Assembly (NCBI GenBank): GCA_963734595.1
Contig: CAVTHV010000018.1
Span: 248,962-312,961 of the forward strand
Source: an uncultured beta proteobacterium
GTDB lineage: Bacteria > Pseudomonadota > Gammaproteobacteria > Burkholderiales > SG8-41
Direction of reading: 5' to 3'
Length of the DNA: 64,000 bases
The notes beneath the pieces are model-generated. The model saw nothing but the letters and a program-made list of their open reading frames with translations. It had not been told where the DNA came from and did no database searches. A program made the translations under genes and the position numbers. Of this stretch, positions 1 to 64,000 are shown piece by piece. Positions within the stretch are counted from its first letter, which is position 1; every line of letters begins with the position of its first letter.

Positions 1-258
1 GCGGGAAGCGAAACGCTGTCGTCGATGCTGGGCACGCTGCATGCGCGCATCTGGCGCTGGCGCGCGCTCGGTCTTTCCCATCCGCAGCGTTCCGCCGAGC
101 GCTCGAAGGAAAGCATCGAGGGATTGCGCGCGATCCTCGCCGCGATCAGGAAACGCGACGCCGAGGCCGCGGAGAAACTCACGCGCGAGGAAGCGCAGCA
201 CGCGGCAGCCGAAATCATGCGGCTCATCGAAAAGCCGGCCGCGCCCGCTCCTGTCTAG
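1..258 (+). CDS. GntR/FadR-type transcriptional regulator, C-terminal fragment (5' end outside the window)
   Basis: The frame is open from base 1 to TAG at 256-258. The helical tail (SMLGTLHARIWRWRALGL...IEGLRAILAAIRKRDAEAAEKLTREEAQHAA) resembles FCD effector-domain C-termini. Confidence 0.5.
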   Translation, partial: AGSETLSSMLGTLHARIWRWRALGLSHPQRSAERSKESIEGLRAILAAIRKRDAEAAEKLTREEAQHAAAEIMRLIEKPAAPAPV

Positions 259-268
259 GAGCGTGACT

Positions 269-463
269 TCAGACTGCTATCCCTGCGAGCAAAAGTCCCC
301 GGATCGAGACCGGCGCGTCACAGGTTTGGCGACCTTTTGTTTCAAACCGGCCAGTGCGGCAAAGCCGGCATGCAGGAGTCCGGCGATATATTCGTGCGCG
401 CAATTTGTGCGCTTCATCGACATAAGGCTCGAAATCACGGGGCAGACTGGTTTCCGGTTTCAT
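269..463 (-). CDS. small hypothetical protein, probably frameshifted
   Basis: ATG at 463. After ...EPYVDEAHKLRA, the +1 frame reads the more protein-like HEYIAGLLHAGFAALAGLKQKVAKP. It lies directly downstream of 511..753 on the same strand. Confidence 0.3.
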   Translation of the reverse strand: MKPETSLPRDFEPYVDEAHKLRARIYRRTPACRLCRTGRFETKGRQTCDAPVSIRGLLLAGIAV

Positions 464-510
464 GTTGCGTTCTCCTGGGTAGGGATGGGGTAATGCCTTT
501 CGACTCCGGA

Positions 511-753
511 TCAGTGGTGCGCCAGTTTGTCGAAAGACGACTTGGCCCGCGCCGCCATGGTCACGAAGCCATGTTCGATGCCGGCAACCGCGGACACGAC
601 GCCCGATACCGCATGTGAAATGAGGTCGGCAATAAACTCCGCATCACGCACATGAGCCTTGGCCAGTTCACGCTTGCTTTCGCTCACGTTGACATTGTTC
701 AACAGGTCAACCATGCTCGGTCCCACCAGTGTACTTTTAGTAATGTTTGCCAT
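511..753 (-). CDS. small hypothetical protein (80 aa)
   Basis: Intact ORF with a GGAGA Shine-Dalgarno upstream and an AT-rich promoter-like region at 754-900. I do not recognise the family. Confidence 0.5.
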   Translation of the reverse strand: MANITKSTLVGPSMVDLLNNVNVSESKRELAKAHVRDAEFIADLISHAVSGVVSAVAGIEHGFVTMAARAKSSFDKLAHH

Positions 754-1154
754 TTTGAAGTCTCCTTTCAGTTAGTCTTGCTGCATTGCAATAACATAGT
801 GTATAAAATAAATACATTCATAAAATCATCCTACATGCACATTAGAACACATCTAAACGAAAATATTGCGCTGCAGTAGAGTATTTATTGTCAAATGACA
901 ATTAAGATAAACTAATCCGAAAGGGCGGAGAAGGGGGTTGCTGTGACAAGTTACCGAATCCCCCTGCTTTCCTGGTGGATTCCCTGAACGCGCGCCTGTA
1001 TCCGATCTCAGGCGGCAGTTCTTCCTCTGTGGGCGGGGTGTTACGATAGCCGCATGTCGCGTGCTGATGGACTGGACGGGCATTCCCCGCGCCACCGCCG
1101 CAGATCGCCAATAATCCGTTGTTTTAAAACAATATTTTAAGTCAGGAAGTGGGC

Positions 1155-2156
1155 ATGCCAAACGACATCACCCGTAATCTGCTTGCAGTCGATGCGCTCG
1201 AAGTGCAGGTGCTGGTGGACAACGTCACCGACTCCTTGTCCACCGTGCCGAAGGACGTGACCAACGAGGTGCCGGTGCTGATGAAAAACGGCACGCTCAA
1301 GATGGCCGCGGGGGAATACCGCTGCTGCGCGCATCACGGCCTCTCGCTCATCATCACCGCGCGCGTCGGCAACGACAAGCAGACGCTGGTGTTCGACGCC
1401 GGCCCGGAAGCCTATACCGTGACGCGCAACGGCGCGCTGCTCAAGGTGCCGTTCGGCGACGCCGGCGCGGTGGTGCTCTCGCACGGCCACTGGGACCATG
1501 CCGGCGGCCTGGTGGAAGCGGTGCGCCAGGTGACGGCGATGAACGGCGGCAAGCGCGTCGAGTGCCACGTCAATCCCGGCATGTTCGTGACGCGCGGCAC
1601 GCTGCGCCACGGCGGCGAACCGCTGCCGCAGAAGCCGGTGCCGAGCCCGCAGGAACTCGCCGCCGCGGGCGCGACCGTCGTCAATGCGCCGGAAGCGCGG
1701 CTGCTGCTCGACAATTGTTTCTACCTGAGCGGCGAGATTCCGCGCGTGACGCCCTACGAGAAAGGGCTGCCCGGCCACCTGAAGCGCACGGCCGACGGCA
1801 AATCGTGGGAACCCGACCCGTGGCTGATGGACGAGCGTTACGTCGCGGCGCACGTGAAAGGCAAGGGCGCGATCGTGTTCACCGCATGCTCGCACGCCGG
1901 CGTGATCAACGTGCTGAAGGACGCGCGCAATGTCTTCGGCGACGTGCCGCTGCACGCGGTGATGGGCGGCTTCCACCTCTCCGGGCAGCAGATCGAGGAA
2001 ATCATCCCCGACACGATCAACGACATGAAGGGGTTCGGCCTGAAGCGCATCGTGCCCGCGCACTGCACCGGCTGGCGCGCGGTCGGCGCGCTGGTGCAGG
2101 CGTTCGGCGAAGAACTCATCGTGCCCTCGGCGGTCGGCAGGCAGTTTGTTTTTTAA
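1155..2156 (+). CDS. MBL-fold metallo-hydrolase
   Basis: SHGHWDHAGG metal-binding motif and a later CSHAG motif. AGGAAG RBS lies 5 nt before the ATG at 1155 (the ORF track starts at GTG 1149). Confidence 0.85.
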   Translation: MPNDITRNLLAVDALEVQVLVDNVTDSLSTVPKDVTNEVPVLMKNGTLKMAAGEYRCCAHHGLSLIITARVGNDKQTLVFDAGPEAYTVTRNGALLKVPFGDAGAVVLSHGHWDHAGGLVEAVRQVTAMNGGKRVECHVNPGMFVTRGTLRHGGEPLPQKPVPSPQELAAAGATVVNAPEARLLLDNCFYLSGEIPRVTPYEKGLPGHLKRTADGKSWEPDPWLMDERYVAAHVKGKGAIVFTACSHAGVINVLKDARNVFGDVPLHAVMGGFHLSGQQIEEIIPDTINDMKGFGLKRIVPAHCTGWRAVGALVQAFGEELIVPSAVGRQFVF

Positions 2157-2319
2157 AATGTCCTGAATGAAGTTGCTCGTCGCGAAAGTTCGGCTGAAAG
2201 CCGCGCTCGGACGCGATAGGGTTGGGAACGAGGGGCGCGCTATATGGCGCTCAATGTTCGGGCGGCTGAGCCTCGGCTTTCGTTCGCGCAGTGATCTGCG
2301 CGTGAGCCGCGGTTCCGGA

Positions 2320-2931
2320 CTAGAGCCCGATCGTGGTTTCGGCCACGCACCTCGCGACGTGGCCGGCAGTGCCGAGTGTGCGTGATCCAGCGCTGGCCGG
2401 CCCGCGATGTCGAACCGATGAACGAGCCGAGTTCGACGAGTTCCGGTTCCGTGAAGTGGGCGTGCAGCGATCTTTCCACAATCTCGCCCGTCGGCGCTCG
2501 CAGGGTTCCAGCACGATGTGCGTCGGTAGTAGCGAAGCGCGAGCGCCGCTCCGCGTTCGGTGAAAAGCGGCGACTGACTCGAAGCCGCGCCGAGGTCTGG
2601 CGAGCTTCTCCTCGTTCGCGATCTGTAAACTTTCGTCCCTGCCGATGCCAGACTGGACGGCGCGCTGTATATGGGCCTCAGTAGTTGCAGCCGAGGGTTT
2701 GCGAGACGCGAAGCCGGCACAGTTCCTTGATGTGCCGGTCGACGATCCCGCGGCTTTGAACAGTCGCTCCCAAGCGTAGATGAAGGCGCGCAGCACCTCG
2801 GGCTGATGCGCGCGCAGCGGCCTGGATCTCCGGGCGGGGCGTGCTGTGGAGCATCGCCTGGTGCAGCGCGTCGCGCAGTTCGCAGGGTCTTCGAGATCGT
2901 CCGGATCGATCGTAGCTCGATGTGCGCACAT
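2320..2931 (-). pseudogene. AhpD-like / carboxymuconolactone decarboxylase family protein, multiply frameshifted
   Basis: AAGGAGG RBS plus ATG at 2931. Family-typical pieces are spread over three frames: IDPDDLEDPA, LRDALHQAML, AHQPEVLRAFIYAWERLFKAAG, IVDRHIKELCRLRVSQTLGCNY-TGA, EAHIQRAVQSGIG, LFTERGAALAL, LHAHFTEPELVELGSFIG. The 3' end is uncertain. Confidence 0.6.
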
Positions 2932-3179
2932 GCCCGCCTCCTTTGAGGATTGGGAAATTCGAGCGGTGATACCGGCTCATTTTGCGCTGTCGCACAAAAA
3001 GTTGGCATCCCGTCGATGCCCAACACGTTGTTGCAAAAACTTGCAATACAAAATCCGGCGGCCCGCGGTCGCGGCGATGCTGCTGCGGTGTATAGCTTTT
3101 GACGGTCGGCGGAAAAGGTCACGAACCGCGACCATCAGCAAGGCCGTGCTTGCGGACGTTGATCCCGAAAAGTTTATCG

Positions 3180-4551
3180 ATGGCGCCGAACACTTTAAGC
3201 AAATTACGCCGCATCCGGCTGCCGGCACGGTTCACCGCGGTTTCCTGGCGCGATCTCGCGGCAACGCTGGGCCCCATACTCCTCATCAGCCTGATTGCGC
3301 TCTGGATCGCGTTCAAATTCGTCCGCCCGGCGCCGCCCGATACCATCATCCTCACCGCCGGCCCCGAGGGCAGCATTTTCAGCACCACGGCCGAGAAGTA
3401 CCGCAAGATACTCGCGCGCAACGGCGTGACGCTGAAGATCCTGCCCTCGCAGGGCTCGCTGGAAAACCTCAAGCGGCTGACCGATCCTTCGATTCGAGGT
3501 CGACGTCGGCTTCGTCCAGGGCGGCGTGTCGCAGGGGATGGACATCGATGAGCTGGCGTCGCTCGGCAGCGTCTTCTATGAACCGCTCGCCGTGTTCTAC
3601 CACAGCGCAAAGCCCGGTCGACCGGCTTTCCGTCCTGCGCGGCAAGCGGCTGGCGATCGGCAGTCGAGGGCAGCGGAACACGCGCCCTTGCTTTGATCCT
3701 GCTCAAGGCCAATGGCATGGAGCCCGGCGGCCCGACCGCGCTGCTGGATCTGGGCGGGGATGACGCGGCGCAGGCGCTGATCGCAGGCAAGGTCGATGCC
3801 GTGTTCCTGATGGGAGATTCCGCCGCGCCGCCGGTCATGCGCAAGCTCATGCGGACGCCGGGAATCCGGCTGCTCAATTTCGCGCAGGCCGATGCCTATG
3901 CGCGCCGCTTCACCTATCTGAGCAAGCTCGAACTGCCGATGGGGTCCATCGATTTCGGCAAGAATATCCCCGCGCAGAATCTCGCGCTGATCGGCCCCAC
4001 GGTCGAGCTCGTCGCGCGCGAGGATTTGCATCCGGCGCTGTCCGATCTGCTGATCGACGCCGCGCGTGAAGTGCACTCGGGCGCGACCCTGCTGCAGCGC
4101 GCGGGCGAGTTTCCGGCCCCGCTCGAGCACGAATTCCCGATCAGCAGCGACGCGAGCCGTTACTACAAATCGGGCAAGAGTTTCTTCTATCGCTATCTGC
4201 CGTTCTGGCTGGCGAGCCTGACCGACCGCATGCTGGTGATCCTGGTGCCGATCGTCGTGCTGCTGATCCCGGGATTGCGGCTGGTGCCCGTGCTCTACAG
4301 CTGGCGCGTCAGGTCGCGCATCTACCGCTGGTACGGCGCGCTGCTGGCGCTCGAACGGGACGTGCTCGCGCATCCGGAACCGGAGAAGCACGCGGACATG
4401 CTCAAGCGGCTCGATGCCATCGAGCAGGGCGTCAACAGCCTCAAGGTGCCGCTCTCGTTCGCCGACCAGTTCTACGTGCTGCGCGGGCACATCAGCTTCG
4501 TGCGCGAGCGGCTGGTGGCGCAGCCAGGATCTGAAATACCGCTTCGAATAA
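3180..4551 (+). pseudogene. TAXI-family TRAP-type solute-binding protein-like, with C-terminal membrane region, frameshifted
   Basis: MAPNTLSKLRRIRL... TM helix, then TAGPEGSIFSTTAEKYRKILARNGVTLKILPSQGSLENLKRL. The frame changes near 3495, 3612 and 3668 (VDVGFVQGGV... / PVDRLSVLRGKRLAIGSRG / SGTRALALILLKANGME). There is a probable last shift near 4525 giving ...DLKYRFE-TAA at 4549-4551. Confidence 0.7.
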
Positions 4552-4556
4552 AATAT

Positions 4557-4587
4557 AAAATCCGGCTGATGCTGACCGGATTTTTGT
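4557..4587 (+). terminator. rho-independent terminator candidate
   Basis: AAAATCCGG-ctgatgctga-CCGGATTTTT hairpin followed by a T-tract. Confidence 0.5.
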
Positions 4588-4756
4588 TGCGGCGGATAAG
4601 GGCGAATAAGCGGAGCCGCGGCCAATTTTGCCTCGACCGCTGGGTTGTGCGAATCAAAAAATCAGTCTGAGGAGATTTTTATGCCGGGCCTGAAATTTCT
4701 CGTTCGCTGTATCCATGCCGTGATCGCGCCATCGTTTCATCCGGTTTCACGTTCCA

Positions 4757-5722
4757 ATGCGGACCGCAGCGTGGCTGACGGGCCTGTTGTCGGCGGCATG
4801 CGTTTTTCAGGCGTCCGCCGCAGACGTCTATCCTCATCGCCCGGTGCGGTTGATCATTCCGTACCCGCCCGGCGGCGCCGGTGATTTCGTCGGACGGCTG
4901 CTCGGCGCCAAGCTCACCGAGGCGCTGGGCCAGCAGGTCGTCAACGACAATCGTCCGGGCGGCGGCCAGCTGATTGCCACGCAGCTCGCGGCCCAGGCGC
5001 AGCCCGACGGCTACACGCTGTTTCTCGCCAGCGCCACGCACGGCATCAATCCCGGTTTGCGGAAAAAACTGCCGTACGATTCGATCAAGGACTTTGCGCC
5101 GATCACGCTGGTGGCGAGTTCGCCGCTGATTTTCGTCGCGCATCCGTCGCTCAACGTCGGCACCATCCAGGAACTGGTGGCGCTGGCCAAGGCGCGGCCG
5201 GGGAAGATCAATTACGGTTCTTCGGGGCCGGGCACCGGCGGCCATCTGTCGGTCGAGATGCTGAAGTGGATGACGCATATCGATATGGTCCACGTGCCGT
5301 ACAAGGGCGCCGGTCCGGCGCTGACCGCTTTGGTCGCGGGGCAGGTCCAGCTGGTGTGCACCAGCCCGCTGGCCGCGCTGCCGTTCGTGCGTGACGGCCG
5401 CCTGCGCGGCCTGGCGATGACCTCGCGCACCCGTTCGCAGGCGGCGCCGGATATTCCCACGGTGGCCGAATCCGGCGTGCCGGGTTATGAATCCACGCTG
5501 TGGTATGCGCTGCTGGCGCCGGCGGGCACGCCGAAGCCGATCATCAAGCGGCTGCATGCGGAAACGGTGCGGATCATCCATTCGCCCGACGTCACCGCGA
5601 AGCTGCGGGGGCTGGGCGCCGATCCGATTGGCAGCAGTCCGGAAGAACTGTCAAAATTCCTCAAGACCGAGATCGCGCGCTGGACCGAAGTGATCCGCGC
5701 AGCGCATATCAGCGCGGATTAA
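4757..5722 (+). CDS. Bug-family (TctC-like) tripartite tricarboxylate transporter substrate-binding protein
   Basis: Signal peptide, then YPHRPVRLIIPYPPGGAGDFVGRLLG...DNRPGGGG...PDGYTL...VPYKGAGPAL, the typical Bug family signature. Confidence 0.9.
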   Translation: MRTAAWLTGLLSAACVFQASAADVYPHRPVRLIIPYPPGGAGDFVGRLLGAKLTEALGQQVVNDNRPGGGQLIATQLAAQAQPDGYTLFLASATHGINPGLRKKLPYDSIKDFAPITLVASSPLIFVAHPSLNVGTIQELVALAKARPGKINYGSSGPGTGGHLSVEMLKWMTHIDMVHVPYKGAGPALTALVAGQVQLVCTSPLAALPFVRDGRLRGLAMTSRTRSQAAPDIPTVAESGVPGYESTLWYALLAPAGTPKPIIKRLHAETVRIIHSPDVTAKLRGLGADPIGSSPEELSKFLKTEIARWTEVIRAAHISAD

Positions 5723-5743
5723 GAGCGTGTGGCAAAAGACCGG

Positions 5744-5891
5744 AAAAATGCATCGGCCACAGAAAGCACAGAAAGCATCAGAGAACACAGAGAACACAGA
5801 GAAAATGACTGATTAATATTTAAAACAATATGATATGAGACATGATTCGTTGTTTGTTTTTCCTCTGTGACCTCCGTGTTCTCTGTGGCTA
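5744..5891. repeat. palindromic intergenic element, copy 1 (CACAGAGAA-type arms)
   Basis: Left arm is AAAAATGCATCGGCCACAGAAAGCACAGAAAGCATCAGAGAACACAGAGAACACAGAGAAAA. Right arm is TTTTCCTCTGTGACCTCCGTGTTCTCTGTGGCTAT. The core is AT-rich. Confidence 0.85.
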
Positions 5892-5954
5892 TAGGATTTC
5901 GTTTTTCTGATTTTGTCCCGGACTCTGAATCAACGTACAGGCAGGGAGACAACG

Positions 5955-6497
5955 ATGAGCGCAACGGTATTGCTTTACGATCCGACGGCGGCGCGCCAGG
6001 GCGCGGCGGGGCAGGCGCAGCAGGCGCTGCAGGGCCTGCGCGGCAAGGTCGTCGGTTTCATCGACAACGCCAAACCCAATTTCGAATATCTGGTCGACGA
6101 TCTCGCCGCGCAATTTCTCGGCCGCTACGGCGTCAGCCGCGTGATCAAGCGCAAGAAGCGCGCGGCATCGGTGGCGGCGGACGATGCGGTGTACGAGGAA
6201 CTCGCGCAGCAGTGCGACCTGGTGATCACCGGGTCGGGCGATTGAGGGTCGTGCGCGTCGTGGAGTATCCACGACTCCATAGAAATCGAGAAACGCGGCC
6301 GTGCCGCGATCACGGTGTGCTCGACGGCGTTTGCCACGCTGGGCCGGGCGCAGGCGCGGGCCCTCGGCCATCCCGATCTGCCGATCGCCGTCATCGCGCA
6401 TCCGTTCGGGATCCGCACGCGTGACGAGGTGCGGCAGATTGCGGCTCAGTGTGTCGAAGAGATCGTGAAACTCGTGAGCAAGGACTCTGCGAAATGA
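5955..6497 (+). CDS. UGSC-motif (seleno)protein; in-frame TGA at 6243-6245 read as selenocysteine
   Basis: GGGAGA RBS 6 nt before the ATG at 5955. ORFs 5913..6245 and 6315..6497 are in the same frame and separated only by the TGA. The joined product reads ...CDLVITGSGD-U-GSCASWSIHDSIEIEKRGRAAITVCSTAF... (a U-x-x-C motif). A hairpin follows the TGA. Confidence 0.75.
6257..6275 (+). promoter_or_regulatory. SECIS-like stem-loop downstream of UGA 6243-6245
   Basis: Perfect 7-bp stem GTCGTGG / CCACGAC with a 5-nt loop AGTAT. The stem starts 11 nt after the UGA. Confidence 0.5.
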
Positions 6498-7559
6498 GTG
6501 ACGATACGCCGGCGGAGCGCGCTGCACTGTTCGAAGCGCCCGACGATCTGGACGCGATCAACCGGCTTTACCGCGAGCGGCGCTGGAGCGACGGCCTGCC
6601 CATCGTGCCGCCGACGCAGGAGCGCGTGGCGCGCATGCTGGGCGCGACGCGCCGCGCGCGCGACGAAGTCGTTGCCGCCGTCGCCCCCGGTTACGGCGCG
6701 GCGACGGTCGAGCGGATCGCGATCAACGCCGTGCTCGCGGGATGCGACCCCGAGTACCTGCCGCTGCTGATCGCGGCGACCGAAGCGGTGGCGGCGCCCG
6801 AATTCAATCTGCAGGGCATACAGTCGACCACCAATCCGGTCGCGGTGTGGCTCATCGTCAACGGGCCCATCGCGCAGCGCCTGAACGTGAACAGCACGTT
6901 CAATTGCCTGGGGCAGGGGGCGTGGGCCAACGCCACGCTCGGCCGCGCGCTGCGATTGATCCTGCAGAACGTCGGCGGCGCGCTGCCGGGTGAAATGGAC
7001 CGGGCCACGCAGGGCCAGCCGGGCAAGTACAGCTTCTGCTGCGCCGAGAACGAGGCCGGCAATCCGTGGGAGCCGCTGCACGTCGAACGCGGATTCGCGC
7101 GCGAATGCAGCACGGTGACGGTGGTCGGCGCCGAAGGCACGATGAACATGAATTCCCATGCCAAGGACGCCGTGGAACTCGCGCGGGTGATCGCGGAGAC
7201 CATGATTCATCCGCCGAGCAACGAATACACCCACGGCGGCGAGCCGTGGCTGGTGCTCGGGCCGGAGCACGCCGAAGTTTTCCGGATGCGCCGGCTGGAG
7301 CAAGGCGGAGGTCAAGCAGCGGTTGTGGGAGCAATCGAAAATGAAAGCGGGCCGCATGAGTGCGAGGGACCTCATGCGCGCGGTCGATTCGCGCACCGCG
7401 GAACTGGGTCCGATCGGGCCCGAGACCCTGCTGCCGATCTCGGCGCGTGCCGAAGACATCGGCATCGTGGTCGCCGGCGGGCCGGGCACGCATTCGATTT
7501 ATATCCCGAGCTTCGGCAACACGCGCGCGGTGACGCGGGAAGTCGTTGACAGGCAGTGA
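6494..7559 (+). CDS. conserved hypothetical protein translationally coupled to the UGSC gene (one frameshift near 7290)
   Basis: The ATG at 6494 overlaps the UGSC stop (ATGA). The protein-like sequence (RWSDGLPIVPPTQERV...INAVLAGCDPEYLPLL...QGIQSTTNPVAVWLIVNGP...) continues in ORF 7323..7559 (...IGIVVAGGPGTHSIYIPSFGNTRAVTREV). Confidence 0.65.
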
Positions 7560-7634
7560 TTGAGTGATTGAGTGATTAAGTGATTCTGTGATTAAGTGAA
7601 ATGTATCTTTTAGGTCCTCATCCCTCATCCCTCG
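7556..7634. repeat. palindromic-element variant, copy 2 (GTGATTGA array plus CCTCATCC array)
   Basis: AGTGATTGAGTGATTGAGTGATTAAGTGATTCTGTGATTAAGTGA starts on the TGA stop at 7557, and is followed by CCTCATCCCTCATCCCTC. Confidence 0.7.
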
Positions 7635-7743
7635 GCACTTGGCGCTCGTGCGACGACGCTAACGTAATGCGTTGTTTTAATTATTAAAAAGTGTTCGCGC
7701 GGAGCACGCGGACGTGAACCAGAAAAAGGAGAGGTATTGATTG

Positions 7744-8130
7744 ATGGATGCTGCGTGGGAGGATGCGATCAAGCGTGGTGACGTCCAGACCGTCCTTGAT
7801 CTTCTTGGACGGGGTGTGGATATCGATGCCCGCGACCGATACGGACAGACTGGCCTCATGCTGGCCGCGCATGCGGGTCATCAGGAGGTCGTAGAAACAC
7901 TAATCGCTCATCGGGCAAATCTGAACGTCACCGCCAAGTTCGGTCTGAGCGCTTTGATGCTGGCCATTGTTGCCGGGCATGCGGAAGTCGCGCTCCTTTT
8001 GGCGAAAGCAGGGGCCGATCTTTCCCTGCGGGGAACCGGTGCTCCGGGATTCGCCGACAAGACTGCCTGTGATCTTGCCGAGAACCGCGGCATGCTGGCG
8101 CTATCCGCAGCATTGAAGCCTGAACTATAA
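7744..8130 (+). CDS. ankyrin repeat protein
   Basis: Repeated G-TaLM-AA--GH--vv--Ll--gAd modules. AAGGAGAGG RBS. Local GC is lower than in the flanks. Confidence 0.85.
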   Translation: MDAAWEDAIKRGDVQTVLDLLGRGVDIDARDRYGQTGLMLAAHAGHQEVVETLIAHRANLNVTAKFGLSALMLAIVAGHAEVALLLAKAGADLSLRGTGAPGFADKTACDLAENRGMLALSAALKPEL

Positions 8131-8133
8131 GCC

Positions 8134-8751
8134 ATGAGTGGCAAGATGAAGTCAGACGCGGAGCGGTGCCAGGAATACGAGACATTCAGGAAAATCGACG
8201 CCGCGTTTCGCGCGGGTGATCTTGCCGCGCTGCAAGCCGCGGTCGATGATCCGTCCACGGTGCCGAACGGTCCAATGCCGCTGACGATCGGCCCGTGCCT
8301 CGAGTACGCCATTTATCACAGCCCGTTGCCGTTTATCCGCACGTTGCTGGAAATCGGTGCCGATCCCAATCCGGCCGATCATGCCGGATTTCCACCCCTG
8401 ATCGCGGCATTGTCCTGCAGTCGGCCGCGGCCCGGATCGCCGGGACGGCCGGACGTGCTGGAAATCCTGAAACTTCTGCTCGCCTTCAAGTCCGATCCCG
8501 ATCAACGCGGTGTCAACGACTACACGCCGCTCCACATGGCTGTGAGCGAACGCAATTCAGCGGCCGTCGGGCTCCTCCTGCAAGGCGGCGCGGATCCGCG
8601 CCTCCGGACACGAATCGACGACTGTGAAACGCCTCGGGAGATGGCGGAAAAGATGGGCCTTCGCGAGATTGCAGAGTTGCTCGTTGCCGAAGTGGACGCG
8701 ACACTACTGCCGATATCACCGTCACAAAGGGCATGTTTGAAACTAAAATAA
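8134..8751 (+). CDS. ankyrin repeat protein
   Basis: Ankyrin-like modules (YTPLHMAVSERNSAAVGLLLQGGADP...). It starts 3 nt after the previous stop. Confidence 0.8.
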   Translation: MSGKMKSDAERCQEYETFRKIDAAFRAGDLAALQAAVDDPSTVPNGPMPLTIGPCLEYAIYHSPLPFIRTLLEIGADPNPADHAGFPPLIAALSCSRPRPGSPGRPDVLEILKLLLAFKSDPDQRGVNDYTPLHMAVSERNSAAVGLLLQGGADPRLRTRIDDCETPREMAEKMGLREIAELLVAEVDATLLPISPSQRACLKLK

Positions 8752-9183
8752 TCGCGACTAAGGCGAAAAGAAAGAAGATCAAAATGCGGAGATCATCAGA
8801 GGCTACACAGACATTTCTCGGTCTTACGTTCCAAAATTTCATTTGCCCGACAACGTAAAGATTGAACAGATCACGGCGACGGGTACCCACGAACCTGACG
8901 AACCATCCGAGAACTGGTCAATACTGCGCGATCTGCACTTACAAAGGAGTCGCTGACAGAGGCGTTTCCTGAACAGCGTATCACGTAGGATCTCAAGTAA
9001 TTTATTCTTACCTTCCCGCTCTGCGGACTGACATGAGGCTCCATGAATGGTGCTAGAGAGCAACCTGACATCTGCGCTCCTCTCTTCAATATTAGCCGAG
9101 CGGTACCATCAAGAGCCAACGATGCCAGATTTGCCTGGATCGGGGAGCCAGTTAGCGCTCGAACTGCACACCATCCAATTCAA

Positions 9184-9236
9184 TTTTCCTTCGCGTTCCT
9201 TTGCGATCCTTCGCGGCCTTTGCGTTCATGCTTTTT
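9184..9236. repeat. solitary right arm of the palindromic element, copy 3
   Basis: TTTTCCTTCGCGTTCCTTTGCGATCCTTCGCGGCCTTTGCGTTCATGCTTTTT. Confidence 0.8.
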
Positions 9237-9448
9237 GGGAATGAGCGGCTTTTAAAGCCGGCGCCCGTAGATCGCAGATCGACCCGTTCCGGGCATTTCT
9301 CGTTCTCGAAAGCAGTCAATTTGAGATGCGCAATAGTCGAATCAGTATGCGCTGGTATACTTAGAGCTGCGCAGCGAACAGTTTTTTGTTGCGCCCACGG
9401 TTGAATTTTGTTTCTGCACCACAAAGTAAAAGTGAGGATTACGCTTAT

Positions 9449-9785
9449 ATGGGACGCAACCTTTATTCACAGTTCGACACAGCAGAGCTGATTCTGCGGG
9501 ACCATCTGGCCATCTGACGGTACGCTGTTGGCGAACGAACGAACGCTTATGCTGTACCTGCGGTCGGGCGTGGCTTTGTTTATCGCCGGCATTTCCATCA
9601 TCAATTTCTCGCATGAGGTGTGGTTTACCGCCATGGGATTTCTGTGCCTGCCATGCGCGATCATTACAGTGCTGTTCGGCATCGTGCGATTTCGAAAAAT
9701 GGACAAAGACATTTCGGTCGTTCGCCTGGAATTGATGAACAATTCAAAGATGGGGAACGCGGCTGCTGGACAAGAGACGCAGTAA
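9449..9785 (+). CDS. DUF202 (YidH-like) membrane protein, one frameshift near 9505
   Basis: MGRNLYSQFDTAELILRDHLA, then after a frame change ...DGTLLANERTLMLYLRSGVALFIAG plus two TM helices. Confidence 0.6.
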
Positions 9786-9889
9786 CGGCGAATTTGCTCA
9801 ATCCTGAGCCAGGCGGAACCAGCTTTCGTGCTAGCATCAAATCGGTAACATTCCATTCCAGTGGTTTCATTCATTCAGGAGGTCGCGCC

Positions 9890-10378
9890 ATGCTGAAATC
9901 CATCGTGTTACGCGCTGTCGCGGTAGTTGCAACGGTTGCAACCTGCTCGGTTGCCTTTGCGCAGGAACCGGCGTTCGAGAAGAAGAATTTCCATTACAGC
10001 GAGTGGACCAAGGGGCGCTTCGCGGAAGCCGTGACGGTCACGGGGCCGGCCAAATGGATTTACCTGGCGGGAGTCGGGGCGGAAGCGGAGGCGGACGGCA
10101 AGATTCTCCACCTCGGCGATTTCATGGGGCAGTGCCGCTACGCGTACGAAAAGATCAAGAAGGTGCTGGCGAAACAGGGTGCGACCATGGCGGACATCGT
10201 GAAGCTCACGTCCTACGTCGTCGACATTCGCGACCGCGATGCGCTGAACAAGTGCCGGGGTGAGGTTTTTGCCGGCGGGCCGATGCCCGGGCACACGTTT
10301 CTTGCCATCAGCCAGCTTGCCCGCCCCGGGATGCTGCTGGAGATGGACGTCGTCGCGGCGGTGCCGGCAGGGAAGTAG
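9890..10378 (+). CDS. RidA/YjgF family protein with signal peptide
   Basis: AGGAGG RBS and ATG at 9890. The core is YjgF-like (...IYLAGVGA...CRYAYEKIKKVLAKQGATMADIVKLTSYV...LEMDVVA). Confidence 0.85.
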   Translation: MLKSIVLRAVAVVATVATCSVAFAQEPAFEKKNFHYSEWTKGRFAEAVTVTGPAKWIYLAGVGAEAEADGKILHLGDFMGQCRYAYEKIKKVLAKQGATMADIVKLTSYVVDIRDRDALNKCRGEVFAGGPMPGHTFLAISQLARPGMLLEMDVVAAVPAGK

Positions 10379-10397
10379 CGGGTACAAAAAAGCAGGG

Positions 10398-10437
10398 CCG
10401 GGTTCACATTTCACGAACCGCCGAAAAGTGAACCCGA
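10398..10437. repeat. 40-nt hairpin repeat (GGGTTCRC-N20-GYGAACCC), copy a
   Basis: CCGGGTTCACATTTCACGAACCGCCGAAAAGTGAACCCGAT. Near-identical architecture occurs at 14175-14214. Confidence 0.6.
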
Positions 10438-10459
10438 TGCCATTGGAAAGAGGTCAGAT

Positions 10460-11638
10460 ATGTCCGCAGAAAAAGTGATCGGCTCCTGGTTCCGGTATTT
10501 CCCCGACCATTATCTCTGGTCGCAGACGATGTGTTCGCTGATGAGCCTGTCGCGCTTCGGCGGCACCAACATCCAGGAGCTGGACCAGGTCGGCAAGCGG
10601 CTGGCGGGTCACGTGGGCAACGCGGAACACTGGCACGACAGCTGGCACTGGATGGCGGACAAGACGCTGGCATACGCCGGGGCCGAGGACGCCAAAGGCC
10701 ATGCGCTGACCGCGGCCGAGGCGTACGTGCGCAGCGCGATGTACCGCTTCAACAGCGAGCGCTTCGTGCATCCGGACGACCCGCGCAAGGCCGAGAGCTA
10801 CGCGAAGCTGACCGGCGATTACCTGAAAGGCATGTCGCGGCTCATCCCGGGCATGGAGCGCGTCGAGGTGCCGTACCTCGACGGGGCGAGCCTCCCGGCT
10901 TACTGGATCCCGCCGAAGGGCGGCACGGCGAAGGGCCCGGTGGTGGTGTTCTTCGACGGACTGGACGCGTCCAAGGAAGGCACTGTGCTATGGGGCGGCA
11001 TGTCGCTCGCGGCGCGGGGCATCGGCGTGCTCTGCATCGACGGCCCGGGACAGGGCGAGGCGCTGCGCCTGCGCAAGATTCCCTCGCGTCCGGATTACGA
11101 GGTGGCGGGCACCGCGGCCTACGATTTCATCGCCGCGCGGCCGGGAGTCGACCCGTCGCGCATCGGCATCCAGGCGATGAGCTTCGGCGGCTACTATGCG
11201 CCGCGGATCGCGGCATTCGAGCACCGCTACGCGGGCTGCTTCTCCTGGGGCGCGCACTTCGACTACCACGAGATCTGGGTCAAGCGCCGCAAGGTGCTCG
11301 AGGCGGGCGGGACCATATCCTCGTCGGCGATCTGGCAACTGCCCTGGGTGCTCGGAACCCCGGACATGGACAGCGCCATGAAGAAGTGCGAGGCCTACAC
11401 CCTCGCGGGCGTCGCCGAGAAAATCCGCATGCCGATCATGATCACCCACGGCCAGGACGATAACATCGTGCCCGTGGAGATGGCCCACCGGCTGTACGCG
11501 GCCTGCGGTTCGAAAGCCAAGGCGTTGAAGATCTTCACCGTCGAGGACGGCGGCAGTCAGCACTGCGTGTTCGACAACCTGCCGATGATCTCGAACTTCA
11601 TGGCCGACTGGTGGATGGACCTGTTCGCCGGGAAGTGA
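10460..11638 (+). CDS. alpha/beta hydrolase
   Basis: 392-aa intact ORF with nucleophile elbow AMSFGG and a late HGQDD motif. Confidence 0.85.
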   Translation: MSAEKVIGSWFRYFPDHYLWSQTMCSLMSLSRFGGTNIQELDQVGKRLAGHVGNAEHWHDSWHWMADKTLAYAGAEDAKGHALTAAEAYVRSAMYRFNSERFVHPDDPRKAESYAKLTGDYLKGMSRLIPGMERVEVPYLDGASLPAYWIPPKGGTAKGPVVVFFDGLDASKEGTVLWGGMSLAARGIGVLCIDGPGQGEALRLRKIPSRPDYEVAGTAAYDFIAARPGVDPSRIGIQAMSFGGYYAPRIAAFEHRYAGCFSWGAHFDYHEIWVKRRKVLEAGGTISSSAIWQLPWVLGTPDMDSAMKKCEAYTLAGVAEKIRMPIMITHGQDDNIVPVEMAHRLYAACGSKAKALKIFTVEDGGSQHCVFDNLPMISNFMADWWMDLFAGK

Positions 11639-11653
11639 TGCGCCAGGAAAGAC

Positions 11654-12059
11654 TCAGCCCGGCTGCTTCGTGTCGAGCTGCACGCCCGCGAGGGTCTTGA
11701 GTTCCATGATTTTCTCCGCGCAGTTGCTCGCGACCGCGTTTGCGATGTTGTCGTCGAGTTTCTGGTCGGGCTCGGCGACCAAACCGTCTTTTACGATGGT
11801 GTCACCCCGGTTCCAGTCTTCGGTCTTCTTGAGCGTTTGCCAGGCTGCGACGGCGTTCGGTTGCTGTTCGAAGCGGGCCACGCAAACCGGCGTCGCATAG
11901 GCGACGACCGCATCTTGCGCCTTTTGTGTCGGACATCTTCGCCGCATTGCCGGCGCTCATCCAGCCGAATCCGAACGCCAGGGTTAGCCACACTCCTATG
12001 GCTCCAATCACGACTCCCCAGAATGCAGGTTCAATCCAACTCGTCACTTTCGTCGACAT
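11654..12059 (-). CDS. hypothetical membrane-anchored protein, one frameshift near 11935
   Basis: AAAGGAGG RBS plus ATG at 12059. MSTKVTSWIEPAFWGVVIGAIGVWLTLAFGFGW..., then continues in ORF 11654..11947 (...AQDAVVAYATPVCVARFEQQPNAVAAWQTLKK...). Confidence 0.5.
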
Positions 12060-12345
12060 ATAACCTCCTTTGGTCTCTACCGCAGAATAACTATCAAAAG
12101 CGCGGTTCAAGGTGTCAGCTTCAAATCGATCGGCTCCGATCGAAACATCACCCCAAAATGGAGCGGCGCGAAAGTCACATTGCTGTATCCGACTTAAGTC
12201 GAACTTAAGAAATAGGGCAAGACCGGGAAGGTCCATTAGGCCGTTGTTTTATTTGATAATTTCCGCTGCGTCCGACCGGCATCTCCTGCGATGTCGTATC
12301 ATGATTACCGTTCATCGCGTAAGCGCACTCCAACGCACTCGGCTT

Positions 12346-13005
12346 ATGTCCTCATTGCTCAACATGCAGTTCGACCGTCCGGTGGTCATCGATACCAATC
12401 AGCTCGATTGGCAGCCGAGCCCGCGGCCGGGCGTCTGGCGCAAGCCTCTGGCGCGCGAAGAAGCGGAGCGCGGACATGCCACCAGTATCGTTCGTTATGA
12501 TCCGGGCTCTGCGTTCACTACGCATGGCCACCCGCTGGGTGAGGAGATCCTGGTTCTGGCAGGCACGTTCTCGGACGAGCACGGCGATTACGGCGCCGGC
12601 ACTTACATTCGCAATCCGCCCGGATCGAGTCACGCGCCGTTCAGCGCGGCGGGTTGCGTGCTGCTGGTCAAGCTCCATCAGTTCTTGCCGCGAGACACGG
12701 CGCAAGTGCGCATCGACACGGCGCGAGGCGTCTGGCTTCCCGGGCAGGGCAACCTGCAGGTCATGCCGTTGCACGAGTTCGAAGGCGAGCACGTGGCGCT
12801 GGTGAAATGGCCCGCCGGCGAGCACTTCCAACCGCATCGCCATTTTGGCGGCGAAGAGATTTTCGTCCTGTCGGGCGAATTCAGGGACGAACACGGCCGC
12901 TATCCTGCGGGCACCTGGATGCGCAGCCCTCATTTGAGCCAGCACAATCCGTACGTCGAGCAGGAAACGGTCATCTGGGTGAAAGTCGGACATCTCCCCG
13001 TCTGA
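12346..13005 (+). CDS. cupin domain protein (ChrR-like bicupin)
   Basis: Two cupin cores (HGHPLGEEILVLAGTFSDEHGDY and HRHFGGEEIFVLSGEFRDEHGRY). The start is ambiguous (12301, 12346 or 12364). Confidence 0.8.
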   Translation: MSSLLNMQFDRPVVIDTNQLDWQPSPRPGVWRKPLAREEAERGHATSIVRYDPGSAFTTHGHPLGEEILVLAGTFSDEHGDYGAGTYIRNPPGSSHAPFSAAGCVLLVKLHQFLPRDTAQVRIDTARGVWLPGQGNLQVMPLHEFEGEHVALVKWPAGEHFQPHRHFGGEEIFVLSGEFRDEHGRYPAGTWMRSPHLSQHNPYVEQETVIWVKVGHLPV

Positions 13006-13135
13006 TTGAACCCGCCTTCGGGCGGATGAGCCTGCAGAAAAGCCCGGCTATGCGCGCCAGCGCACCGAATCGACCGCGCGATTCGCGTAACGTGATCGAC
13101 CATCATAATGCCCCGATCACGAGCGAAACAGACCA

Positions 13136-13772
13136 ATGAAAGTGAAAACTCCGGCGCCGCCGGTATCTGCCGCAGATACCGCGGACAAATCGTCCGAACC
13201 GGCCCTTGGCCAGATTGACCAGAATATCGAAACCATTCTGGCGTTCTACACGCGCGAAGAAAAGAAGATGAGCGGCTCGCAGCGAGTCCTCGAAACCGCG
13301 AGCAGTTTTGCGGCGCAGCCGCTGTTTCTCGGCTGCATTCTGCTGTTGGTCCGCGCTCTGGATACTCGGCAACGTCGTCGCGCACCGATTGGGTTTTGCC
13401 GAGTTTGATCCGGCGCCGTTTTTCTGGCTGCAGGGCATCGTCAGCCTGGGCGCATTGCTGACGGCGACCGTGGTCCTGATCAAGCAGAACCGCCTGGCCA
13501 AGCTCGAGGAACGGCGCGCGCATCTGGAACTGCAGGTCAATCTGTTGACCGAACAGAAGGTCACCAAGCTGATCAACCTGATAGAGGAGTTACGGCACGA
13601 TCTGCCCAATGTCAAAAACCGCGAGGATCCCGAGGCGATGGCGTTGCAGCAGCCGACCGATCCGGAGCAGGTGCTGGCCGCGCTCGATGAGCGGCGTGAA
13701 ACCGGGGAGCCCCCGATGCCTGCAGAGGTAGAGGAAGTGGAAGAGAAAGAGGAAGAGAAAGGAAGCGGGTAA
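13136..13772 (+). CDS. DUF1003 family membrane protein, one frameshift near 13340
   Basis: ORFs 13136..13408 and 13308..13772 join to give ...SQRVLETASSFAAQPLFLG... / ...FDPAPFFWLQGIVSLGALLTATVVLIKQNRLAKLEERRAHLELQVNLL... Confidence 0.7.
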
Positions 13773-13854
13773 TCAGGGTCTGAATTACAGAGAAGGCGCA
13801 CATCCCGCGCGCCCGTTTGCGAGCCCTCTCGCGGGAATGCTTTTCGCTACAGCG

Positions 13855-14067
13855 TCAACGGTAGCCATGGCCACGACCGTGGCCACGCCTTCCCCCGTAG
13901 ATTCCGATCCCGATCGACGGCCCATAATAGACCGGTGGAACGTAATACACAGGCGCCGGCACGTAATAACCGGGCGCCTCACCGTATCCCGGACCGACCG
14001 GAACCGCCACGCATCCGCCCAGCACCGTCAGCGCCGACACGACAAACGTCAGTCTCGCAAGTTTCAT
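13855..14067 (-). CDS. small Gly/Tyr/Pro-rich lipoprotein
   Basis: Signal peptide with lipobox LGGC, then a repetitive YYVP/GYG tail. Confidence 0.55.
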   Translation of the reverse strand: MKLARLTFVVSALTVLGGCVAVPVGPGYGEAPGYYVPAPVYYVPPVYYGPSIGIGIYGGRRGHGRGHGYR

Positions 14068-14174
14068 GTTCGCGTTCTCCTTGTCCTGTTGGACAAGGAC
14101 CCGTTCGCGGGTATCCCGCGGAACATGTAAGAGTTTGTTACCGGCAGCCTGGAAACGGCACAGGGAAATGGGAT

Positions 14175-14214
14175 GGGGTTCGCATTTCCATGGCCGCCGA
14201 AAAGCGAACCCGAC
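14175..14214. repeat. 40-nt hairpin repeat, copy b
   Basis: GGGGTTCGCATTTCCATGGCCGCCGAAAAGCGAACCCGAC, just beyond the stop of the 14227..15008 gene. Confidence 0.6.
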
Positions 14215-14226
14215 CCCGCGAAAGTT

Positions 14227-15008
14227 TCAGATCACGTCCGCAAACGCGAACTCAGCCACGAGCATATGGTGATCGGAGGCGGGTGTGGGCCTCACCTCGT
14301 GGCGGACCGGCCGCAGGTGCCGGCTGTAGAAAATGTGGTCGAGCACATAAGGGCGCCGGCGCCAGGTGATCTCCCCCGACTGCACGGTCCGGTAACCGGC
14401 GGCGTCGAACTGCCGCACGAGCGACTCGTGCTTGCTGACATTGAAATCGCCCCCAAGCAAAGTAGGGCCTTGCGAGGCTTTCAATATATCGGCGACGAGC
14501 TCCCGTTGGCCAAGATGGACCTCGCTCGAGGACTTGAGCATGAAGAACGCCACCAGGTGGGTATTGAAGATCCGCAGCTCATGCCCGGCGATGGTGGTCG
14601 TCGCGCCGATCAGAAGCCGGTCGGTGGGCGTTCGTCTTCTCTCCATGAAAATCGAATTCGACCGGCGGCGAGGGCAGATCGCGACGCATGCGTGTCGCGC
14701 AACGGCGTTTTCGAGAAGATGGCCAGGCCGATGCCGAATGGCAACTCGCGCGGGTCCGCTTTGGGATAGGAAAAAAATCCCTGATAGCCGTCGAGCGCCG
14801 CACGCAGCCGGGTGAAGTTGGGCGGAGGATCGGTCTGCAAGCCGCCGGGCTGTGCCTGCTCCACCTCCTGCAGCAGCACGATATCGGCCTTGTGGCGGAG
14901 AATTTCGCCGATCGTCAGGTCGAGGTTGACAGGCGCATGCTCGGGATAGGCATCGTCCCAGCCCTGTCCGAACTGCATGTTGAACTGCAGGACTTTGAAT
15001 GTCTTCAT
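14227..15008 (-). CDS. endonuclease/exonuclease/phosphatase (EEP) family protein, one frameshift near 14650
   Basis: N-terminus is MKTFKVLQFNMQFGQGW...DIVLLQEVE. The C-terminal part in a second frame reads ...LRIFNTHL...LLGGDFN...SDHHMLVAEF. Confidence 0.7.
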
Positions 15009-15068
15009 GTGAGCAGGACGAACCGCTTATTACATTTCGCAATGCCGTGGCTCGGGAAAAAGGAGCGC

Positions 15069-15575
15069 TCAGCTCGCCCCCATGAAATCCCGCTTGCCGA
15101 TTTCCACGCCGTTGTGCCGGAGAATGTCGTAGGCGGTCGTCGCGTGAAAATAGAAGTTGGGCAGGGACCGGTTCAGCAGCAACTCCACTCCCGTGAAGTT
15201 CAATTCGCGGTCGCGCATTTTCACGGTGACGGGCTTGCCCTCCGAGCCGTCGATCTGCGCCGGCTTGATCGTGTTCAGCCAGGCCGTCGTTTTCTCCACG
15301 CGCGCGATGAGTTCGGCGAGGCTCTTTTCGTTGTCCTCGTACTTCGGCGCCTCCACTCCCGCGAGCAGCGCGGTGCAATTCTTCGCGTGATCGGTCGCGA
15401 TCTGGACCTGCTTGGCAAGATTGAACATGTCGGGATAAAACCGGTAGGCGAGCAGGCTCGACTCGTCGTACTTCTTCTGGGCGTAATGCGCCTGCGCCTT
15501 CGTCAGGCAGCCGGCGAGACCGTTGAGATGGCGGACAAAGACGGGCACTGAAATTTGATACATCGAAAGGGCCAT
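15069..15575 (-). CDS. DUF1993 domain protein
   Basis: MALSMYQISVPVFVRHLNGL...NFYFHATTAYDILRHNGVEIGKRDFMG is typical of the family. Confidence 0.85.
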   Translation of the reverse strand: MALSMYQISVPVFVRHLNGLAGCLTKAQAHYAQKKYDESSLLAYRFYPDMFNLAKQVQIATDHAKNCTALLAGVEAPKYEDNEKSLAELIARVEKTTAWLNTIKPAQIDGSEGKPVTVKMRDRELNFTGVELLLNRSLPNFYFHATTAYDILRHNGVEIGKRDFMGAS

Positions 15576-15683
15576 AGTTGTTTCTCCATGATCAAGGGGG
15601 CGGAAACGGCCATTTTACTCGAACGCGGGTTCGAGGTTGCCCGGGTTGCAACGCTCTAACCGTGTTCCGGCTATAATGTCGCC

Positions 15684-16060
15684 ATGAACGAAGAACAGCA
15701 CACCACGGAACAACCCATCGAAGCTCCACTCGCCGAAGCGCAGCCTAACGCGGCGCAGGCGTCGAACCCCAGTCCCAATTTTCACGCCGCCGGTTGCGCG
15801 AGCTCCTCGCGATTCCCGAGCGCGACCGCACCGACGCGTTATGGGATGAGCTCATCGCACTCGAAATCGACCTGGCGCCCGGCAACCGCGCCCAATCGCC
15901 GCAAGCCGACGTTGGCCGCCGTCAGGAACCCGGCCAACGACAGCAGGCGGGCCGGCGTCAGGATCAGATGCGGCAGCAACAGTCCGCGCCCGGCGCAAAG
16001 CCGGGCAGGCGCTTCAGCAAAAAGCCCAGGCGCGGTCGCGGGTCACCAACCGGGATCTGA
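15684..16060 (+). CDS. hypothetical Gln/Arg-rich protein, one frameshift near 15780
   Basis: MNEEQHTTEQPIEAPLAEAQ..., then the protein-like RELLAIPERDRTDALWDELIALEIDLAPGN in ORF 15794..16060. TATAAT lies 6 nt before the ATG. Confidence 0.35.
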
Positions 16061-16131
16061 GCATCGCGGGAACACGTTCCCGAATCTGCTGGCGGGTGTT
16101 TTGGTGAAGCAATGGGAAATGACAACATCCC

Positions 16132-16377
16132 ATGGACATACTCAATACTCTCCAATCCCTCGGCATTACGATTCCCGGCCCGGCGTACATTGTCGGCGCC
16201 ATCCTCTTCAGCATCATCGGTTACGCCGCTTACCGGTATGGAAAGAAGGCCACCCTCGCGATTCCCAAGTGGATCGGGATCGCGCTGATGCTGTACCCGT
16301 ATGCCGTTTACGACACCTGGCTGCTGTATGCCGTCGGCGGCGTCTTGTGCGTCGGCGTGTACGTATTTCGGAAGTAA
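16132..16377 (+). CDS. small membrane protein (81 aa, 2-3 TM)
   Basis: Intact hydrophobic ORF followed by a hairpin. Confidence 0.5.
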   Translation: MDILNTLQSLGITIPGPAYIVGAILFSIIGYAAYRYGKKATLAIPKWIGIALMLYPYAVYDTWLLYAVGGVLCVGVYVFRK

Positions 16378-16387
16378 ACTCAAAAAA

Positions 16388-16416
16388 ACGGGGCCAGCCT
16401 GAGCTGACCCCGTTTC
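16388..16416. terminator. bidirectional terminator candidate between convergent genes
   Basis: AAAAAAACGGGGCCAGC-CTGA-GCTGACCCCGTTT hairpin flanked by A and T runs. Confidence 0.5.
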
Positions 16417-16468
16417 CTGTTGCTGCCGCCGCTGATCCAGTCACGCGGACCGACGGCGGGTAGGCCGA

Positions 16469-16996
16469 TTACGCCCTGCCGTGCCTGTCACCGCGATGGA
16501 AACCGCCATGGCCGTGGCCGCGGCCCGCGAGCACCTTGTCGGCGACCTGCTGTTGCTCGGGCGACAATGCCGCGTAGAGCGGTTTTTCGACTGCGAGCAG
16601 TTCGCTCGTCCGCGTCGCCGCCGCGGCGAGAAACTCCTGCCTGCGCTCGAGCCGCTCGATGGCGGTCGGGCGCTTGCGCTCGGTGCGCTGGGCCATTTTC
16701 TCTTTCCACGTTTTGATGCGCGCGTCCGCGCTCTTCGCGTGGTTGCGCATCACATCGGCGAACGCGTTCCACTGCGTTTGCTGCGCGTCGGTGATTTTCA
16801 GCGCGGTCTTCAGATAGGCGAGGCGCGCTTCGACGCGTTCGCCGGGAAGGCTGAAGGCTTGCTTGCCGTGATGGAAGCGCTGCGCGTGATGGCCTTGCGG
16901 CGTATCGGCCGCCGGACTTCCGGTTTGCGCCATCGTCAGCGGCGCCGCGGCGGCAAAGCCCGCGGCAATCAGGGTGCTTATGATCAGTTTGTTCAT
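16469..16996 (-). CDS. Spy/CpxP-family periplasmic chaperone-like protein
   Basis: Signal peptide, LTXXQ-like motifs (ITDAQQTQW, LSPEQQQVA) and a His/Gly-rich tail. Confidence 0.85.
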   Translation of the reverse strand: MNKLIISTLIAAGFAAAAPLTMAQTGSPAADTPQGHHAQRFHHGKQAFSLPGERVEARLAYLKTALKITDAQQTQWNAFADVMRNHAKSADARIKTWKEKMAQRTERKRPTAIERLERRQEFLAAAATRTSELLAVEKPLYAALSPEQQQVADKVLAGRGHGHGGFHRGDRHGRA

Positions 16997-17136
16997 CTTT
17001 CGTCTCCAAGGTGGTTGAAAAACCGTCCTCCCAATGATGGAGGCCTGTCCTTAGGACTGCGGTGCCGGTTGCCCCGTTCCGCGCGATGATGTAACAAAGA
17101 GTTGCAGATGTAACGCTGTGTAAATGCAGCGATGCC

Positions 17137-17887
17137 TTACCGGGCTTCCGCAGGGGCACCGGCACCCGGCGCCCGGCGGCTGAAACGATATCCCTTGTAA
17201 CTGAATATCATGCCATCGGGCGTGATCTCCTCCAGCTTGAGGCCCGGCGCCAGGGACATGCCTTCATGCAGCAGCCGGTCGTTGATGCTGACGAGGCGGT
17301 TCTTCGGTTGGCTCGAATAGGCATGAACCGCAATCGACATGCCCGGAATCTCCTGCTGTATCTGGACCGGTAGTTCGGCCATCGTCATCACGCTTTGTTC
17401 CTGCACGGCGCTGTGCGGCGGGCTTTTGCGGCACAGGCGTTTCCGCCTTCTTCGGGACGGCAGCAACCACTTTGGGTGGCGCGCGGTGCGCCGGAGTCCT
17501 GGCGGGCGCGGGCAGGTCCTCTTCTTTGATGAGCGCACTCGTGGGCATCGGGGCTGACGGCGCGGCTGATGTCGATTCCTGCGCCCGCGTGCCGGCGATC
17601 TCAGGCGATGCGGGCAGAGGCGCCGGCGCGGTTTGGCGCGGGCTCGATTGGGGCGGCTTCGCTGCGGCGAGAGGCGCGGTTGCAGGAGCCGGTGGCGCCG
17701 GCTGCCATGGCCGCAGCCAGCCGATCGCGATGCCGGCGCCGACCAGCGCCACCCCAAGCAGCACGTACCGCAACGTCGCGGGTGGTTTGGGCGCCGCCAC
17801 CGTTGCCTGCGCCGTCAGCAGCGTCGGCGCCGTGCCGCGCTGACGCTGTTTGTCGGATTTCCTGATCGCCTCGAGAATATACGACAT
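17137..17887 (-). CDS. gspB: general secretion pathway protein B (GspB/ExeB)-like, one frameshift near 17400
   Basis: MSYILEAIRKSDKQRQ N-terminus, a TM helix, a Pro/Ala-rich linker, and a C-terminus ...IAVHAYSSQPKNRLVSINDRLLHEGMSLAPGLKLEEITPDGMIFSYKGYRF in a second frame. Confidence 0.65.
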
Positions 17888-17889
17888 AC

Positions 17890-19526
17890 TTAATTTTTCC
17901 CCGGCTCGGGAGCAGCTTCGGTGCCGCCTGATCGGCCACGCCGTTCAGGCGCATCAGGGTCTGAGGTCCGACGGCGCCGTCGGGTGTCAATCCCTGGGCG
18001 AGTTGAAACTGTTTGACCTGGCGCACCAGGGCATCATCGAACACCGGATCCGCGGTTGCTTCCGCGGCGCGGCCTTGCGTTTGTGCGAGTTGCTTGCTCA
18101 GCCATTCCACAGCCGGTCCACGCTCGCCCGGCCGCATCTTCTCGCGCAACCGGCGGCATGCGCCACAGCAAGGTATAGTGCCCCGACCATTGTGCCGCCA
18201 GGGCGTCAAGAGCGACCGTCCTGGTTTCCGTGCCGATGGCAAAGGTGGCGGACTTATCTGCAAGCGCAGTCAACGTCGCCTGGAATTCCTGGCCCTGGTC
18301 GTCGCTCATGTGCAGCACCGCGGGCCGGTTGAATTGACGCAGATCATCCAATCCGCCGCGGGCCGTTCGACAGCGCAAACCCAGGCCCGCAGCCTGCTTG
18401 CATGCGTCTGCTCCCTGATATTCCGCACCCCATGCGTGGAACAGCGCGGCGTAAGCCATCGCCTCGCTGCGCGCGCGCGGTTCATCCGCCGGCCATTCCA
18501 GCGTAGCCGGCAATGCGGCTTCCGGCTTGGTATTTTCAGTTGGACCCGCAGCCTTCGCCGGCGCTGCGGTTACGACGGGTTTTGCAATCGCTTGCGGCAC
18601 CGCCGCCATTTTGGTATCGGGCTGCCCGTTCTGATACACCGCCAGCGCGATTGCACCGGCAGCCACCAGAATCAGAATCGCCAGCAGAGGGCGCAGCATG
18701 CTGCGGCGCCGTGAACGGGCGGGGGAACACCTCGCGCGCCGCCTGCGCGAGCGTCGCGCGATCGATTCGCTCCTTGCCCTGCACGAAGGCGCCCAGCAGC
18801 GCGCGGTCGCACAGCACGTTGATGACGCGGGGGACGCCGCCGCTCAAGCGGTACACCCGGCCCACGAGCGCGTTGGGAAACAGCTGCCGCTTTGCTCCCG
18901 ACACCTCGAGGCGGTGCCGGATATAGGCTGCGACTTCCGGCCTGGTCAGCGGCCCCAGGTGATAGCGCGCGACGATGCGCTGCGCGAGCTGCCGCAGCTC
19001 CGGCCGCTCCAGCATCGCCGCGAGCTCGGGCTGGCCCAGCAGGATGATCTGCAGCAGCTTGCGCTGGTTGGTTTCCAGATTGGTGAGCAGCCGCATCTGC
19101 TCCAGCACGTCGGCGGAGAGGTTCTGCGCCTCGTCGATGATCAGCACCGTGTGCCGGCCCCTGGCATGGGCGTCGAGCAGGTAAGCGTTGATGCAATCGA
19201 CGAACACCTTGATGCTGGTATTGCCGGGCGGATAAGCGATGCCGAATTCGACGCAGATGGTCGAGAGCAGCTCCTCCACCGTCAGCTTCGGATTGAAAAT
19301 GTAGGCCACATCGCAGGACTCGGGAATCTGCTCGAGCAGGCAACGGCAGATCGTGGTCTTGCCCGCGCCCACCTCGCCCGTGAGCAACACAAATCCGCCA
19401 TCGCGCATTCACGCCGTAGAGCAGATGCGCGAGCGCCTCCTGGTGGCGCTGGCTCATGTAGAGATAACGCGGGTCCGGCGCGATGGAGAACGGCGCTTCA
19501 GCGAGGCCGAAGTGACTCTGGTACAT
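17890..19526 (-). pseudogene. exeA: ExeA/GspA-like AAA ATPase with peptidoglycan-binding domain, at least 3 frameshifts
   Basis: MYQSHFGLAEAPFSIAPDPRYLY..., Walker A LLTGEVGAGKT, IIDEAQNL, a TM segment (LRPLLAILILVAAGAIALAV), and a PG_binding-like segment (VRQVKQFQLAQGLTPDGAVGPQTLMRL), spread over four frames. Confidence 0.75.
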
Positions 19527-19723
19527 GAGGGGGCCTGGGGTGGGGCGTGTCGGACCATTATAGCGTCAAGCGCTCTACCCCCGCGCCGAGCCAGGATAAA
19601 TGGCAGGCCGGCAATCCTTTCTCGGCGGATTTCGCGCGGGACTTTCACGATTCCGGCCCGATACTCCATCCAGGGTGATTGCGTACGGAATGCCGCGCCG
19701 ACGCAGAGTTGCACGACCCGGAA

Positions 19724-19756
19724 CAAAAAAAGGGCGGCCGCAGCCGCCCTTTTTTC
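19724..19756. terminator. bidirectional rho-independent terminator candidate
   Basis: AAAAAAAGGGCGGC-CGCA-GCCGCCCTTTTTT. Confidence 0.55.
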
Positions 19757-19797
19757 ACTGACCCCCGCCTTCGCGGGGACACTTTGTCAGGGATCTC

Positions 19798-20784
19798 TTA
19801 GTAGGCTTTCAGCTTGGCGATGCGGATCGCGTTGCCGAAGTTCTGCCACTCGGAATCGATGAACTTGGCGAACTCTGCCGGGGTGTCGGTCTCCGGGTCG
19901 CCGCCCGCGCGTTCCATCAATTTTGCCGTGTCGGGTTCGTTCACCGTCTTGACGAGCGCGGCATGCAGCTTGGCGATGATCGGTTTCGGCGTGCCTTTGG
20001 GCGCGAGCAGGCCGATCCAGCCGCCCGAGAAAAAGCCCGGCAATCCCGACTCGATCAGCGTGGGCAGTTCCGGCATCAGCGCCATGCGTTTCTTGCCGCC
20101 GCTCGCGAGCGCGCGCAGGCGGCCCGCGCGGATGTGGCCCACCACGGCCGGCGCGGGGGTGATCGTGACCTGCGATTCGCCGGCGATGACCGCGCCGACC
20201 GAGGCGCCGCCGCCCTTGTAGGGCACATGGACCACGTCAAGCTTTGCAGCGCTCGCCAGCAGCACGCCTGCCAGATGGCTCTGCGTGCCCGCGCCGGCGT
20301 TCGCCATGTTGAGCTTGCCGGGATTGGCGCCGGCGTAAGCGATCAGCTCTTTCAGGCTGTGCACGGGCAGTTTGGGATTGACCACCAGGATGTTCTGGGT
20401 GACGGCGATCAGGGAAATCGGCTCGAAACTCTTGGCCGGATCGTACTTGAGCTTGCCGACGATCTGCGGGCCGATCGACTGCGAGGCGGTGGCGGTCGCG
20501 AACAGCGTGTACCCGTCCGGGGTCGCGAACGCGGTCAGTTCGCCGGCGATGGTGCCGCCCGCGCCGGGGCGGTTGTCGACCACGATCTGCTGGCCGAGCA
20601 GCGCGCCCATCTTGGCGGACACGATGCGGCTGATCGTGTCGTTCGACGCGCCGGGATTCTGCGGGACGATGAGCCGGATCGGCCTGCTGGGATAATTCGC
20701 CGCGGCGTCGGCGGCGGTGGCGAGTCCCTGGTGAAACAGTGCGGCGATGCCGAGTACAAGTGCTGATTTCAAAGTGCGCTGCAT
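19798..20784 (-). CDS. Bug-family (TctC-like) substrate-binding protein
   Basis: Signal peptide plus YPSRPIRLIVPQNPGASNDT...DNRPGAGG...PDGYTL...VPYKGGGAS. Confidence 0.9.
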   Translation of the reverse strand: MQRTLKSALVLGIAALFHQGLATAADAAANYPSRPIRLIVPQNPGASNDTISRIVSAKMGALLGQQIVVDNRPGAGGTIAGELTAFATPDGYTLFATATASQSIGPQIVGKLKYDPAKSFEPISLIAVTQNILVVNPKLPVHSLKELIAYAGANPGKLNMANAGAGTQSHLAGVLLASAAKLDVVHVPYKGGGASVGAVIAGESQVTITPAPAVVGHIRAGRLRALASGGKKRMALMPELPTLIESGLPGFFSGGWIGLLAPKGTPKPIIAKLHAALVKTVNEPDTAKLMERAGGDPETDTPAEFAKFIDSEWQNFGNAIRIAKLKAY

Positions 20785-21098
20785 GGTGGTTCTCCTCGTT
20801 TCTTGATAATGATGTCAGCGGTGGTTACCGGAGTGCAAGACTTGCTTGCGGTGTACCGGGCGCCGGAGCCGATAATTTTTTGACCCGATGTCAGGCGGCC
20901 CATAGAATAATGCAGAGTACCCTCGCAGCGCAACCAGAAGCAGTGCGATTGCCCGCATCAGTTATGTAGACCCGGCCAGCATCACCGATCCGCAGATCAG
21001 GCGCTGGCTGAAGACACTATCGGCCAAACAGGGCGAACTCGACGCTTTCCTGAAAGAGAAACAAAAAAATGGCTGCCGATAAGATCAAGTTCAAAGTC

Positions 21099-21183
21099 AA
21101 AAAGCATTAACCACAGAGAGCACAGAGAACACAGAGAAAGAAAAACATCACGGATCGGTTCGGAATTCTCCACTCTCTGTGTA
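21099..21183. repeat. palindromic element, copy 4 (CACAGAGAA type, degenerate right arm)
   Basis: AAAAAGCATTAACCACAGAGAGCACAGAGAACACAGAGAAAG ... CTCCACTCTCTGTGTA. Confidence 0.75.
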
Positions 21184-21273
21184 CCCGTCAAGCGCACCCG
21201 TCGAGCGGGTGTTGAAAAGAGTCTAGCTCTTGGCGGTCCTATAGCGGCTAGTTTTTGAATTTGTTACGGGTTC

Positions 21274-22433
21274 TCAGGACTGCAGCCGCCGCAGCATCCA
21301 CGGCATCACCACCTTTTCGAAGATCGCGGGACTTGGCCATTGCGGCGAGCGGCCCATGTGCCCGCCGGCCGGGTTGACCCACGCTTCCTTGGCGTCGCCG
21401 TGCTGCAGCAGCACGAAGATGTCCGCGATCGGTATCTGGGAATCGCGTGCGCCGTTGACCAGCAGCATCGGCGCCGAGGGCTGGTCGAGCAGTCCTGAAT
21501 CGAGCAGCGAAAATTTCTGCGCGCGTTCGAGCAGGTCTTCGATGGAGGCAGCCCCGAACAGCGCCGCCTTGGCCTCGAAGTAATCGTAAAGGTACTCGTC
21601 GGTTTTCAGCGACCGGCGCAGCCAGTCCGGCTGGAAATAGCCGTGCACCGGCCCGCCGTGCACCACGCTGCCGCGCAGGCGGGCGCGCTCGGTGTGCCCG
21701 AGCTTGGCGGCCCAGTAGCCGCTCCAGCTGCGGCCCTGCACCACGATGCGCCCGGCGTCGACGTCCCGGCGCGTGGCGAGATAGTCGAGCGCGGCGGAGA
21801 ACATGCGGTCGCTGTCGGGCGTGGCGATCTCGATGGGCGCGTCCCCGGTGCCCGGCAGATCGATCGCGAACAGGCCGATGCCGTGCTGCAGATAGTGGTC
21901 GCTGTAGGCGGCGATGTCCTCCTTGCGCGAATCGAGCCCGGCGATGGCGAAGACGAGGGGCGACGGGCGCACATTTGCCGGCAGCCGCAGGTAGGCGACG
22001 ATCTCCTTGCCTTCGAACGGGATGCGCACCACTTCCATCGCCGGCTCGAGCAGCCGGCTGTACTGGCGGAAGATTTCGTGCGCGCGCTGCTTTGCGTGCT
22101 GTTTTGCCGGTGAATTTTCCACCGGCCAGCGCGCAAAATGGTGGAGGCGCCAGGCGCGCCAATAGTGTTCGCGCACCACGTCGGCGGCGGCCCCGGGCTG
22201 ACTGCGCGCTGGTGATGTGTTGTTCAGCGATATTGCTCCACGCCTGCGCCCATTGGTCGCGATCCAGGCTGTCGATCTGCGCCAGCGCGGCGCGCGCATC
22301 CTCGGATCCGATGCCGCCGAGCGGCGGCATATTGCGGTCGGCCCGGCGCTGCACTTCCTGCTTGAGTTCGGAGAGACTGCGCGAGCCTCCGGTGATCAGA
22401 TCGTTGGCGGCTCGCGGCGGCGTTGGGGGGCAT
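21274..22433 (-). pseudogene. alpha/beta hydrolase (FrsA/DUF1100-like), about 2 frameshifts in the N-terminal part
   Basis: AGGAG RBS plus ATG at 22433. Pieces are ANDLITGGSRSLSELKQEVQRRADRNMPPLGG..., then IAEQHITSAQS / ...VVREHYWRAWRLHHFARWP...AIAGLDSRKED...GRSWSGYWA... Confidence 0.75.
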
Positions 22434-22606
22434 GATGGCTCCTGTTGTGTGGAAAGTCGCCGGCAACATTACCATTACGGCGCCCCGGTGGGGAATGGGA
22501 AAGTCCCCGGAACGGCCGTCGCAACCGGCATACCGGGCCCGGATAGCGGAACTTGCCGCATGCGGTGGTGTCCTTCGACTCTACGGTTTTCAGCTAAGAT
22601 GACAGC

Positions 22607-23488
22607 ATGAGATGGCGTAAATGGATCGTTGTGGTGCTGGTGGCGGCGCTTTCGGCCTGCGCCACCGCGCCGGTCGACTACACGGCCGCGGACGCGCCGC
22701 GCACCGCGCAGATCACGCCGGTCAAGTTGAAGCGGCCGGTGATCGGTCTCGTGCTCGGCGCCGGCGGCTCCCGCGGCTTCGCCCACGTCGGCGTCATCAA
22801 GGCGCTGGAAGCTGCCGGCATCGAGCCTGATCTCGTCGTCGGGGCCAGTTCCGGTGCCATCGTCGCTTCTCTTTATGCCGGGGGCTTCCGCTCCGCGTCG
22901 CTCGAGAAAATCGCGCTGCAGGTGGAGGACCGGGATCTTTTCGACTTCACGCTGTTCGGGCCCGGGGTCATCGAAGGCGGGCGCCTGCAGGAGTTCGTCA
23001 ACGAAACGCTCGGCAACCGGCCGATCGAAGCGCTCGACAAGCCGTTTGCCGCCGTCGCCGCGGAGCGCGAGACCAGCCGCATGACGGTGTTCAATCACGG
23101 CAATACCGGCGTGGCGGTGCGCGCATCGGCGAGCGTGCCGAAGCTGTTCTGGCCCGTGATCATACGCGGCGCGGAATACGTCGATGGCGGGACGGCGAGC
23201 CGCGTGCCGGTGCCGGTGGCGCGCGCCATGGGCGCCGACGTCGTCATCGCAGTCGATGTGTCCTGGCGCGGGTCGGAGGACGCCAACCAGGCCGATGTCG
23301 TGATCCGGCCGCCGACCATCCGCACGCGAATCACCGATTTAAATCACAAGGTCGAAAACATGGCGGCCGGCGAGGAAGCGGCGCGCGCGGCCATTCCGCG
23401 CATCCGCGAACTGATCGCGAGGGTCGCGAGCGAGAAAACGCGCATCGCGAACCTTGGCTTCGTTCCGGTCGCCGCGGCTGCGCGCTAG
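22607..23488 (+). CDS. patatin-like phospholipase, lipoprotein
   Basis: LSAC lipobox, GAGGSRG oxyanion motif, GASSG nucleophile motif. Confidence 0.9.
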   Translation: MRWRKWIVVVLVAALSACATAPVDYTAADAPRTAQITPVKLKRPVIGLVLGAGGSRGFAHVGVIKALEAAGIEPDLVVGASSGAIVASLYAGGFRSASLEKIALQVEDRDLFDFTLFGPGVIEGGRLQEFVNETLGNRPIEALDKPFAAVAAERETSRMTVFNHGNTGVAVRASASVPKLFWPVIIRGAEYVDGGTASRVPVPVARAMGADVVIAVDVSWRGSEDANQADVVIRPPTIRTRITDLNHKVENMAAGEEAARAAIPRIRELIARVASEKTRIANLGFVPVAAAAR

Positions 23489-23724
23489 AAAAACGTGAAA
23501 GCATAGACACGAAGGACACAAAGGACACGAAGGAAGGCAAAAAACAAATAAATGTCCCGGAATATCATTATGAAAACAACCGGGACTTTGCAAAGCTACC
23601 GTTTCAGCACATTGGACATAAAGTATCGCCTGATTTCATTTCGATTGATTTGATTTCTCTGTGGCATATTTGTCCTGTTCGTGTCTTCCTTCGTGTCCTT
23701 TGCGTCCTTCGCGTTCATGCTTTC
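23489..23724. repeat. palindromic element, copy 5 (GACACRAAG-type arms)
   Basis: GAAAGCATAGACACGAAGGACACAAAGGACACGAAGGAAGG ... CTTCCTTCGTGTCCTTTGCGTCCTTCGCGTTCATGCTTTC. It starts right after the TAG stop at 23486-23488. Confidence 0.85.
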
Positions 23725-23762
23725 TTCTTCAGCGGTGAGACAATCAAGGGAGGAGAGTCATC

Positions 23763-24980
23763 GTGGCTGATCAACGCCCGTTCGCGGGCATCAAGGTGCT
23801 CGATCTCACGCGCGTGCTGGCGGGGCCGTTCTGCGCTTATCAGCTCGGGCTGCTCGGCGCCGAGGTCATCAAGATCGAGCGGCCCGGCCGCGGCGAAACG
23901 GTGCGCTGGCGCGCCGAAGCCGATCCGTCCTTCGGCAGGCAGGGCATGTCGCTGGGTTTCATGACCCAGTCGGCCAACAAGCGTTTTCTCACCCTCGATA
24001 TCGACAAACCCGAAGGCCGGGACATTTTCCTGAAGCTTGCCGCGGACGCCGACGTCGTGATTCAGAATCTGCGGTCGGGCTCGGCGGAGAAGCGCGGCAT
24101 CGGCTACGAGGACATCAAGGCGGCCAATCCGAAGGCGATCTTCTGCGCGATCACGGCCTACGGCACCAGCGGCCCGAAAAAAAGCCATCCCGCGTACGAC
24201 AGCGTGATCCAGGCCTGGTCCGGGCTGATGAGCATCACCGGCACGCCGCAGAGCGCGCCGCTCAAGGTCGGACCGCCCGTCATCGACTATGCGACGGGCA
24301 TCGCCGCGGCCTACGCGGTTTCGGCTGCGCTTTATCAGCGCAGCCATACCGGCACGGGCCAGTTCATCGATCTGTCGATGCTCGACACGACGATGATACT
24401 CATGTCATCGGTCGTCACCGCGTACCTCAATACCGGTGTGCCGCCCAAGCCGGCGGGCAATGACGCGTCGAGCCGCGCGCCGGCGTCCACCACGTTCAAC
24501 ACCGCCGACGGCCTGCTCGCGCTCGCCATCAACGAAGAACATCAGTATCAGAACCTGCTCAAGGGCCTCGGACTGGAAGCGCTCAACGGCGATCCGCGTT
24601 TCGCCGAGCCTGCGGCACGGCGCGACAACGTGCCGGCGCTGCGGGCGGCGCTGCAACAGGCGCTGATGACGCGCACTGCGCTGGAATGGGAAACGCTGCT
24701 CAATGAATTGTGCGTGCCCGCGGGTCGGGTGCGCACCGTGCCGGACTGCGTCGCCGATGCGCAGATCGCATCGCGCGGATTGTTTCACACCTTTCCGGCG
24801 GGCGAGACTGGATTTGCGCGTGACCTCCAGGTGCCGCTCGCACCGTTTCGCTTCGAACATGACGGGCCGAAGGCGGAAACGCCGCCGCGGCCGGTTGGCG
24901 CCGATACCGATGCGATATTAAACGAACTGGGTTTCAGCGGCGCAGACGTGCAGCGCCTGCGCGAGCGCGGCGTTATCTGA
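23763..24980 (+). CDS. CaiB/BaiF family (class III) CoA-transferase
   Basis: GIKVLDLTRVLAGPFCAYQLGLLGAEVIKIE N-terminus. GTG start with a GGGAGGAG RBS. Confidence 0.9.
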   Translation: MADQRPFAGIKVLDLTRVLAGPFCAYQLGLLGAEVIKIERPGRGETVRWRAEADPSFGRQGMSLGFMTQSANKRFLTLDIDKPEGRDIFLKLAADADVVIQNLRSGSAEKRGIGYEDIKAANPKAIFCAITAYGTSGPKKSHPAYDSVIQAWSGLMSITGTPQSAPLKVGPPVIDYATGIAAAYAVSAALYQRSHTGTGQFIDLSMLDTTMILMSSVVTAYLNTGVPPKPAGNDASSRAPASTTFNTADGLLALAINEEHQYQNLLKGLGLEALNGDPRFAEPAARRDNVPALRAALQQALMTRTALEWETLLNELCVPAGRVRTVPDCVADAQIASRGLFHTFPAGETGFARDLQVPLAPFRFEHDGPKAETPPRPVGADTDAILNELGFSGADVQRLRERGVI

Positions 24981-25872
24981 GCGCCGACTGCTGTATGCGC
25001 GTCCGCGGCACGCGCCCGATCTGCCAGTGGGACAGCGCCCATCGCCAGATCGCGTCAACACCCGCGGCGGCCAGATCCGCGGGCGGGTGCTGGCCCAGAA
25101 ACAACAGAGCGTCGACCAGAAACGGCGCGGGCCGCGATGGATCGACGGGCGGCGCCAGCGTCTGTTTGCTGAGCTTCTCGCCATGCTCGTTGACCGCCAC
25201 CGGCAGATGGGCATAACGCGGCTGCGGCAAACCGAGCCGCTGCTGCAGGTAGATCTGGCGCGGCGTCGAGTCGAGCAGATCGGCGCCGCGCACGACGTCG
25301 GTGATTCCCTGTTCCGCGTCGTCGACGACTACCGCGAGCTGGTAGGCAAATATCCCGTCGAAGCGGAAGAGCACGAAATCGCCGACGGCCGTTTCCACGT
25401 TTTGCGCGATGCGGCCCTGCAGCGCATCGTCGAATTCGATATTGGCGCCGCGCGTATCGATCCGCAGCACGCGCGCGGGCTTGCCTGGCGGCAGCCCCGA
25501 GCGGCAGGTTCCGGGATAGACATAACCTTCGATGCCGGCGATGCCCGAATCGGCGATTTCGCGCCGGCTGCAGGCGCAGAAATAAACCAGCTTGCGCTGC
25601 CGCAGCTCGTGCAGCGCCGCGTGATAAGCATCGCTGTGCGTGCTTTGGTAGACGACCGCGCCGTCCCAGCGCATGCCGCAGGCCTCGAGCGTGCGCAGGA
25701 TGTCGTCGCCCGCTCCCGGCACCACGCGCGGCGTATCGAGGTCTTCGATGCGCACCAGCCACTCGCCGCCGCGGGTCTTCGCCTCGAGATAGCTGCCGAC
25801 TGCCGCGACCAGCGAGCCGAAGTGCAGCGGGCCGGTAGGCGAAGGCGCGAAACGGCCGCGATAAGGTTTCAT
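24973..25872 (-). CDS. gluQ: tRNA glutamyl-Q(34) synthetase
   Basis: YRGRFAPSPTGPLHFGSLVAA...LVRIEDLD...CACSRREI...YPGTCR...FAYQLAVVVDD...VVRGADLL...KLSKQ. Confidence 0.85.
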   Translation of the reverse strand: MKPYRGRFAPSPTGPLHFGSLVAAVGSYLEAKTRGGEWLVRIEDLDTPRVVPGAGDDILRTLEACGMRWDGAVVYQSTHSDAYHAALHELRQRKLVYFCACSRREIADSGIAGIEGYVYPGTCRSGLPPGKPARVLRIDTRGANIEFDDALQGRIAQNVETAVGDFVLFRFDGIFAYQLAVVVDDAEQGITDVVRGADLLDSTPRQIYLQQRLGLPQPRYAHLPVAVNEHGEKLSKQTLAPPVDPSRPAPFLVDALLFLGQHPPADLAAAGVDAIWRWALSHWQIGRVPRTRIQQSALR

Positions 25873-26070
25873 GCGCCAAGTGTAATTAATGCGTTGACAG
25901 CGCACGAGGACGCGATAGCGTCGCATCAGGCAATGCCTTGGCCGTATAAATATAAGCCGTTGTTTTTATTTATATATATGCTTTTCCTTCGCGGCCATTG
26001 TTTTTTTGAATTAGGAAGTAACTGAGCGGCGCCTGATAAAATTCCAGCTTCACCGACTTTCTCCACGTCC

Positions 26071-27459
26071 ATGGCCGCGCCGCTGCTGACCGAGCTTCCC
26101 TACCATTCCGACAGCGTCGCGCTGTTCGAGGCGATCGTCGATTTGCCGTGGGCGGTGTTCCTCGACAGCGGGCAGCACCATCCGGGGCAGTCGCGCTACG
26201 ACATTCTTGCCGCGCAGCCCTTCGTGCGCCTGATCACGCGCGGCAACCTGACCGAGATCCATGCCGAGGCGATCGAGCTGTCGCGCGACGACCCGTTTTC
26301 GCTGGTGCGGCGCTATCTCGACATCGATCCCGGCCTGGGCAGCGAGTTGCCGTTCTGCGGCGGGGCCATCGGCTATTTCGGCTACGACCTGGCGCGGCGC
26401 CTGGAGTCATTGCCCGTCGTAGCCGAAGACGCCGAAAAAATTCCCGAGATGGCGATCGGCATCTACGACTGGGCGGTCGTCGTCGACCACCGCGAACGCA
26501 GGAGCTGGCTGGTGGGGCAGGGGCGCGATCCCGATACCGACATCAAGTGGAACGACCTGGTCCGGCGCTTCAGCGAACCGCCAGGAGAAACATCGCGCGT
26601 GCCGTTCCGCATCACGTCGCCGGTGGCGTCCAACATGACGCGCGAGTCCTATGGCCGCTGCGTTTCGCCGCATTCACGACTATATCGAGGACGGCGATTG
26701 CTACCAGGTCAATCTTGCGCAGCGCTTTGCGGCGGCGGCTTCCGGCGATCCGTGGCTCGCCTATCAGGCGCTGCGCGTGATCAACCCGGCGCCGTTCTCG
26801 GCCTACCTGAGCACGCCGTATGCGCAGATCCTGTCGGCTTCGCCGGAACGCTTTCTGAAAGTGGAACGCGGCCAGGTCGAGACCCGTCCGATCAAGGGCA
26901 CGCGGCCGCGCGCCGGCCACCCGCGGCTCGACGCCGAACTCGCGGAGGCGCTGCGTCACAGCGAGAAGGACCGGGCCGAGAACGTGATGATCGTCGACCT
27001 GCTGCGCAACGATCTGTCGAAGAACTGCGCGCCCCGCTCGGTGAAAGTGCCGAAGCTGTTCGACGTCGAGAGTTTCGCCACGGTGCATCACCTGGTGAGC
27101 ACGGTGACCGGCGAGCTCAAATCCGGGCGCGACGCGCTCGACCTGCTGCGCGGCTGTTTTCCCGGCGGCTCGGTCACCGGCGCGCCCAAGCTGCGCGCGA
27201 TGCAGATCATCGAGGATCTCGAGCCGCACCGCCGCGGCGTCTATTGCGGCGCGATCGGCTATGTCGGCTTCGACGGCAACATGGACACCAGCATCGCGAT
27301 CCGCACGCTGGTCAATTCACGGCGGCGTGATGCGCTTCTGGGCCGGCGGCGGCATCGTCGCCGATTCGACGCTCGAGGACGAATACCAGGAAACCTTCGA
27401 CAAGGCCGCGGCGATGCTGCAAGCTACTGCAGCAGAGCGCGGCGAGCCGGACCGGCATG
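26071..27459 (+). pseudogene. pabB: aminodeoxychorismate synthase component I, about 3 frameshifts
   Basis: ...CGGAIGYFGYDLARRLE..., then DYIEDGDCYQVNLAQRF...SASPERFL...IKGTRPR...EKDRAENVMIVDLLRND...FPGGSVTGAPK...RGVYCGAIGY..., then ...WAGGGIVADSTLEDEYQETFDKA. Shifts lie near 26645, 27320 and 27425. Confidence 0.8.
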
Positions 27460-27471
27460 TAATTCCGGCAA

Positions 27472-28785
27472 ATGGCAGACCTCCATCACATCGTCATCGT
27501 CGGCGGCGGCGCCGGCGGCCTGGAGCTGGCGACGCGGCTGGGCGATTCGCTCGGCAGGCGCGGGCGCGCGCGCATCACGCTGATCGACCGCACGCGCACC
27601 CATCTGTGGAAACCGTTGCTGCATGAAGTTGCGGCCGGCAGCATGGACCTCGATCATCACACCCTCAACTATCTCGCCCAGGCGCGCTGGCACCACTTCC
27701 AGTTCCAGCACGGCAGCATGGACGGCCTCGACCGCGCGCGGCGCGTGGTGTCGGTGGCGCCGACGCTCGACGACGGGGGCCGCGAGCTGATCCCGCGCCG
27801 GGAGATCGGCTACGACACGCTGGTGATCGCGGTCGGCAGCCATACCAACGATTTCGGCACGCCCGGCGCGCGCGAGCATGCGATCAGCCTCGATACGCTG
27901 AAGCAGGCGGAGCTGTTTCACCAGCGGCTGATCAATGCCTGCATCCGCGCCAATGCCCAGGCCGCGCCGCTCGCGCCCGAGCAGCTCAACGTCGCGATCA
28001 TCGGTGCCGGGGCGACCGGGGTCGAGCTTGCCGCCGAGCTGCACAAGACGACGCGCGAACTGGTGGCTTATGGCCTGGAGAACATCGATCCCGAGCGCGA
28101 CATCAAGCTCACGCTGATCGAGGCCGGCCCGCGCGTGCTGCCGGCGCTGCCCGAGCGGCTGTCGGCCGCGACCGAGGAACTGCTTGCGTCGCTCAGGGTG
28201 CGGGTGCTGACCGGCGAGCGCGTCACCGAAGTGCGCGCAGACGGCGTGACGACGGCGAGCGGCAAGAAGATACCGGCGGAACTGACCGTGTGGGCGGCCG
28301 GCATCATGGCCCCCGAGTTTCTCGAAAACATCGGCGGGCTGGAGACCAACCGGCTGAATCAGCTGGTGGTGACGCAGACGCTGGAGACGACGCGCGACGC
28401 GAACGTGTTTGCCTTCGGCGACTGCGCATGTTGTCCATGGCCGGGCCATGAGCGCGGCGTGCCGCCGCGCGCGCAGGCGGCGCATCAGCAGGCCTTTCAC
28501 CTGGTGAAGAATCTGGGGCGGCGCCTTGCCGGCCGGCCGCTCAGGCCTTACGTCTACCGCGATTTCGGTTCGCTGGTTTCTCTCGGCAAATACTCGACCG
28601 TCGGCAGCCTGATGGGCGCGCTCATGGGCGGCAGCATTTTCATCGAGGGCCTGTTCGCGCGATTCATGTACGTTTCGCTCTACCGCATGCATCTCTACGC
28701 GCTGCACGGTTTCACCAAGATGCTGTTCGATACGCTGGTGCGCATGATCACGCATCGCACGGAGCCGCGCGTCAAACTTCATTAA
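27472..28785 (+). CDS. ndh: type II NADH dehydrogenase (NAD(P)/FAD-dependent oxidoreductase)
   Basis: HIVIVGGGAGGLELATRLG, a second dinucleotide fold VAIIGAGATGVELAAEL, GDCA motif. Confidence 0.9.
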   Translation: MADLHHIVIVGGGAGGLELATRLGDSLGRRGRARITLIDRTRTHLWKPLLHEVAAGSMDLDHHTLNYLAQARWHHFQFQHGSMDGLDRARRVVSVAPTLDDGGRELIPRREIGYDTLVIAVGSHTNDFGTPGAREHAISLDTLKQAELFHQRLINACIRANAQAAPLAPEQLNVAIIGAGATGVELAAELHKTTRELVAYGLENIDPERDIKLTLIEAGPRVLPALPERLSAATEELLASLRVRVLTGERVTEVRADGVTTASGKKIPAELTVWAAGIMAPEFLENIGGLETNRLNQLVVTQTLETTRDANVFAFGDCACCPWPGHERGVPPRAQAAHQQAFHLVKNLGRRLAGRPLRPYVYRDFGSLVSLGKYSTVGSLMGALMGGSIFIEGLFARFMYVSLYRMHLYALHGFTKMLFDTLVRMITHRTEPRVKLH

Positions 28786-28935
28786 AAGCTTGAACGCGAA
28801 GGACACAAAGGACACGAAGGAAAAAATCGAAAACCCGATATTTCTCCAGGGGTATTGTCTTTCTATCGATCTGGCGGCCATGATTTCCGCCGTGCACGAA
28901 GGAAATCTTCGGGACTTTTGCAATGCTCTTGTATT
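28784..28935. repeat. palindromic element, copy 6 (left arm intact, right arm degenerate)
   Basis: The ndh TAA is embedded in TTAAAAGCTTGAACGCGAAGGACACAAAGGACACGAAGGAAAAAA. The decayed right end reads ...ACTTTTGCAATGCTCTTG. Confidence 0.7.
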
Positions 28936-28964
28936 CTGCGAATTTATTTCGGTCGGAGAGGATG

Positions 28965-29074
28965 ATGGCAACGGTGAGCTGACGAAGGACAATTTTGAAG
29001 ACGTGGTGACCAAGAACGACATGGTCATTGTCGATTTCCGGGCACCGTGGTGCGGGCACGTCGCGACACGTTAG
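28965..29074 (+). pseudogene. truncated duplicate of the thioredoxin 5' end
   Basis: About 90 nt nearly identical to 29140-29231, including ATGGCAAC and ...AAGGACAATTTTGAAGACGTGGTGACCAAGAACGACATGGTCATTGT.GATTTC.GGGCACCGTGGTGCGG. Identity ends inside the WCGPC codons (the copy reads WCGH...) and the copy carries an early frameshift. Confidence 0.65.
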
Positions 29075-29139
29075 GCGCAGCCCCGTTTGCGGGAGCGGCG
29101 TGCGGGGGCCGCAAGAGATGAGATTAGGAGAAAGATAAT

Positions 29140-29514
29140 ATGGCAACAGTGGAATTGACCAAGGACAATTTTGAAGACGTGGTGACCAAGAACGACATGG
29201 TCATTGTGGATTTCTGGGCACCGTGGTGCGGCCCCTGCAAAGGTTTCGCGCCGGTATTCGAGGCGGCGTCCGAAAAATATCAGGATGTCGTGTTTGCCAA
29301 GGTCAATACCGACATCGAGCAGGAGCTAGCGGGCCATTTCGGGATCCGCTCGATTCCGACGCTGATGATGTTCAGAGAAAAAGTGATTTTGCTTTCCCAG
29401 GCGGGCGCGCTGCCGGCCTCGGGGCTCGACAGCGTGATCACGCAGGCGAAGGCGCTCGACATGGAACAGGTGCACAAGGAGATCGCCGAGCAGCAGGCGC
29501 AGCAAAAAACCTGA
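29140..29514 (+). CDS. thioredoxin
   Basis: DFWAPWCGPCK active site and IRSIPT cis-Pro loop. Confidence 0.9.
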   Translation: MATVELTKDNFEDVVTKNDMVIVDFWAPWCGPCKGFAPVFEAASEKYQDVVFAKVNTDIEQELAGHFGIRSIPTLMMFREKVILLSQAGALPASGLDSVITQAKALDMEQVHKEIAEQQAQQKT

Positions 29515-29533
29515 AACTTTCTTGCGGAGGCCC

Positions 29534-30169
29534 ATGATGGCGGAACCAACGGGTGTTGCGGTCATCGAACCGCGCGAGAACGGGCCCTTGCGGGTGCAAG
29601 GCGTGAAGGAAATCAGGAATTCGCGCGGTGAGACGATAAAAGCGGAGGAAACGTTTTTTCTCTGCCGTTGCGGGGCTTCGCAGAACAAGCCCTTTTGTGA
29701 CGGAACCCACAAGAAAATCGGTTTTTCCGGCGCGCGCGTTTCCGCATCTGCGCCCGCGATCAAAGACTATGCCGGCGGGCAGATCACGATACACGACAAC
29801 CGTTCGGTCTGTGCGCACGCGGGGTACTGTACCGACCGTTCGCCCAATGTGTTCCGGATGAAAAAGGAGCCGTGGATCGATCCCGACGGCGATCCGGCAG
29901 ATAAAACGATCGCCACCATTAACATGTGCCCGTCGGGGGCGCTCTCCTACTCGATCAACCGGGCCGCGCAGCAGGCGGAATCGACGATGCCGTGCATTCG
30001 GATCCTCAAGGACGGTCCGTATTTCGTGACCGGCGGGCCTCAGCTCAAATGTGATGCTGCGCCGCATATCGCCGGGCGCTACACCTTGTGCCGCTGCGGG
30101 GCTTCAAAGAACAAACCGTACTGCGACGGCTCGCACTGGAACAGCGGTTTCAAGGACGACAAAAACTAA
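29534..30169 (+). CDS. CDGSH iron-sulfur domain protein (two CDGSH motifs)
   Basis: CRCGASQNKPFCDGTH and CRCGASKNKPYCDGSH. The start is ATG 29534 or 29537. Confidence 0.85.
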   Translation: MMAEPTGVAVIEPRENGPLRVQGVKEIRNSRGETIKAEETFFLCRCGASQNKPFCDGTHKKIGFSGARVSASAPAIKDYAGGQITIHDNRSVCAHAGYCTDRSPNVFRMKKEPWIDPDGDPADKTIATINMCPSGALSYSINRAAQQAESTMPCIRILKDGPYFVTGGPQLKCDAAPHIAGRYTLCRCGASKNKPYCDGSHWNSGFKDDKN

Positions 30170-30313
30170 AAGCATTGGCCACAGAGAGCACAGAGCACAC
30201 AGAGAACGAAAAAAATAATAGAAACAACGCAATAGAAGGAAACCCCGGCGCGATTTAGCTTACTGGTTTTAGTCGGGGTTCTTTCTCTGATATCTCTGTG
30301 TTCTCTGTGGCTA
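30167..30313. repeat. palindromic element, copy 7 (CACAGAGAA type), spanning exactly between two convergent stop codons
   Basis: TAAAAGCATTGGCCACAGAGAGCACAGAGCACACAGAGAAC ... CTCTGATATCTCTGTGTTCTCTGTGGCTA. The left TAA (30167-30169) is the CDGSH stop. The right CTA (30311-30313) is the LysR TAG. Confidence 0.85.
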
Positions 30314-31228
30314 TGTTTCTGACGCTGTCCGCAGCGCCTGTTCCAGCCAGCCCGGTTCCTGCAGCCGCGCGGCAAACCATTGCAGGGCTTTCCCTTTGTG
30401 TTCGGTGCGCCAGGCCAGGAACAGCGGCGCGCTGATTTTCGGCTCCTCCGTCTGCCTGATGACCAGTCTGCCGGCTGCAGCTTCGCGCTCGGCGATGTGG
30501 CGCGGCAGATTGCCGACGCCCAGCCCCATGCGCTGGGCGATGACTTTGGCGTCGAGGTCGTGGACAGTCAGGGTCTCCTGACCGGAAAACAATCCCACCG
30601 TGCGCGGCGGCAGATTGCGTGAGCTGTCGGCGACGGATACCGCGCGGTGGTTGAGGATATCGCTGGTCCTGAGCGGTTCCGGGAGACGGGCGAGCGCGTG
30701 GCCGGGCGCTACCGCGAACACCCATTCGATCCCGCCCAGCGGCCGCACGATATAGCCGCCTCCCGCCGGCCTGTCTCCGGATACGCCGATCACAAGATCC
30801 GCGCGTCCGCCGGCAAGCGCGTCCCAGCCGCCGCCCAGCACTTCAGTGAACATGCGCAGCCGCGTGCCGCATTGCTCCTGAAAAAAACTTTCCGCAAGCT
30901 CGAGTATCGCCCGTGCCGGAATGACGCCATCGTAGGCGATCCTGAGTTCCGCTTCCCAGCCGGTGGCGACGCGTTTGACGCGCGATTCCAGATCGCCGGC
31001 AGCGCGCAGCAGATTCCGTCCTTCGTCGAGAAGTTCGCGGCCTGCCGTGGTGAGCTTGGCACGGTGGCCGCGGCGGTCGAACAGCAGCACGTCGAGATCT
31101 TCCTCGAGTTTTTGCACGGTGTAGGTCACCGCCGACGGCACCCGGTGCAGTTCGTCGGCCGCCGCGGCGAAGCTGCCTTTGCGATCGATGGCATCGAGTA
31201 CCAGCAGGGCATCGAGAGACAGTCGCAT
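30311..31228 (-). CDS. LysR family transcriptional regulator
   Basis: HTH region LDALLVLDAIDRKGSFAAAADELHRVPSAVTYTVQKLE. It is divergent from the RND operon. Confidence 0.9.
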   Translation of the reverse strand: MRLSLDALLVLDAIDRKGSFAAAADELHRVPSAVTYTVQKLEEDLDVLLFDRRGHRAKLTTAGRELLDEGRNLLRAAGDLESRVKRVATGWEAELRIAYDGVIPARAILELAESFFQEQCGTRLRMFTEVLGGGWDALAGGRADLVIGVSGDRPAGGGYIVRPLGGIEWVFAVAPGHALARLPEPLRTSDILNHRAVSVADSSRNLPPRTVGLFSGQETLTVHDLDAKVIAQRMGLGVGNLPRHIAEREAAAGRLVIRQTEEPKISAPLFLAWRTEHKGKALQWFAARLQEPGWLEQALRTASET

Positions 31229-31342
31229 ATTCAAAATTCCTGACAGATACGAATGGTCATTATTCGCTATCTTTTCCGCCGCTACAAATTTAAAATTACA
31301 CCCTTTGCCTGGTTCCGGGCGAAGACCAGTTTGAGGCACGGT

Positions 31343-32545
31343 ATGCAAAATAAATCAACGATTGCTCTGCGTGCGGCGTCAATGCTGGCGTTCGCCGCGG
31401 CCTTGCTTGCTATCGCGGGATGCTCCGGCAAAAGCGGACCCCAGGCGCCGCCGCCGCCGGAAGTCGGCGTGATCAAGACGGTGGTGCAGGCGGTCCCGGT
31501 ATACGAGGAATACGTCGGTCAAACCGAGGCGGTGGATACGGTCGAAATCCGCGCGCGTGTCAGCGGCATTCTCGAGCGTCAGGCGTTCGAAGACGGCGGG
31601 CGGGTGAAAAAAGGCGATCTGCTGTTTGTGATCGATCAGCAGCCGTTCGTCGTGGCGCTGGCGCAGGCAAAAGCGGCGCTGGCGCAGGTGCAGGCGGCGC
31701 ATCTCAATTCGAAGCAGATCCTCGAGCGCGTCCGCCCGCTGCTCGCCGATGAGGCGATCAGCCAGCAGGATCTCGATGCGGCCGTCGCCAGGGAAGCCGC
31801 CGATGCGGCGAATGTCGATGCGGCCAAAGCCCAGGTCAGGACGGCGGAACTCAATCTCGATTACGCCACCATCCGCGCGCCGCGCGACGGCGTGATCAGC
31901 AAGGCGCTGATCAAGCCCGGCGGGCTGGTCAATGCTTCGACCACGCTGCTGACGACGCTGTATTCGGACGGATCCGATCTACGTGAATTTTACGTTGAGC
32001 GAGCAGAAGCTGCTCGAACTGCAGCGCGAACTCAAGCACAATCCCGGCGAGGAAAAGAGCAAGCTGCCGCCGTTTCATCTGAAGCTGGTGGACGGCAGCG
32101 ACTACAAATCCAGCGGCAAGTTGAATTTCGTCGATGCCGCGGTGGATCCCAAAAGCGGCACCGTGCAAATTCGCCTGCTCGGTGCCGAATCCGGACCGCT
32201 TGTTGCGGGCGGGACAGTTGGTGCGCGTGATTTTTCCGTCCCTGGAGAACCGCTGCAGGCCATCCGCATGCCGCAGCGGGCGGTGCAGGAGTTGCAGGGG
32301 AAACGCTCGGTTTATGTCGTCGACGCGGAGAACAAGGCCGCGTACCGGGAAATCACGGCCACGACCCGTGTCGGCAACGACTGGGTGGTCGAGAGCGGCC
32401 TGAAGGCCGGCGAGATGGTGATCGTCGAGGGCATCCAGAAAGTGCGGCCGGGGCACCGGTGAAGCCCGTCGCCGCAACGCCTGAAGCGAACGGCGGCGCC
32501 AGGCAGGACGCCGCCAAGCCCGCGCCTGCCGGGAGCGCGCACTAA
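31343..32545 (+). pseudogene. efflux RND transporter periplasmic adaptor subunit, at least 4 frameshifts
   Basis: Lipobox IAGC, then ...VEIRARVSGILERQAFEDGGRVKKGDLLFVID...LDYATIRAPRDGVIS... Later pieces (IYVNFTLSEQ, SVPNPDRLLRAGQLVRVIF, QAIRMPQRAVQELQGKRSVYVVD) lie in other frames. Confidence 0.8.
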
Positions 32546-32547
32546 GC

Positions 32548-35500
32548 ATGTTTAATTTTTTCATCGACCGCCCGGTCTTCTCGTACGGTCATCTCGCTGA
32601 TCATCACGCTCGCCGGCGGCGTTGCCGCAATCGGGCTGCCGATCACGCAATATCCGCAGATCGTGCCGCCGCAGGTGCAGGTGTCGACGGCGTTTCCGGG
32701 CGCCAACGCCGAATGTCGTGGCGCAATCGATCGCGGCGCCGATCGAGCAGCAGGTCAACGGCGCGCAAGAACATGATCTACATGGATTCGAAGAGCGCCA
32801 ACGACGGCACCTACAACCTGACCGTCACCTTCGATGTCGGCGCCAACCAGGACCTCGGCGGCGGTCGACGTGCAGAACCGCGTCGCGGTCGCCCAAAGCC
32901 AGCTGCCCGCCGGACGTGATCCGGCAGGGCATCACCATCCGCAAGCAGTCGACCGATTTCCTGAGCGTGCTCGCGCTCACTTCGCCCGACCGGCGGTTCG
33001 ACACGACGTTCCTCAGCAACTATGCGCTGCTCAACATCCAGGATGCGCTGGCGCGCATACCGGGAGTCGGTTTCGTGCGGATTTTCGGCGCGCGCGATTA
33101 CAGCATGCGCGATCTGGCTCGATCCCGACAAGATGGCGCGCCTGGGCGTGACGGCGGGCGATGTGCAGCGGGTGATTCAGGAGCAGAACGTCGTCGCGCC
33201 CGCGGGACGCATCGGCGTGCCACCGACGCCGAAGGGCTCGCAGATGCAGTATTCGGTCACGGTCCAGGGCCGGCTCACCAATGCGACGCAATACGAGAAC
33301 ATCGTCGTCAGCGCCGCGGGCAACGGCCAGATCGTGCGGTTGAAGGACGTGGCGCGCATCGAGCTCGGCGGCGCCGATTACTCCATCAACGTGCAGGAAA
33401 ACGGCCTGCCGGGCGTATTCATCGGCATTTTCCTGCAACCCGAAGCCAATGCGCTCGATGTCGCCAAGGGCGTAACCAAGACGATGGCGACGCTCGCGCA
33501 GCGGTTCCCGCCCGGCATGGTTTATTCGGTGCCCTACAGCACGACGCCGTTCGTCACCGAGTCGATGAAGGAGGTGGTGAAGACGCTGTTCGAAGCGGTC
33601 GTGCTGGTGCTGATCGTGGTGTTCTTGTTCCTGCAAAGCTGGCGCGCGACGCTGATCCCGATGCTGGTGGTGCCGGTGTCGCTGATCGGCACCTTCGCCG
33701 TATTTACGGCGCTTGGCTTCACGATCAACACGCTGACGCTGTTCGGGCTGGTGCTGGCCATCGGGATCGTGGTCGACGATGCGATCGTGGTGGTCGAGGC
33801 GGTGCAGCACCGGCTGGACAGCGAGCAGTTGTCGCCGCGCGATGCGACCAAAGCGGCAATGGCCGACGTCGGCGGCCCGGTCGTGGCCATCATGCTGGTG
33901 CTGTCGGCGGTATTCATTCCGGTGGCGTTCCTCGGCGGGCTGACCGGGAACCTGTATAAACAGTTCGCGCTGACGCTTGCGACGTCGGTGATGCTGTCGG
34001 CGGTGGCCGCGCTGACGCTGACCCCCGCGCTGTGCGCGCTGTTGTTGCGCCCGGCCGCGCATGAAAAGCCGCACGGCGTCGTCGGCCGGTTCTTCGACTG
34101 GTTCAATCACGTGTTCGCGTCGTTCACCAATCGCTATACGGCGTCGGTGGCGACGCTGATCCGCCATGCCGCGCTGGTGGCGCTGACTTTCGCCGTGCTG
34201 CTCGGCGCGCTCTACGGTCTGACTGGCGACCCGTCCGACCGGACTGGTGCCCGACGAGGATCAGGGCTACATGTTCGCCCTTGTGCAGTTGCCGCCCGGC
34301 GCATCGCTCGAGCGCACCAACGCGGCGGTCGCATCAATTGACCGCGATTGCCGAGGCGCAGAAAGGGCGTCGATGGCGTCGCCTCGATTTCGGGCTTCAA
34401 TCTGCTGACCGGGCTGTCGACTTCCTACAACGCGACGGCGTTCATCCGGATGAAGCCGTGGGACGAAGCGCAAGAGCCCGCGATCAAACCGCCGGCGCGA
34501 TCCTGCACGCGCTGATGGGCCGCTTCAACGGGCAGATCAAGGACGCCAACGTGCTGGTGTTCAATCCGCCGCCGATCCGCGGGCTGGGCACGGCCGGCGG
34601 TTTCGAGTTCGTCCTGCAGGATCGCGCGGGCGGCGACGTCAAGCAGTTTTCGCAGGTACTGCAGGGTTTTCTCGCCGCGGCGCGCAAGCGGCCGGAACTC
34701 GGTTTCGTGTTTGCCAACTACGATGACCGCGTGCCGCAAATCGAATACGAAGTCGATCGCGACAAGGTCAAGACCTTCGGCATCAGCTGAACGACGTGTT
34801 CTTCACGCTGCAGACGTTTCTCGGCGGCTATTACGTGAACGATTTCAACCTGTTCGGACGCACTTTCAGGGTGCAGGCGCAGGCCGAGGGCCAGGCCCGC
34901 GCGTATCCGGAGGACGTGAAGCGGTATTACGTGCGCAGCGCCAGCGGCGACATGGTGCCGCTCAGCACGGTGCTCACGGCCAAGACCATCAACGGCCCCG
35001 AGTATTTCGAGCGCTACAACATGTACCGTGCCGCCAGCATCAACGGCGCCGCGGCGCCGGGCTACAGTTCAGGCCAGGCCGCGCAGGCCATGGAGGAAAT
35101 CGCGAAGACGCTGCCTGCGGGTTATGACTATGACTGGACCGGTTCGACCTTTCAGGAGAAGAAGACCAGCGGGCAGACCGGTTATATTTTTGCGCTGTCG
35201 CTGCTGTTCGTGTTCCTGGTGCTTGCGGCGCTGTATGAAAGCTGGGCGATGCCGGTGGCCATCCTGCTGGTGATCCCGTTCGGCGCGTTCGGCGCCATCT
35301 CGGGGCTTGCGCTGCGCGAATTCGCCAACAACGTCTACGCGCAGGTCGGGCTCGTGATGCTGATCGGGCTCGCGGCGAAGAATGCGATTCTGATCGTGGA
35401 GTTCGCAAAGCTCGCCCACGAACGCGGAACATCGATCGTCGACGGCGCGTTGCAGGGTGCGCGGTTGCGGCTGCGGCCCGATCCTGATGACGTCGTTCGC

Positions 35501-35747
35501 ATTCATCCTGGGCACCCTTCCGCTCGCGATTGCAACCGGCGCCGGCGCCGGCGCCCGGCAGTCGATCGGCACGACGGTCGTGTCCGGCATGCTGTTTGCC
35601 ACCATGATCGGGATTTTCGTGATCCCCGTGTTTTATGTCGTGATCCAGCGCATCAGCGAGGGCAGGCGGCCGTTCCGGCACGACCCGTCCTCCGGCGGCC
35701 TGGGCGCGCCCGGCGTCGCCGCGGGCGCGGGGAACGAGGGGAGCTAG
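32548..35747 (+). pseudogene. efflux RND transporter permease (AcrB/HAE1-like), at least 10 frameshifts
   Basis: MFNFFIDRPVF start. Long AcrB-like blocks occur in ORFs 33022..34341, 34281..34790, 34796..35941 and 35457..35747 (e.g. ...GLVLAIGIVVDDAIVVVE..., ...[19 protein letters not shown]...). Confidence 0.85.
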
Positions 35748-35750
35748 AGC

Positions 35751-37219
35751 GTGAAGCGGAGCATTGTTATCGTCTGGATTGCGCTGCTGCTTGGCGCGTG
35801 CTCGCTCGGCCCCGACTACAAACGGCCCGACGTCAAGGTTCCGGATGCGTTTCGCGGGAGAGACGGCGCCGGCCGACAGCAAATCCCTCGCCGATCTGGC
35901 ATGGTGGGATCTCTATCGCGATCCGGTGCTGGAGAAGCTGATCAAAACCGCGTTGCGGCAGAACTACGATGTCCAGATCGCGCTGGCGCGCGTCGAGGAA
36001 TTCCGCGCGCAGGCCGGCGTCGCCGGCTTTGGCTCGATACCGCAGGTGTCGGCCGGCGGGAGCGCCACCCGCTCCCGCGTTTCGACCGTCGGGCCCGAAT
36101 CCGCTGCCGGGGAGCGCCGCGCCGGTGCGCACGACCTACGACGCCGGGATAGACGTTTCGTACGAAGTCGACTTGTGGCGGCGCATCGCCAATATCAACG
36201 AGGCGGCGAGGGCCGATCTGCTTGCCTCCGAGTTTGCGCGCGATACGGTCAGGGTTTCCGTTATCGCCAGTGTGGCCAACGCCTATTTCAATTTGCGCGC
36301 GCTCGATCAGCAGCTTTTTGTCACGCAGCGCACCGTCGCCACGCGGGAGAAATTTCTCGAGCTGACGCGCGCGCAGTTCAAGCGCGGCGTGGTGTCGGGG
36401 CTCGACGTCAATCGCGCCGAGGCCAGTCTTGCGACCGCGCGCGCTGCTGTTCCCCTTCTGAAAAGCCAGGTTGCCCAGACCGAAAACCAGCTGCAGATAT
36501 TGCTGGGAGAAAACCCCGCGCCCATCGTGCGGGAGGCCGTGTCGGATGCGCAGTATTTCCCGCTGCCGCCGGAAGTGCCCGCGGGACTGCCGGCATCGCT
36601 GCTCGAGCGGCGGCCCGATCTGCGCCAGGCGGAGAGCAATCTGCTCGGCGCGGATGCGCGCCTGAAGGCGGTCAAGGCGTCGCTGTTTCCGACCATTTCG
36701 CTGACGGGAAGCCTGGGATCGCAAAGCGCCGCGCTCTCCGACCTGTTCACCGGACCGGCGAGAATCTGGACGTTCGGCCTGGCCTTGCTGCAACCGATCA
36801 TCGACGTCAACCGCAACGTTTACCAGGTCGACATTTATACCGCGCGCGAGAAACAGGTGATGCTGCAGTACCAACAGACGGTCGCGCAGGCATTTCGCGA
36901 AGTGGCGGACGCGCTGGCTGACCGCCAGGGATTCAGCGAGTCCCTGCGCAACCAGGACGAGCAGGTCGCGGCGCTGCGCGCTGCCAACGAACGCGTGCTG
37001 AAACGTTACCGATCCGGTTACTCCTCGTATTTCGAGGTGATCGATGCCGACAGCGCCCTGTTCGCGGCGGAGCTGTTGCGCCTGCAGGTCTATCGGAACA
37101 CGTTGACCTCCCTGGTGCAGCTCTACAAGGCGCTCGGCGGTGGGTGGGAACCCCCGCCATCGACCATCGGCTCGAACGGTGGCGCCGGCGACCAGGTGGC
37201 GGGCGTCGCCCGAAAGTAA
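35751..37219 (+). pseudogene. efflux transporter outer membrane factor (NodT family lipoprotein), about 2 frameshifts
   Basis: GTG start and lipobox [13 protein letters not shown]. The rest lies in ORFs 35764.. and 35969..37219 (...LERRPDLRQAE...LFPTISLTGSLG...QLYKALGGGW). Confidence 0.8.
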
Positions 37220-37398
37220 CGCTGTCTTCCCCGGTGTTTTCACCAACACCACTCTTCGCGCAGGGCCGGGTGCGCGCTCAGCTGTCCTGACAGTCCCATC
37301 CGCAATTCTGGCGGTCCTACGCCTAAGCGGCTGTTTTTAATGAATAAAGATGTTCATAAAAACTGTCTATTTGTATCAAATAATTGTTCTATTAATAG

Positions 37399-37427
37399 CG
37401 TAAGTCGCGCCATATTATCGACTTACG
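37399..37427. promoter_or_regulatory. perfect 9-bp inverted repeat upstream of the pirin gene (operator or leader hairpin candidate)
   Basis: CGTAAGTCG-N11-CGACTTACG, about 40 nt before the ATG at 37465, in an AT-rich region. Confidence 0.3.
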
Positions 37428-37464
37428 GGTTCAGTAGAACTCATCAACTTTGAAGGAGAGGGCG

Positions 37465-38163
37465 ATGCTCACCTTGCGCAAAAGCGAACAACGCGGCCAT
37501 GCCAACCACGGCTGGCTCGACAGCCATCACACGTTCTCATTCGCCGATTACCACGACCCGAAAGAGATGGGCTTCGGGGCGCTGCGCGTGATCAACGAGG
37601 ACCGGGTCGAGCCGGGCCAGGGGTTCGGCACGCACGGCCACCGCGACATGGAGATCATCACCTACATCCTCGAGGGCGCGCTCGAGCACAAGGACAGCAT
37701 GGGCAACGGCTCGGTGATCCGGCGCGGCGATGCGCAGCGCATGAGCGCGGGCCGCGGCGTCAGGCACAGCGAATTCAATCACTCGCCGGACGAGGCGGTG
37801 CATTTTCTGCAGATCTGGATCGAGCCCCGCGTGACCGGTATCGAGCCGGGTTACGAAGAGAAGCGCTTCGCCGACGCGGACAAAAAAGGACGCCTGCGGC
37901 TGATCGCGTCGCCCGACGGGCGCGACGGCTCGGTGACCATCCACCAGGACGCTTATCTCTACGCGACGCTGCTGGATAAAAGCGACGCGGTGACGCACAA
38001 GCTTGCGCCGGGCCGCAAAGCCTATGTGCACGTTGCGCTGGGCACGCTGCAAGTCAACGGCACGCCGCTGAAGGCCGGCGACGGCATGAAAGTCAGCGAC
38101 GAGAGCGGAATCACTTTTGCCGGCGCCGACAACGCCGAAGTGCTGCTGTTCGATCTGGCATAG
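37465..38163 (+). CDS. pirin family protein
   Basis: [20 protein letters not shown]...[18 protein letters not shown]... Confidence 0.9.
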
Positions 38164-38194
38164 CGGATTCAATTTCATTTTTCAGGAGCAAATC

Positions 38195-38821
38195 ATGACG
38201 ACCAGAATTCAGGTGGTGTTTTACAGCATGTATGGGCACATCTACAAAATGGCCGAGGAAATCGCCGCCGGCGCGCGCGAGGTGAAGGACACCGAGGTCA
38301 CGCTGCTGCAGGTGCCGGAACTCGTGCCCGACGACGTGCTCGAAAAAAGCGGCGCGAAAGCGGCGCGTGCGCCGTTTGCGAAAGTGCCGTTCGCGCGTCC
38401 CGACCAGCTGGCGGAAGCCGATGCGATCATCTTCGGCGCGCCGACGCGTTTCGGCAACATGCCGGCGCAGATGCGCAACTTTCTCGACCAGACCGGCGGC
38501 CTGTGGATGAAAGGCGCGCTGATCGGCAAGGTCGGCAGCGTGTTTACCAGCAGCGCCACCCAGCACGGCGGGCAGGAGAGCACCATTCTGTCGTTTCACA
38601 CCACGCTGTTGCACCAGGGCATGGTGATCGTGGGCGTGCCGTACTCCGAACAGCGCCAGATGACGATCAGCGAGATCAGCGGCGGCAGCCCGTACGGCGC
38701 ATCGACCATCACCGGCGGCGACGGCTCGCGCCAGCCTTCGGCCAATGAACTCGCGATCGCGCGCTTCCAGGGCCGGCATGTTGCGACCATCGCAGCGCAG
38801 CTCCAGCGCGGCCGCGGATAA
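38195..38821 (+). CDS. wrbA: NAD(P)H:quinone oxidoreductase WrbA
   Basis: [20 protein letters not shown]...[12 protein letters not shown]...[23 protein letters not shown]... Confidence 0.9.
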
Positions 38822-38828
38822 GCGACAA

Positions 38829-39671
38829 ATGCGCAACCTGCCCGCGCTCTTTGTCTCGCACGGCGCCCCGACTCTGGCGCTGGAGCCCGGCGCGACCGGG
38901 GCGAGACTGCGGAGTCTGGCTGCGGCGCTGCCGCGCCCGCGGGAAATACTGGTGATTTCGGCGCATTGGGACACGGCGGTTCCGCGCGTGGGCGCCGCCG
39001 CCGCGCAAAAGCTGATTTACGATTTTTCCGGATTCCCGGACGAGCTGTACCGGATCCGCTATCCCGCTCCCGGCGCGCCGCAACTTGCGCGCAGGGTCAT
39101 CGCACTGTTGGATGAAGCCGGGATCGCTGCGGAATCCGATGCCGGGCGCGGGCTGGATCACGGCGCGTGGGTGCCGCTGCTGTTCATGTATCCGGATGCG
39201 ACGGTTCCGGTGACGCAGCTTTCGCTGCAGTCGCGGCTGGGCCCCGCTTATCATTACCGTCTCGGACAGGCATTGAGCACGCTGCGCGCGGAAGGCGTGC
39301 TGATCGTCGGCTCGGGCAGCTTTACGCATAATCTGTACGAGGTCGGCCGGCATGCCGTGGATGCGGCACCCGAGTCCTACGTCGGAGAGTTTCGCGAATG
39401 GATGCGCGCGGAGCTCAATGCCGGGCGCCTGGAGAATCTCTTCGATTACCGCCGACTCGCGCCGCACGGTGCGCGCGCCCACCCGACGGAGGAACACCTG
39501 TTGCCGCTGTTTGTCGCAATGGGTGCGGCGGGCGCGCGGCTGCAGGCACGGCACCTTCACGACGCGACGACCTACGGCATTCTGGCGATGGACATCTTCG
39601 CGTTCGGCAACGACAATGCCGGAACCGCGGCCCAAAGCAGCGATGTGCCGCATCCGCACCGGGAAAACTGA
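38829..39671 (+). CDS. class III extradiol dioxygenase (YgiD / 4,5-DOPA dioxygenase-like)
   Basis: PALFVSHGAPTLALE...ISAHW...LDHGAWVPL...GSGSFTHNL...AHPTEEHLLPL. Confidence 0.85.
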   Translation: MRNLPALFVSHGAPTLALEPGATGARLRSLAAALPRPREILVISAHWDTAVPRVGAAAAQKLIYDFSGFPDELYRIRYPAPGAPQLARRVIALLDEAGIAAESDAGRGLDHGAWVPLLFMYPDATVPVTQLSLQSRLGPAYHYRLGQALSTLRAEGVLIVGSGSFTHNLYEVGRHAVDAAPESYVGEFREWMRAELNAGRLENLFDYRRLAPHGARAHPTEEHLLPLFVAMGAAGARLQARHLHDATTYGILAMDIFAFGNDNAGTAAQSSDVPHPHREN

Positions 39672-39674
39672 AAC

Positions 39675-40655
39675 ATGGAAATGTCGAGCCTGCTTGCACA
39701 ATACGGCCTCGCGCTCGTCTTCGCCAACGTGCTGCTGGCCCAGGCCGGCGTGCCGCTGCCGGCGGTGCCGCTGCTGGTCGTGGCGGGCGCGTTCGTGGCG
39801 CACGGTCAGCTCCCGCTGGCGCCGCTCATCGCGGTCGCGATCGTGGCTTCTCTGCTCGGCGACGTGCCGTGGTATATCGCGGGCCGGCGTTACGGCTACC
39901 GCATTCTGCGCACCTTGTGCCGGATCGCGATCGAGCCCGATTCCTGCGTCAAGCAGACCGAGAACATATTCGAGCGCTGGGGCGCGCCGTCGCTGATGGT
40001 GGCCAAATTCATCCCCGGCTTTTCCACGGTCGCGCCGCCCCTGGCCGGCACCATGAAGCTGGGTTTCGGGCGGTTCGTGCTGTTCAGCGCCATCAGCGCG
40101 CTGTTGTGGGCGGGGGCGTCGATTGCCGCGGGCGCGTTTTTCAGCTCCGAAGTCGAATGGGCGCTCACGCGGCTCCAGGACATGGGCAGCGACGCGCTGC
40201 TGGTGATCGCGGCGGCCATCCTGTTCTATCTCGGCGTCAAGGCCGTCGAACGCTACCTGCTGATCCGGTTTTTGCGCATGGTGCGGATCGGCGTCGAGGA
40301 GCTGCGTCAGCTGATCACGCAAGGCGAGCGGCCGGTGATTCTCGACGCGCGCTCGGCGCTCGCGCGCCGGCAGGATCCGCGGCACATCCCCGGCGCGATC
40401 GCGGTGGACATGGTGGCGCCCGAGGCGCATCTCGCTGCGGTGGAGCCCGACCGCGACGTGGTCGTCTATTGCAGTTGACCGAACGAAGCGAGCGCGGCGC
40501 GTGTCGCCCGCCTGTTGATGGACAAGGGGTTCAAAAGGGTGCGCCCGCTCGAAGGCGGCATCGAAGCCTGGATCGCCGCCGGATGGGAAGTGGCGGTGTA
40601 TGAATCATGGATAACTGAGGAAGGAGGGGACTATGGACAAGCTCTGCGAACTTGA
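39675..40655 (+). CDS. DedA-family membrane domain fused to a rhodanese domain; in-frame TGA at 40476-40478 possibly selenocysteine
   Basis: DedA-like N-terminus (YGLALVFANVLLAQAGVPLP...). The rhodanese part reads ...DRDVVVYCS-TGA-PNEASAARVARLLMDKGFKRVRPLEGGIEAWIAAGWEV in the same frame. The part 39675..40478 is certain. The readthrough part and the 3' end (40655, overlapping doxX) are tentative. Confidence 0.55.
40494..40511 (+). promoter_or_regulatory. possible SECIS-like hairpin after UGA 40476-40478
   Basis: GCGGCG-CGTGT-CGCC(C)GC: a 6-bp stem with one bulge, loop CGUGU, starting 15 nt after the UGA. This is weak evidence in GC-rich DNA. Confidence 0.3.
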
Positions 40656-41053
40656 CGAAACAATACGGACCGCTCGGCGGCAGAATCCTGTTGTCGTTGA
40701 TGTTCATCATCTCGGGATGGGGCAAGGTCACCGGTTTCTCCGGCACCGCCGGCTACATGGCGAGCATGGGCATGCCGCATCCGGAACTGTTGCTGCCGTT
40801 TGCGATCGCCATCGAACTGGGCGGCGGCCTGATGCTGCTCTTCGGCTGGAAGACGCGCCTCGCCGCGCTTGCGATGTTCCTGTTCATCATCCCGACAACG
40901 CTCATCTTCCACAATTTCTGGGCGGCGGATGCGGCGAACGCGCAGAACCAGATGATCCATTTCATGAAGAACGTCACCATCATGGGCGGCATGCTGTACG
41001 TGATGGCCTTCGGCGCCGGACCGCTGAGCCTCGACAACCGCAAGAGCGGCTGA
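40633..41053 (+). CDS. DoxX family membrane protein, one frameshift near 40652
   Basis: GAAGGAGGGG RBS plus ATG at 40633 (MDKLCEL), then the frame of ORF 40652..41053 (TKQYGPLGGRILLSLMFIISGWGK...). The N-terminus parallels the paralog at 46812 (MEALCRLSQTYAPLLGRILL). Confidence 0.8.
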
Positions 41054-41128
41054 ACCCAGGCCGCGCCGACCGCTTAGTGTGATAACCTGAGCGCGCCCGC
41101 CGCGCCCGGTCGCGGTGGTACCATTGAC

Positions 41129-42736
41129 ATGTCCGATCAGCGCGCTCCCGATTCTTCTCCTGCCATGTCGCCCTGGGCTCCGCTCGGGCGGCCGCTGTTT
41201 CGCTATCTGTGGATCGCGACCGTCGTCTCCAACATCGGCTCGTGGATGCAGGACGTCGGCGCCGGCTGGCTGATGACCACGCTCGCGCCGGAGCCGATCA
41301 TGGTGGCGCTGGTGCAGACCGCGACGACGCTGCCTTTCGTGCTGCTCGTGCTGCCGGCGGGCGCGCTCGCCGATATCATCGACCGCCGCCGCTACCTGAT
41401 CGCCGTCCAGATCTGGATGCTGGCGGTATCGGCGACGCTCGGCGTGCTGACGCTGCTGCAGATCACGAACGCCTGGACCCTGCTCGTTTTCACCTTTGCG
41501 CTGGGGATCGGCACCGCGATGATGATGCCGGCATGGTCGTCGATCATGCCCGAGCTGGTGCCGCGCGAGCAGCTGCAGCCGGCCATCGTGCTGAACAGCG
41601 TCGGCATCAATCTGTCGCGCGCGATCGGGCCGGCGGTGGCGGGCGTGATCGTATCGGCGGTCGGCTCGTGGGCGGTGTTTCTGCTGAATGCGCTGTCCTA
41701 TCTCGGCGTGATCGCCGTTCTGATCTGGTGGCAGCGCGAGCAGCCCAAGCGCGCGTTGCCCTCCGAGGGCCTCGTCGGCGCCTTTCGCAGCGGCCTGCGT
41801 TTCGTGTGGAACGCGCCCGCGTTGCAGACGGTGCTGGTGCGCACTTGCGGCTTCTCCATTTTTGCGAGCGCGACGTGGTCGCTGTTCCCGCTGATCGTGC
41901 GCCACGAACTCGGCCGCGGCTCGGAAGTCTACGGCGTGCTGCTCGCGTGCATCGGCGTCGGCGCGGTCAGCGGCGCCATGGTCCTGCCGCGGCTGCGCGC
42001 GCGTTTCTCCAGGCATGTGCTGGTGGCGGCCGCCACGCTCGTGTATGCAGGCGCGGCGCTGACGCTCGCCTACGTGCGCAATGTCTACGTGCTGGGAGGG
42101 GCGATGTTCGCGACCGGCACGGCGTGGCTCACCGTGCTTTCCGCGTTGCAGGTCACCGCCCAGACCGCGCTGCCGGCGTGGGTGCGCGCGCGCGGGCTGG
42201 CGGTATACATGGTGGTGTTCATGGCGGGGATGGCGGGCGGCAGCGCCCTGTGGGGCCACGTCGCGTCGGTGGCCGGCATTCCCATGGCGTTGACCATAGC
42301 CGCGGCCGGTGCCGTCGCCGGCATCGCGCTCACGTGGCGCTTCAAGCTTGGCGCACAGGAAGCGGTCGATCTCGCGCCGTCGATGCACTGGCCGGCGCCG
42401 CTCGTCAGCTCGGAACCCGAGCCGGAGCGCGGCCCGGTGATGGTGACCATCGAGTACCTGATCGAGCCGGCACGGACGGCGGACTTCGTCGCGGCCATGC
42501 AGGACATGCGCCGCATACGCCAGCGCGACGGTGCCTTTTTCTGGGAACTGTTCCAGGATGCCGCCGATTCGGCGCGCTTCGTCGAATGTTTCATGACCGA
42601 GTCGTGGGTCGAGCACCTGCGCCAGCACGAGCGGGTCACCGTGGCCGACCGCAAGGTCCAGCAGCGGATCGATGCGTTTCACGTCGGCGGCGAGCGGCCG
42701 CGGGCATCGCATTTGCTGGCCGGCATACTGCCATGA
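41129..42736 (+). CDS. MFS transporter with C-terminal soluble extension
   Basis: 12-TM-like profile (...FRYLWIATVVSNIGSWMQDVGAGWLM...). The C-terminal roughly 110 aa are hydrophilic. Confidence 0.85.
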   Translation: MSDQRAPDSSPAMSPWAPLGRPLFRYLWIATVVSNIGSWMQDVGAGWLMTTLAPEPIMVALVQTATTLPFVLLVLPAGALADIIDRRRYLIAVQIWMLAVSATLGVLTLLQITNAWTLLVFTFALGIGTAMMMPAWSSIMPELVPREQLQPAIVLNSVGINLSRAIGPAVAGVIVSAVGSWAVFLLNALSYLGVIAVLIWWQREQPKRALPSEGLVGAFRSGLRFVWNAPALQTVLVRTCGFSIFASATWSLFPLIVRHELGRGSEVYGVLLACIGVGAVSGAMVLPRLRARFSRHVLVAAATLVYAGAALTLAYVRNVYVLGGAMFATGTAWLTVLSALQVTAQTALPAWVRARGLAVYMVVFMAGMAGGSALWGHVASVAGIPMALTIAAAGAVAGIALTWRFKLGAQEAVDLAPSMHWPAPLVSSEPEPERGPVMVTIEYLIEPARTADFVAAMQDMRRIRQRDGAFFWELFQDAADSARFVECFMTESWVEHLRQHERVTVADRKVQQRIDAFHVGGERPRASHLLAGILP

Positions 42737-42744
42737 ATGTCATT

Positions 42745-42850
42745 TCAAAATGCCAACAAAAAACAATAGACAGGATTACAGGATTTACATGATTTTCCCG
42801 GGTTCCAATCTTGTTCACCCTGTAAATCCTGTCCATAGCCTGTCTTTTGA
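42745..42850. repeat. palindromic-element variant, copy 8 (ACAGGATT-type arms)
   Basis: CAAAATGCCAACAAAAAACAATAGACAGGATTACAGGATTTACATGATTTT ... CCCTGTAAATCCTGTCCATAGCCTGTCTTTTGAAT. It starts about 10 nt after the MFS stop. Confidence 0.65.
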
Positions 42851-42891
42851 ATCGCTCAAGTTTGTCCAATTGAAAAACGAAGGAGATCCAC

Positions 42892-43494
42892 ATGCAGGAA
42901 AGAAAAGCAGTCACCAGCGTTCCGATTCACGATCTTCTCGCGAACCGCTGGAGTCCGCGTGCCTACGACGCCGGCAAGCCGGTCAGCCGCGCGCAGATCG
43001 CGGCGTTGCTCGAAGCGGGGCGCTGGGCGCCGTCGTGCAACGGCGACGAGCCGTGGCGCTATCTGGTCTGGGACAGGAGCCGCGACCCGCAGGGCTGGCA
43101 GCGGGCGTTCGACTGCCTGTCCGAGAGCAATCAGAAGTGGGTGAAGAACGTGCCGCTGTTGATGTTGTCATGCGCGGGCAGCGCTTTTGCGCACAACGGC
43201 AAACCCAACCGCTGGACGCAGCACGACACCGGCATGGCCAGTCTTTCCATCGCGCTGCAGGCCGTGGCGCTCGGCCTGATCGCGCACCAGATGGGCGGCT
43301 TCGACGCGGACAAGGCGCGCGCGGCGTTCGGCATTCCCGCCGAATACACGCCGATGGCCATGATCGCAATCGGCTACCAGGCCGAGCCCGATGTCCTCGA
43401 CGAGGAAACCAAAGCGAAGGAGTTGCGGCCGCGCGGACGCAAGCCGCTGGGCGAACGCTTTTTCGAAGGCGCGTGGGGCAAGCCGGTCGCGTGA
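42892..43494 (+). CDS. nitroreductase family protein
   Basis: LLANRWSPRAY...RWAPSCNGDEPWRY...HQMGGFD... Confidence 0.9.
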   Translation: MQERKAVTSVPIHDLLANRWSPRAYDAGKPVSRAQIAALLEAGRWAPSCNGDEPWRYLVWDRSRDPQGWQRAFDCLSESNQKWVKNVPLLMLSCAGSAFAHNGKPNRWTQHDTGMASLSIALQAVALGLIAHQMGGFDADKARAAFGIPAEYTPMAMIAIGYQAEPDVLDEETKAKELRPRGRKPLGERFFEGAWGKPVA

Positions 43495-43506
43495 CCGGGC
43501 GGCGTT

Positions 43507-44350
43507 CTATACGTCCTGCGGGCTTTCGGCCAGCGCCGAACTGTGGGCCTTGATTTCGCGCACGGGTTTGTCGCCGCGGATGCTGCGGCCCGACGGCAGC
43601 CACGTGCAGACCGCGGCGCCGGGCGCCCAGATGGTCTTGTATATCGCCGGGAACGAAGAACTCGACGAACACCATGTCTTCGTCGCCGCTCGCTCCGGAG
43701 GTAATGCCGCTCGCGGTCGTCGTAGTAGATCAGGTCGCCCTTGTTGCACCGGGAACGGGCTTTCGTTGGCATACGCGGTGCCGCTGCCCTTCAGCACGTA
43801 CATGAAATGCTCGGCGCCTTCGTGATGATGGTTCGAGGCCTCGGTGCCCGCCGGGTAGATGATCATCTCGCCCTTGATCGCCTTCGTGCCGAACAGCTTG
43901 GGCGTCACGACGTAGATGCGCTTGCGCGCGTCGTGCTCGGAGTCGAGCACCGGCTCGCGCGTCCAGTCGACGATGCGGAACCCGGGCGGATTCGACGCGA
44001 AGCCGGCATCGAAACGGCCGGCGTCGGGCACTTCGGCGTAAAGCAGCGCGGCGGCCGCCGGCGTCGCGCAGCGTGCCTTTGAAGCCCGGCGGCAGAAACA
44101 CGATATGGGCATCGGTCAGGTGCTCTTTGCGCTGCGCGTGCTCGAGCGTGGTCTCGCCCTCGAGCATCTGGAACCAGGCGAGGTTGCCCGCGGCCACGGT
44201 CAGTTTCAGCGCGGCGCCCGGCGCCAGCGTCAGGCGGTCGAGCAGGATATTGGTGCCTTTGACGCGCGCATCGGTGAGCAGGCGCTGGCGTTTGACTTTG
44301 TCGGCGATGGTCTCGGCGGCGATGGTGCTTTCGTTGATTGTCACGGCCAT
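43507..44350 (-). pseudogene. bicupin protein, about 3 frameshifts
   Basis: GGAGAA RBS plus ATG at 44350 (MAVTINESTIAAE...LAWFQMLEGETTLEH...), then ...IIYPAGTEASNHHHEGAEHFMYVLKGSGTAY..., GDLIYYDDRERHYLRS, MVFVEFFVPG and ...YKTIWAPGAAVCTW... in different frames. Confidence 0.65.
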
Positions 44351-44536
44351 GTTGTTCTCCTGCAATGCAAGGGTTTGCCGCGGGACGTTGCGCATCCCGG
44401 CTCACCAGATAATGTAGTCGCGCGCGGGCGGCGGCGCAAATGTTTCGGGCGAAAGCCGTTCAGTCCGGCATAACTTGCCATTTATCCGGCTTTGACCTAG
44501 CCTTCCCGGTTCGCCCGTTGGAGAGCTGGAAAAATC

Positions 44537-44738
44537 GAAAAAGCATTAACGCGAAGGACGCGAAGGTCCGCAAAGGTAACGCGAAAGTAAAAGCTGGATA
44601 AAATCAGAATTTAGAAACACGTGCTATGACGCTTTGACGGGCTTGGTGTTCTGATTTCTGCAATTCTGGTTGTCTTCAATAATCTTTGCGTTTTGCTTGT
44701 GCGGTTCCTCGCGTCCTTTGTGTCCTTTGTGTCTTTTT
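44537..44738. repeat. palindromic element, copy 9 (GCGAAGGAC-type arms)
   Basis: AAAAAGCATTAACGCGAAGGACGCGAAGGTCCGCAAAGGTAACGCGAAAG ... CTTTGCGTTTTGCTTGTGCGGTTCCTCGCGTCCTTTGTGTCCTTTGTGTCTTTTT. Confidence 0.85.
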
Positions 44739-44771
44739 GACGTGCTTTGTCAAGATATCAAGGAGGGGAGA

Positions 44772-45695
44772 GTGGGATTTTTCGAGCCGCCGCAGCTGAT
44801 CGAGGCCGAGGTTTTCGCCTCGGTGCCTGCAAAGTTGCGCAAGAAGGGGCATCCCTCGAGCTGGATCGACGCCAATCACCCGGGCTCCGGGCTCGACTGC
44901 TTTCTCGAGGGGCCGGCATTCGACCGCGACGGTAATCTCTACATGGTCGACATCCCGTACGGCCGCATCCTCAGGATGTCGCCGCGCGGCGAGTTCGACG
45001 TCGCCGCCGAATACGACGGCTGGCCGAACGGGCTCGCGATCCACAGGGACGGGCGCGTTTTCATCGCCGACTACCGCCGCGGCATCATGGCGCTCGATCC
45101 GAAATCGGGACGCGTCGAGCCGCTGCTCAGCCATTGTTTTTCCGAAAGCTTCAAGGGCGTGAACGACCTCACCTTCGCGAAAAACGGCGATCTTTATTTC
45201 ACCGACCAGGGACAGACCGGCGTGCACGATCCGTCCGGGCGCGTCTATCGCTATACGGCGGACGGGCGTCTCGACTGCCTGATCGCGAACGGCCCCAGCC
45301 CCAACGGCATCGTGCTCGATCCGGACGACAAGGTGCTCTATGTCGCGATGACGCGCGCCAACTGCATGTGGCATTGCCCGCTCAAGCCGGGCGGCGGCGT
45401 GTCGAAGGCCGGCGTGTTCGCGCAGCTGCCGGGCATTCACGGCCCCGACGGCCTGGCGATGGACGAGGCCGGCAACCTGTCGGCCGCCCATGCGCGGCCG
45501 GGTATCATCTGGACCTTCAGCAGCATCGGCGAGCCGCTCTACCGCGTGCAGAGCAAAACCAAAGGCAGCCGCATGACGAACATGGCTTACGGCGGCGCCG
45601 ACCGCAGGACGCTGTTCATCACCGAGTCCTACAGCGGTGCGATCCTGGCGGCGAAGATGCCGGTCGCCGGGAAGGTTTTGTTTTCTCACCTTTAA
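44772..45695 (+). CDS. SMP-30/gluconolactonase/LRE family protein
   Basis: GTG start after AAGGAGGGGAG. Beta-propeller motifs (...EGPAFDRDGNLYMVD..., ...PNGLAIHRDG..., ...NDLTFAKNGDLYFTD..., ...PNGIVLDPD..., ...PDGLAMDEAGN...). Confidence 0.85.
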   Translation: MGFFEPPQLIEAEVFASVPAKLRKKGHPSSWIDANHPGSGLDCFLEGPAFDRDGNLYMVDIPYGRILRMSPRGEFDVAAEYDGWPNGLAIHRDGRVFIADYRRGIMALDPKSGRVEPLLSHCFSESFKGVNDLTFAKNGDLYFTDQGQTGVHDPSGRVYRYTADGRLDCLIANGPSPNGIVLDPDDKVLYVAMTRANCMWHCPLKPGGGVSKAGVFAQLPGIHGPDGLAMDEAGNLSAAHARPGIIWTFSSIGEPLYRVQSKTKGSRMTNMAYGGADRRTLFITESYSGAILAAKMPVAGKVLFSHL

Positions 45696-45698
45696 ATC

Positions 45699-45741
45699 GA
45701 AAAGCATGAACGCAAAGGATCGCAAGGGTTCGCAAAGGTCG
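45699..45741. repeat. solitary left arm of the palindromic element, copy 10
   Basis: GAAAAGCATGAACGCAAAGGATCGCAAGGGTTCGCAAAGGTCG, starting 4 nt after the TAA stop. Confidence 0.8.
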
Positions 45742-45794
45742 TGAAGAACGGCAATGGCGGGTGCATTTTTATGGCAGTTGTTGAGGAGGCAAAG

Positions 45795-46763
45795 GTGAAT
45801 CTCGAATTCCGGATCGTCATGCTCTTTGCAGTGTTCATAGCGGGCACAGTCACGGCCGCGGCGCAGAACTATCCGGTGCGGCCGGTGCGGCTGGTCGTGC
45901 CGTCTTCCCCCGGCGGCGGCACCGACATTTCGGCGCGCATCATCGCGCCCAAGCTCTCCGAATATCTCGGGCAGCAGGTGGTCGTCGACAACCGTCCCGG
46001 CGCCGGGACCATGATCGGCGGCGAGGTCGTCGCGCGTGCCGCGCCGGACGGCTATACGCTGCTGATGGGCATCAGCACGCTTGCGATCAATCCCGCCATT
46101 TACAGGAAGGTGCCGTATGACGCGCTCAGGGATTTCGCGCCGGTCTCGCAGGCAGTGGCCTTGCCCAATGTGCTGGTCGCGCATCCGTCGCTGCCGGTGA
46201 AGACGGTGAAGGAGCTGATTGCATTTGCGAAGGCGCGGCCGGGGCAGCTCAACTTTGCCTCCGCCGGCCTCGGCACCAGTCCCCATCTTTCGATGGAGCT
46301 GTTCCTGTCGATGACGAAACTCAAAATGGTGCACGTGCCGTACAAAGGTTCGGGCCCGGGCGTCGTCGACCTGGTTGCGGGGCATGTGCCGCTGATGATG
46401 CCCAACATGCTGAGCGCGCTGCCCCACATCAAGACCGGCAGGCTGCGCGCGCTCGGGGTCACCAGCGCCAGGCGCGCGGCCGGCGCGCCGGACATTCCGA
46501 CCATCGCCGAAGCCGGCGTGCCGGGCTACGAGGCGGTGCAGTGGTACGGCGTGCTCGCGCCGGCCGGCACGCCGCGCGCCATCGTCACCCGGCTCCACGC
46601 CCAGATCGTGCGCGTGCTGCAGCTACCCGAGATCCGGCAGCGCTTCTCGACCGACGGCGCCGAAGCGGTGGGAAGTTCGCCGGAAGAATTTACGGCCTTC
46701 ATTCGCGCGGAGACTGCGAAGTGGGCGCAGGTGATCAAGGCTGCCGGAATCCGGCCGGAGTAG
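45795..46763 (+). CDS. Bug-family (TctC-like) substrate-binding protein
   Basis: GAGGAGG RBS plus GTG at 45795. YPVRPVRLVVPSSPGGGTD...DNRPGAGT...PDGYTL...VPYKGSGPG. Confidence 0.9.
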   Translation: MNLEFRIVMLFAVFIAGTVTAAAQNYPVRPVRLVVPSSPGGGTDISARIIAPKLSEYLGQQVVVDNRPGAGTMIGGEVVARAAPDGYTLLMGISTLAINPAIYRKVPYDALRDFAPVSQAVALPNVLVAHPSLPVKTVKELIAFAKARPGQLNFASAGLGTSPHLSMELFLSMTKLKMVHVPYKGSGPGVVDLVAGHVPLMMPNMLSALPHIKTGRLRALGVTSARRAAGAPDIPTIAEAGVPGYEAVQWYGVLAPAGTPRAIVTRLHAQIVRVLQLPEIRQRFSTDGAEAVGSSPEEFTAFIRAETAKWAQVIKAAGIRPE

Positions 46764-46811
46764 CGGCCGATCGGCATCTCGTATTGTTGTTCATACTTCA
46801 AAGGGGGAGAC

Positions 46812-47228
46812 ATGGAAGCACTATGCAGGTTATCGCAGACCTACGCGCCGTTGCTCGGGCGCATTTTGCTGTCGTTCATTTTTTTGCAGTCGGCTTACGA
46901 GAAAATCTTTCATTTCCCGCAAACCGTGGCGCTGATGAACTCGAAGGGCATACCGATGGCGGAAGTGCTGCTGGTGCCGACGATCATCATCCTGCTCGGC
47001 GGCGGACTCATGCTCCTCTTCGGCTGGTATGCGCGCTGGGGCGCGCTCGCGCTGTTCGTGTTCATGGTGCCCGCCACGCTGTTTTTCCATTCCTACTGGA
47101 CCTACCCCGAAGCGCAGCAGCTCAACCAGTTCCATCACCTGACGAAAAACATCGCGATAATGGGCGCGCTGCTGATCATCCTCGGCATCGGCTCGGGTCC
47201 GCTGAGCCTCAAGAGCGAAAAACATTGA
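46812..47228 (+). CDS. DoxX family membrane protein
   Basis: LLGRILLSFIFLQSAYEKI...GGGLMLLFGWYARWGALAL... It is a paralog of 40633..41053. Confidence 0.85.
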   Translation: MEALCRLSQTYAPLLGRILLSFIFLQSAYEKIFHFPQTVALMNSKGIPMAEVLLVPTIIILLGGGLMLLFGWYARWGALALFVFMVPATLFFHSYWTYPEAQQLNQFHHLTKNIAIMGALLIILGIGSGPLSLKSEKH

Positions 47229-47244
47229 GAAGCTTATAAGTTCA

Positions 47245-47467
47245 CAAAGAGCATGAACGCGAAGGACGCAAAGGATCGCAAAGTAACGCGAAGGAAAACA
47301 AAGGAAAATAATGGATCAATATTTTTCGGCGTTGTGAGTTGAGTCGGCAGCTGTGATGATGCCAGACATAGCCGCTAATTATCCAGGACCAGACCTTTTG
47401 ATAAGTCCCGCCCGGTTTTCCTTTGCGAACCTTTGCGGACCCTCGCGTCCTTTGCGTTAATGCTTTT
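47245..47467. repeat. palindromic element, copy 11, with conserved internal module M
   Basis: CAAAGAGCATGAACGCGAAGGACGCAAAGGATCGCAAAGTAACGCGAAGG ... [module M] ... TTTTCCTTTGCGAACCTTTGCGGACCCTCGCGTCCTTTGCGTTAATGCTTTT. Confidence 0.85.
47376..47404 (-). promoter_or_regulatory. promoter-like box pair inside module M (minus strand)
   Basis: Read on the minus strand: TTATCA - 17 nt - TAATTA. Confidence 0.3.
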
Positions 47468-47481
47468 AAGCGGGTTTTATA

Positions 47482-48654
47482 ATGAACAATAAAACACTGC
47501 ACCTTGCGCGCCGCATGCGCGACATCGAGCCGTTCCACGTCATGGAGCTGCTGGCGCGCGCCCGCGAACTCGAAGCGCAGGGCCGCTCCATCGTGCACAT
47601 GGAAATCGGCGAGCCGGACTTTCCGACGCCGCAGCCGATCTGCGACGCCGGCATCCGCGCGCTGCAGAAGGGCGAGCTGTTCTACACGCCCGCGCTGGGC
47701 CTGCCGCAGCTGCGCGAGGCGATCGCCGGTTTCTACCAGTCGCGCTACGGCGTCGCGGTCGCTCCTTCCCGCATCATCGTCACTTCGGGCGCCTCGGGCG
47801 CGCTGCTGCTCGCGATCGCGGCGCTGGTCGATCCCGGCGACCAGGTGCTGCTGGCCGATCCCGGCTATCCGTGCAACCGCCATTTCGTGCGCCTGATGGA
47901 GGGCGATCCGGTCGGCATCGCGGTCGGCGCCGACAGCCGTTACCAGTTGAACCCCGAGCTGCTCGAGCAGCATTGGGGCGAGCGCACCGTCGCGGCGCTG
48001 GTCGCCTCGCCGTCGAACCCGACCGGCACGCTGATCGCGGCGGAACAGCTGAAAGCGATGGCGGCATTCACGGCGCGGCGCGGCGGCACGCTGATCGTCG
48101 ACGAGATCTACCACGGCCTGGTCTACGACGGGGTCGCCACGACCGCGCTGGCGCTGTCGGACAATGTGTTCGTCATCAACAGCTTCTCGAAGTACTTCCA
48201 GATGACCGGGTGGCGGCTGGGCTGGATGGTGGCGCCCGAGGCATACGTGCGCGACATCGACAAGCTGTCGCAGAACATCTATCTCTCGGCGCCGACGCCG
48301 TCGCAATATGCGGCGCTCGCGGCGTTCGCGCCGGAAACGCTCGCGATACTCGAAGCGCGCCGCGATGAATTCCGGGCGCGGCGCGATTACCTGGTGCCGG
48401 CGCTGCGCCAGCTCGGCTTCGACATCCCGCACACGCCGGAAGGCGCGTTCTACATCTACGCCGGCTGCGGCTCGCTGGCCCCGGACAGCTTCGCCTTCGC
48501 GCACGACCTGCTGGAGAAGGCGGGCGTGGCGATCACGCCCGGCATCGATTTCGGCGCGAATGCGCCGGAGCGCCACGTGCGCTTCGCCTACACGCGGCCC
48601 GTCGCGGAGCTCGCGGAGGGCGTGCGCCGCATCGCGGCTTTCCTTGGCCGTTAG
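47482..48654 (+). CDS. pyridoxal phosphate-dependent aminotransferase (class I/II)
   Basis: ...SPSNPTG...INSFSKYFQMTGWRLGW... lysine motif region. Confidence 0.9.
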   Translation: MNNKTLHLARRMRDIEPFHVMELLARARELEAQGRSIVHMEIGEPDFPTPQPICDAGIRALQKGELFYTPALGLPQLREAIAGFYQSRYGVAVAPSRIIVTSGASGALLLAIAALVDPGDQVLLADPGYPCNRHFVRLMEGDPVGIAVGADSRYQLNPELLEQHWGERTVAALVASPSNPTGTLIAAEQLKAMAAFTARRGGTLIVDEIYHGLVYDGVATTALALSDNVFVINSFSKYFQMTGWRLGWMVAPEAYVRDIDKLSQNIYLSAPTPSQYAALAAFAPETLAILEARRDEFRARRDYLVPALRQLGFDIPHTPEGAFYIYAGCGSLAPDSFAFAHDLLEKAGVAITPGIDFGANAPERHVRFAYTRPVAELAEGVRRIAAFLGR

Positions 48655-48670
48655 TTAAGAGTCGAAGAAC

Positions 48671-48876
48671 AAAAAAGCGATGACACAAAGGACACAAAGG
48701 ATCACAGAGGAACGAGACAAGAAACACAGGGAAAATTAAATAAACCGCGTTCTTTGCAGATCCGGCGCCGATCGCAAGATGTCTGGTTATCCATTCAGAA
48801 CACGACCGTCATATATTGATCCGTTATTCCTTTGCGTGTCCTCTGTGTCCTTTGCGTCCTTCGCGTTTATGCTGTT
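48671..48876. repeat. palindromic element, copy 12 (GACACAAAG / CACAGAGG mixed arms)
   Basis: AAAAAAGCGATGACACAAAGGACACAAAGGATCACAGAGGAAC ... TTCCTTTGCGTGTCCTCTGTGTCCTTTGCGTCCTTCGCGTTTATGCTGTTGAAC. The right end lies 7 nt from the TAA of the minus-strand gene. Confidence 0.85.
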
Positions 48877-48882
48877 GAACTT

Positions 48883-49620
48883 TTAAACCGACAGCGCCCG
48901 CAGCAGCAGCGAAAACCCGCTCGCGATCAGCAGCCCCCCGATGATCCGCACCACCGTGTCGCGCGGCAGGTTCAGATGCAGCCGGTGCCCGAGGTACAGT
49001 CCTAAAAACATCACCGGCAACAGGCATGCGGCGGTCAGCAGCACGTCCCAGGAAAACAGACCGGCCACGGCATACAGCGCGGTGCGTCCTATGGTGGTGA
49101 ACATGAAGATCACCGGCACCGTGGCGCGGACCTGATCCGGCGTCGAGCCGCGTCCCGCCAGATACATCACGTAAATCGGCCCGCCGACGCCGAACAGCGC
49201 GGAGCTGATGCCCGCCGCCAGCCCGATCGGCGCGGTCGCCCAGCGCGCGACGCGGATCCCCGAATCGCGCTTCAGCGCATAGAGCGTGCCGTAGAACAGC
49301 GCGAACAGGCCCAGGCAGGCGAGCAGGATGTTGCCGGGCAGGTGAATCAGCAGGAAAACGCCGGCGACCATGCCGGCCACCATGAACGGCAGCAGCGGCA
49401 CGAGTTCGCGCGTGTTCACGTCCGCCCGCAGCTTGATGCCCATGCTGAATGCGCCCACGCAATCGAGCACGACCACCACCGGCAGCACGAATTTGAGCGG
49501 ATAGAGGTGCGCGAGCAGCGGGATCGAGACCAGCGTCGAGCCGAAACCCGCGATGCCGAAAATGATGTAGGCGAGCACCACGATCAGCGGCGCGAACACG
49601 AGGATGACGAGACTGGGCAT
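48883..49620 (-). CDS. TauE/SafE family sulfite exporter-like membrane protein
   Basis: ...GIAGFGSTLVSIPLL...GGPIYVMYL..., 7-8 TM. Confidence 0.85.
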   Translation of the reverse strand: MPSLVILVFAPLIVVLAYIIFGIAGFGSTLVSIPLLAHLYPLKFVLPVVVVLDCVGAFSMGIKLRADVNTRELVPLLPFMVAGMVAGVFLLIHLPGNILLACLGLFALFYGTLYALKRDSGIRVARWATAPIGLAAGISSALFGVGGPIYVMYLAGRGSTPDQVRATVPVIFMFTTIGRTALYAVAGLFSWDVLLTAACLLPVMFLGLYLGHRLHLNLPRDTVVRIIGGLLIASGFSLLLRALSV

Positions 49621-49708
49621 TGCCGGAAATTGTCGTTGTGGACCCGGCAGTATAACGGAAGCGGTTAGAATATCGCTTCGCCAGTTCACCCTTTCCCGGA
49701 GTCAGGAA

Positions 49709-50644
49709 ATGCCCGAAACAGGAGACACCATCGCCGTCATCGGCGGCGGTACCATGGGCGCGGACATCGCCGCGAGCTTCGCCGCCTGCGGCTGGACCGC
49801 CCATATCGTGAACCCGCAGGACCGCATGCGCGAGACGCTGCCCGCCCGGATCGAAGCCGCGATGCGCAAGCTGGGCAAGCCGTACCGGGAGACGGATTTC
49901 CCGCTGCATGACGGGCTGGCCACGCTGCCGTGGGCGAAAATCGACATCGTGATCGAAGCGGCGCCCGAGCGTCTCGACGTCAAGCAGCAACTGTTCGCGG
50001 AACTCGAGCGGCTCGCCCGCGCCGACGCGCCGCTGTGCAGCAACTCTTCGGCGATTCCCATCGGCCACATCGGCGCCGGCCTCAAGACGCAGAACCGCAT
50101 GGTCGGCACGCATTACTTCATGCCCGCGCACCTGGTGCCGGCGGTCGAAGTGGTGCGCTCGAAACACACCGACGTGGCGGTGGCGGACCGCGTCAGCGCG
50201 ATTCTCAAGAGCGTCGGCAAGGTGCCGGTGCGCGTCAATCTCGACATTCCGGGCTTTCTCGCCAACCGCATGCAGCACGCGCTGTCGCGCGAGGCGTTGT
50301 CGCTGGTCGAGCGCGGCATCGCGACGCCGGAAGACGTCGACAATGCCGTGCGCTACGGCTTCGGTTTCCGTTACATCGCCGCCGGACCGCTGCTGCAGCG
50401 CGACCACGCGGGCCTCGACGTGCATTGCGCCGCGGCTGCGACCATCTATCCCGACCTGTGCAACAGCGCGACGCCGAGCCCCGCCATGGCCGACCGCGTC
50501 AAGGCGGGCCACATCGGCATGAAGGCGGGGAAGGGCTTCTACGACTGGACCGGCGAGTCGATCGCGAAAGAGAAGGCGCGCTACGAAGCGGCGCTCACCG
50601 GGGCGATGGAAATCCTGAAGCGCGAGCGCGGCGATGCCGTGTAA
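49709..50644 (+). CDS. 3-hydroxyacyl-CoA dehydrogenase family protein
   Basis: IAVIGGGTMGADIA Rossmann motif ...IEAAPERLDVKQQLF...SNSSA... Confidence 0.85.
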   Translation: MPETGDTIAVIGGGTMGADIAASFAACGWTAHIVNPQDRMRETLPARIEAAMRKLGKPYRETDFPLHDGLATLPWAKIDIVIEAAPERLDVKQQLFAELERLARADAPLCSNSSAIPIGHIGAGLKTQNRMVGTHYFMPAHLVPAVEVVRSKHTDVAVADRVSAILKSVGKVPVRVNLDIPGFLANRMQHALSREALSLVERGIATPEDVDNAVRYGFGFRYIAAGPLLQRDHAGLDVHCAAAATIYPDLCNSATPSPAMADRVKAGHIGMKAGKGFYDWTGESIAKEKARYEAALTGAMEILKRERGDAV

Positions 50645-50648
50645 ACGC

Positions 50649-50870
50649 TAAAAGCATAAACGCAAAGGACACAGGAAGCCAAGATCAAAAAGAGCATTAA
50701 CGCAAAGGACGCAAAGTAACGCGAAGGTTCGCAAAGGAATACATAACCGAGAACTCTTGTCGAGACCCGTTAAGAGTTCCACACAATGAAAACAGACATT
50801 GGATTTCATTTTTCCTTGTTTTCCTTCGCGTTCCTTTGCGTACCTTTGTGTCCTTTGCGTTCATGCTTTT
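50649..50870. repeat. palindromic element, copy 13 (two tandem left termini)
   Basis: TAAAAGCATAAACGCAAAGGACACAGGAAGCCAAGATC, then AAAAAGAGCATTAACGCAAAGGACGCAAAGTAACGCGAAGGTTCGCAAAGG ... TTTTCCTTCGCGTTCCTTTGCGTACCTTTGTGTCCTTTGCGTTCATGCTTTT. Confidence 0.85.
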
Positions 50871-50886
50871 ATTGAAGGGATGTAGC

Positions 50887-51528
50887 TTGACTCAACTGAT
50901 ACTCATACGCCACGGCGAGACGCTCTGGAACCGCCAGGGCCGCATGCAGGGCCAGCAGGACAGTCCGCTCACCGAGGTCGGCGAGCGCCAGGCGCGCCGG
51001 CTCGGCCGGCGGCTGGCGAGCATCGCATTCGACACGCTTTACAGCAGCGATCTCGGGCGCGCGCACCAGACCGCATGCCGCGTGGCCGAGGTCACCGGGC
51101 ACGCGATCACCGTCGACGAGCGCCTGCGCGAGCGTCATTTCGGCGTGTTCGAGGGACTGACGTCAGACGAACTGCAGGCCCGCTATTCAGCCGAATACGA
51201 GCGTTTCAGGAGCCGCGATGCGGATTACGTCGTGCCCGGCGGCGAGAGCGCGCAGCAGTTTCGCGCGCGCACCATCGCTTGCCTGCGCGAGATCGCCGAG
51301 CGCCATGCCGGCGGCACGGTGGCCGTGGTCACGCACGGACTCGTGCTCGATACGGCGTATCGCGCGGCCTATGCGCTCGCGCCCGCCGCGCCGCGCCCCG
51401 TCCCGTTGCTCAATGCGAGCCTCAACATTTTCCGCTATGCCGGCGGACGCTGGCATTGCGAGACATGGGGCGACGTGGACCACCTGCAGGAGGAATCCGT
51501 CACGCGCTTCGAAGGCCGCGGCGTCTAG
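50887..51528 (+). CDS. histidine phosphatase (phosphoglycerate mutase) family protein
   Basis: LILIRHGETLWN...SSDLGRAHQTA...VVTHG. TTG start inferred. Confidence 0.8.
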   Translation: MTQLILIRHGETLWNRQGRMQGQQDSPLTEVGERQARRLGRRLASIAFDTLYSSDLGRAHQTACRVAEVTGHAITVDERLRERHFGVFEGLTSDELQARYSAEYERFRSRDADYVVPGGESAQQFRARTIACLREIAERHAGGTVAVVTHGLVLDTAYRAAYALAPAAPRPVPLLNASLNIFRYAGGRWHCETWGDVDHLQEESVTRFEGRGV

Positions 51529-51531
51529 TCC

Positions 51532-52179
51532 ATGAGCAAACAGGAAACGGTGGTTGTGGTGCACGGCCTGTGGATGCACGGCGTGGTGATGACGCTGGTG
51601 CGGCGGCGCATCGAACGCTGCGGCTACCGGGCGCTGAGCTACTCGTATCCGTCGATGGCACTCACGCTCACCGAGAACGCCGCGCGGCTGGCGCAATTCT
51701 GCCGCGACATTTGCCTCGACAGCGGCGCATCGCGATTGCATTTCGTCGGCCACAGCCTCGGCGGGCCGGTGATACTCAGGATGCTGGAGGGCGCGGCGGA
51801 CCTGGATATCGGGCGCATCGTGCTTGTCGGGCCGCCGATCCTCGGCAGTTTCGCTGCGGAGCGCTTTGCGCGGCTGCCGGGAGGCCGGAAAGCCCTCGGC
51901 CACAGCATTCCCGAGTGGCTGGAAAGCGCTCCGCCGTCAGGCCTCGGGCGCTACGAGATCGGCGTTATCGCCGGCGATGCCCATATCGGACTCGGCACGC
52001 TGATTGTGCCGGCGCTGCCCCGCCCGAACGACAGCGTGGTCAGCGTGGCCGAGACCCGGCTGCCGGGCGCGAGCGATCACATCGTGCTCAACGTCAGCCA
52101 TACCGCAATGCTGGTTTCGGCCGCCGTCGCCCGGCAGATCTGCGAATTTCTGGAGCACGGAGCGTTCAAAAGAGACTAG
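51532..52179 (+). CDS. alpha/beta hydrolase (esterase/lipase-like)
   Basis: VVVVHGLWMHG...FVGHSLGG... Confidence 0.8.
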   Translation: MSKQETVVVVHGLWMHGVVMTLVRRRIERCGYRALSYSYPSMALTLTENAARLAQFCRDICLDSGASRLHFVGHSLGGPVILRMLEGAADLDIGRIVLVGPPILGSFAAERFARLPGGRKALGHSIPEWLESAPPSGLGRYEIGVIAGDAHIGLGTLIVPALPRPNDSVVSVAETRLPGASDHIVLNVSHTAMLVSAAVARQICEFLEHGAFKRD

Positions 52180-52420
52180 GGACTAGGGATGAAGGATGAG
52201 GGATGAGGGAAAGCGGGGAATGGGGATGAGTAATGGGAATTAAGTGATTGAGTGATTCGTAAATCGTGAATCGTCAATCGTGAGTCGTGAGAGGTTAATT
52301 TAATTTTGTTTTTCCTCTGTGTCCTTTGTGTCCTTCGTGTCTCTGCTTTGCGGTTTTTGATCGGGTTACCTTTGCGAACCTTCGCGGACCTTCGCGTCCT
52401 TTGCGTTCATGCTTTTGATC
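52177..52420. repeat. composite palindromic element, copy 14 (GGGATGAG array, GTGATTGA/AATCGTGA array, then CCTTCGC-type right arm)
   Basis: It starts on the TAG stop: TAGGGACTAGGGATGAAGGATGAGGGATGAGGG...AAGTGATTGAGTGATTCGTAAATCGTGAATCGTCAATCGTGAGTCGTGAG ... TTTTCCTCTGTGTCCTTTGTGTCCTTCGTG...CCTTTGCGAACCTTCGCGGACCTTCGCGTCCTTTGCGTTCATGCTTTT. Confidence 0.8.
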
Positions 52421-52529
52421 GTCCTAGCGGTTCAAAAATCCGGGAATGGGAACAACACGGATGAGAGCCCTGAAGGATGCGTTTCACTTGATGAGGGAAC
52501 AAGGGCGGTGATGAATGGTCGATAAATAG

Positions 52530-53603
52530 ATGAAATCCGCTCTCCGTATCATCGCCGTCGCGATGCTGCTGACGCTCGCCGGCTGCGCCGATCTCGGCTA
52601 TTACATGCAGTCGATGGACGGGCAGTTCGACGTCTGGAACCGCGAGCGTCCGATCGGCGACGTCATCGCCGACCCGGCGACGCCGGCCGCACTCCGGGAA
52701 AAACTCGAAGGCGTGCAGCGCATCCGCGAATTCGCAAGCCGCGAGCTGGGACTGCCGGACAACGCGAGCTACCGGCGCTATGCCGATCTCGGGCGGCCGT
52801 TCGTGGTATGGAACGTGTTTGCGGCGCCGGAGTTTTCCACCAAACCGGTGCGGTGGTGCTTTCCCGTTGCGGGCTGCGTCGGCTATCGCGGCTATTTCGA
52901 CAAAGCCGAGGCCGATCGTTTCTCTGCCGATCTCGCTGCAGGGGGTGACGACGTGTACGTGGACGGCGTGCCGGCTTACTCGACGCTTGGCTATTTCGAC
53001 GACCCGGTGCTCAATACCTTCATTCACTATCCCGATGCCCGGTTGGCGCAGCTGATTTTCCATGAACTCGCCCACCAGGTGGTTTATGTGCGCGACGATT
53101 CCGTGTTCAACGAGTCCTTCGCGGTCACGGTCGAGCGCGAGGGCGTCAGGCGCTGGCTCGAGCGTTATGGCGGCGCACACGACAAAGCCACCTACGAGCG
53201 CATGCGCCAGTACCGCGAGGGTTTTATCCGGCTCGTCCAGGATTATCGCGAGCGGCTCGACGCGCTCTATGCCAGCGGGCTGGCGCCGCAGGAGATGCGC
53301 GAACGCAAGCGGGAGCTGTTCGACGCGATGACCCGGGATTACGGCAAACTCAAGGCGGGCTGGAACGGATTCGGAGGCTACGACCGGTGGTTCGCGCAAC
53401 GGCCCAACAACGCGCAGATTGCCTCAGTCACGATCTATACCCAGATGGTGCCGGAATTCCAGGCCTTGCTCGAAAGGGAGGGCCGGGATTTGCCGCGGTT
53501 TTACGCCGCGGTCAGGGAGCTTGCCGGGCTGGACAAACAGGAACGAACCCGCAGGCTGGACAGCCTGCTTGCGCCGGCCGCCGTTTCCGGCGCCGGACCA
53601 TAG
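52530..53603 (+). CDS. putative zinc aminopeptidase lipoprotein (DUF2265-like)
   Basis: LAGC lipobox and HELAHQ zinc motif. Confidence 0.8.
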   Translation: MKSALRIIAVAMLLTLAGCADLGYYMQSMDGQFDVWNRERPIGDVIADPATPAALREKLEGVQRIREFASRELGLPDNASYRRYADLGRPFVVWNVFAAPEFSTKPVRWCFPVAGCVGYRGYFDKAEADRFSADLAAGGDDVYVDGVPAYSTLGYFDDPVLNTFIHYPDARLAQLIFHELAHQVVYVRDDSVFNESFAVTVEREGVRRWLERYGGAHDKATYERMRQYREGFIRLVQDYRERLDALYASGLAPQEMRERKRELFDAMTRDYGKLKAGWNGFGGYDRWFAQRPNNAQIASVTIYTQMVPEFQALLEREGRDLPRFYAAVRELAGLDKQERTRRLDSLLAPAAVSGAGP

Positions 53604-53626
53604 CGCCGGCGCGGTATAATTTCCCT

Positions 53627-53795
53627 AAGAGCGCATTTCAAGAAGACCAGGACAGACGAAGCCACAGAGAGCACAGAGTTTTCTTTTCAATACCGGGTGC
53701 ACGGAGAGAATCAAAACACTTATTTAAAACAACCGGATACGAAACAGGTCCCGTTGCCGGTTTTTCCTCTGTGTTCTCTGTGATCTCCGTGGCTA
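53627..53795. repeat. palindromic element, copy 15 (CACAGAGAA type)
   Basis: AAGAGCGCATTTCAAGAAGACCAGGACAGACGAAGCCACAGAGAGCACAGAG ... TTTTTCCTCTGTGTTCTCTGTGATCTCCGTGGCTAA. Confidence 0.8.
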
Positions 53796-53838
53796 ATTCA
53801 TTTTGTTACGGGCTCTAAGCCGGCACAGGAGCACGACC

Positions 53839-54468
53839 ATGAAACTGACGAGCACGAGTTTCGGCAACAACCAGCGCATCCCGGCGGAATTCGCCTTCTG
53901 CGCGCCCGATCCGAAAACCCATGTCACGCTGTCCAAGAACCGCAATCCCGAATTGTCGTGGAGCGATCTGCCGGCCGGCACGCTATCGCTCGCTCTGATC
54001 TGCCACGACCCCGATGTGCCGTCCCGGCCCGACGACGTCAACCAGGAGGGGCGCAGCGTTCCGGCGTCGTTGCCGCGGATCGATTTCTATCACTGGCTGC
54101 TGGTGGATCTCGATCCCAAATCCGCGTCGCTCAAGGCCGGTGAATTTTCCGACGGCGTCACCACGCGCGGCAAGGGCGGACCTTCCGGCCCGCGCGGCAC
54201 CCGCCAGGGCATCAACGATTACAGCGCATGGTTCGGCGGCGACAAGGACATGTCCGGCGATTATTTCGGCTACGACGGCCCGTGCCCGCCGTGGAACGAC
54301 ACCATCCCGCATCATTACGTGTTCACGCTTTACGCGCTCGATGTGCCGGGTTGTCCGGTGAGCGGCAGGTTCAGGGGCGCAGACGTGCTTGCCGCGATCA
54401 AGGGTCATGTGCTGGGCCAGGCCAGCATCACCGGCGTCTACAGCCTGAACCCCGACGTTAAAATTTGA
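53839..54468 (+). CDS. YbhB/YbcL family Raf kinase inhibitor-like (PEBP) protein
   Basis: ...ALICHDPDVP...FYHWLLVDL...YDGPCPP...HHYVFTLYALD. Confidence 0.9.
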   Translation: MKLTSTSFGNNQRIPAEFAFCAPDPKTHVTLSKNRNPELSWSDLPAGTLSLALICHDPDVPSRPDDVNQEGRSVPASLPRIDFYHWLLVDLDPKSASLKAGEFSDGVTTRGKGGPSGPRGTRQGINDYSAWFGGDKDMSGDYFGYDGPCPPWNDTIPHHYVFTLYALDVPGCPVSGRFRGADVLAAIKGHVLGQASITGVYSLNPDVKI

Positions 54469-54535
54469 ACCTCTTTCCGCGCCACTAACGCCGGTTGGCG
54501 CCGGCCTTAGCCGCTTGTAAAAGGCAATTCCCTCC

Positions 54536-55739
54536 ATGAAGGTCATGGTCACGCCGCTTACCTCCGCGCCGGTCGCAGCCCGGCCGGTGGAAATCGTGGA
54601 GCGCAAGGGCACCGGCCATCCGGACACCATCTGCGATGCGCTGGCGGAGGAACTCAGCATCGCGCTGTCGAAGTTCTACCTCGAGCGCTGCGGCCTCATC
54701 CTGCATCACAACGTCGACAAGGCACTGCTGTGGGGCGGCGCGGCGCGCGCCGGCTTCGGCGGCGGCGAGGTGCTGCAGCCGATCGAACTGTTTCTCGCCG
54801 GACGCGCGACGCGCGAATTCCGCGGCATCGAGGTGCCGCTCGAGGAAATCGCGGTCGAGTCGACGCGGCGCTGGCTGAAAAACAACCTGCGGGCGCTCGA
54901 CGCCGAGCGCCATGTCCGCATCCATTGCCTGCTGCGGCCCAGTTCCGCCGCGCTCGTCGACCTGTTCCTGCGCCAGCGCGAAAGCGGCGTCGTGCTCGCC
55001 AACGACACGTCCTGCGGCGTCGGCTATGCGCCGCTCGATGCGCTCGAGACGCATGGTGCTGCGCGTCGAGCGCCACCTGAATTCGGCCGCGGCGCGCAGC
55101 GCCTGTCCCGCCATCGGCGAGGACATCAAGGTGATGGGGGTGCGCACCGGCGAGACGTTCCATCTCACCGTCGCCTGCGCCTTCATCGCGGCAGAGGTGA
55201 GGGACATGGCCGCGTACCAGGCGCACAAGGCGCGGGTGCGGGCGCTCGCGCTCGATGCGGCGCGCACGATCAGCAAGGCGCCGGTCGACGTGATGGTCAA
55301 TGCCGCCGACGGCGACACCGAGGACAGCGTCTACCTCACCGTCACCGGCACCTCGGCCGAGGCCGGCGACGACGGCGAGGTGGGGCGCGGCAACCGCGTC
55401 AACGGCCTGATCACGCCGTGCCGCCCGATGAGCATGGAGGCGGCGGCGGGCAAAAACCCGGTGAGCCACGTCGGCAAGCTCTATCACCTGGTTGCGGGGC
55501 GGATCACGCACCAGCTCGTCGCCGAGATTGCGGAGATCACCGAGGCGCAATGCCTGCTGGTGAGCGCCATCGGCCACCCGGTCGATCAGCCGCAGATCGC
55601 GGAGGTGAAGGTGCGCCTGACGGAGGTGCGTGCGCTCGGCGCGGTCGAGCCGCGCGTCGCGGCGGTGGTGCGCGACAACCTCGCAGGCATCAACTTACTG
55701 TGGCGGGAAGTGGTGGCCGGCAAGCAGCCGGTGTGGTGA
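54536..55739 (+). CDS. archaeal-type S-adenosylmethionine synthetase (methionine adenosyltransferase), one frameshift near 55045
   Basis: ...[18 protein letters not shown]...HHNVDKAL...[14 protein letters not shown], then in ORF 54912..55739 ...[10 protein letters not shown]...[47 protein letters not shown]... Confidence 0.75.
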
Positions 55740-55757
55740 GTCCCGCTAACGCCCCGT

Positions 55758-56087
55758 CAAAAGCATTAACGCGAAGGACGCAAAATTAAAAAGAGCATGA
55801 ACGCGAAGGACGCGAAGGTTCGCAAAGGAATGCAAGATCATGAATTCAAATCGAGAATCATCGAATCAGTAACACCGATCAAAGGAAATGTCGGGTTGTC
55901 GCTATCTTTTATTTGATTTTCCTTCGCGTTACTTCGCGTCCTTCGCGTCCAAGATTTTTTTGTTCTGTGCCGTTAGCTGCGTCCGAATATCCATACAGAG
56001 CCGCAAATTATCTAAGCCGGATCTTTGATAAGTCCTGCCCCGGCTTTCCTTTGCGCACCTTCGCGGACCTTTGCGTTAATGCTTTTG
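55758..56087. repeat. composite palindromic element, copy 16 (two left termini, inner right arm, module M, outer right arm)
   Basis: CAAAAGCATTAACGCGAAGGACGCAAAA / TTAAAAAGAGCATGAACGCGAAGGACGCGAAGGTTCGCAAAGG ... TTTTCCTTCGCGTTACTTCGCGTCCTTCGCGTCC ... module M ... TTTCCTTTGCGCACCTTCGCGGACCTTTGCGTTAATGCTTTTGAAC. It abuts the phaC stop (CTA 56090-56092). Confidence 0.85.
56005..56031 (-). promoter_or_regulatory. promoter-like box pair inside module M (minus strand)
   Basis: Read on the minus strand: TTATCA - 15 nt - TAATTT. Confidence 0.25.
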
Positions 56088-56089
56088 AA

Positions 56090-57832
56090 CTAGATCTCGT
56101 GCACATAACTCCCCGGCGCGGGACCGAGCACCGGGTATTTTTTGCTGCCGGGCGCGCGCGCCGCGACTTTCGGGCCGCAGTGCCTGCCGAGCCATCCCGC
56201 CCAGTTGTCCCACCAGCTGCCCTCGACCTTGTGCTGCTGTTTGTGCCATTCCTCCGGCGGCGCTGAGTTGGTTTCGCCGCTCCAGTAGCTGCGCTTGGGC
56301 GGTTTCACCGGCGGATTGATGATGCCGAGGATGTGGCCCGAGCTCGACAGCGTGTAGCGCACCGGGGCGTCGATCTTGCCCGCGATCTTGAACGTCGCTT
56401 TCCACGGCGCGATGTGGTCCTCCTCGCAGCCCACCGCATACAGCGGCTGGCGGATCCGGCCGAGATCGATGCGGTGGCCGGCCAGCTCCAGCGCGTCCTT
56501 TTTGTCGAGCTTGTTGTTCAGGTAAAACTCGCGCAGGTAGTAGCTGTGCATCGTGTGCGGCATGCGCGTCATGTCGGTGTTCCAGTACAGCACGTCGAAC
56601 GGCGGCGGCGTCTCGCCGTAGAGGTAGTTGTGCACGAAATAGTGCCAGATCAGGCTGTTCGAACGCAGCATGCGGAACGCGCGCCCCATGTCGTGGCCGT
56701 CGAGGTAACCCTGGTGCGCCATCGTTTCCTCGAGCGTGTCGATGGTCTCTTCGTTGATGAACACCTCGATGCCGCCGGGGCGCGAGAAGTCGATCAGCGT
56801 GGTGAGCAGCGTCCAGTGCGGGACCGGAACCTGCCCGGCGTTGGGATATTCGCGGTTGAACCACGCCATCAGCGCCGCGAGCGCGGTGCCGCCGATGCAG
56901 TAGCCTGCCGCGTGCGCGTGGGAGGTGCCGCAAATGCTGCGCGCGACGTCGATGGCCTGGCGCAGTCCCTTCATCAGGTAGTCGTCGAACGTCGTGTCGG
57001 CATCGCGCGCGGTCGGGTTTTTCCAGCTCACGACGAACACCGTGAAGCCCTGGTTCACCAGGTAGCGCAGCAGGCTCTTTTTTTCGTTGAGATCGAGGAT
57101 GTAATACTTGTTGATCCAGGGCGGGATGATGACCAGCGGCACCGTGTGCACCTCGGCGGTCGTTGGCGCGTACTGGATGAGCTCCATCAGTTCGTTGCGG
57201 TAGACCACCGCGCCCGGCGTGGTGGCGAGATTCTTGCCGACCTTGAACGCCGAACGGTCGACCATCCGCACGTCGCCGTTGCGCAGGTCCTCGAGCCACA
57301 GCTTGAGTCCGGCCGCAATGCTTTGCCCGCCGGTCTCCCAGAATCTGCGGACGGCGACGGGATTGGTGAAAAAATAATTGGTCGGCGCAACCGCGTTCAG
57401 CCACTGGCGTGCCCAGAACGTCGCGCGGCGGCGGTCTTTGGCCGGAACCCCCGGCGTCTCGAACAGCGCCTCCTGCGACCAGCGGGTGTAGAGCAGGTAG
57501 AACTGCTTCAGGATCGAGAGCGCCGGCAATTCGGACCACGCGGGATCGGCGAAGCGCGCGTCGTCGGCTGCCGCCGTGTGACACGGCCGCGGCTGCAGCC
57601 CGGTCACGGTTTGCCAGGCGTGGAGCTGCAACTCCTGCAGATCGCGCGCGAGATCGGCTAGCGCCGCCGACAGCTCGGCGGGATGCGTGACCCAGCCCCC
57701 GGTGACTTTGTTCATCGAGGCGCCGATGCCGAACGGGTCGACCGAGCGGTGGAGCCGGGCCATCTCGTCGGTCCACTGCGCGAAGCCGGCCTGCCACTCG
57801 GCGGGGGGCGTATCGGTGGTTGGCTTCTTCAA
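56090..57832 (-). CDS. phaC: class I poly(R)-hydroxyalkanoate synthase
   Basis: 580 aa, intact. Lipase-box GYCIGG, ...PPWINKYYILDL..., ...HIAPW..., ...SGHI... Confidence 0.95.
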   Translation of the reverse strand: MKKPTTDTPPAEWQAGFAQWTDEMARLHRSVDPFGIGASMNKVTGGWVTHPAELSAALADLARDLQELQLHAWQTVTGLQPRPCHTAAADDARFADPAWSELPALSILKQFYLLYTRWSQEALFETPGVPAKDRRRATFWARQWLNAVAPTNYFFTNPVAVRRFWETGGQSIAAGLKLWLEDLRNGDVRMVDRSAFKVGKNLATTPGAVVYRNELMELIQYAPTTAEVHTVPLVIIPPWINKYYILDLNEKKSLLRYLVNQGFTVFVVSWKNPTARDADTTFDDYLMKGLRQAIDVARSICGTSHAHAAGYCIGGTALAALMAWFNREYPNAGQVPVPHWTLLTTLIDFSRPGGIEVFINEETIDTLEETMAHQGYLDGHDMGRAFRMLRSNSLIWHYFVHNYLYGETPPPFDVLYWNTDMTRMPHTMHSYYLREFYLNNKLDKKDALELAGHRIDLGRIRQPLYAVGCEEDHIAPWKATFKIAGKIDAPVRYTLSSSGHILGIINPPVKPPKRSYWSGETNSAPPEEWHKQQHKVEGSWWDNWAGWLGRHCGPKVAARAPGSKKYPVLGPAPGSYVHEI

Positions 57833-57949
57833 GGGATCACTCTATCATTGCGGCCTGTCCGCGGCGGCGGAGCCGCGCGCGGCGAGACTCGCAAATATGA
57901 TACGCCGATCCGGGTTGATATTCCGGAATTTCCGGGAAAGCTTTGACCT

Positions 57950-58200
57950 AACGCAAAAGCCCAAGATCAAAAAAAGCCTGAACGCAAAGGGCGCGAAGGA
58001 CCGCAAAGGTTCGCAAAGGAAAAACAAGGGCAAATGATAATTAAAACCTCGCATTCATAATCGTTATTGCAATATTTCCGGAAATTGCCGTTCTTGGTTT
58101 ACTTTGCATTACTTCGCGAACGCTGTTGCGTCCTTTGCGTCAATGCTTTTTGTGAACTTATATATCAGTAACCTTTGCGCCCTTTGCGTTAATGCTCTAG
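57950..58200. repeat. composite palindromic element, copy 17 (in the phaC-hrpA divergent region)
   Basis: AACGCAAAAGCCCAAGATCAAAAAAAGCCTGAACGCAAAGGGCGCGAAGGACCGCAAAGGTTCGCAAAGG ... TTTGCATTACTTCGCGAACGCTGTTGCGTCCTTTGCGTCAATGCTTTTT ... ACCTTTGCGCCCTTTGCGTTAATGCTCT. Confidence 0.8.
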
Positions 58201-58217
58201 GTTTTTAAGATCTTTCA

Positions 58218-61200
58218 TTGAAAATTGACCCCGAACAGCGCCTGCGCAATCTGCCGCAGCCGACTTACCCCGAAGACCTGCCGGTCGTCGCCCGGCGCGA
58301 GGAGATCGCGCGCGCCATCGCCGCCAACCAGGTCGTCATCGTCTGCGGCGAGACCGGCTCGGGCAAGACCACGCAGCTGCCCAAGATCTGCCTCGAGCTG
58401 AAGCGCGGCGTCGCCGGCCTGATCGGCCACACGCAGCCGCGGCGCATCGCCGCGCGCACCGTCGCCGCGCGCATCGCCCAGGAACTGAAATCCCCGCTCG
58501 GCCACGCCGTCGGCTTCAAGGTGCGCTTCGCCGACAAGCTGTCGGCCAACACCTACATCAAGCTCATGACCGACGGCATCCTGCTCGCCGAAACCCAGGG
58601 CGACCGGCTGCTGAACGCCTACGACACGCTGATCATCGACGAGGCGCACGAGCGCAGCCTCAACATCGATTTCCTGCTCGGGCTATGTGAAGCGCATCCT
58701 GCCGCAGCGTCCCGATCTCAAGCTGATCGTCACCTCGGCCACCATCGACGCCGAGCGCTTCTCGCAGCACTTCGACGACGCGCCGGTGATCGAAGTCTCG
58801 GGCCGCACTGTATCCGGTGGAGATGCGCTACCGGCCGCTCGCCGCCAGTGACGACGACGAGCAGGAACAGGACATGGAGCAGGCGATCCTCGACGCCGCG
58901 GACGAGCTCGCGCGCGAGCGCGCGGGCGGCGACATCCTGGTGTTCCTGCCCGGCGAGCGCGAGATCCGCGACACCGCCGAGCTCCTGCGCAAGCACCATC
59001 CGCCGGGCACCGAAATCCTGCCGCTCTATGCGCGGCTGTCGTTCGAGGAGCAGGAGCGCGTGTTCCAGCCCGGCGGCGCGCGCCGCATCGTGCTCGCCAC
59101 CAACGTCGCCGAAACCTCGCTCACCGTGCCCGGCATCCATTACGTGATCGACACCGGGCTCGCGCGCATGAACCGCTACAGCTACCGCAACAAGGTCGAG
59201 CAGCTGCAGGTCGAGAAAATCTCGCGCGCCTCCGCCAACCAGCGCGCCGGCCGCTGCGGGCGGGTGGCGGCGGGCGTGTGCATCCGGCTTTACGCGGAAG
59301 AGGATTACGCGGCGCGGCCCGAGTTCACCGACCCGAGATCCTGCGCTCGTCGCTGGCGGCGGTGATCCTGCGCATGAAGTCGCTGAGGATCGGCGAGATC
59401 GAGGACTTTCCGTTTCTCGAGCCGCCGACCCCGCGCATGATCGCCGACGGCTACCAGCTGCTGGCCGAGCTCGGCGCGGTCGACGAAAACAACCAGCTGA
59501 CGCCGGTCGGCTGGCAGCTCGCGAAATTCCCGATCGACCCGCGCATCGCGCGCATGATCGTCGCCGCGAAACAGGAGAACTGTCTCACCGAGGTGCTGAT
59601 CATCGCTTCCGCGCTGACGGTGCAGGACCCGCGCGAGCGGCCGTTCGAGCGCGCCGAGGCCGCCGACCGCGCGCACCAGGCTTTCCAGGACGAGCGCTCG
59701 GACTTCCTCGCCTATCTCAAGCTGTGGGCGTTCTTCGAGGAGGCGCTGAAGCACAAGAAGTCGAACCGCAAGCTCGCGGAACTGCTGCACGCGAACTTTC
59801 TGTCGCACCGGCGCATGCGCGAATGGCGCGACATCCACGGCCAGCTCGCCGCGCTACACGGGCGAGCTCGGCATGCTCGCCAACGAGACGCCGGCGAGCT
59901 TCGAGCAGATCCACCGCGCGCTGCTCGCGGGGCTGCTCGGCAACATCGGCTTCAAGAACGAGGAGGGCGAGTATCTCGGCGCGCGCGCGATCAAGTTCGC
60001 GATCTTCCCCGGCTCGGTGCTGCGCAAAGCGCAGCCCAAATGGGTGATGGCCGCCGAACTGACCGAGACCACGCGGCTCTACGCGCGCTGCGTCGCGAAA
60101 ATCGATCCGGAATGGATAGAGCCGGTGGCGCAAGCGCTGGTCAAAAAGCATTACTTCGATCCGCACTGGGAAAAGGAGCGCGCGATGGTGGTCGCGTTCG
60201 AGCGCGTCACGCTCTACGGCCTCACCATCGTCGCCAAGCGCCGCGTGCACTACGGCCCGATCGACCCGAAGGAAGCGCGCGAAATTTTCATCCGCCGCGC
60301 GCTCGCCGCCGGCGACTACCTGACGCGCTCGACGTTTTATGAACACAATCAACGGCTTATTAAAGAAGTGCAGGAACTCGAGCACAAGGCGCGGCGGCGC
60401 GACGTGCTGGTCGACGAGCAGGTGATTTTCGAGTTCTACGATGCGCTGATCCCGCCGGGCATCCACAACGGCGCGGCGTTCGAGAAATGGCGGCGCGAGG
60501 CCGAAGCGCAAGGACCCGAAGCTGCTGTACCTGACGCGCGACTACCTGATGCGGCACGCGGCCTCCGATATCACGGAAGCGCAGTTCCCGGAAACGCTCG
60601 CCGCGGCCGGCACCGAACTTGCGCTCAAGTACCGTTTCGATCCCGGCCACGCGCTCGACGGCGTGACGGCGACCGTGCCGCTGCATCTGCTGAACCAGCT
60701 CGAGGCGGCGGACTTCGACTGGCTGGTGCCGGGACTGATCCGCGACAAGGTTGCGTTCGCGTTCAAGGCGCTGCCGAAAACGATCCGCAGAAACCTGGTG
60801 CCGGTGCCGGAACAGGTGACCGGCATTCCTGACGGAATGCGAAAAGCGGGAGGCGGGAGGCGGGAGGACGGGAACCGCTTGCGGACGGCGCTCGCGCGCG
60901 TATCGTGCAGCGCGCAGTGGGTGCGCCGGTGGCGGCCGAGGTGCTGGAGGCGATCGACTACCCGCCGCATCTCAGGATGAATTTCCGCGTCGTCGACGAC
61001 GCCGGGCGCGAACTGGCGGGCGGGCGCGATCTCGCCGCGCTGAAGGCGCAGCTTGAGCCAGGCGGCGCAGCTCACGTTCGGCAAAGCCGAGCCCGGCATC
61101 GAGCGCGACAACATCCGCACCTGGGACTTCGGCGACCTGCCGCGGGAAATTGCGTTCGACCGCGGCGGCCACCGGCTGACCGGCTACCCGGCGCTGGTGG

Positions 61201-61961
61201 ACGAGGGCGACAGCGTCGCGATCCGCCTGTTCGACGTGCCGCAGACCGCCGAGGCGGCGATGCGCGCCGGCGTCACGCGCCTGATGCGCCTCATGCTCAA
61301 GGAGCAGATGAAGCAGCTCGAAAAGGGCCTGCGCGGCTTCGAGCAGGCGGCGCTGCAGCTGCGCGCCGTCGCGAACGCGGACGATTTGCGCGGGGACCTG
61401 ATCGCCGCGATCACCGACCGCGCGTTCATCGGCGAGGACGCGCTGCCGCGCACGCAGCAGGAATTCGAGGTCCAGGTGAAGCGCGCGCGCACGCGCCTGC
61501 CGGCGGTGAGCGAGGCGGCGTGCCGGCTGTTCGTCGCGATCGCCGCCGAATATCACAGCGTGTCGCTGAAGCTCGGCGGCAGCGGCGGGGCGCTCGCGCG
61601 CGTCGCGGCCGACGTGCGCGCGCAACTCGCGCGGCTCGTCTGCAAGGGCTTTATCAGCGCGACGCCGTGGGAGCAGCTCGCGCATCTGCCGCGCTATCTG
61701 AAGGCGCTGGCGCTGCGGCTCGAAAAATATGCGCGCGATCCCGCGCGCGACGCGAAGCACGCGCAAAGCATCGCCGAGCTGTGGAAGCGTTACGAGGAAA
61801 GACTGGACAAGCAGAGGAAGGCGGGCGCGGTGGATCCGCGGCTGGAGGAATTCCGCTGGCAGCTCGAAGAGCTGCGGGTGTCGCTGTTCGCGCAGGAGCT
61901 GAAGACGCCGTACCCGGTGTCCTACAAGCGGCTGGACAAGATCTGGAATGCGATGCGGTGA
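58218..61961 (+). pseudogene. hrpA: ATP-dependent RNA helicase HrpA, about 7 frameshifts
   Basis: [48 protein letters not shown] and QRAGRCGR motifs, plus the long HrpA C-terminal region, distributed over ORFs 58218.., 58817.., 59278.., 59873.., 60549.., 60905.., 61053..61961. Confidence 0.85.
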
Positions 61962-62035
61962 GAAAATCAAAAAGAGCATTAACGCAAAGGGCGCAAAGGT
62001 TCGCGAAGTAACGCAAAGGGTAGCCAGGGCAGGGC

Positions 62036-62062
62036 TTATCAAAGTTCTGGTCTGGATAATTA
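62036..62062 (+). promoter_or_regulatory. promoter-like box pair in module M, copy 1 upstream of the GxxExxY gene
   Basis: TTATCA - 15 nt - TAATTA on the plus strand. Confidence 0.3.
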
Positions 62063-62165
62063 GCGGCTCTGTGCGGTTATGCGAACGCCGGCTGAAATCC
62101 GGGACAAAAAGCATGAACGCAAAGGACGCGAAGGATCGCAAAGGAAGGCCAGGATTTATCAAAGG

Positions 62166-62193
62166 ACCGGAACTGGATAATACGACGCTGTGC
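62166..62193 (+). promoter_or_regulatory. promoter-like box pair in module M, copy 2 upstream of the GxxExxY gene
   Basis: TTATCA - 16 nt - TAATAC on the plus strand. Confidence 0.3.
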
Positions 62194-62371
62194 GGTTATG
62201 CGGATGCCTGGTGGAATCCAGGACAAAAAAGCATGAACGCGAAGGACGCGAAGGTTCGCAAAGGAAGACAAGACCGAAATTTAATAAGAACCGGCAATTA
62301 ACAAACCGATAACCTGTAACCGCCGCTGCGTTGTGCGTTAGTGGACCTGTGGCGTCAATCAGGAAGGCAGC

Positions 62372-62739
62372 ATGGACGAAGAAGCTGCAGCAAGGCAGGT
62401 GCTCGATTCAGCGATGAAGGTTCATACTGCGCTGGGGCCGGGCCTGCTGGAAAGTGCCTACGAAGTCTGCCTGGACTACGAACTGTCGAAACGCGGCATA
62501 AACGTCAGCAAGCAGGTGCCGATAGCCGTCCGTTACGATGGGGTCGCGACTCCTGCATAGTCTGACTGGTCGAGAGCAAGGTCGTGGTTGAAGTAAAGGC
62601 TATTGAAAAACTTCTGCCGTTACATCATGCACAACTGCTCAGTTACCTGAAACTCGGCGGATACAAGATCGGCCTGTTGCTGAACTTCCATGCCCTTCAC
62701 CTGCGGGACGGGATTAAACGCATCGTCAACGGCATTTAA
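62372..62739 (+). pseudogene. GxxExxY protein (PD-(D/E)XK nuclease-like family), disrupted
   Basis: AGGAAGG RBS. MDEEAAARQVLDSAMKVHTALGPGLLESAYEVCLDYELSKRGINVSKQVPIAVRYDGV..., then a stop at 62558-62560. The family-typical C-terminus LVESKVVVEVKAIEKLLPLHHAQLLSYLKLGGYKIGLLLNFHALHLRDGIKRIVNGI continues in another frame from 62566 to TAA at 62737-62739. A few residues around the junction appear to be deleted. Confidence 0.75.
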
Positions 62740-62953
62740 CCCCTCCGTCTATCTGGTCCTCGATATTTTTAGCTTTTCCTTCGCGAACCTTTGCGTCATT
62801 GCTTCATGCTTTTGACCTCGTTGTTTACTCCCGTAGCAGCCGGCATTTCTATTTCCCCGAATTCCGGTTTTCGATAAATATTATTTCTGTATTTCCTTAG
62901 CGAACCTTTGCGATCCTTCGCGTCCATTGCGTTAATGCTTTTGAACTTAAACA

Positions 62954-63793
62954 TCACTCCCGCACCAGCCAATCCACCTTCACCCCGCCCGCGCCGTCGA
63001 CCGACAGCGCGCGCCACAGCCAATCCAGCAGCGGCTGCGCTTCGTCCTTGAACTGCCACGGCGGGTTCACCACCAGCATGCCGCAGCCGGGAATCACCGG
63101 CGAATTCTCCGCCATGATCGAAAACTCCAGCCGCAGGATCTTGCGGATGCCGGTCTTCTCCACGTCGCGCGCGAAGCCGAGCATGGCGCCATGCGCCATC
63201 AGCGGATACCAGATCGCATACGTGCCGGTCGCCCAGCGCTCGTGCGCTTCCTTCAGCGCCGTGGCGATGCGCGCGAATTCCTTCGCGCGGTCGAACGAGG
63301 AATCGATCAGCACCAGCCCGCGCCGCTCTTTCGGCGGCAGGTACGCTTTCAGCGCCTGGTAGCCGTCGAGCAGCTGGATCACCGTCTGCTGCTCGCGTCC
63401 CATCCACTTGCAGAGGTCGGCAAAATCGGTCTTGTTGAGCTCGGTCAGCACCATGCGGTCGCCGGGGCGCATGAGCCCGCGCGCGATGCGCGGCGAGCCG
63501 GGATAGAACCGCAGCTTGTGGTCGGGGTTTTCCGCCTTCACCGCGTCGAGGTACGGCGCGAGCGCCGCGGGGATGTCCTTGCGGTCCCACAGGCGGGCGA
63601 TGCCGTTCTCGTATTCGCGCACCTTCTGCGCCCAGGCGTGGGTGAGGTCGTAGCGGCCGATGCCGGCGTGGGTGTCGAGATAGAAGTAGGGCTTGTCCTT
63701 TTGCGCGAGCGCGACGAGCAGCCGCGTGAGCAGCGCGTGCTTGAAGACGTCGGCGAAATTGCCGGCGTGGAAGAGGTGGCGGTAGGAGAGCAT
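62954..63793 (-). CDS. rlmJ: 23S rRNA (adenine2030-N6)-methyltransferase RlmJ
   Basis: MLSYRHLFHAGNFADVFKH...YPGSP...LIDSSFD...WYP...NPPW. Confidence 0.9.
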   Translation of the reverse strand: MLSYRHLFHAGNFADVFKHALLTRLLVALAQKDKPYFYLDTHAGIGRYDLTHAWAQKVREYENGIARLWDRKDIPAALAPYLDAVKAENPDHKLRFYPGSPRIARGLMRPGDRMVLTELNKTDFADLCKWMGREQQTVIQLLDGYQALKAYLPPKERRGLVLIDSSFDRAKEFARIATALKEAHERWATGTYAIWYPLMAHGAMLGFARDVEKTGIRKILRLEFSIMAENSPVIPGCGMLVVNPPWQFKDEAQPLLDWLWRALSVDGAGGVKVDWLVRE

Positions 63794-63817
63794 GCTTGCT
63801 CTAAGCTTAGAAAATCG

Positions 63818-64000
63818 TTTAAAAGCATAGACGCGAAGGACACAAAGGATCGCGAAGGAAATCGAAAACGAAAACGAGATACAAAAATAAAAATGATCCC
63901 GAAGCGGAACGGTGGGCGGCGACTCTTATTCAAGAACCGATTAATTGCCCGGCATCGAATTTATTGTTATGCCTTCCTTTGCGTGTCCTTCGCGTCCTTT
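63818..64000. repeat. palindromic element, copy 19 (runs into the window end)
   Basis: TTTAAAAGCATAGACGCGAAGGACACAAAGGATCGCGAAGGAAATCG ... GCCTTCCTTTGCGTGTCCTTCGCGTCCTTT. Confidence 0.8.

Follow-up and report, generated by a model that had tools for sequence, protein, structure and literature searches.

The locus analyzed here raises the question of what the many imperfect palindromes that separate its genes are, and how they came to be there. The preliminary description of the window (the whole 64,000-nt stretch of DNA analyzed) reported at least 19 loci of one architecture, with conserved termini, hypervariable arms and unconserved cores, covering about 4 kb. The family is indeed real and dense: at one mismatch or less, the terminus AAARGCATKAAC has 24 matches compared with 0.37 expected in the window, a ~65-fold enrichment, and a profile of terminus plus arm detects 29 arms, all of them within 9186-64000. 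The full 19-mer has 1 exact match and 4 matches with up to 3 mismatches, and TRF recovered units of 7-10 nt at the places given earlier. Altogether, the element loci (Table 1) occupy 3,860 nt, or 6.0% of the window. Given three corrections, concerning the arms, the unit types and the cores, one canonical architecture is common to about 15 of the 19 loci, whereas the rest deviate from it. Solitary arms (E3, E6, E10), doubled termini (E13, E16) and composite copies (E14, E17, E18) are all present, and no transposase or integrase is found among the ~55 open reading frames (ORFs) of the window. The orders of neighboring arms, derived from the profile positions, are left-right in 10 cases, left-left in 4, right-right in 3 and right-left in none, indicating paired and nested units; the elements thus behave as paired, nestable insertions. 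None of the 12 copies checked is flanked by direct repeats indicative of target-site duplication. The canonical copies are best explained as a family of foldback, non-autonomous insertions of ~150-330 bp.

Table 1. Palindromic elements of the window and the evidence for each of them
Element	Position	Strand	Description	Evidence
E1	5744..5893	.	Complete hairpin, CACAGAGA subtype	TRF, CACAGAGAA x5; RNA fold z -3.3
E2	7554..7633	+	GTGATTGA x5.6 array, then CCTCATC x2.6; without canonical terminus	No significant hairpin, fold z +0.9 and +1.1
E3	9186..9238	-	Solitary right arm and terminus	Arm profile, E 2e-14
E4	21100..21180	.	Short CACAGAGA-subtype element, reduced right arm	TRF; fold z -1.8
E5	23496..23723	.	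Complete, ACRAAGGAC subtype	Profile matches both arms; fold z -10.5
E6	28780..28822	+	Solitary left arm that overlaps the upstream gene's stop codon; no partner arm	Profile, E 3e-10; fold z 0.3
E7	30168..30315	.	Complete, CACAGAGA subtype	TRF; fold z -9.7
E8	42765..42850	.	Short hairpin of ACAGGATT units, different terminus (CAATAG|ACAGGAT)	TRF; fold z -3.6
E9	44538..44732	.	Complete, right terminus degenerate	Arm profile; fold z -5.2
E10	45699..45739	+	Solitary left arm	Profile, E 1e-10
E11	47243..47470	.	Complete, ~90-nt module in core (47331-47419, minus); 18 nt past a stop codon, 14 nt ahead of the next start codon	Profile; fold z -7.3
E12	48675..48880	.	Complete, mixed ACAAAGGAC and CACAGAGGA units	TRF, profile; fold z -3.3
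E13	50648..50874	.	Truncated extra left arm (50648-50673) and complete element (50688-50874)	Profile; fold z -11.7
E14	52174..52419	.	Composite: GGGATGAG, GTGATTGA and GTGAATC arrays followed by a pair of right arms; canonical terminus at 52405-52416	TRF, profile
E15	53623..53823	.	CACAGAGA-subtype element	Fold z -3.3
E16	55756..56090	.	Nested: outer arms 55756-55784 and 56041-56090, inner hairpin 55789-55958; module at 55958-56046 (minus)	Profile; fold z -6.6 (whole), -5.1 (inner hairpin)
E17	57969..58198	.	Complete, with extra right arm 58170-58198	Profile; fold z -3.0
E18	61969..62946	.	Nested composite: left arms 61969, 62105, 62226; right arms 62816, 62946; modules 62021-62110 and 62146-62228	Profile
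GxxExxY (TIGR04256 / PF13366) nuclease gene, damaged	62372..62739	+	Within E18 arms 62226-62270 / 62772-62816	
E19	63817..64000	.	Element cut by the window end	Profile; fold z -3.0

When aligned, 22 arms fall into register, almost without gaps, as a ~50-nt terminal inverted repeat with the consensus tcAAAAAGCATKAAC-GCRAAGGAC-GCRAAGGWY-CGCRAAGGWW-CGCRAAGGAAAA. This repeat holds 3-4 subrepeats (GCRAAGGNN), and purine transitions distinguish its three related subtypes: GCRAAGG, ACRAAGGAC and CACAGAGA. The arms of the main family are therefore not hypervariable but represent a conserved inverted repeat that is built of subrepeats and divided into subfamilies. Nor is the proposed combination of variability between copies with complementarity inside each copy supported: within the main subfamily there is no excess of own-arm matching, and an arm matches its own partner no better than the partner arms of other copies. 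That the unit changes while the terminus stays holds across the three subtypes but not for the GTGATTGA, GGGATGAG and ACAGGATT arrays (E2, the left part of E14, and E8), which lack the canonical terminus; E2 and the left part of E14 fold no better than shuffles. Most cores are unrelated between copies, as described, but four have a ~90-nt module in common and one contains the remnant of a GxxExxY gene.

Comparison with relatives reveals both occupied and empty sites. E11, E12, E13 and the left part of E18 are filled in the window and in relatives alike, including the doubled terminus of E13, the layout of which recurs in L083 between the orthologous genes for TauE and a histidine phosphatase; such shared sites fit old, selectively retained elements equally well. 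Gain or loss is apparent for E15, which has an empty site in both L083 and L018, for E14, which is missing from L083, with the genes on either side overlapping there at ATGA, and for the block E16-phaC-E17, which is missing from L018. E15 is inserted in a 5' leader, between the TATAAT box and the ribosome-binding site of a gene of the PEBP family. The deviant types have counterparts elsewhere: the array pair of E2 recurs in the relative L039, with folding confined to one of the strands, and the unit type of E8, with a similar terminus, is found in the Thioalkalivibrio locus L040; in L083, the hairpin that precedes the orthologous nitroreductase gene on its upstream side is of the CACAGAGA type instead of the E8 type. 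Among the 94 genome matches to the 19-mer that were examined, ~40 are true terminus-plus-arm elements. These belong to Burkholderiales, Geomonas/Desulfuromonadaceae, Verrucomicrobia, Chloroflexota, Planctomycetaceae, Cytophagia and Gammaproteobacteria, with at least 7 phyla represented.

A link to a specific gene is provided by E18, in which two fragments of the ORF reach 59.2 and 48.3 bits with TIGR04256 (cutoff 35) and are disrupted by a frameshift and a stop codon. The damage may in part be an artefact of an indel-prone assembly: hrpA is split into at least 6 frame pieces in the window, compared with an intact ORF of 1237 aa in L018. Assembly indels are likewise a caveat for run lengths, for 9- versus 10-nt unit sizes and for the 'pseudogene' call. 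The preliminary description mentioned simple-repeat flanks around GxxExxY and four-helix-bundle genes in other genomes, and such flanks are indeed present. In a set of 67 metagenomic GxxExxY genes chosen by protein alone, an inverted repeat (score of at least 40) flanks 46% of the genes, compared with 0.7% of 143 shifted control positions. CRCNRAG units occur at 2.06 per 120 nt upstream of these genes, and their complement at 2.04 downstream, over a background of 0.18 (~11-fold enrichment), with at least 2 units on both sides in 57% of the genes. In many phyla, the arms abut the start and the stop of the GxxExxY ORF, and the cassette termini resemble those of the window (e.g., GTTAAC|GCAAAGG in a cassette from Kiritimatiellia, the left arm of which is doubled). 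Two four-helix-bundle genes of PF05635 (L089, L130) likewise lie between inverted arms of tandem units, in this case GGTTATT and GTTAAATGA as opposed to the CRCNRAG of the window family, and other cargo inside such arms includes VapBC (L064) and DUF433 (L051). The structure model of the GxxExxY protein is confident (pLDDT 94.8) and has a minimal PD-(D/E)XK fold; the nearest structures, Cas4 and lambda-exonuclease, are weak matches (best E 4e-3). Phylogeny of PF13366 indicates multiple transfers between divisions (PMC3424549).

Taken with the anatomy of the arms, these observations suggest, with about even chances for and against, that the canonical copies are gene-less foldback derivatives of a cross-phylum GxxExxY nuclease cassette, the mobility of which would be started by the nuclease. 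Each copy is bounded by a ~50-bp inverted repeat, made up of the terminus AAAARGCATKAAC and 3-4 degenerate subrepeats (9-10 nt, CRCNRAG type), around a variable central segment. Under this scenario, the copies would represent versions, gene-less or decayed, of a cassette in which the same kind of arms tightly surrounds a gene for a ~125-aa PD-(D/E)XK nuclease; E18 is a cassette of this kind, its gene being damaged. The subrepeat arrays are putative protein-recognition sites and possibly homology arms. We infer that the mobility could be homing-like: GxxExxY nuclease from intact copies elsewhere might initiate a break-and-copy event by which arms and cargo enter intergenic DNA as well as the cores of copies already in place, and decay of the cargo would then leave solo hairpins with unrelated cores. 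The inserted copies would be co-transcribed, their long stems probably acting as terminator-, processing- or stabilizer-like hairpins. To our knowledge, no PD-(D/E)XK protein is known to move DNA by itself. That the gene is present, in damaged form, at only 1 of ~19 loci of the window, so that an intact genomic copy has to be assumed, counts against the cassette reading, and the VapBC and DUF433 cargo implies that the arms could be generic carriers, with GxxExxY a frequent passenger. No pair of an empty and an occupied hairpin was found for the GxxExxY gene itself.

An unlikely alternative is that the copies are classical MITEs moved in trans, the transposase being that of an IS at another place in the genome, with the GxxExxY, VapBC and DUF433 genes as passengers that came to lie within a copy or between two of them. 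In many transposons, the transposase binds ends that are terminal inverted repeats with subrepeats, and the copies have ends of this kind; solo ends, nesting, insertion polymorphism, varied cargo and the bracketing of ordinary genes such as phaC all fit as well. Nevertheless, the lack of direct repeats and of a transposase noted above, the cores that are unrelated across copies, unlike those of deletion derivatives of a single IS, and the specific, tight association of the arms with GxxExxY in many phyla argue against such an origin.

Somewhat less probable still, in our estimate, is that these are structural elements selected by the host (bidirectional terminators, RNase III sites or mRNA stabilizers) and kept in place, with mobility historical or incidental. 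The canonical copies are long hairpins (fold z -3 to -12) that begin 0-20 nt past stop codons, with an A run before and a T run after the stem, conventional terminators show no enrichment in 44.4-64 kb, and several orthologous sites are filled in relatives, with arms conserved and cores diverged. RNase III cleavage has been documented for the stems of Correia elements, which are MITEs (PMC10969869). However, G.U-type mismatches between arms are not in excess of A.C-type ones on either strand (31 versus 29 in the window, 83 versus 84 in the cassettes), pointing to the DNA rather than the RNA level. Moreover, family members in other phyla lack the A and T runs, a strong terminator would be harmful between the -10 box and the ribosome-binding site at E15 and between the genes that overlap in the relative at E14, and the recurrence of one sequence across at least 7 phyla speaks for transfer rather than local selection.

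Integron-like cassette recombination sites are a very improbable explanation: the imperfect palindromes with AAC ... GTT near their ends, and small, often toxin-antitoxin cargo elsewhere, recall attC, but the copies are scattered through housekeeping genes without forming an array, enclose the gene instead of adjoining it, are longer than attC and depart from the core-site consensus past AAC/GTT, and the window lacks an integrase. An assembly or chimera artefact of the contig, for which the frameshifts of the window might speak, is refuted as an explanation of the family: relatives with independent short-read assemblies (L018, L083 and JAUXMZ01 loci) contain the same elements, both at orthologous sites and elsewhere, and so do distant phyla and the genomes of isolates (e.g., Geomonas and Thioalkalivibrio).

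We found no description of the element or the cassette in the literature searched. The original view that the family behaves like neither CRISPR nor REP/BIME stands, and there is no attC array either, but the claimed dissimilarity to MITEs does not: the behavior is mostly that of MITE-type foldbacks, with inverted repeats, nesting, solo ends and insertion polymorphism, differing in the absence of target-site duplications and in the unrelated cores. REPs are single palindromes of 20-40 nt with a conserved GTAG-type head and an associated RAYT gene. The window elements resemble REP/BIME/REPIN sequences in being dense, extragenic, palindromic, often located just past stop codons and free of target duplications; however, they are built from two ~50-nt arms that enclose a core of 50-600 nt, and none of the ORFs seen in the window is RAYT-like. 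In the intervening sequences of 23S rRNA, a PF05635 four-helix-bundle ORF lies within long-stem inverted arms. The enclosure of a small ORF by stem-forming inverted arms is thus shared, whereas the window copies are located between protein genes and the enclosed gene belongs to PF13366 rather than PF05635. Cyanobacterial STRR are intergenic tandem heptamers that occur even inside structural RNA helices, and the eukaryotic Foldback elements of Drosophila have inverted ends of tandem subrepeats with conserved tips; the short tandem units and subrepeat-built inverted ends of the window elements may be likened to these by analogy only. Bacterial MITEs (Correia, ERIC, Chunjie, Nezha) are short, non-coding, intergenic sequences with hairpin-forming terminal inverted repeats, inserted in operons and beside genes as full and partial copies (PMC10969869, PMC3184786). 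In all of these respects, the window elements are alike. They differ from the MITEs in lacking target-site duplications, whereas Chunjie, for instance, has direct repeats of 9 bp next to inverted repeats of 21 bp (PMC3184786); in addition, they have no known cognate IS, their inverted repeats are ~50 bp long with 3-4 subrepeats, and the same ends recur across at least 7 phyla.

The 19 palindromic intergenic loci of the window (E1-E19, numbered from left to right) have a combined length of 3,860 nt, or 6.0% of the window, whose G+C content is 60-66% and whose intergenic islands are A+T-richer. Reading of these islands bore out the layout put forward in the preliminary description, namely a terminus followed by a purine-rich arm, a core, the complementary arm and the inverted terminus, and Tandem Repeats Finder located the tandem units GCRAAGGAC, CACAGAGAA, GTGATTGA, GGGATGAG and ACAGGATT where they had been claimed. 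The proposed conserved terminus held for the 12-mer AAARGCATKAAC, which has 24 matches on both strands of the whole window with at most one mismatch (0.37 expected), but not at full length, the exact 19-mer being found only once. The arms had also been taken for hypervariable simple repeats, a view that is contradicted by the alignment of 22 arms (12 left arms and 10 reverse-complemented right arms). Because these arms fall in register almost without gaps (tcAAAAAGCATKAAC GCRAAGGAC GCRAAGGWY CGCRAAGGWW CGCRAAGGAAAA), the arm is a conserved terminal inverted repeat of ~50 nt that consists of the terminus and three or four degenerate subrepeats. The profile derived from this alignment detected 29 arms (16 left and 13 right), all within 9186-64000 and 22 of them in the last 20 kb of the window.

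The sorting of copies by unit type reduces to three related subtypes, GCRAAGG, ACRAAGGAC and CACAGAGA, which are distinguished by purine transitions and bridged by the mixed copy E12 (at 48675); the GTGATTGA, GGGATGAG and ACAGGATT arrays are separate families that lack the canonical terminus. Complementarity between the ~50-nt arms is 80-85%. Inside the main subfamily, a left arm fits the partner arms of other copies no worse than its own partner (for the left arm of the copy at 44539, for example, the score is 72 with the right arm of the copy at 47247 and 32 with its own), and comparison of own-arm with other-arm scores revealed no co-evolution of the arms within copies. Adjacent arms within one intergenic region are arranged left-right in 10 cases, left-left in 4, right-right in 3 and right-left in none, with E16 reading L L R R and E18 reading L L L R R. 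Given the excess of left-right neighbors and the lack of right-left ones, this order is what would result from insertion of whole hairpin elements into one another, as opposed to independent insertion of half-sites.

All-against-all comparison showed that the cores are unrelated, with the exception of a single 26-nt match and of the copies that carry a ~90-nt module (GGGCAGGACTTATCAAAG..CCGG..CTGGATAATT.GCGGCTCTGT..). The module always adjoins one arm, includes a small hairpin that shows compensatory change, CCGG/CCGG versus CCTGG/CCAGG, and is lineage-specific, being restricted to the window and the orthologous place in L018, a syntenic stretch from a relative; no match to the terminus-arm-module combination was found in a collection of plasmids. 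A role of the module as a sigma-70 promoter was discarded because the spacing between TTATCA and GATAAT is just 13 nt and a promoter scan was negative there.

Window positions of the ~90-nt module and of the PHA synthase gene
Feature	Position	Strand	Remark
~90-nt module	47331-47419		E11
~90-nt module	55958-56046		E16
~90-nt module	62021-62110		E18
~90-nt module	62146-62228		E18
class I PHA synthase gene phaC	56090-57832	minus	bracketed by E16 and E17

Two adjacent ankyrin-repeat ORFs (7741-8751) are situated between the GTGATTGA/CCTCATC arrays (7554-7633) and a solitary right arm (9186-9238), and might belong to a larger composite as its cargo. The same pair of arrays, GTGATTG x5 followed by TCATCAT x5, was observed in a relative (L039, 2112-2215), where it folds as RNA through G.U pairs on one strand only (z of -4.7, compared with +0.6 for the other strand); the fold of the pair at 7554-7633 is not significant.

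The relatives that we found are labelled Burkholderiales or Betaproteobacteria, and two of them contain stretches syntenic with the window, L018 (86-87% DNA identity over metK and hrpA) and L083 (66-90% protein identity over eight genes). E11, E12 and E13, including the doubled left terminus of E13, are occupied in both the window and L083, and the left part of E18 is occupied in both the window and L018; ahead of the orthologous nitroreductase gene, there is a ACAGGATT hairpin in the window and a CACAGAGA hairpin in L083. E15 is lacking in both relatives, and because their empty sites read TATAAT, 10-14 nt and CACRGGAGG-ATG, this copy is placed between a -10-like box and the ribosome-binding site. 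E14 is lacking in L083, where the flanking genes overlap at ATGA, and the E16-phaC-E17 block (55756-58198) is lacking in L018, where only ~20 nt separate the metK stop from the hrpA start. Thus, elements have been gained or lost after the split from the L018 and L083 lineages, at sites that must be transcribed. Two further stretches are lacking from the syntenic part of L083, namely 44538-46763, which encompasses E9, an SMP-30/gluconolactonase-like gene, E10 and a TctC gene, and 49604-50644, which contains a 3-hydroxyacyl-CoA dehydrogenase gene, so that gene content beside the elements differs as well. The spot downstream of hrpA is variable: adjoining the same terminus-arm-module as in E18, L018 (60-1771) encodes a 399-aa ORF without a Pfam match and a 160-aa M48-like peptidase ORF where the window carries the remnant of a GxxExxY gene.

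This remnant consists of two ORF pieces, separated by a frameshift and a stop codon, that lie between the E18 arms 62226-62270 and 62772-62816 and match TIGR04256 with 59.2 and 48.3 bits (cutoff 35); an intact homolog matches PF13366 of the PD-(D/E)XK superfamily. E18 therefore combines a TIGR04256/PF13366 ORF, albeit an interrupted one, with directly flanking arms of the CRCNRAG type. The association of gene and arms was assessed on 80 metagenome loci chosen by similarity of the GxxExxY protein alone, 67 genes of which had sufficient flanks, with the arm score defined as the best local alignment between the upstream 220 nt and the reverse-complemented 220 nt downstream. The GxxExxY genes have a median score of 37 (46% reach 40 or more and 69% reach 30 or more), compared with 18 for 143 control windows shifted by 1.4-2 kb within the same loci (0.7% and 1.4%, respectively). 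The arms of these cassettes, which often abut the start and stop codons, are built of CGCAAAG, CACAAAG, CGCAGAG, CACCAAG and similar units, with termini such as TTTCAC-GCAAAG, TCTCAC-GCAAAG and TTAAC-GCAAAG. Per 120 nt, there are 2.06 CRCNRAG units upstream of the genes and 2.04 complementary units downstream, an 11-fold enrichment over the background of 0.18, and 57% of the GxxExxY genes have at least two such units on both sides. In a Kiritimatiellia cassette flanked by icd and proS, the left arm is doubled and the terminus reads GTTAAC-GCAAAGG. The contexts of one GxxExxY protein, P0108, were set aside as evidence of mobility because all of them represent the same locus in a single Kiritimatiellia population.

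The GxxExxY family comprises at least 8000 protein clusters; the function of PF13366 is listed as unknown, and multiple transfers between divisions have been reported (PMC3424549), in the only paper classifying PF13366 that our literature search found. The AlphaFold model of a family member, P0001 (pLDDT 94.8), is a minimal alpha-beta PD-(D/E)XK core whose structural neighbors are all weak, namely the Cas4 proteins SSO0001 and Pcal_0546, lambda exonuclease and RecE (best E-value 4e-3; TM scores 0.45-0.57). PADLOC likewise reports a faint similarity to Cas4, and a search of PDB sequences with the GxxExxY profile yielded no significant match. The residues E28, D68, E78 and K80 are invariant or nearly so, which is consistent with the catalytic motif.

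An exact scan with AAARGCATKAACGCRAAGG across one genome per species retrieved at least 94 loci; by our own estimate, ~35 matches are expected by chance in 1.2e12 positions, and about half of the matches listed are in coding DNA. Among the matches listed, ~40 run on into further CRCNRAG units, usually with a complementary arm, and the true copies come from Burkholderiales MAGs, Geomonas, Desulfuromonadaceae, Verrucomicrobia, several Chloroflexota, Planctomycetaceae, Cytophagia, Thioalkalivibrio and another gammaproteobacterium. At two of the true-copy loci listed (L062 and L092), a GxxExxY gene is located directly beside or between the arms; other cargo between arms includes VapBC (L064) and a DUF433 gene (L051), and genes for PF05635 four-helix-bundle proteins are found between GTTAAATGA arrays (L089) and GGTTATT arrays (L130). 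In Thioalkalivibrio sulfidiphilus (L040), three hairpins within 8 kb (1695-1790, 7340-7460 and 7885-7955) differ in unit type, namely GCAAAGG with a AAAAGCATTAAC terminus, ACAGGAT, with a terminus that resembles window E8, and AGGTACA. At L119 (1-560), a GxxExxY gene is flanked on either side by short hairpins of the CACAAAG type, which are arranged head to tail and spaced by a constant AGAATCAATCCG linker.

Relatives of the GxxExxY gene are present on seven viral contigs, and several of these are flanked by inverted arms of tandem units, which are of the CRCNRAG type in L188 and A+T-rich in L191 and L193. In the latter two, which are contigs of 74 and 102 kb, inverted arrays of ~13-nt A+T-rich units with the common outer terminus GCTTCGCTTGAAAT flank distant GxxExxY-like genes at 1501-1815. 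Viral contigs were dismissed as carriers of the 19-mer, the only two matches being chance occurrences in coding sequence.

Beside the observed anatomy, pairing and nesting of the arms, insertion polymorphism, lack of target duplications, gene-arm association and phyletic spread, the best-supported reading of the window copies is that they are a family of foldback, non-autonomous insertion elements, which represent a widespread GxxExxY nuclease cassette in a gene-less state. Under the mechanism we propose, the nuclease would recognize the subrepeat arrays and start a break-and-copy, homing-like event that uses the arms; decay of the cargo would leave unrelated cores, and the stems, once inserted, could act on transcripts. 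More generally, there is a substantial, though less than even, chance that the GxxExxY PD-(D/E)XK nuclease and its inverted CRCNRAG arms are a new kind of self-propagating module that dispenses with DDE, HUH, serine and tyrosine recombinases. Such a module would spread within and between genomes, in many phyla and also in some phages, through copying that the nuclease initiates and that targets intergenic DNA as well as existing foldback copies, with thousands of solo hairpins as relics and landing pads, and with PF05635 cassettes of other unit types as a parallel system of the same architecture.

Classical MITEs that are mobilized in trans and carry passenger genes seem unlikely: the copies do possess terminal inverted repeats (~50 nt, 22 arms aligned) but the cores do not share sequence as derivatives of one parent IS would, and no flanking target-site duplication is apparent, either around 12 copies in the window (longest direct match of 0-6 nt in 25-nt flanks, none consistent) or at the empty sites of L083 and L018. 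Terminators or processing hairpins selected by the host are likewise an unlikely explanation. Copies start 0-20 nt past stop codons and end 7-60 nt ahead of the next start codon, and canonical copies form long hairpins that are far more stable than dinucleotide shuffles (z of -3 to -12), unlike the GTGATTGA/CCTCATC locus at 7554, the 52174 composite and the solo arm at 28780. The Rfam scan of the whole window, which has no rRNA, gave no match at the gathering score, and the window has no tRNA or tmRNA genes. Strand-specific RNA pairing was rejected as the force that keeps the arms complementary, given that mismatches of the G.U type and the A.C type are equal in number (31 versus 29 in the window; in 37 cassettes, 83 versus 84 on the sense strand). 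Because G.U-compatible mismatches do not outnumber A.C mismatches, complementarity looks like a property of the DNA, with the arms as inverted copies of one recognition array, and the transcripts will still fold. That the copies are attC-like sites of an integron is very remote: only AAC/GTT agrees with the R''/R' motifs (RYYYAAC / GTTRRRY), and the copies are not arrayed by intI but dispersed among housekeeping genes without an integrase. The ~55 window ORFs scanned are ordinary genes, including those for three TctC-family receptors, an RND efflux system, the class I PHA synthase, HrpA and an aminotransferase, and no transposase or integrase is among them.

An artefact can be practically discounted, although the window looks like an indel-prone assembly (perhaps of unpolished long reads) or a pseudogene-rich lineage: hrpA (58218-61961) is broken into at least six reading-frame pieces, compared with an intact 1237-aa ORF in L018, and the archaeal-type metK (54536-55789) and acrB (33022-35941) are likewise split. 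This calls for caution as to run lengths and the E18 pseudogene call but leaves the existence of the family unaffected. The S-adenosylmethionine synthetase (54536-55739) is an archaeal-type enzyme (PF01941; NCBIfam PRK04439 models) in an otherwise betaproteobacterial-looking genome; exact protein look-ups of window genes for strain-level comparison returned no record.

Two other roles of the arms were considered and rejected. The AAGGA units do not qualify as a CsrA sponge or Shine-Dalgarno mimic because other phyla have CGCAAAGG or CGCCAAGG, without GGA, and DNA curvature by helical phasing is at odds with the unit period of 7-8 nt elsewhere.

Both the GxxExxY proteins (PF13366) and the '23S rRNA intervening sequence' proteins with a four-helix bundle make up very large, functionally uncharacterized families. 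A GxxExxY gene typically sits within inverted arrays of one specific short unit, and gene-less arms make up ~6% of a betaproteobacterial region; these two results provide a testable context for the families, with a mobile cassette, a candidate nuclease and candidate recognition sites. The elements are relevant to annotation because copies occupy 5' leaders and operon interiors, and to genome evolution because they bracket gene blocks, such as phaC, that vary between relatives.

In the literature searched, including a 2024 review of prokaryotic MITEs (PMC10969869), we found no account of such arms or of an association between them and GxxExxY genes. Among known kinds, bacterial MITEs, the inverted-repeat-bounded 23S rRNA intervening sequences with PF05635 ORFs and REP/REPIN elements come closest. 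Unlike the intervening-sequence cassettes, in which the PF05635 ORF and its inverted repeats reside within an rRNA gene, the window copies lie between genes, and tblastn detected no PF05635-like gene in the window. REP/REPIN-RAYT systems pair a 20-40-nt palindrome with a Y1 HUH gene, whereas the arms described here are built differently and no RAYT gene is among the scanned window ORFs. CRISPR arrays consist of constant direct repeats with unique spacers of similar length, whereas those of the window form inverted pairs that are spread over the intergenic regions. Cyanobacterial STRR arrays and eukaryotic Foldback elements also come close, as analogies.

Follow-up and report, generated by a model that had tools for sequence, protein, structure and literature searches.

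The described systems closest to the gene analysed here are the members of the UGSC family, which has been recognised as a selenoprotein family since 2007–2008 (Zhang and Gladyshev, NAR 2007, PMC1976440; PLoS Genet 2008, PMC2398784). In GOS, 255 selenocysteine (Sec) forms were counted against 21 Cys forms, which placed the family among the most abundant selenoprotein families of aquatic metagenomes, and it was more frequent in non-marine aquatic samples (PMC2398784). A thioredoxin-like (Trx-like) fold was suggested for it in 2008, and a passage of the same paper notes a fusion of UGSC to a domain termed 'Unknown_1' (PMC2398784). A 2026 review lists UGSC among the families with uncharacterised roles (PMC13188914).

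The hairpin that recodes UGA in bacteria (SECIS) has likewise been described as a model. According to that description, the stem comprises 4–16 bp and the loop 3–9 nt, a G lies within the first two loop positions, and 16–37 nt separate the UGA from the loop (PMC13188914). In the bSECISearch version of the model (PMC13188914, Fig. 2), the element is located in the coding sequence after the UGA, with a loop of the form N1-G-[G|U]-N-N2.

The UGSC gene and its family

The window, by which we mean the whole stretch of DNA that was analysed, covers 64 kb of a 342-kb contig. The features of the UGSC cassette and its upstream region are collected in Table 1. The initial annotation had described two open reading frames in the same frame, parted by TGA 6243–6245 alone, whose read-through would give a 180-aa protein with a UGSC motif. 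All of these coordinates were reproduced from the sequence. The frame opens at ATG 5955 and closes at the terminal TGA 6495–6497, with the in-frame TGA 6243–6245 as its sole interruption, and the product of 5955–6497 reads ...VITGSGD-U-GSC-ASWSIHDSIEIEKRG..., the U-G-S-C motif being encoded by 6243–6254. A GTG is present at 6315, 23 codons after TGA 6243–6245.

Table 1. Coordinates of the UGSC cassette and its upstream region in the window.
Feature	Position	Strand	Remarks
TctC/Bug-family solute receptor gene (tripartite tricarboxylate transporter family)	4757–5722	+	PF03401, 241 bits; directly upstream of the cassette
Sigma-70-like promoter match	5805–5834	+	Weak, consensus only; ATGACT-18-TATGAT, 9/12 positions, AT-rich spacer
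Shine-Dalgarno-like AGGGAG	5943–5948	+	Read from the sequence; 6 nt 5' of the ATG
UGSC-family selenoprotein gene (predicted)	5955–6497	+	180 codons plus stop, Sec at codon 97
In-frame TGA, predicted selenocysteine U97	6243–6245	+	Aligned with Cys of CGSC; in every Sec-type copy examined
SECIS hairpin (predicted)	6257–6275	+	7-bp stem, loop A-G-U-A-U, within the codons for (A)-S-W-S-I-H-D
Partner gene, unnamed family, ~351 aa	6494–7559	+	ATG overlaps the UGSC stop (ATGA); frameshifted in the window

Scanned with U written as C, the window protein reached 131.9 bits against the NCBIfam equivalog NF041046, "UGSC family (seleno)protein" (cut-off 125, model positions 2–146 of 147), and 168.6 bits against Pfam PF24696 (cut-off 25, model positions 2–170 of 172), so that its designation as a UGSC-motif protein was borne out by the curated cut-offs of both models. 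The accompanying view, that a UGSC or CGSC family is known and has no assigned function, agrees with the existence of these two models and with the literature that we searched. Nothing sets the window protein apart from the rest of the family, with which it shares the U-G-S-C motif and the Sec/Cys column. The gene itself is not new: the family is already catalogued, and the NCBI model would name the gene.

The alignment with Cys homologs, proposed with the original prediction as a check, placed the U of the window protein opposite the first Cys in the D-C-G-S-C of the full-length homologs. Among 151 diverse full-length representatives, 107 carry CGSC, and most of the other variants also have Cys at the first position, which is more strictly kept than the second Cys. 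U-G-A-C variants were found in one locus (L075) and in one of the two copies of another (L064).

An exhaustive profile search yielded 4607 representatives of the UGSC family at 50% identity. The database matches were mostly proteins of 96–99 aa ending in ...ITGSGD, accompanied by separate C-terminal pieces of 60–78 aa, and the few full-length matches carried GD-C-GSC. Homologs ending at the TGA had been named beforehand as an observation that would speak against the prediction. Since the full-length Cys homologs align through the U position, the entries of 96–99 aa that end in ...GSGD are gene-caller truncations, and no homolog truly ends there; tblastn covered both halves of the protein in each of the best 80 of 451 genome loci. 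Nearly all public gene calls thus split the UGSC gene in two at the TGA.

These loci come from a scan of one genome per species, in which 451 relatives were found and the best 80 analysed. Almost all of the best 80 of 451 are MAGs of uncultured Betaproteobacteria or Burkholderiales, from freshwater, groundwater and soil, a match to the non-marine aquatic preference reported for the family in 2008. Among cultured bacteria, Hyphomonas neptunium is cited as carrying the family. The U column is occupied by TGA in 80 of 80 of them, as well as in second copies and in further metagenome contigs. TGA is also kept in a divergent Sec form whose protein is 41–46% identical. The closest relative of the window UGSC protein (P0001) is 94% identical to it across the N-terminal half.

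The recoding hairpin

The 11 nt following the TGA (6246–6256) lead into a stem in which 6257–6263 (GTCGTGG) pairs perfectly with 6269–6275 (CCACGAC) around the DNA loop AGTAT; the stem extends to 8 bp if the A:U pair of the loop closes. These coordinates agree with those of the initial annotation, which had described a perfect 7-bp stem with loop AGUAU beginning 11 nt past the UGA, and the hairpin was present in both the MFE and the centroid structure computed with ViennaRNA. The initial annotation had also placed the apical loop at the usual distance, with a G near the loop start. Judged on stem, loop, loop-G and spacing criteria, the hairpin fits the published bacterial model, with its 7-bp stem, its 5-nt loop AGUAU and 18 nt from UGA to loop. 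It also resembles the bSECISearch model in its location within the coding sequence after the UGA and in its loop, which conforms to N1-G-[G|U]-N-N2.

By itself the hairpin is statistically unremarkable. Folded alone, it has a free energy of -11.1 kcal/mol; the 61-nt fold gave z = -1.04, and a hairpin satisfying the SECIS criteria follows 1.7% of all positions in the window. A scan of the window against Rfam at gathering thresholds returned no family and matched no curated Rfam SECIS family, and a permissive Rfam scan of 6225–6320 gave only noise. What raises the hairpin well above chance is its conservation. The window and 90 of the 96 fetched loci share TGA-N11-GTCGTGGAGTRTCCACGAC letter for letter; of the six others, three are of the Cys form, two are E. 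coli probe loci and one ends at the TGA.

As the stem falls within the triplets that encode [A/T]-S-W-S-[I/V]-H-D, it is the synonymous positions that carry information. From +12 to +32, the codons [AT]CG TCG TGG AGT [AG]TC CAC GAC showed zero synonymous entropy in the best 80 of 451 genomes, whereas most flanking codons in the same 80 genomes showed 0.9–1.8 bits. For the Ser two codons upstream of the hairpin codons all four TCN codons are used, and the flanking Ser, Gly, Asp, Val, Glu, Ala and Lys codons each draw on 2–4 synonymous codons. The sole departure (L064, GCA...GAT) replaced one G-C pair by A-U and is compensatory. Only the base at the fourth loop position varied (42 A and 38 G in the 80 loci), a position that the SECIS model leaves free. 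All 21 nt are unchanged in the Sec form with 41–46% protein identity. Two Cys-form genes served as a negative control: the near-identical peptides there, T-S-W-V-V-H-D and I-T-W-G-V-H-D, are specified by other codons, and no hairpin forms. As judged from this pattern of synonymous sites, selection acts on the hairpin at the RNA level. We must note that, with one compensatory substitution only, the support consists of invariance rather than covariation. Compared with the bacterial SECIS model, the element is unusually sequence-invariant across the lineage, with almost no covariation.

Partner gene, Sec-decoding genes and neighbourhood

The gene directly downstream of UGSC (Table 1) encodes a protein without a match in Pfam or NCBIfam, even at E ≤ 10, yet with at least 7993 database relatives, all unnamed. 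This partner follows UGSC directly in 79 of the best 80 of 451 loci; the sequence of the other one stops too soon to tell. Across the 80 loci the partner is 67–85% identical to the window copy, compared with 58–72% for UGSC. Conversely, a split UGSC gene lay upstream in all partner loci that were sampled. The pairing extends to a Cys-form UGSC of 35% identity, which likewise precedes a partner of 33% identity; behind the Cys form P0002, a DUF6282 protein is encoded in place of the partner. In three loci (L041, L064 and L080), UGSC and the partner form a single reading frame with the TGA in frame, and fusions of the two were found in 20 of 148 family representatives. Judging from the passage of the 2008 paper on the fusion (PMC2398784), 'Unknown_1' is probably this partner. 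Five partner residues, C84, C138, C182, H259 and H333, are invariant in 40 sequences, distant and fused ones included. With their ATGA overlap, UGSC and the partner are translationally coupled, and the gene order suggests that the UGSC protein works with the unnamed protein encoded directly behind it.

The window copy of the partner tracks relatives of 97% identity to ...GPEHAEVF and then continues in the +1 frame (GWSKAEVKQRLWEQSKMK...) to 7559. Comparison with these 97%-identical proteins assigned the frameshift to one extra base within 7283–7292. An assembly indel is a likelier cause than decay, because other long genes of the window are also fragmented. In terms of structure, PDB sequence searches returned nothing for UGSC or for the partner. 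The structure model of the partner had a pLDDT of 78 and a pTM of 0.80, and a Foldseek search of the PDB with it gave no significant match (best E = 0.04, TM 0.26). Class I fumarate hydratase, MmgE/PrpD and CyuA appeared as weak Foldseek matches, too poor for any of them to be accepted as a relative of the partner.

Searches of the window for Sec-decoding genes, with E. coli SelA, SelB and SelD as queries and with tRNA and Rfam scans, detected no selA, selB, selC or selD, and no tRNA gene of any kind was found in these 64 kb; as the contig of 342 kb extends far beyond them, this lack tells little. No relative of E. coli SelD was detected in the window or in any fetched locus. In 11 of the best 80 of 451 loci, by comparison, a tRNA-Sec gene (selC, anticodon UCA) follows the cassette directly, on the opposite strand. 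All 11 were detected by ARAGORN, and the four loci that were scanned with Rfam RF01852 gave confirming scores of 76–77 bits (cut-off 47). The gene order after selC is a 298-aa Pyr_redox_2 (TrxR-like) gene, selB and selA, as far as the contigs reach. Only three other tRNA genes occurred across all loci scanned, so the linkage of selC to the cassette is not a matter of chance. The other 69 of the best 80 of 451 relatives have no adjacent sel genes.

In 43 of the 70 loci whose upstream sequence is long enough, the gene immediately 5' of the cassette and on its strand is a TctC homolog; counting genes upstream of the cassette or directly behind the partner, one accompanies the cassette in 54 of the best 80 of 451 loci. 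The remaining neighbours of the cassette vary between loci. Two sigma-70-like sites occur in the region, against 0.5 expected.

Elsewhere in the window, AcrB-like and HrpA-like genes are fragmented. The same-frame ORF pair 34727–35941 and 35942–37219, joined by nothing but a TGA, was considered as a second case of recoding and rejected: an AcrB-type pump gene ends there, and the gene for its outer-membrane partner comes next. Several ORF pairs suspected of frameshifts likewise proved to be separate neighbours.

Frameshifts do occur in this assembly, in the partner at 7283–7292 and in the AcrB-like and HrpA-like fragments, and the TGA could accordingly be a sequencing or assembly error, or else a recent nonsense mutation, in a gene that is really of the Cys type (TGC/TGT) or a pseudogene. 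An error would have to recur, however, at the same codon in 80 of 80 independent loci (best 80 of 451), in the extra copies and in the metagenome contigs; public gene calls are split at the TGA everywhere, and the SECIS hairpin follows it in every Sec-type copy while it is missing from the Cys forms. We give this explanation practically no credence. Hardly more probable is a true stop, with the 96-aa N-terminal piece and a C-terminal piece starting from GTG 6315 assembling as a split protein. Gene callers annotate the gene in this way in nearly all public records, and the GTG does exist. Nevertheless, the run of 23 codons that separates the TGA from 6315 (GSCASWSIHDSIEIEKRGRAAIT) varies at synonymous sites outside the hairpin while its amino acids are conserved, and the Cys homologs are continuous through this stretch, in which a true stop would leave the second Cys of the motif untranslated. 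Moreover, the called starts of the C-terminal fragment differ between records (60–78 aa), and a split protein would explain neither the SECIS-type hairpin nor the adjacent Sec machinery.

The hairpin could also be a by-product of the conserved S-W-S-I/V-H-D peptide and codon bias rather than an RNA signal, as its stem is wholly inside that peptide, only one compensatory change was found, and the fold statistics of the single sequence are unremarkable. Codon bias would nonetheless have to hold six consecutive degenerate codons without synonymous variation in 80 genomes (best of 451) next to codons that use 2–4 synonyms each; it would also have to keep the 21 nt identical in a Sec form of 41–46% protein identity, and Cys-form genes encode the same peptide through other codons and have lost the stem. 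A by-product is, in our estimation, very improbable. More weight, if still a small one, is due to the explanation that the family is real and the window copy a relic, its operon decaying or Sec decoding lost from the genome: the partner carries a +1 frameshift, and no Sec machinery lies within the 64 kb. Against a relic, the UGSC frame is intact, as are its TGA, SECIS and Shine-Dalgarno sequence and the ATGA coupling, and P0001 is 94% identical over the N-terminal half. The fragmentation of other long window genes points to assembly indel errors, and, with sel genes not adjacent in 69 of 80 relatives (best 80 of 451), their absence is the usual state. We consider a relic unlikely, and regard 5955–6497 with high confidence as a genuine predicted selenoprotein gene of the known UGSC family.

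Fold, proposed chemistry and comparison with GrdB and PrdB

For the fold, the natural Cys homolog P0002, 43% identical to the window protein, was modelled with AlphaFold2. The model (pLDDT 90, pTM 0.84) is an alpha/beta sandwich of five parallel strands alternating with helices. Directly following strand 3, Cys98, the equivalent of U, caps the N-terminus of helix 3, and Cys101 belongs to the first turn of that helix. The Foldseek matches of the model in the PDB were only generic flavodoxin-like ones, to lumazine synthase and to the flavodoxin domains of flavodiiron proteins (TM ~0.45, E ~1e-4), and no thioredoxin was among the top 50 matches. As modelled, the UGSC fold would be flavodoxin-like and not thioredoxin-like, and the Trx-like fold proposed in 2008 (PMC2398784) is not supported by the P0002 model. 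The Trx-fold selenoproteins with UxxC or CxxU (Trx-, Prx-, DsbA- and SelW-like) share with UGSC a U-x-x-C that follows a beta-strand and begins a helix, and selenenylsulfide chemistry is presumed for UGSC as for them. The topology differs: CxxC follows strand 1 in the thioredoxin fold, whereas the motif follows strand 3 in the P0002 model. In the UGSC papers that we searched, we found no account of the conserved partner, of the adjacency of sel genes or of a fold that is not Trx-like.

The stretch flanking the Sec was presumed by us to be like that of GrdB and PrdB, and real PrdB/GrdB-like reads from the GOS supplement served as the comparison set. The Pfam model GRDB (PF07355) gave no match to UGSC, even at E ≤ 10; since this model stops short of the Sec residue in the PrdB-like GOS reads, it is blind to any likeness in the Sec region. 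Profile–profile alignment with hhalign, in contrast, extended over 66–69 columns and set U-x-x-C on U-x-x-C in three separately built versions, with E = 3.9e-4 (probability 36%), E = 0.02 (2%) and E = 1.2e-4 (54%). Each of the scores was above all 60 column-shuffled nulls. An approximate GrdB fragment used as bait in the PDB found no GrdB or PrdB entry. The alignments are suggestive of a distant kinship of UGSC with the Sec domain of GrdB/PrdB, not of membership, and we would put the chances of such kinship at roughly even.

As to the expression and chemistry of the predicted selenoprotein, SelB-GTP-Sec-tRNA(Sec) would, following the established bacterial mechanism, bind the apical loop A-G-U-R-U while the ribosome stands at the UGA and insert Sec, and the product would be a cytoplasmic protein of 180 aa. 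From the geometry of the P0002 model, U97 and C100 may act as a redox or nucleophile centre, alternating between selenol/thiol and selenenylsulfide forms. By analogy with GrdB/PrdB, UGSC and the partner could be the two subunits of one enzyme, with an imported carboxylate-type compound as its substrate, an assignment that we consider possible if somewhat doubtful. The partner would bind the substrate, Sec would be the attacking or reducing residue, and a system of the thioredoxin-reductase type would re-reduce the U-x-x-C centre, again by analogy with GrdB/PrdB.

The most complete scheme is also the more tentative one. In aerobic Burkholderiales of freshwater and soil, UGSC and the 351-aa partner, separate or fused, may constitute a selenoenzyme not described before. 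Standing alone, its Sec domain would be distantly related to the domain that carries the catalytic Sec in the GrdB/PrdB reductases; a TctC-dependent transporter would deliver a carboxylate-type substrate, and the partner, in which three Cys and two His are invariant, would bind it; a TrxR-like flavoprotein would recycle the selenenylsulfide; and selC, selB and selA would travel with the cassette in one clade. If this were true, that clade would behave as if it kept its Sec-decoding apparatus mainly for the UGSC protein.

The family has been without a function for nearly twenty years, and the present comparison makes the question more testable. The leads that it adds are the partner protein with its natural fusions, the link to solute uptake of the TctC type, the Sec-decoding and TrxR-like genes beside the cassette in one clade, and reductive chemistry of the GrdB/PrdB type as a suggested biochemical analogy. 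The assembled context may help to assign a function to the UGSC family.

In terms of that analogy, GrdB/PrdB and UGSC are alike in a beta-strand followed by U-x-x-C at the start of a helix, with E at +15 and G at +18 from U, and, after the Sec helix, in a strand and then an [HY]-P-x-G motif. GrdB and PrdB work with a second subunit, and UGSC is likewise paired with a partner. The operons of grd carry thioredoxin-reductase genes, and a similar context is seen in the 11 loci in which a TrxR-like gene adjoins the UGSC cassette. The two systems differ in size and host: UGSC has 180 aa, whereas GrdB and PrdB are larger, with a different N-terminal region, and the hosts of UGSC here are Burkholderiales MAGs, whereas those of GrdB and PrdB are amino-acid-fermenting anaerobes.

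Gene order around the cassette

In 11 loci of relatives (L010, L021, L022, L023, L026, L027, L030, L042, L045, L047, L071), the cassette formed by the UGSC selenoprotein gene and its partner gene was followed directly, in convergent orientation, by a "selenoprotein island" of tRNA-Sec, a 298-aa Pyr_redox_2 (TrxR-like) gene, selB and selA. No selD was seen in these loci. The two cassette genes also occurred as natural fusions in a single ORF of 505-574 aa, which accounted for 20 of the 148 UGSC family representatives (P0368-P0370, P0398, P0399, P0401, P0436, P0439 and P0445, among others). At the fusion loci L041, L064 and L080 (3/3), the in-frame TGA and the SECIS were kept within the fused ORF.

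Directly after P0002, a Cys-form family member, comes a gene for a DUF6282 (PF19799) protein that starts with HxH, in place of the usual partner; the neighbours with which UGSC genes pair are thus not all of one kind. In the window, two ankyrin-repeat genes occupy the place that selC or a second solute receptor (TctC) gene holds in some relatives. The 325-aa ORF on the other side had coding-like composition and no match in Pfam or NCBIfam.

Coordinates of the features in the window and in the loci of relatives
Feature	Sequence	Positions	Strand	Remark
325-aa ORF	window	3693-4667		upstream of TctC gene
Partner gene	window	6494-7559	+	
Extra base in partner gene	window	7283-7292	+	
Two ankyrin-repeat genes	window	7741-8751		after the cassette
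AcrB-type RND pump gene	window	32965-35941		broken across several frames
Same-frame ORF pair	window	34727-37219		
HrpA-like helicase gene	window	58633-61961		broken across several frames; Helicase_C, OB_NTP_bind, DUF3418 (first 115/582 positions only)
Fusion	L041	6001-		
Fusion	L064	~7700-		
Fusion	L080	6001-		
U-G-A-C variant	L064	6001-6513		
U-G-A-C variant	L075	6001-6537		
Selenoprotein island (example)	L027	7592-12036	-	
P0002	L081	1497-2931		
P0247	L086	134-166		

Interrupted reading frames in the window

Comparison with 97%-identical relatives placed a +1 frameshift in the partner gene, where three codons of the relatives (KRA or SRA) correspond to cggatgcgcc in the window, a stretch with one extra base. 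As a result, the 351-aa ORF called here (P0121) encodes nonsense at its C-terminal end, beginning near residue 264. An indel-rich assembly fits the broken state of the AcrB-type and HrpA-like genes.

The window also contains a same-frame ORF pair separated by just a TGA, which resembles a recoding site. Recoding was ruled out there, as the ORFs are the AcrB C-terminus and a NodT-type outer-membrane factor.

Variant and divergent family members

The U-G-A-C motif replaced U-G-S-C at two loci, with the TGA and the hairpin unchanged, and one of these loci, L064, carried two tandem UGSC copies. Some genomes have two cassettes: a single MAG contributed both L001 and L075, and a second MAG both L072 and L073. 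In P0247, the JGI gene call rendered the Sec-TGA as Trp (GLGD-W-GSC); the L086 DNA has TGA at this position, with an identical SECIS, and no partner gene was apparent in the little sequence that this 917-nt contig has downstream. The UGSC-like protein P0028 (133 aa; NCBI/ENA) lacks the entire Sec region, its N-terminal half being joined straight to the C-terminal HP-x-G part at ...ELAGKCHAVIAHPFGIRT...; either a genuine deletion or an artefact may account for this.

Cassettes 60-70% identical to the betaproteobacterial ones were found on contigs labelled Streptomyces/Streptomycetaceae, Dehalococcoidia/SAR202, Chitinophaga pinensis, Vicinamibacterales and Bordetella parapertussis (L006, L015, L021, L022, L024, L016, L017, L043, L044 and L031, among others). 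Binning contamination or taxonomic mislabelling of MAGs is the likely source of these labels.

With respect to selenoprotein B (GrdB/PrdB), matches of the Pfam GRDB model (PF07355) to the GOS PrdB-like reads stop at model positions up to 345/347, just upstream of Sec, and the Sec-bearing C-terminal domain of PrdB-like proteins falls outside this model.

Follow-up and report, generated by a model that had tools for sequence, protein, structure and literature searches.

The window, by which we mean the whole 64-kb stretch of DNA analyzed here, contains a coding sequence at 39675..40655 on the plus strand that appears to specify a DedA/VTT-rhodanese selenoprotein of 326 residues, counting a predicted selenocysteine (Sec) at position 268 (translation; Pfam). 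The frame opens with ATG at 39675, runs to ...DRDVVVYCS, meets a TGA at 40476-40478, and then continues with PNEASAARVARLLMDKGFKRVRPLEGGIEAWIAAGWEV... until a second TGA at 40653-40655. A first-pass annotation of this DNA had described an ORF that stops at the first TGA and is followed, in the same frame, by the remainder of a rhodanese domain; translation and Pfam both agree with that description. Databases cover only 39675-40478, which corresponds to 267 residues, and list the gene as a truncated membrane protein of 267–268 residues.

Two domains are recognizable in the read-through protein. The VTT/DedA membrane domain lies at 39756..40136 on the plus strand (residues 28-154; PF09335, 51.2 bits against a cut-off of 33.9) and carries a cysteine pair, Cys82-x8-Cys91 (39918..39947, plus strand; TGC at 39918-20 and TGC at 39945-47), of which both members are invariant in alignments A1 and A2 and both are kept in 14 of 16 distant representatives inspected. 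The rhodanese domain follows at 40293..40577 on the same strand (residues 207-301; PF00581, 53 bits against a cut-off of 22.2), and is complete, spanning the TGA, once that codon is read as a residue. Current annotations show this same domain interval, 40293..40577, as broken by the TGA. Relatives align through the TGA as far as about residue 305-325 (tblastn). An AlphaFold2 model (pLDDT 77) is helical up to residue 204 and bears out the rhodanese fold; its Foldseek matches include the single-domain rhodaneses 3ilm, GlpE (1gmx), and YgaP (5hbl, 5hbo), and among the matches listed, those with E <= 0.001 are rhodanese-domain structures without exception. No DedA-like structure occurs among the 50 Foldseek matches listed for the model. 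The reading of 39675-40655 as a gene for one polypeptide of ~326 residues, with a DedA/VTT membrane domain at its N terminus and a single-domain rhodanese at its C terminus, is well supported by these comparisons.

The genes around the fusion include doxX, wrbA, pirin, a LigB-type dioxygenase, MFS_3, and a nitroreductase. The LigB-type gene lies upstream and closes with TGA at 39669-71; TGA also serves as a normal stop locally. Immediately downstream, on the plus strand, is doxX (40633..41053; PF07681 DoxX, 87.5 bits), which stands directly 3' of the fusion gene in 23 of the 71 loci long enough to show it. In the present sequence the fusion frame closes at 40653-40655, a stop that had been described earlier as overlapping doxX, and a comparison of doxX frames (L001-L004, L081, L089) is in accord. 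In relatives doxX begins MDKLCEAVKQYGPL at an ATG equivalent to 40633; the reading frame of the window's doxX shifts behind MDKLCE and picks up again at TTG 40652, overlapping the fusion stop at 40653-55. The 5' end of doxX therefore appears, on this comparison, to be frameshifted in the assembly. The tail of the fusion beyond about 40590 is unconserved among relatives. The assembly is indel-prone in general—the AcrB-like and HrpA-like genes are each split over frames, as is the start of doxX—and the errors observed in it are indels, with no substitutions.

The in-frame TGA is conserved to a striking degree. In the alignment of orthologs at this column that the first-pass annotation had proposed, TGA is present in 81/81 genomes, comprising the window and its best 80 species-level relatives (50-80% protein identity; one representative per species), and TGC or TGT in a minority of relatives. 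Among the first 120 metagenome hits, 78 have TGA and 42 have TGC or TGT at the Sec268 column, and 91 of the 120 have a DedA domain upstream. The closest database homologs show the same truncation as the window entry: 115 of the closest 120 are 265-280 residues long, and all nine short homologs retrieved (9/9) terminate at ...YCS. Four full-length homologs (P0003, P0010, P0012, and P0014) instead read YCSCPNE or YCNCPNE, with the motif YCSCPNEASAARVAR and Cys where the window has TGA; the loop YC-x-C-PNE that the first-pass annotation had given for homologs of this architecture is thereby found in real sequences as YC[SN]CPNE. TGC or TGT likewise occupies the column in L085-L091, and distant representatives carry C-x-C-P-N/D-E at this motif.

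These data bear directly on the possibility that the TGA is a plain nonsense mutation, a pseudogene, or a base-call error, with TGC changed to TGA in one genome only. Such an error has some plausibility on its face, given an assembly in which several window genes are split over frames and given that Sec and Cys forms differ by a single base at the Sec268 codon. But the identical TGA recurs in 78 metagenome contigs and in every one of the other species-level genomes (80/80); the downstream frame and a hairpin within it are under selection; independent soil-metagenome contigs from related strains are identical to the window at 40476-40478; and the errors of this assembly are indels rather than substitutions. 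(Among indexed read runs searched as a source of the window, none held >47% of its sampled words.) The mutation or base-call error that the first-pass annotation had offered as its alternative is excluded by this conservation of the TGA, the downstream frame, and the hairpin across relatives, and we regard its probability as practically nil.

Beyond the TGA, the frame continues to behave as protein-coding sequence. Across the 81 genomes the continuation reads PNEASAARVAR..G...VRPL.GG..W, and past the hairpin entropy is higher at third codon positions than at first and second ones, which is a coding signature. A block of seven codons, AGC GCG GCG CGT GTC GCC CGC (40491..40511, plus strand), departs from this pattern in that it hardly varies at any of the three codon positions: entropy at third positions is 0-0.26 bits within 40491-40511 versus 0.39-1.8 bits in the flanking codons (81 genomes). 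The block contains a predicted bacterial SECIS hairpin at 40494..40511 on the plus strand, with arms GCGGCG and CGC(C)CGC, a loop CGUGU at 40500-40504 that begins 21 nt past the UGA, and a core helix in which 40496-40499 pair with 40505-40508. An alternative minimum-free-energy register (loop UGU, bulged C40498) was rejected because it is only 46-50% paired in Sec sequences.

With positions counted from the U of the UGA, two wobble-wobble pairs covary among 124 distinct Sec sequences. Pair 21-33 is GC in 61, CG in 54, UA in eight, and UG in one; pair 24-30 is CG in 65, GC in 57, and UG in two. In Sec forms 99.8% of cells are paired, and the covariation score is 0.537 versus 0.125 for shuffles, a value equaled by 0/500 shuffles, with the covariation mostly representing a contrast of two large clades in which ~3-5 independent compensatory events can be counted. 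In the same columns of 46 Cys forms, pairing is 39%. Partners slid by +/-3 columns still partly pair, because of GCN codon periodicity. Position 2 of the loop is G in every listed loop variant. Close Cys relatives retain a decaying copy of the hairpin, with synonymous changes within it (L089, L090, L085/L087). Single-sequence folding energy is unremarkable against GC-rich shuffles (z = +1.09 in a 55-nt context; z = -1.23 for the 18-mer). Rfam at gathering thresholds gave no match over the whole window, and a permissive Rfam search of 40400-40600 gave chance-level ALIL and c-di-GMP-II hits only, with no family for the hairpin. The comparative data support nucleotide-level selection on the hairpin, with compensatory changes confined to Sec forms. 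A weak hairpin at 40494-40511 with loop CGUGU had been pointed out earlier: its position is confirmed, and it is weak in energy but strong in comparative data. The seven-codon invariance and the covariation in Sec forms, set against 39% pairing in Cys forms, indicate that this hairpin is very probably a bacterial SECIS. It would act by recruiting SelB, carrying Sec-tRNA(Sec), to the ribosome at the UGA; because the hairpin must persist, the codons of S-A-A-R-V-A-R would be frozen at synonymous sites. As an RNA element it may be a clean case, found in nature, of a SECIS contained wholly in conserved codons, and it brings its own internal control, since pairing disappears once TGA becomes TGC or TGT.

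It could be argued instead that the UGA is a genuine, conserved stop, that the product is a 267-residue DedA protein ending in a rhodanese stub, and that what is conserved downstream is either an RNA element serving a different purpose or a remnant expressed on its own. Gene callers and the NCBI and JGI annotations do treat the UGA as a stop, and the energy of the hairpin does not set it apart from shuffles. Yet protein-level conservation extends in frame over 37-45 downstream codons, which vary synonymously outside the hairpin; these codons finish the rhodanese fold, whose catalytic residue falls in the TGA column, and they have no start codon of their own. Cys-coding relatives, moreover, yield an unbroken protein, and the hairpin loses its pairing where TGC or TGT replaces TGA. 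A genuine stop is accordingly very improbable.

Termination aside, the UGA might be read through by a near-cognate tRNA (Trp, Cys, or Arg), stimulated by the hairpin and without selenocysteine. Genes for the Sec machinery are indeed missing from the sequence searched. Neither selA, selB, selD, nor tRNA-Sec was found in the 64-kb window; Pfam detected no SelA, SelB, or SelD domains in about 50 window ORFs; ARAGORN, applied to the window and to 60 related loci, predicted no tRNAs at all; and tblastn with approximate E. coli queries recovered no SelD or SelB homologs in 1.93 Mb of related loci. Near-cognate read-through nonetheless appears very improbable: the substitute residue in homologs is always Cys and never Trp or Arg, the signature of Sec/Cys exchange; the distance from UGA to hairpin and the G at loop position 2 conform to the rules for bacterial SECIS elements; and this motif is the hallmark of a curated (seleno)protein family. 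The window also contains a recognized UGSC (seleno)protein gene, at 5955-6497 with its TGA at 6243-6245. This gene had been named in the first-pass annotation and proves real, scoring 131.9 bits on NF041046, above the cut-off of 125; its hairpin is placed as in E. coli fdhF (11-nt spacer, G23 U24). Decoding of UGA 40476-40478 as selenocysteine is, on the strength of these comparisons, strongly supported, and each feasible check among those suggested in the first-pass annotation turned out in its favor.

The Sec268 codon (40476..40478, plus strand) occupies the column of the catalytic Cys in the CX5 loop of rhodaneses, here U-P-N-E-A-S. In solved structures the column aligns with the active-site Cys (YFYCGGGFRS in 6mxv; VNCAGRTRS in 1yt8), and the assignment of Sec268 to the position of the catalytic nucleophile in this loop is strongly supported by the alignment. 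Two residues before it is Cys266 (TGC, 40470..40472, plus strand), invariant in 81/81 genomes and present in Cys forms as well, and a candidate partner thiol in a C-x-U motif; on the alignments it is an additional, family-specific cysteine. The TGA had first been placed where a second cysteine normally sits. The column is indeed a Cys column, but its cysteine is not an accessory one, as it matches the catalytic Cys of solved rhodaneses. The Cys-x-Sec loop had also been presented as a chemical curiosity; it is not new chemistry, in that it defines the LYCAU family, NF041203.

Taken together, it is highly likely that the locus encodes a DedA/VTT-rhodanese of ~326 residues in which UGA is read as Sec by means of a SECIS and Sec268 is catalytic, with a function suggested by domain identity and gene neighborhood. 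On that basis the fusion protein is probably a membrane-tethered sulfurtransferase or thiol-selenol oxidoreductase. Sec268 would take up sulfane sulfur or become oxidized, and Cys266, predicted to lie on the same strand two residues upstream, could resolve the intermediate as a selenenylsulfide. The protein probably acts in a context of quinone or electrophile stress, together with the products of the neighboring doxX, wrbA, pirin, LigB-type dioxygenase, MFS_3, and nitroreductase genes. A bolder, and rather unlikely, proposal is that Cys82-x8-Cys91 and Cys266-x-Sec268 form a membrane-embedded thiol-selenol relay, with the DedA domain more than an anchor and DoxX a quinone-linked partner. What such a relay passed between DoxX and a DedA-type membrane pathway would be sulfane sulfur, selenium, or reducing equivalents. 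If it exists, soil Betaproteobacteria, along with related bacteria from soil, would commonly possess a membrane sulfur/selenium oxidoreductase of a kind not described before, and DedA proteins would gain a redox-coupled function. The C-x-U motif, the C-x8-C pair, and the doxX neighborhood offer concrete functional hypotheses.

Reading the TGA as a Sec codon implies that the truncated membrane proteins of 267-268 residues listed in databases are really ~326 residues long, with Sec as the rhodanese catalytic residue. A widespread family would thus be cut at its catalytic residue in public databases, where records are named "VTT domain-containing protein" or "DedA"; owing to this truncation, surveys of domains, functions, and selenoproteomes miss the family. 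Hundreds of records would be mended by a dedicated model or by a fusion-aware rule that accepts lower scores. The finding would also widen the use of Sec among uncultured Burkholderiales of soils and wetlands and give the CxU rhodanese selenoproteins a membrane-bound architecture; the same Sec module and SECIS seem to have more than one membrane partner, being joined elsewhere to a CPA1-type antiporter instead of DedA.

Among known systems, the membrane half of the protein belongs with the DedA/VTT family (E. coli YqjA/YghB, UptA, VMP1/TMEM41B), whose UptA members are undecaprenyl-phosphate transporters and whose VMP1/TMEM41B members are eukaryotic. The window protein matches PF09335 above its cut-off but is weak on the NCBIfam DedA and UptA models (55 vs 236 bits and 42 vs 300 bits, respectively), and with both equivalog cut-offs unreached no specific DedA function is assignable. 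Beyond the family likeness, it has the conserved C-x8-C pair and a C-terminal rhodanese. DedA has been tied to selenite uptake in Ralstonia metallidurans (review PMC11422209). For the rhodanese half, E. coli YgaP offers a parallel, its one rhodanese domain being anchored to the inner membrane, and its structures 5hbl and 5hbo match the model. YgaP is a catalytic-Cys enzyme whose rhodanese precedes two transmembrane helices, and it is not known to have Sec, the C-x-C motif, or a DedA domain. As for the neighboring gene, DoxX is associated with a rhodanese-type sulfurtransferase, SseA, in thiol and oxidative-stress homeostasis, and SseA is a soluble two-domain Cys enzyme. A DoxX-SseA-SodA membrane oxidoreductase complex was reportedly described in M. 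tuberculosis by Nambi et al. in 2015; doxX is likewise beside the fusion gene in the window, but in only about a third of loci.

The closest comparisons are with other Sec rhodaneses. TsoB (NF045694), a rhodanese/DsbD fusion-like selenoprotein, has been designated 'form 5' (PMC13188914). Like the window protein it joins a Sec rhodanese to a polytopic membrane domain with conserved cysteines; it differs in that the membrane partner is DsbD-like, not DedA/VTT, and in that its motif is UxxxxU, with two Sec. NF045694 is not among the NCBIfam matches of the window protein. The best of those matches is NF041203 (rhodanese_LYCAU, "form 3", (seleno)protein), with which it shares the rhodanese subfamily, the YC-x-U-PNEA motif, the Sec column, and a SECIS at equal distance from the UGA, within the same codons. 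The Y-C-x-U motif is VYCSUPNEAS in the window and LYCAUPNEATS in the stand-alone metagenome members sampled. Yet NF041203 members stand alone at about 125-145 residues, with hydrophobic N-termini resembling signal peptides, whereas in the window protein the rhodanese lies behind a DedA/VTT domain of roughly 200 residues. The stand-alone L123 and L145 reach 188 bits on NF041203, above its cut-off of 115; the window protein scores 68.8 and a second DedA-fusion clade 80.7. With scores below the cut-off, the fusion goes unnamed as a selenoprotein and is annotated as truncated, which is how it stands in the NCBI and JGI records examined; the literature searched contained no DedA-rhodanese selenoprotein fusion. 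As a rhodanese module, YC-x-U-PNEA is an already known kind of selenoprotein, to which the fusion would add a DedA/VTT membrane domain.

The fusion gene (39675-40655, + strand) opens at ATG 39675 and reads ...AVEPDRDVVVYCS up to the TGA at 40476-40478, beyond which the reading frame stays open through PNEASAARVARLLMDKGFKRVRPLEGGIEAWIAAGWEVAVYESWITEEGGDYGQALRT as far as TGA 40653-40655, in agreement with the first-pass annotation of an in-frame TGA inside a DedA-rhodanese fusion. When the TGA is replaced by a residue, Pfam recovers two domains: VTT/DedA at residues 28-154 (51.2 bits) and an entire rhodanese domain at residues 207-301 (53 bits), which spans the TGA. Foldseek matches of an AlphaFold2 model of the protein (pLDDT 77) include the rhodaneses 3ilm, GlpE (1gmx), and YgaP (5hbl), and the predicted structure confirms a single-domain rhodanese fold for this part. 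Elsewhere in this genome TGA has its usual function as a stop; it terminates, for example, the upstream LigB-type gene (39669-39671).

A plain TGC-to-TGA nonsense mutation or base-call error had been raised as the alternative to selenocysteine (Sec), together with a check of orthologs for Cys or TGA at this column. A scan of bacteria with one genome per species returned 543 relatives; all of the best 80 (50-80% identity, labeled mostly as uncultured Burkholderiales or Betaproteobacteria MAGs) share the TGA with the window, as well as a conserved in-frame continuation, PNEASAARVAR.LM..G...VRPL.GG...W. Contigs from independent soil metagenomes, covering 40268-40514, show mismatches to the window at 40466, 40469, and 40535 but none at 40476-40478. 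Because the relatives share the TGA and the soil contigs agree, a private mutation or sequencing error is excluded. Decay is possible in two species representatives: L051 carries a TAG in frame 19 codons past the TGA, inside the rhodanese remainder, and L064 has ACG/ACC in the hairpin discussed below, two Ala-to-Thr changes that break two pairs. Nine MAG records (L001, L012, L020, L021, L031, L057, L060, L074, L075) all hold a betaproteobacterial-type locus under titles that include 'uncultured Streptomycetaceae', 'Streptomyces sp.', 'Chitinophaga pinensis', and 'Bordetella parapertussis'; such titles are probably wrong taxon labels in public records.

The first-pass annotation took the TGA column for that of a second cysteine. 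This assignment is reversed by phmmer searches against PDB sequences, in which the TGA column aligns with a cysteine of 6mxv (YFYCGGGFRS and IYLYCGSGFRS) and of 1yt8 (VNCAGRTRS). The established rhodanese signature identifies this residue as the catalytic cysteine heading the CX5 loop. Sec268 thus occupies the position of the catalytic nucleophile, in a U-P-N-E-A-S loop, and Cys266, two residues before it, is an additional cysteine. Distant Cys-form representatives retain both cysteines (C-x-C-P-N/D-E).

Codon usage past the TGA points to a constraint on the RNA. Across the 81 genomes, third-position entropy is 0.6-1.7 bits in codons preceding the TGA and in the first four that follow it, is 0-0.26 bits in AGC GCG GCG CGT GTC GCC CGC (40491-40511), and synonymous variation resumes downstream; the CGT codon is kept in 81/81. 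Such frozen third positions would be expected of an RNA element written into codons. Metagenome contigs were also scanned for Y-C-x-(TGA/TGC/TGT)-P-N-E-A, with the downstream sequence left unspecified. The first 120 matches comprise 78 TGA, 26 TGC, and 16 TGT, with a DedA domain upstream in 91, and they reveal a second large Sec clade (...UPNEATSARVALLL..., AGC GCC CGU GUG GCG CU), whose hairpin shares the loop (CGUGU or CGGGU) on a different yet again complementary stem. In 124 distinct Sec sequences, numbered from the U of UGA, pair 21-33 is GC in 61, CG in 54, UA in 8, and UG in 1, and pair 24-30 is CG in 65, GC in 57, and UG in 2; each links two third-codon positions, while pairs 22-32 and 23-31 are fixed by Ala codons. 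Overall, 99.8% of cells are paired, and the covariation score is 0.537 versus 0.125 for shuffles, of which 0/500 reach that value. A control is provided by 46 Cys-coding sequences, which are subject to the same codon constraints; there, just 39% show the two variable pairs. Every loop variant listed has G at loop position 2. Independent compensatory events number only about 3-5, because much of the covariation is the difference between two clades, and partners slid by plus or minus 3 columns still pair partly because of GCN periodicity. The minimum-free-energy folding register was rejected, as only 46-50% of sequences pair in it. A relic of the hairpin, with synonymous changes inside it, persists in Cys-form genes closely related to the one in the window (GTC to GTT in L089; GCG to GCC and GCC to GCT in L090; CGC to CGG in L085 and L087).

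The window's hairpin (40494-40511, loop CGUGU at 40500-40504) had been called weak; folded alone its energy is indeed not exceptional, but covariation backs the pairing, and on comparative grounds it is a validated SECIS. Taken with the conservation of its column, the TGA is very probably a genuine selenocysteine codon. The first-pass mention of a UGSC gene elsewhere in the window is borne out: the gene at 5955-6497 (+) scores 131.9 bits against the UGSC (seleno)protein model NF041046 (cut-off 125), with an in-frame TGA at 6243-6245 (U-G-S-C), and a strong hairpin (GUCGUGG-AGUAU-CCACGAC, 6257-6275, z = -4.3) lies 11 nt past the UGA, its G23 and U24 placed as in E. coli fdhF. This gene lends indirect support to Sec use by the organism. 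No selA, selB, selD, or tRNA-Sec was found in the 64-kb window or in 1.93 Mb of related loci. A pyridine-nucleotide-disulfide oxidoreductase gene (27463-28782, +) has TIGR03169 'Nterm_to_SelD' as its top NCBIfam match (145.9 bits, below the cut-off of 310), carries no SelD domain, and is followed by a thioredoxin gene (29128-29511, +).

As the sequence stands, the frame does end at 40653-40655 in overlap with doxX (TTG 40652), as first described. Alignment to relatives runs without frameshift to about residue 311, and their proteins end a few codons past ...AVYE or in a similar run-on (P0003). Relative to its homologs, which start MDKLCEAVKQYGPL, the window doxX has one extra base after MDKLCE (sixth codon) that changes frame. 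Split or partial genes occupy 32965-35938, 58790-61958, 6425-7559, 54879-55736, and 40633-40655: an AcrB-like gene is divided between ORFs that match positions 183-542 and 731-965 of the Pfam profile, pieces of a HrpA-like helicase occur in at least four ORFs, the gene adjoining UGSC changes frame near 7206-7300, and the match of an archaeal-type AdoMet synthetase is limited to positions 170-395 of its profile. Given these splits and the extra doxX base, indel errors are likely, which suggests an indel-prone assembly, perhaps long-read, rather than genuine pseudogenes.

Close relatives share the order pirin, WrbA, LigB-type dioxygenase, fusion gene, DoxX, MFS_3, nitroreductase. The gene directly downstream is doxX in 23/71 loci, and pirin and nitroreductase are within 4 kb in about 35/80. 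The window holds a second DoxX paralogue (46764-47225, +; PF07681, 72 bits) 6 kb further downstream, preceded by an SMP-30/gluconolactonase-like and a TctC-family gene. A basic stretch, ERYLLIRFLRMVR, separates the last long helix from the rhodanese, which suggests, by the positive-inside rule, a cytoplasmic rhodanese. The most economical reading, for a mechanism that we can only infer, would be a membrane-tethered sulfurtransferase or thiol-selenol oxidoreductase acting in a quinone or electrophile-stress setting, with Sec268 as nucleophile and Cys266 as resolving thiol. The DedA-domain pair Cys82-x8-Cys91 (39918-39920 and 39945-39947, within LCRIAIEPDSCVKQTE) is a possible redox partner for the C-x-U center; it is invariant among close relatives and retained by most distant DedA-rhodanese fusions, both cysteines being lost in the distant Cys form P0211. 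DoxX is reportedly associated with SseA in M. tuberculosis, a possible precedent. A reported link between DedA and selenite (PMC11422209) offers a lead rather than a finding.

Among NCBIfam models, the fusion protein matches NF041203 best ("rhodanese_LYCAU, rhodanese-related (seleno)protein"), at 68.8 bits against a cut-off of 115. This model is form 3, with motif CxU, of the five Sec-rhodanese forms in a 2026 review (PMC13188914); the Sec module and SECIS of the fusion are therefore of an already known kind. DedA, VTT, and SNARE are absent from that review's main text, no NCBIfam model captured the fusion architecture in these scans, and no description of a DedA-rhodanese selenoprotein fusion was found in the literature searched. 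Among the best 120 homologs (67-100% identity) from about 5.8 billion proteins, 115 are 265-280 aa (81-82% query cover), 4 are 316-323 aa, and 1 is a fragment; ...VVVYCS is the C-terminal end in 9/9 short homologs examined, the long ones show YCSCPNEASAARVAR or YCNCPNEVSAARVAR across the TGA column, and named NCBI and JGI entries are truncated and called VTT or DedA protein. A second-clade DedA fusion (L105) scores 81 bits against NF041203. Metagenome contigs L140, L164, and L183 carry the same YCAUPNEATSARVAQ module, with TGA and hairpin, behind a membrane domain of ~420 residues resembling a cation/proton antiporter of the CPA1 type (NF003716 at 152 bits, under its cut-off; NF041203, 100 bits for L140), so that at least two different membrane proteins have been fused to the Sec module. 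Contigs L123, L145, and L153 encode stand-alone LYCAU rhodanese selenoproteins, of which L123 and L145 (LYCAUPNEATS) pass NF041203 at 188 bits; their N-termini are hydrophobic and signal-peptide-like, which suggests a possible extracytoplasmic role for this module in some lineages, and the L123 loop, GGUCU, is reminiscent of E. coli fdhF. The window gene is a fusion variant of this known kind of Sec-rhodanese, mis-annotated in the databases examined.

Follow-up and report, generated by a model that had tools for sequence, protein, structure and literature searches.

The 64,000-nucleotide stretch of DNA analysed here (hereafter, the window) carries a hairpin-armed cassette at 61965-62943, in which a leader and a split GxxExxY reading frame are enclosed by three arms on the left and two on the right, the left arms being separated by two copies of a module termed M. 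Upstream lies an hrpA-like helicase gene (58218-61961, plus strand), whose C-terminal ORF matches PF11898 and whose TGA (61959-61961) stands 4 nt before the cassette. Single-nucleotide insertions, six of them by comparison with the related contig L082, break this gene into six or more frame segments, and the HrpA protein of another relative, L087, matches the window in alternating frames (tblastn). The downstream flank is formed by rlmJ (62954-63793, minus strand; PF04378, E = 1e-79), a 23S rRNA methyltransferase gene that is intact and convergent with the cassette.

Each left arm opens with the terminus AAAA(G)AGCATKAAC, followed by three to four tandem CGCRAAGG units at 9-10 nt spacing. The outer left terminus and arm L1 (61966-62019, plus strand) read ATCAAAAAGAGCATTAAC and then four units, CGCAAAGG, GCGCAAAGG, TTCGCGAAG and TAACGCAAAGG; the partner of L1 in the RNA fold is the outer right arm. 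Next come the first copy of module M (62020-62105, plus strand), a conserved arm-adjacent module with no consensus promoter, and left arm L2 (62106-62144, plus strand; AAAAAGCATGAAC and three units), then the second copy of M (62145-62225, plus strand), a direct repeat seen by local alignment, and the inner left arm L3 (62226-62264, plus strand; AAAAAAGCATGAAC and three units). The left-arm repeats follow one another at spacings of 135 and 120, and L2 together with the second M forms a tandem duplication of about 120 nt that is absent from L082 and L084. The leader (107 nt, 62265-62371, plus strand) carries a Shine-Dalgarno-like AGGAAGG at 62361-62367, 4 nt ahead of the ATG at 62372; its conservation is confined to orthologous cassettes and it occurs in no gene-less element. 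It is followed by the GxxExxY pseudogene (62372-62739, plus strand; PF13366 / TIGR04256, PD-(D/E)XK) and by a trailer that runs from the stop codon to the inner right arm (62740-62774, plus strand). The inner right arm with its terminus (62775-62813, minus strand; TTTCCTTCGCGAACCTTTGCGTCATTGCTTCATGCTTTT) was found by repeat search and pairs with L2 in the RNA fold. A spacer (62814-62891) separates it from the outer right arm and terminus (62892-62942, minus strand; TTTCCTTAGCGAACCTTTGCGATCCTTCGCGTCCATTGCGTTAATGCTTTT), which end 11 nt from the rlmJ stop codon. When read inward from the outer right arm, the arm-proximal part of this spacer resembles the L087 leader (z = 9.5). The arm stretch 62107-62144 is 95% complementary to 62905-62942.

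The first-pass annotation, made from the sequence alone, had described this layout, and we found every structural element in its place, including the leader and its AGGAAGG. It had also named this the sole copy in the window with a protein-coding cargo, which agrees with our finding that no other arm pair has a coding interior, the others enclosing about 80-230 nt. Arms of at least three units number 24 in the window versus 0.05 in shuffles, and 536 of 550 unit spacings measure 9 or 10 nt. It is largely shown that the locus is a hairpin gene cassette, in which a 125-codon GxxExxY gene with its own leader sits inside inverted arms of three to four CGCRAAGG units capped by AAAAGCATKAAC. With five arms and M present twice, the window cassette is, to the same degree, shown to be nested or duplicated.

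Module M is a well-supported repeat (z = 22 by local alignment), of which seven copies were aligned, including 47330-47420 (minus strand) and 55955-56048 (minus strand) in the window and copies in L082, L157 and L177. These modules had initially been called promoter-like, a description that we do not retain: the TTATCA...GATAAT hexamers are separated by merely 13-14 nt, and a scan of 61900-63000 returned neither sigma-70 promoters or promoter-like sites nor intrinsic terminators. A MAFFT alignment placed the L087 leader under M; we rejected M as a copy of the leader, the local alignment giving z below 3 against shuffles. No Rfam family reached its gathering score in the window, no rRNA match was obtained, and relaxed thresholds applied to the window cassette and a Nostoc cassette yielded chance-level matches only. 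The RNA fold of the whole cassette is strong (z = -10.3), and so are the predicted arm stems, which span some 40-60 bp (z about -10); the structure of module M is weak (z from -0.4 to -2.3). Mismatches between arms, counted in the sense RNA, comprise 72 G:T versus 96 A:C and show no G-U bias, and arms are modestly more alike within one element than between elements (25.3 versus 21.5). These two observations suggest that selection for pairing is weak or acts at the DNA level.

A broken nuclease-like reading frame

Both halves of the split frame score far above the curated cut-offs of the family profiles (22 bits for PF13366 and 35 bits for TIGR04256). The half at 62372-62560 obtains 58.1 and 59.2 bits, respectively, the half at 62584-62739 obtains 50.3 and 48.3 bits, and the two cover profile positions 3-55 and 71-116. 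When conceptually repaired, the window protein is 93% identical to the intact protein P0001. GLLESAY is encoded near 62441-62461, and E-V-K is kept in the shifted frame from 62584. The break in the ORF, noted from the start as a frameshift with a small deletion, was confirmed and lies at 62543-62577, where, relative to intact orthologues, 10 nt net are lost and roughly 30 bases are scrambled. This lesion deletes G63-Y64-R65-D67, including the catalytic Asp, and a premature TAG stands at 62558-62560. No single uninterrupted frame of the window copy encodes both the GxxExxY motif and the catalytic residues E...D...ExK of the PD-(D/E)XK fold; the copy is a family member by descent, yet a pseudogene. 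The data largely show that the gene was killed recently and that this copy can no longer supply the protein function.

Within the family, E27, Y30, D67, E77 and K79 are invariant, and the AF2 model has an alpha-alpha-beta-beta-beta-alpha-beta topology. Its best PDB fold matches, at low TM-score, are Cas4 SSO0001 and other PD-(D/E)XK or restriction-type nucleases. A sequence search of the PDB with the GxxExxY protein gave no match, nor did PADLOC or PHROGs, and its family matches are PF13366 and TIGR04256 only, with no known transposase class among them. PF13366 itself is large: we obtained 19,279 clusters at 50% identity (E up to 0.001), and 7,998 of 8,000 candidates scored reached an E of 1e-10 or better.

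Relatives at the same locus

All relatives that we recovered have the cassette in the spacer between hrpA and rlmJ, and an intact, arm-flanked GxxExxY gene of 125 codons is found there in L081, L082, L084, L087 and L234. The relatives' genes are under purifying selection, with dN/dS of 0.08-0.22. The first-pass annotation had taken the window copy for a candidate autonomous or ancestral copy. We find instead an orthologous resident of the hrpA-rlmJ locus that is dead in the window and has not recently transposed.

The history of the cassette differs from that of its neighbour. Based on rlmJ, the window and L081 form one group versus L082, L084 and L087, dS being 0.12 and 0.21 inside the two groups and 0.35-0.48 from one to the other. 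Based on GxxExxY, the window, L081 and L082 are set against L087 (dS of 0.14-0.27 versus 1.2-1.6), and L084 and L082 encode the same protein, P0004. The switch in phylogeny between cassette and rlmJ falls at the outer right terminus and is seen in contigs from two different samples. Judged from these sequence comparisons, the conflict and its position indicate that the cassette was apparently swapped between lineages as a discrete unit, with a breakpoint at the arm terminus; recombination of the rlmJ side, instead of the cassette, could also be the source of the incongruence. Replacement at one site is the form of polymorphism that we observed for the gene cassette, and nothing else. All 16 Nostoc loci likewise represent one orthologous locus.

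Association of arms and gene in other genomes

Inverted arrays of tandem 8-11-nt units flank the GxxExxY gene at 56 of 79 loci from many phyla, a locus being counted when its flanking inverted repeat exceeded the 95th percentile of the controls (control maximum, 12). Arm density is 1.44 per kb within 250 nt of a GxxExxY gene and 0.019 elsewhere, corresponding to a 75-fold enrichment. Strong inverted repeats flank 47 of the 1030 ORFs that are 90-170 aa long, and about 42 of these 47 are GxxExxY genes. Another Burkholderiales MAG (L090) has the gene at a different locus, with ACACAAAGG units and the terminus AAAAAGCCATTAC; more than one arm-flanked GxxExxY gene is present in some genomes, L017 with its second copy among them. 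Between phyla, where protein identity is down to 45-59% and synonymous sites are saturated, the units preserve the motif C[GA]C[AG][AG]AG, and arm similarity tracks protein similarity (Mantel r = 0.34, matched by none of 2000 permutations). In Brevundimonas, Gemmatimonadaceae, Phenylobacterium and Chitinophagales, gene-less hairpins match the gene cassette of the same genome in arm subtype and terminus.

The mobilisation idea of the first-pass annotation had been staked on finding intact GxxExxY genes elsewhere between the same arms. With such genes in the relatives, in L090 and at the 56 of 79 loci, it passed this first attempt at refutation. Arms and gene are genuinely linked, and this link is much older and wider than the window alone could show; that the two constitute one evolutionary unit across phyla is, in large part, demonstrated. 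A search of the available literature library found no paper on the association, although database comments may mention it.

Arms without a gene

About 16 other intergenic hairpin sites in the window carry the same arms and no gene. A complete example lies at 47245-47470, where module M adjoins the right arm. Further copies are located at 5775-5900, 23495-23722, 30168-30320, 44538-44745, 48675-48875, 50688-50870, 53650-53805, 55790-56085 and 57970-58200, and solo or doubled arms at about 9189, 21100, 28790, 45705 and 52315-52405. The gene-less hairpin neighbouring the cassette (63817-64000) is cut by the window end and occupies a site that holds differing elements among relatives. These elements sit in intergenic spacers within a few nucleotides of start and stop codons, often between co-directional genes. 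They are polymorphic in presence between related genomes: the elements at 52236-52542 and 53650-53805 are missing in L087 and represent window-specific insertions relative to it, and the rlmJ-mazG spacer contains differing elements in the window and L081, in L082 and in L087, a single intergenic site that differs in four relatives. The arm pattern had no match in viral contigs, and a plasmid collection contributed a weak gene match and a single gene-less element, which lies between vnf genes of Nostoc.

Gene-less and gene-bearing copies have the arms alone in common, with no shared subterminal or internal sequence. In about 60 complete gene-less elements we detected no leader, trailer or gene remnants, and local alignment showed their interiors to be mutually unrelated, module M excepted. 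Sixty complete elements displayed no target-site duplication of 3-9 nt beyond shuffled pairings, a 2-nt duplication staying possible; direct repeats at the ends of the inverted repeats numbered 4 versus 4.4 in shuffles at k = 4, and 0 versus 0.2 at k = 6. Solo arms and hybrid arm pairs also occur. The lack of cassette remnants and the unrelated interiors indicate that gene-less copies are not simple deletion derivatives. These results, including the lack of a 3-9 nt duplication, speak against the earlier suggestion that the empty copies are non-autonomous derivatives of the gene-bearing one.

A second protein family between similar arms

Genes for the four-helix-bundle "23S IVS protein" (PF05635) that lie outside rRNA are enclosed by arms of the same design, whose unit sequences vary widely. 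Deletion derivatives of such cassettes do occur: L071 has an intact four-helix-bundle cassette and, next to it, one with an internal deletion. Neither the window nor 488 kb of arm-rich contigs from its lineage contained four-helix-bundle cargo with the window arm type, and the protein obtained a weak match to a DGR Avd phrog only (PADLOC, PHROGs). The family is not a nuclease; a nuclease is therefore not needed for the architecture to exist, which weakens the nuclease fold as the cause of spread. In Coxiella, the intervening sequence (IVS) of 23S rRNA contains a four-helix-bundle ORF with tandem heptamers upstream; its terminal inverted repeats pair into a stem of 28 bp that RNase III cuts, and the ORF seems dispensable (PMC4990558). 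The origin and mobility of such sequences and their ORFs have posed a question for about 30 years (PMC4990558). The window cassette shares with them an ORF in terminal inverted repeats, a long stem and tandem short repeats beside the ORF. It is located between hrpA and rlmJ, outside 23S helices 9, 25 and 45, and its ORF belongs to PF13366 and not to S23p / PF05635.

Discussion

Our best explanation, proposed tentatively and at somewhat less than an even chance, is a resident hairpin cassette that is exchanged as a unit, with arms cut by RNase III and a GxxExxY nuclease acting on cognate arms; its mechanism is one that we infer. In any transcript crossing the element, the arms would fold into a 40-60-bp duplex for RNase III to cut. 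Cleavage would make insertion inside transcription units harmless and release the ORF-bearing RNA. This step is modelled on the 23S rRNA intervening sequence, which has a four-helix-bundle ORF between equivalent arms. The GxxExxY protein would be the cassette's own nuclease, recognising the tandem units of its cognate arms, and might drive turnover, replacement and spread of arm-bearing elements, comparable to RAYTs with REPINs or to homing endonucleases with introns. A mobilising role for this putative nuclease is plausible. Several findings count against this explanation: the GxxExxY gene stays at one locus over long periods, in the 488 kb of arm-rich metagenome contigs it is present solely between hrpA and rlmJ, a non-nuclease family shares the architecture, the interiors of gene-less elements are related neither to one another nor to the cassette, target-site duplications of 3-9 nt are lacking, and selection for pairing of the arms is weak or acts on the DNA.

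The arms might instead be an RNA-level device, be it an RNase III stem, an insulator of transcripts or a protection of 3' ends, with GxxExxY as cargo that has an unrelated cellular or selfish role, and with gene-less hairpins arising and spreading through host processes such as recombination, slippage or gene conversion. We consider this possible, if doubtful. The strong predicted stems (z about -10), the empty elements devoid of cassette remnants, their tight fit into spacers a few nucleotides from stop and start codons and often between co-directional genes, and the same architecture with very diverse units around an unrelated, non-enzymatic four-helix-bundle family would all suit such a device, as would the cleavage by RNase III of the Coxiella IVS with its seemingly dispensable ORF (PMC4990558). 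However, a plain stem would drift by compensatory change, whereas C[GA]C[AG][AG]AG is kept across phyla and arm similarity tracks protein similarity. The arms lack a G-U bias, their tandem units lie about one helical turn apart, which is typical of cooperative protein binding, and the protein is under purifying selection with its catalytic set intact. Alternatively, the nuclease could home: it would cut gene-less hairpins or diverged cassettes with cognate arms, and arm homology would guide repair from a copy that bears the gene, installing the ORF, which thereby invades pre-existing hairpins and does not create them. PD-(D/E)XK homing endonucleases such as I-Ssp6803I exist, the cassette has apparently been exchanged in place, its breakpoint lying at an arm terminus, and some genomes (L017) contain more than one arm-flanked gene. 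Homing is nonetheless unlikely: 488 kb of arm-rich DNA of the lineage contain one gene-bearing copy although potential targets number in the dozens, ordinary homologous recombination accounts for the replacement just as well, and the four-helix-bundle cassettes are left unexplained.

We judge it very unlikely that GxxExxY is the transposase of an autonomous transposon, moving by cut-and-paste or copy-and-paste, with the gene-less copies as MITEs that arose by internal deletion. Terminal inverted repeats common to both kinds of copy, presence/absence differences of gene-less copies between relatives and the deleted four-helix-bundle cassette beside an intact one in L071 could be read in this way. 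However, the 3-9 nt target-site duplication was not found, the roughly 60 complete gene-less elements have unrelated interiors and preserve nothing of leader, trailer or gene, some arms are solo or paired as hybrids, the gene is fixed at one locus in relatives, and a 125-aa single-domain PD-(D/E)XK protein fits no known transposase family. Chance similarity or an assembly artefact is extremely improbable. Three frameshifted genes within 8 kb (AdoMet synthetase, hrpA and GxxExxY) may hint at poor assembly, but phaC, rlmJ, a PBP-family gene and an aminopeptidase gene are intact, the lesion combines a 10-nt loss with scrambled bases and is no homopolymer slip, and arm counts are hundreds of times above shuffles. 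The same cassette architecture in independent assemblies from different samples already contradicts this reading.

More speculatively, and as a possibility that we regard with some reserve, PF13366 and PF05635 proteins might be the trans-acting factors of an unrecognised class of prokaryotic foldback-type elements that spans many phyla. Their genes would sit inside the arrays of 6-11-nt units that they recognise, the arms would multiply as gene-less hairpins, 23S intervening sequences would be the case that landed in rRNA, and GxxExxY would be a new repeat-mobilising or homing nuclease parallel to RAYTs. PF13366 is a very large family of no known function, for which the arms offer a testable link. 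Two large orphan families, GxxExxY and the four-helix bundle, both encoded inside inverted tandem-unit arrays, thereby gain a testable link to intergenic gene-less hairpin repeats, and the GxxExxY arms co-diverge with the protein and are spread through the genome as hairpins without a gene. In diverse bacteria, many short hairpin repeats between genes belong to gene-anchored families, which bears on annotation, on operon and RNA-processing models, and on metagenome assembly.

Several known systems share parts of this design. Eukaryotic foldback (FB) transposons have long terminal inverted repeats composed of tandem short units in variable number, and few copies contain an ORF. The likeness to tandem-unit inverted repeats with mostly gene-less and few ORF-bearing copies is one of architecture only, with no homology implied across different domains of life and different scales. 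Bacterial MITEs, such as Correia/NEMIS in Neisseria, ERIC and RUP, are co-transcribed as RNA hairpins and are possible RNase III substrates. Like them, the window elements are about 100-250 nt long, intergenic, bounded by terminal inverted repeats, co-transcribed with their neighbours and potentially cut by RNase III. Unlike them, they have no target-site duplication, their interiors are not conserved, their arms are internally repetitive, and a cognate gene-bearing copy exists. The REPIN-RAYT system combines REP doublets, made of short imperfect palindromes, with a REP-associated tyrosine transposase of the IS200/IS605-type HUH class. Here, too, a gene that is inherited vertically and keeps its locus is bordered by repeats of the kind found as inverted doublets in intergenic spacers throughout the same genome, and repeat subtype and gene co-vary between genomes. 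In contrast to RAYTs, the GxxExxY protein has a PD-(D/E)XK fold and matches PF13366 only, with no HUH/Y1 transposase, and its repeats are tandem-unit arrays separated by a spacer that differs from copy to copy.

The 23S rRNA intervening sequences of Coxiella burnetii and Leptospira (PF05635) differ from the window cassette in that the latter lies between protein-coding genes and encodes a PD-(D/E)XK protein in place of a four-helix bundle. The window arms are longer arrays with a conserved 9-10-nt unit and a defined terminus and have multiplied as dozens of intergenic gene-less hairpins; for the intervening sequences, cleavage by RNase III is the result obtained in Coxiella. The two nevertheless have in common an ORF of about 120 codons in terminal inverted repeats with a long stem and tandem short repeats upstream, as well as a sporadic distribution, vertical inheritance within a lineage, a decaying ORF and short versions that lack the ORF (PMC4990558).

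Anatomy of the cassette and decay of its gene

Two stop codons flank the cassette, that of an hrpA-like helicase gene (TGA, 61959-61961) and that of the convergent rlmJ (62954-63793). Three left arms (61966-62019, 62106-62144, and 62226-62264), each starting with AAAA(G)AGCATKAAC followed by three to four tandem CGCRAAGG units, are separated by two copies of module M (62020-62105 and 62145-62225). Next comes a leader of 107 nt, closing with AGGAAGG 4 nt ahead of the ATG at 62372; the GxxExxY reading frame is split into halves (62372-62560 and 62584-62739), and two right arms follow (62775-62813 and 62892-62942). The arm at 62107-62144 shows 95% complementarity to 62905-62942. Because a generic detector counted 24 window arms with three or more units vs 0.05 in shuffled sequence, and the RNA fold of the entire cassette reached z = -10.3, chance does not explain this layout. 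The first-pass annotation had described the same order of arms, termini, modules, leader, and gene, and had rightly considered it the sole copy in the window with protein-coding cargo, as no other arm pair of the window encloses a gene. Its view of the modules as promoter-like did not hold: a consensus scan gave no match, and the two hexamers of M are merely 13-14 nt apart.

The annotation was also correct in calling the reading frame broken. Taken separately, both halves score above the curated PF13366 and TIGR04256 thresholds, matching profile positions 3-55 and 71-116, and outside 62543-62577 the gene is 94-97% identical to two intact orthologues. Within this interval, a net loss of ten bases and ~30 scrambled bases delete the invariant G63-Y64-R65-D67 and introduce a premature TAG. 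Protein searches recovered intact 125-aa orthologues (P0001-P0011, 86-93% identical; P0017, 74%; P0018, 69%), which, where named, come from Burkholderiales or Betaproteobacteria MAGs, one record being a groundwater metagenome. Their dN/dS values of 0.08-0.22 indicate purifying selection on a conserved, functional gene, of which the window copy is a recently formed pseudogene. E27 (in the GxxExxY motif), Y30, D67, E77, and K79, all invariant across the aligned family, constitute a canonical PD-(D/E)XK set; an AlphaFold model (pLDDT 71) predicts the expected alpha-alpha-beta-beta-beta-alpha-beta core, with Cas4 SSO0001 and further PD-(D/E)XK nucleases as top PDB fold matches, none of them close. 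The top hits in a representative library, proteins P0121-P0131 (~266-295 aa), carry two tandem GxxExxY domains.

Counting an S-adenosylmethionine synthetase gene and the hrpA-like gene, three broken genes lie within 8 kb. The hrpA-like gene (58218-61961), directly 5' of the cassette, falls into at least six frame segments, with six 1-nt insertions outside homopolymers in its last 1.2 kb alone relative to the related locus L082. The archaeal-type synthetase gene (PF01941; 54536-55739) occupies two frames (profile positions 2-134 and 170-395), and this entire 1.4-kb gene is missing from the syntenic contig of L087, another relative. Nearby, phaC, rlmJ, a PBP-family gene, and an aminopeptidase gene are all intact.

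A resident locus with exchange between lineages

Placement between hrpA and rlmJ recurs at the P0001, P0004, and P0017 loci and in one metagenome contig, and synteny with L087 extends over 49556-63794 of the window. L087, the most distant of these relatives, has a simple form (single left arm, ~100-nt leader, gene, single right arm) whose arms pair over ~60 bp. Inner and outer arm pairs plus M characterize the window's clade, and an extra 120-nt duplication of arm and M occurs in the window alone. Since relatives share the hrpA-rlmJ site and all 16 Nostoc loci recovered represent one orthologous locus, the gene keeps its place over long periods.

The rlmJ sequences group the window and L081 against L082, L084, and L087 (identity 0.95 and 0.93 within, ~0.80 between), whereas the GxxExxY genes group the window, L081, and L082 (0.93-0.97) against L087 (0.75); L084 and L082 both encode the P0004 protein. 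Between L082 and L087, dS is 1.2 for the GxxExxY gene vs 0.21 for the adjacent rlmJ, and a sliding comparison places the switch between groupings at the outer right terminus. As contigs from two different samples carry the identical mosaic, it is no assembly chimera. Either the whole cassette would have been replaced, or the flank would have recombined, with the crossover falling at the arm; with the latter as the alternative, the sequences point to a cassette that stays at a fixed locus and is exchanged there as a unit.

Two contigs encoding an identical P0004 protein (L083, 1830-2100; L086, 590-700) diverge into other DNA past the first right arm, perhaps because DNA was rearranged at the arms or because the assemblies broke at repeats. 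In the orthologous cassette of L234 (~2830-2930, gene orientation), the inner right arm carries an insertion of a small palindromic element of a different kind (AGAGCGCCTAACAAAATGA ... TCATTTTGTTAGGCGCTCT), flanked by an apparent TTAG duplication.

Arms accompany the GxxExxY family

The survey covered 80 loci whose products are relatives at 35-59% identity; they represent Cyanobacteria, Bacteroidota, Planctomycetota, Chloroflexota, Acidobacteriota, Gemmatimonadota, Alpha- and Betaproteobacteria, candidate phyla, and archaea. The flanks could be compared at 79 of them, and at 56 the best inverted repeat linking the upstream 300 nt to the downstream 300 nt scored above the 95th percentile of 227 control intervals drawn from these loci (control maximum 12, observed median 16). 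Every arm is an array of 8-11-nt units (CGCAAAGG, CGCAGAGG, CACAGAG, CGCGGAG, CACGGCG, CACAGATT, and others), usually with (T)nAAC at the outward end. Within 250 nt of the gene, arms with the core C[GA]C[AG][AG][AC]G reach a density of 1.44 per kb, 75-fold above the 0.019 per kb measured elsewhere. An unbiased screen of the 1030 ORFs with 90-170 aa from all loci found a strong flanking inverted repeat in 47, ~42 of which are GxxExxY genes. Arms and proteins co-diverge (Mantel r = 0.34, reached in 0 of 2000 permutations; one Nostoc representative retained). The gene for P0022, a second Burkholderiales gene (65% identical), resides at another locus with ACACAAAGG arm units and a like-styled terminus, and this subtype is also present as gene-less elements in the window. 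Genes flanked by this kind of arm, for which the first-pass annotation had proposed to search, were hence found at the hrpA-rlmJ orthologues, the P0022 locus, and those 56 loci, and the pairing of arms with the gene characterizes the GxxExxY family as a whole. At L052, from an archaeal MAG, a CACGAAT/CACGGAT array (9900-9950 and 10385-10440) flanks the gene in direct, not inverted, orientation.

Gene-less elements

The ~17 arm sites of the window are all intergenic, often 0-40 nt from the adjacent stop or start codon, and their flanking genes may be co-directional, convergent, or divergent. A metagenome scan with one arm pattern gave, in 488 kb of arm-rich contigs, at least 215 arms and at least 61 inward-facing pairs; among the matches listed, pair interiors span 45-284 nt (median 109), and 536 of 550 unit spacings measure 9 or 10 nt. 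Members of other phyla carry gene-less hairpins a few kb away from the GxxExxY gene, and these match the arm subtype and terminus of the gene cassette, e.g. GGTTCATCACGGCG in Brevundimonas. Turnover is visible when orthologous sites are compared: two window elements are missing from L087, and the rlmJ-mazG spacer is occupied by one element in the window and L081, by an element whose interior differs in L082, and by a hairpin built of another unit type in L087.

A second subtype with CACAGAG units (e.g. GCCACAGAGAGCACAGAG ... CTCTGTGATCTCCGTGGC; 5775-5900, 21098-21140, 30168-30320, and 53650-53805) resembles the GxxExxY-flanking arms of Usitatibacter (L043) and Anaerolineales (L017); an AAAGCAT-type terminus precedes it at 5775, 21098, and 30168, and the window contains no cognate gene. 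Tandem arrays of GGGATGA/GTGATTC-type 7-8-nt units (window, 52150-52310; L087, 1905-1960 and 11330-11460) are a further class and make a hairpin in L087 at a site that, in the window, is taken by an element of the CGCRAAGG type. The unit variants CGCGAAGG, CGCAAAGG, CACGAAGG, and CACAAAGG (window arms, L135-L212) show G-to-A differences at CpG positions, and an orthologous element in the window and its close relative L081 differs by ~16% in the arms and ~7% in the interior, which would be consistent with CpG-type deamination or some other mutation process specific to the arms. Two solo left arms (28783-28825 and 45698-45745) sit directly 5' of host genes, in the likely 5' untranslated region, and their AAGG-rich units look like repeated Shine-Dalgarno sequences.

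A parallel in four-helix-bundle genes

One Planctomycetota contig, fetched for its GxxExxY gene with distinct arms of CCGATT units, also contains a four-helix-bundle (PF05635) gene enclosed by inverted arrays of GAGTCTGRG units, another PF05635 copy with an internal deletion between the same arms, and a hairpin of this type without a gene. Among PF05635 loci in viral contigs, 16 of 35 have flanking inverted repeats of at least 14 (control maximum 12), with very high diversity of the 6-9-nt units. At L071 (3085-3160), a GAGTCTCGG-type gene-less hairpin lies within the frame of a zinc-ribbon protein (PF13453), between its two domains.

Possible mechanisms and relation to known systems

Our preferred but tentative reading combines RNase III-processed arms with a GxxExxY protein acting on its cognate arms. 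By the precedent of the 23S rRNA intervening sequence (IVS), arms in transcripts would fold into an RNase III substrate, and with the stem cut, insertion in transcribed spacers would be harmless. Three features suggest that the protein would act on the arms in a RAYT-like or homing-like manner: a unit motif that is conserved, a spacing of about one helical turn, and the agreement of gene-bearing with gene-less arms within genomes. Against this combination stand the same design in the non-nuclease four-helix-bundle family, the lack of a G-U bias in favour of RNA-level selection, and the two arms of one element being only slightly more alike than arms of different elements.

That the cassette is purely a passenger or RNA device seems rather unlikely to us, and homing on its own or a strict transposon less likely again. 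The first-pass annotation had proposed the gene-less copies as non-autonomous derivatives; in the strict, MITE-type form this fails because, module M excepted, element interiors are mutually unrelated, no gene-less copy examined retains traces of leader, trailer, or gene, solo arms and hybrid arm pairs occur, and no target-site duplication of 3-9 nt was found.

Rfam, PDB sequence search, PADLOC, and PHROGs returned nothing for the GxxExxY protein or its arms, and the literature searched mentions the family only in passing, its function given as unknown. The nearest described system is the 23S IVS cassette. In Coxiella, its S23p ORF is accompanied by terminal inverted repeats forming a 28-bp stem that RNase III cleaves, and by tandem GACAGAT heptamers 5' of the ORF whose copy number varies between strains; its origin is still unexplained (PMC4990558). 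As in the GxxExxY and PF05635 cassettes, stem-forming terminal inverted repeats enclose an ORF, and the window cassette is a variant of this design that differs in its ORF, its site outside rRNA, and its multiplied gene-less copies.
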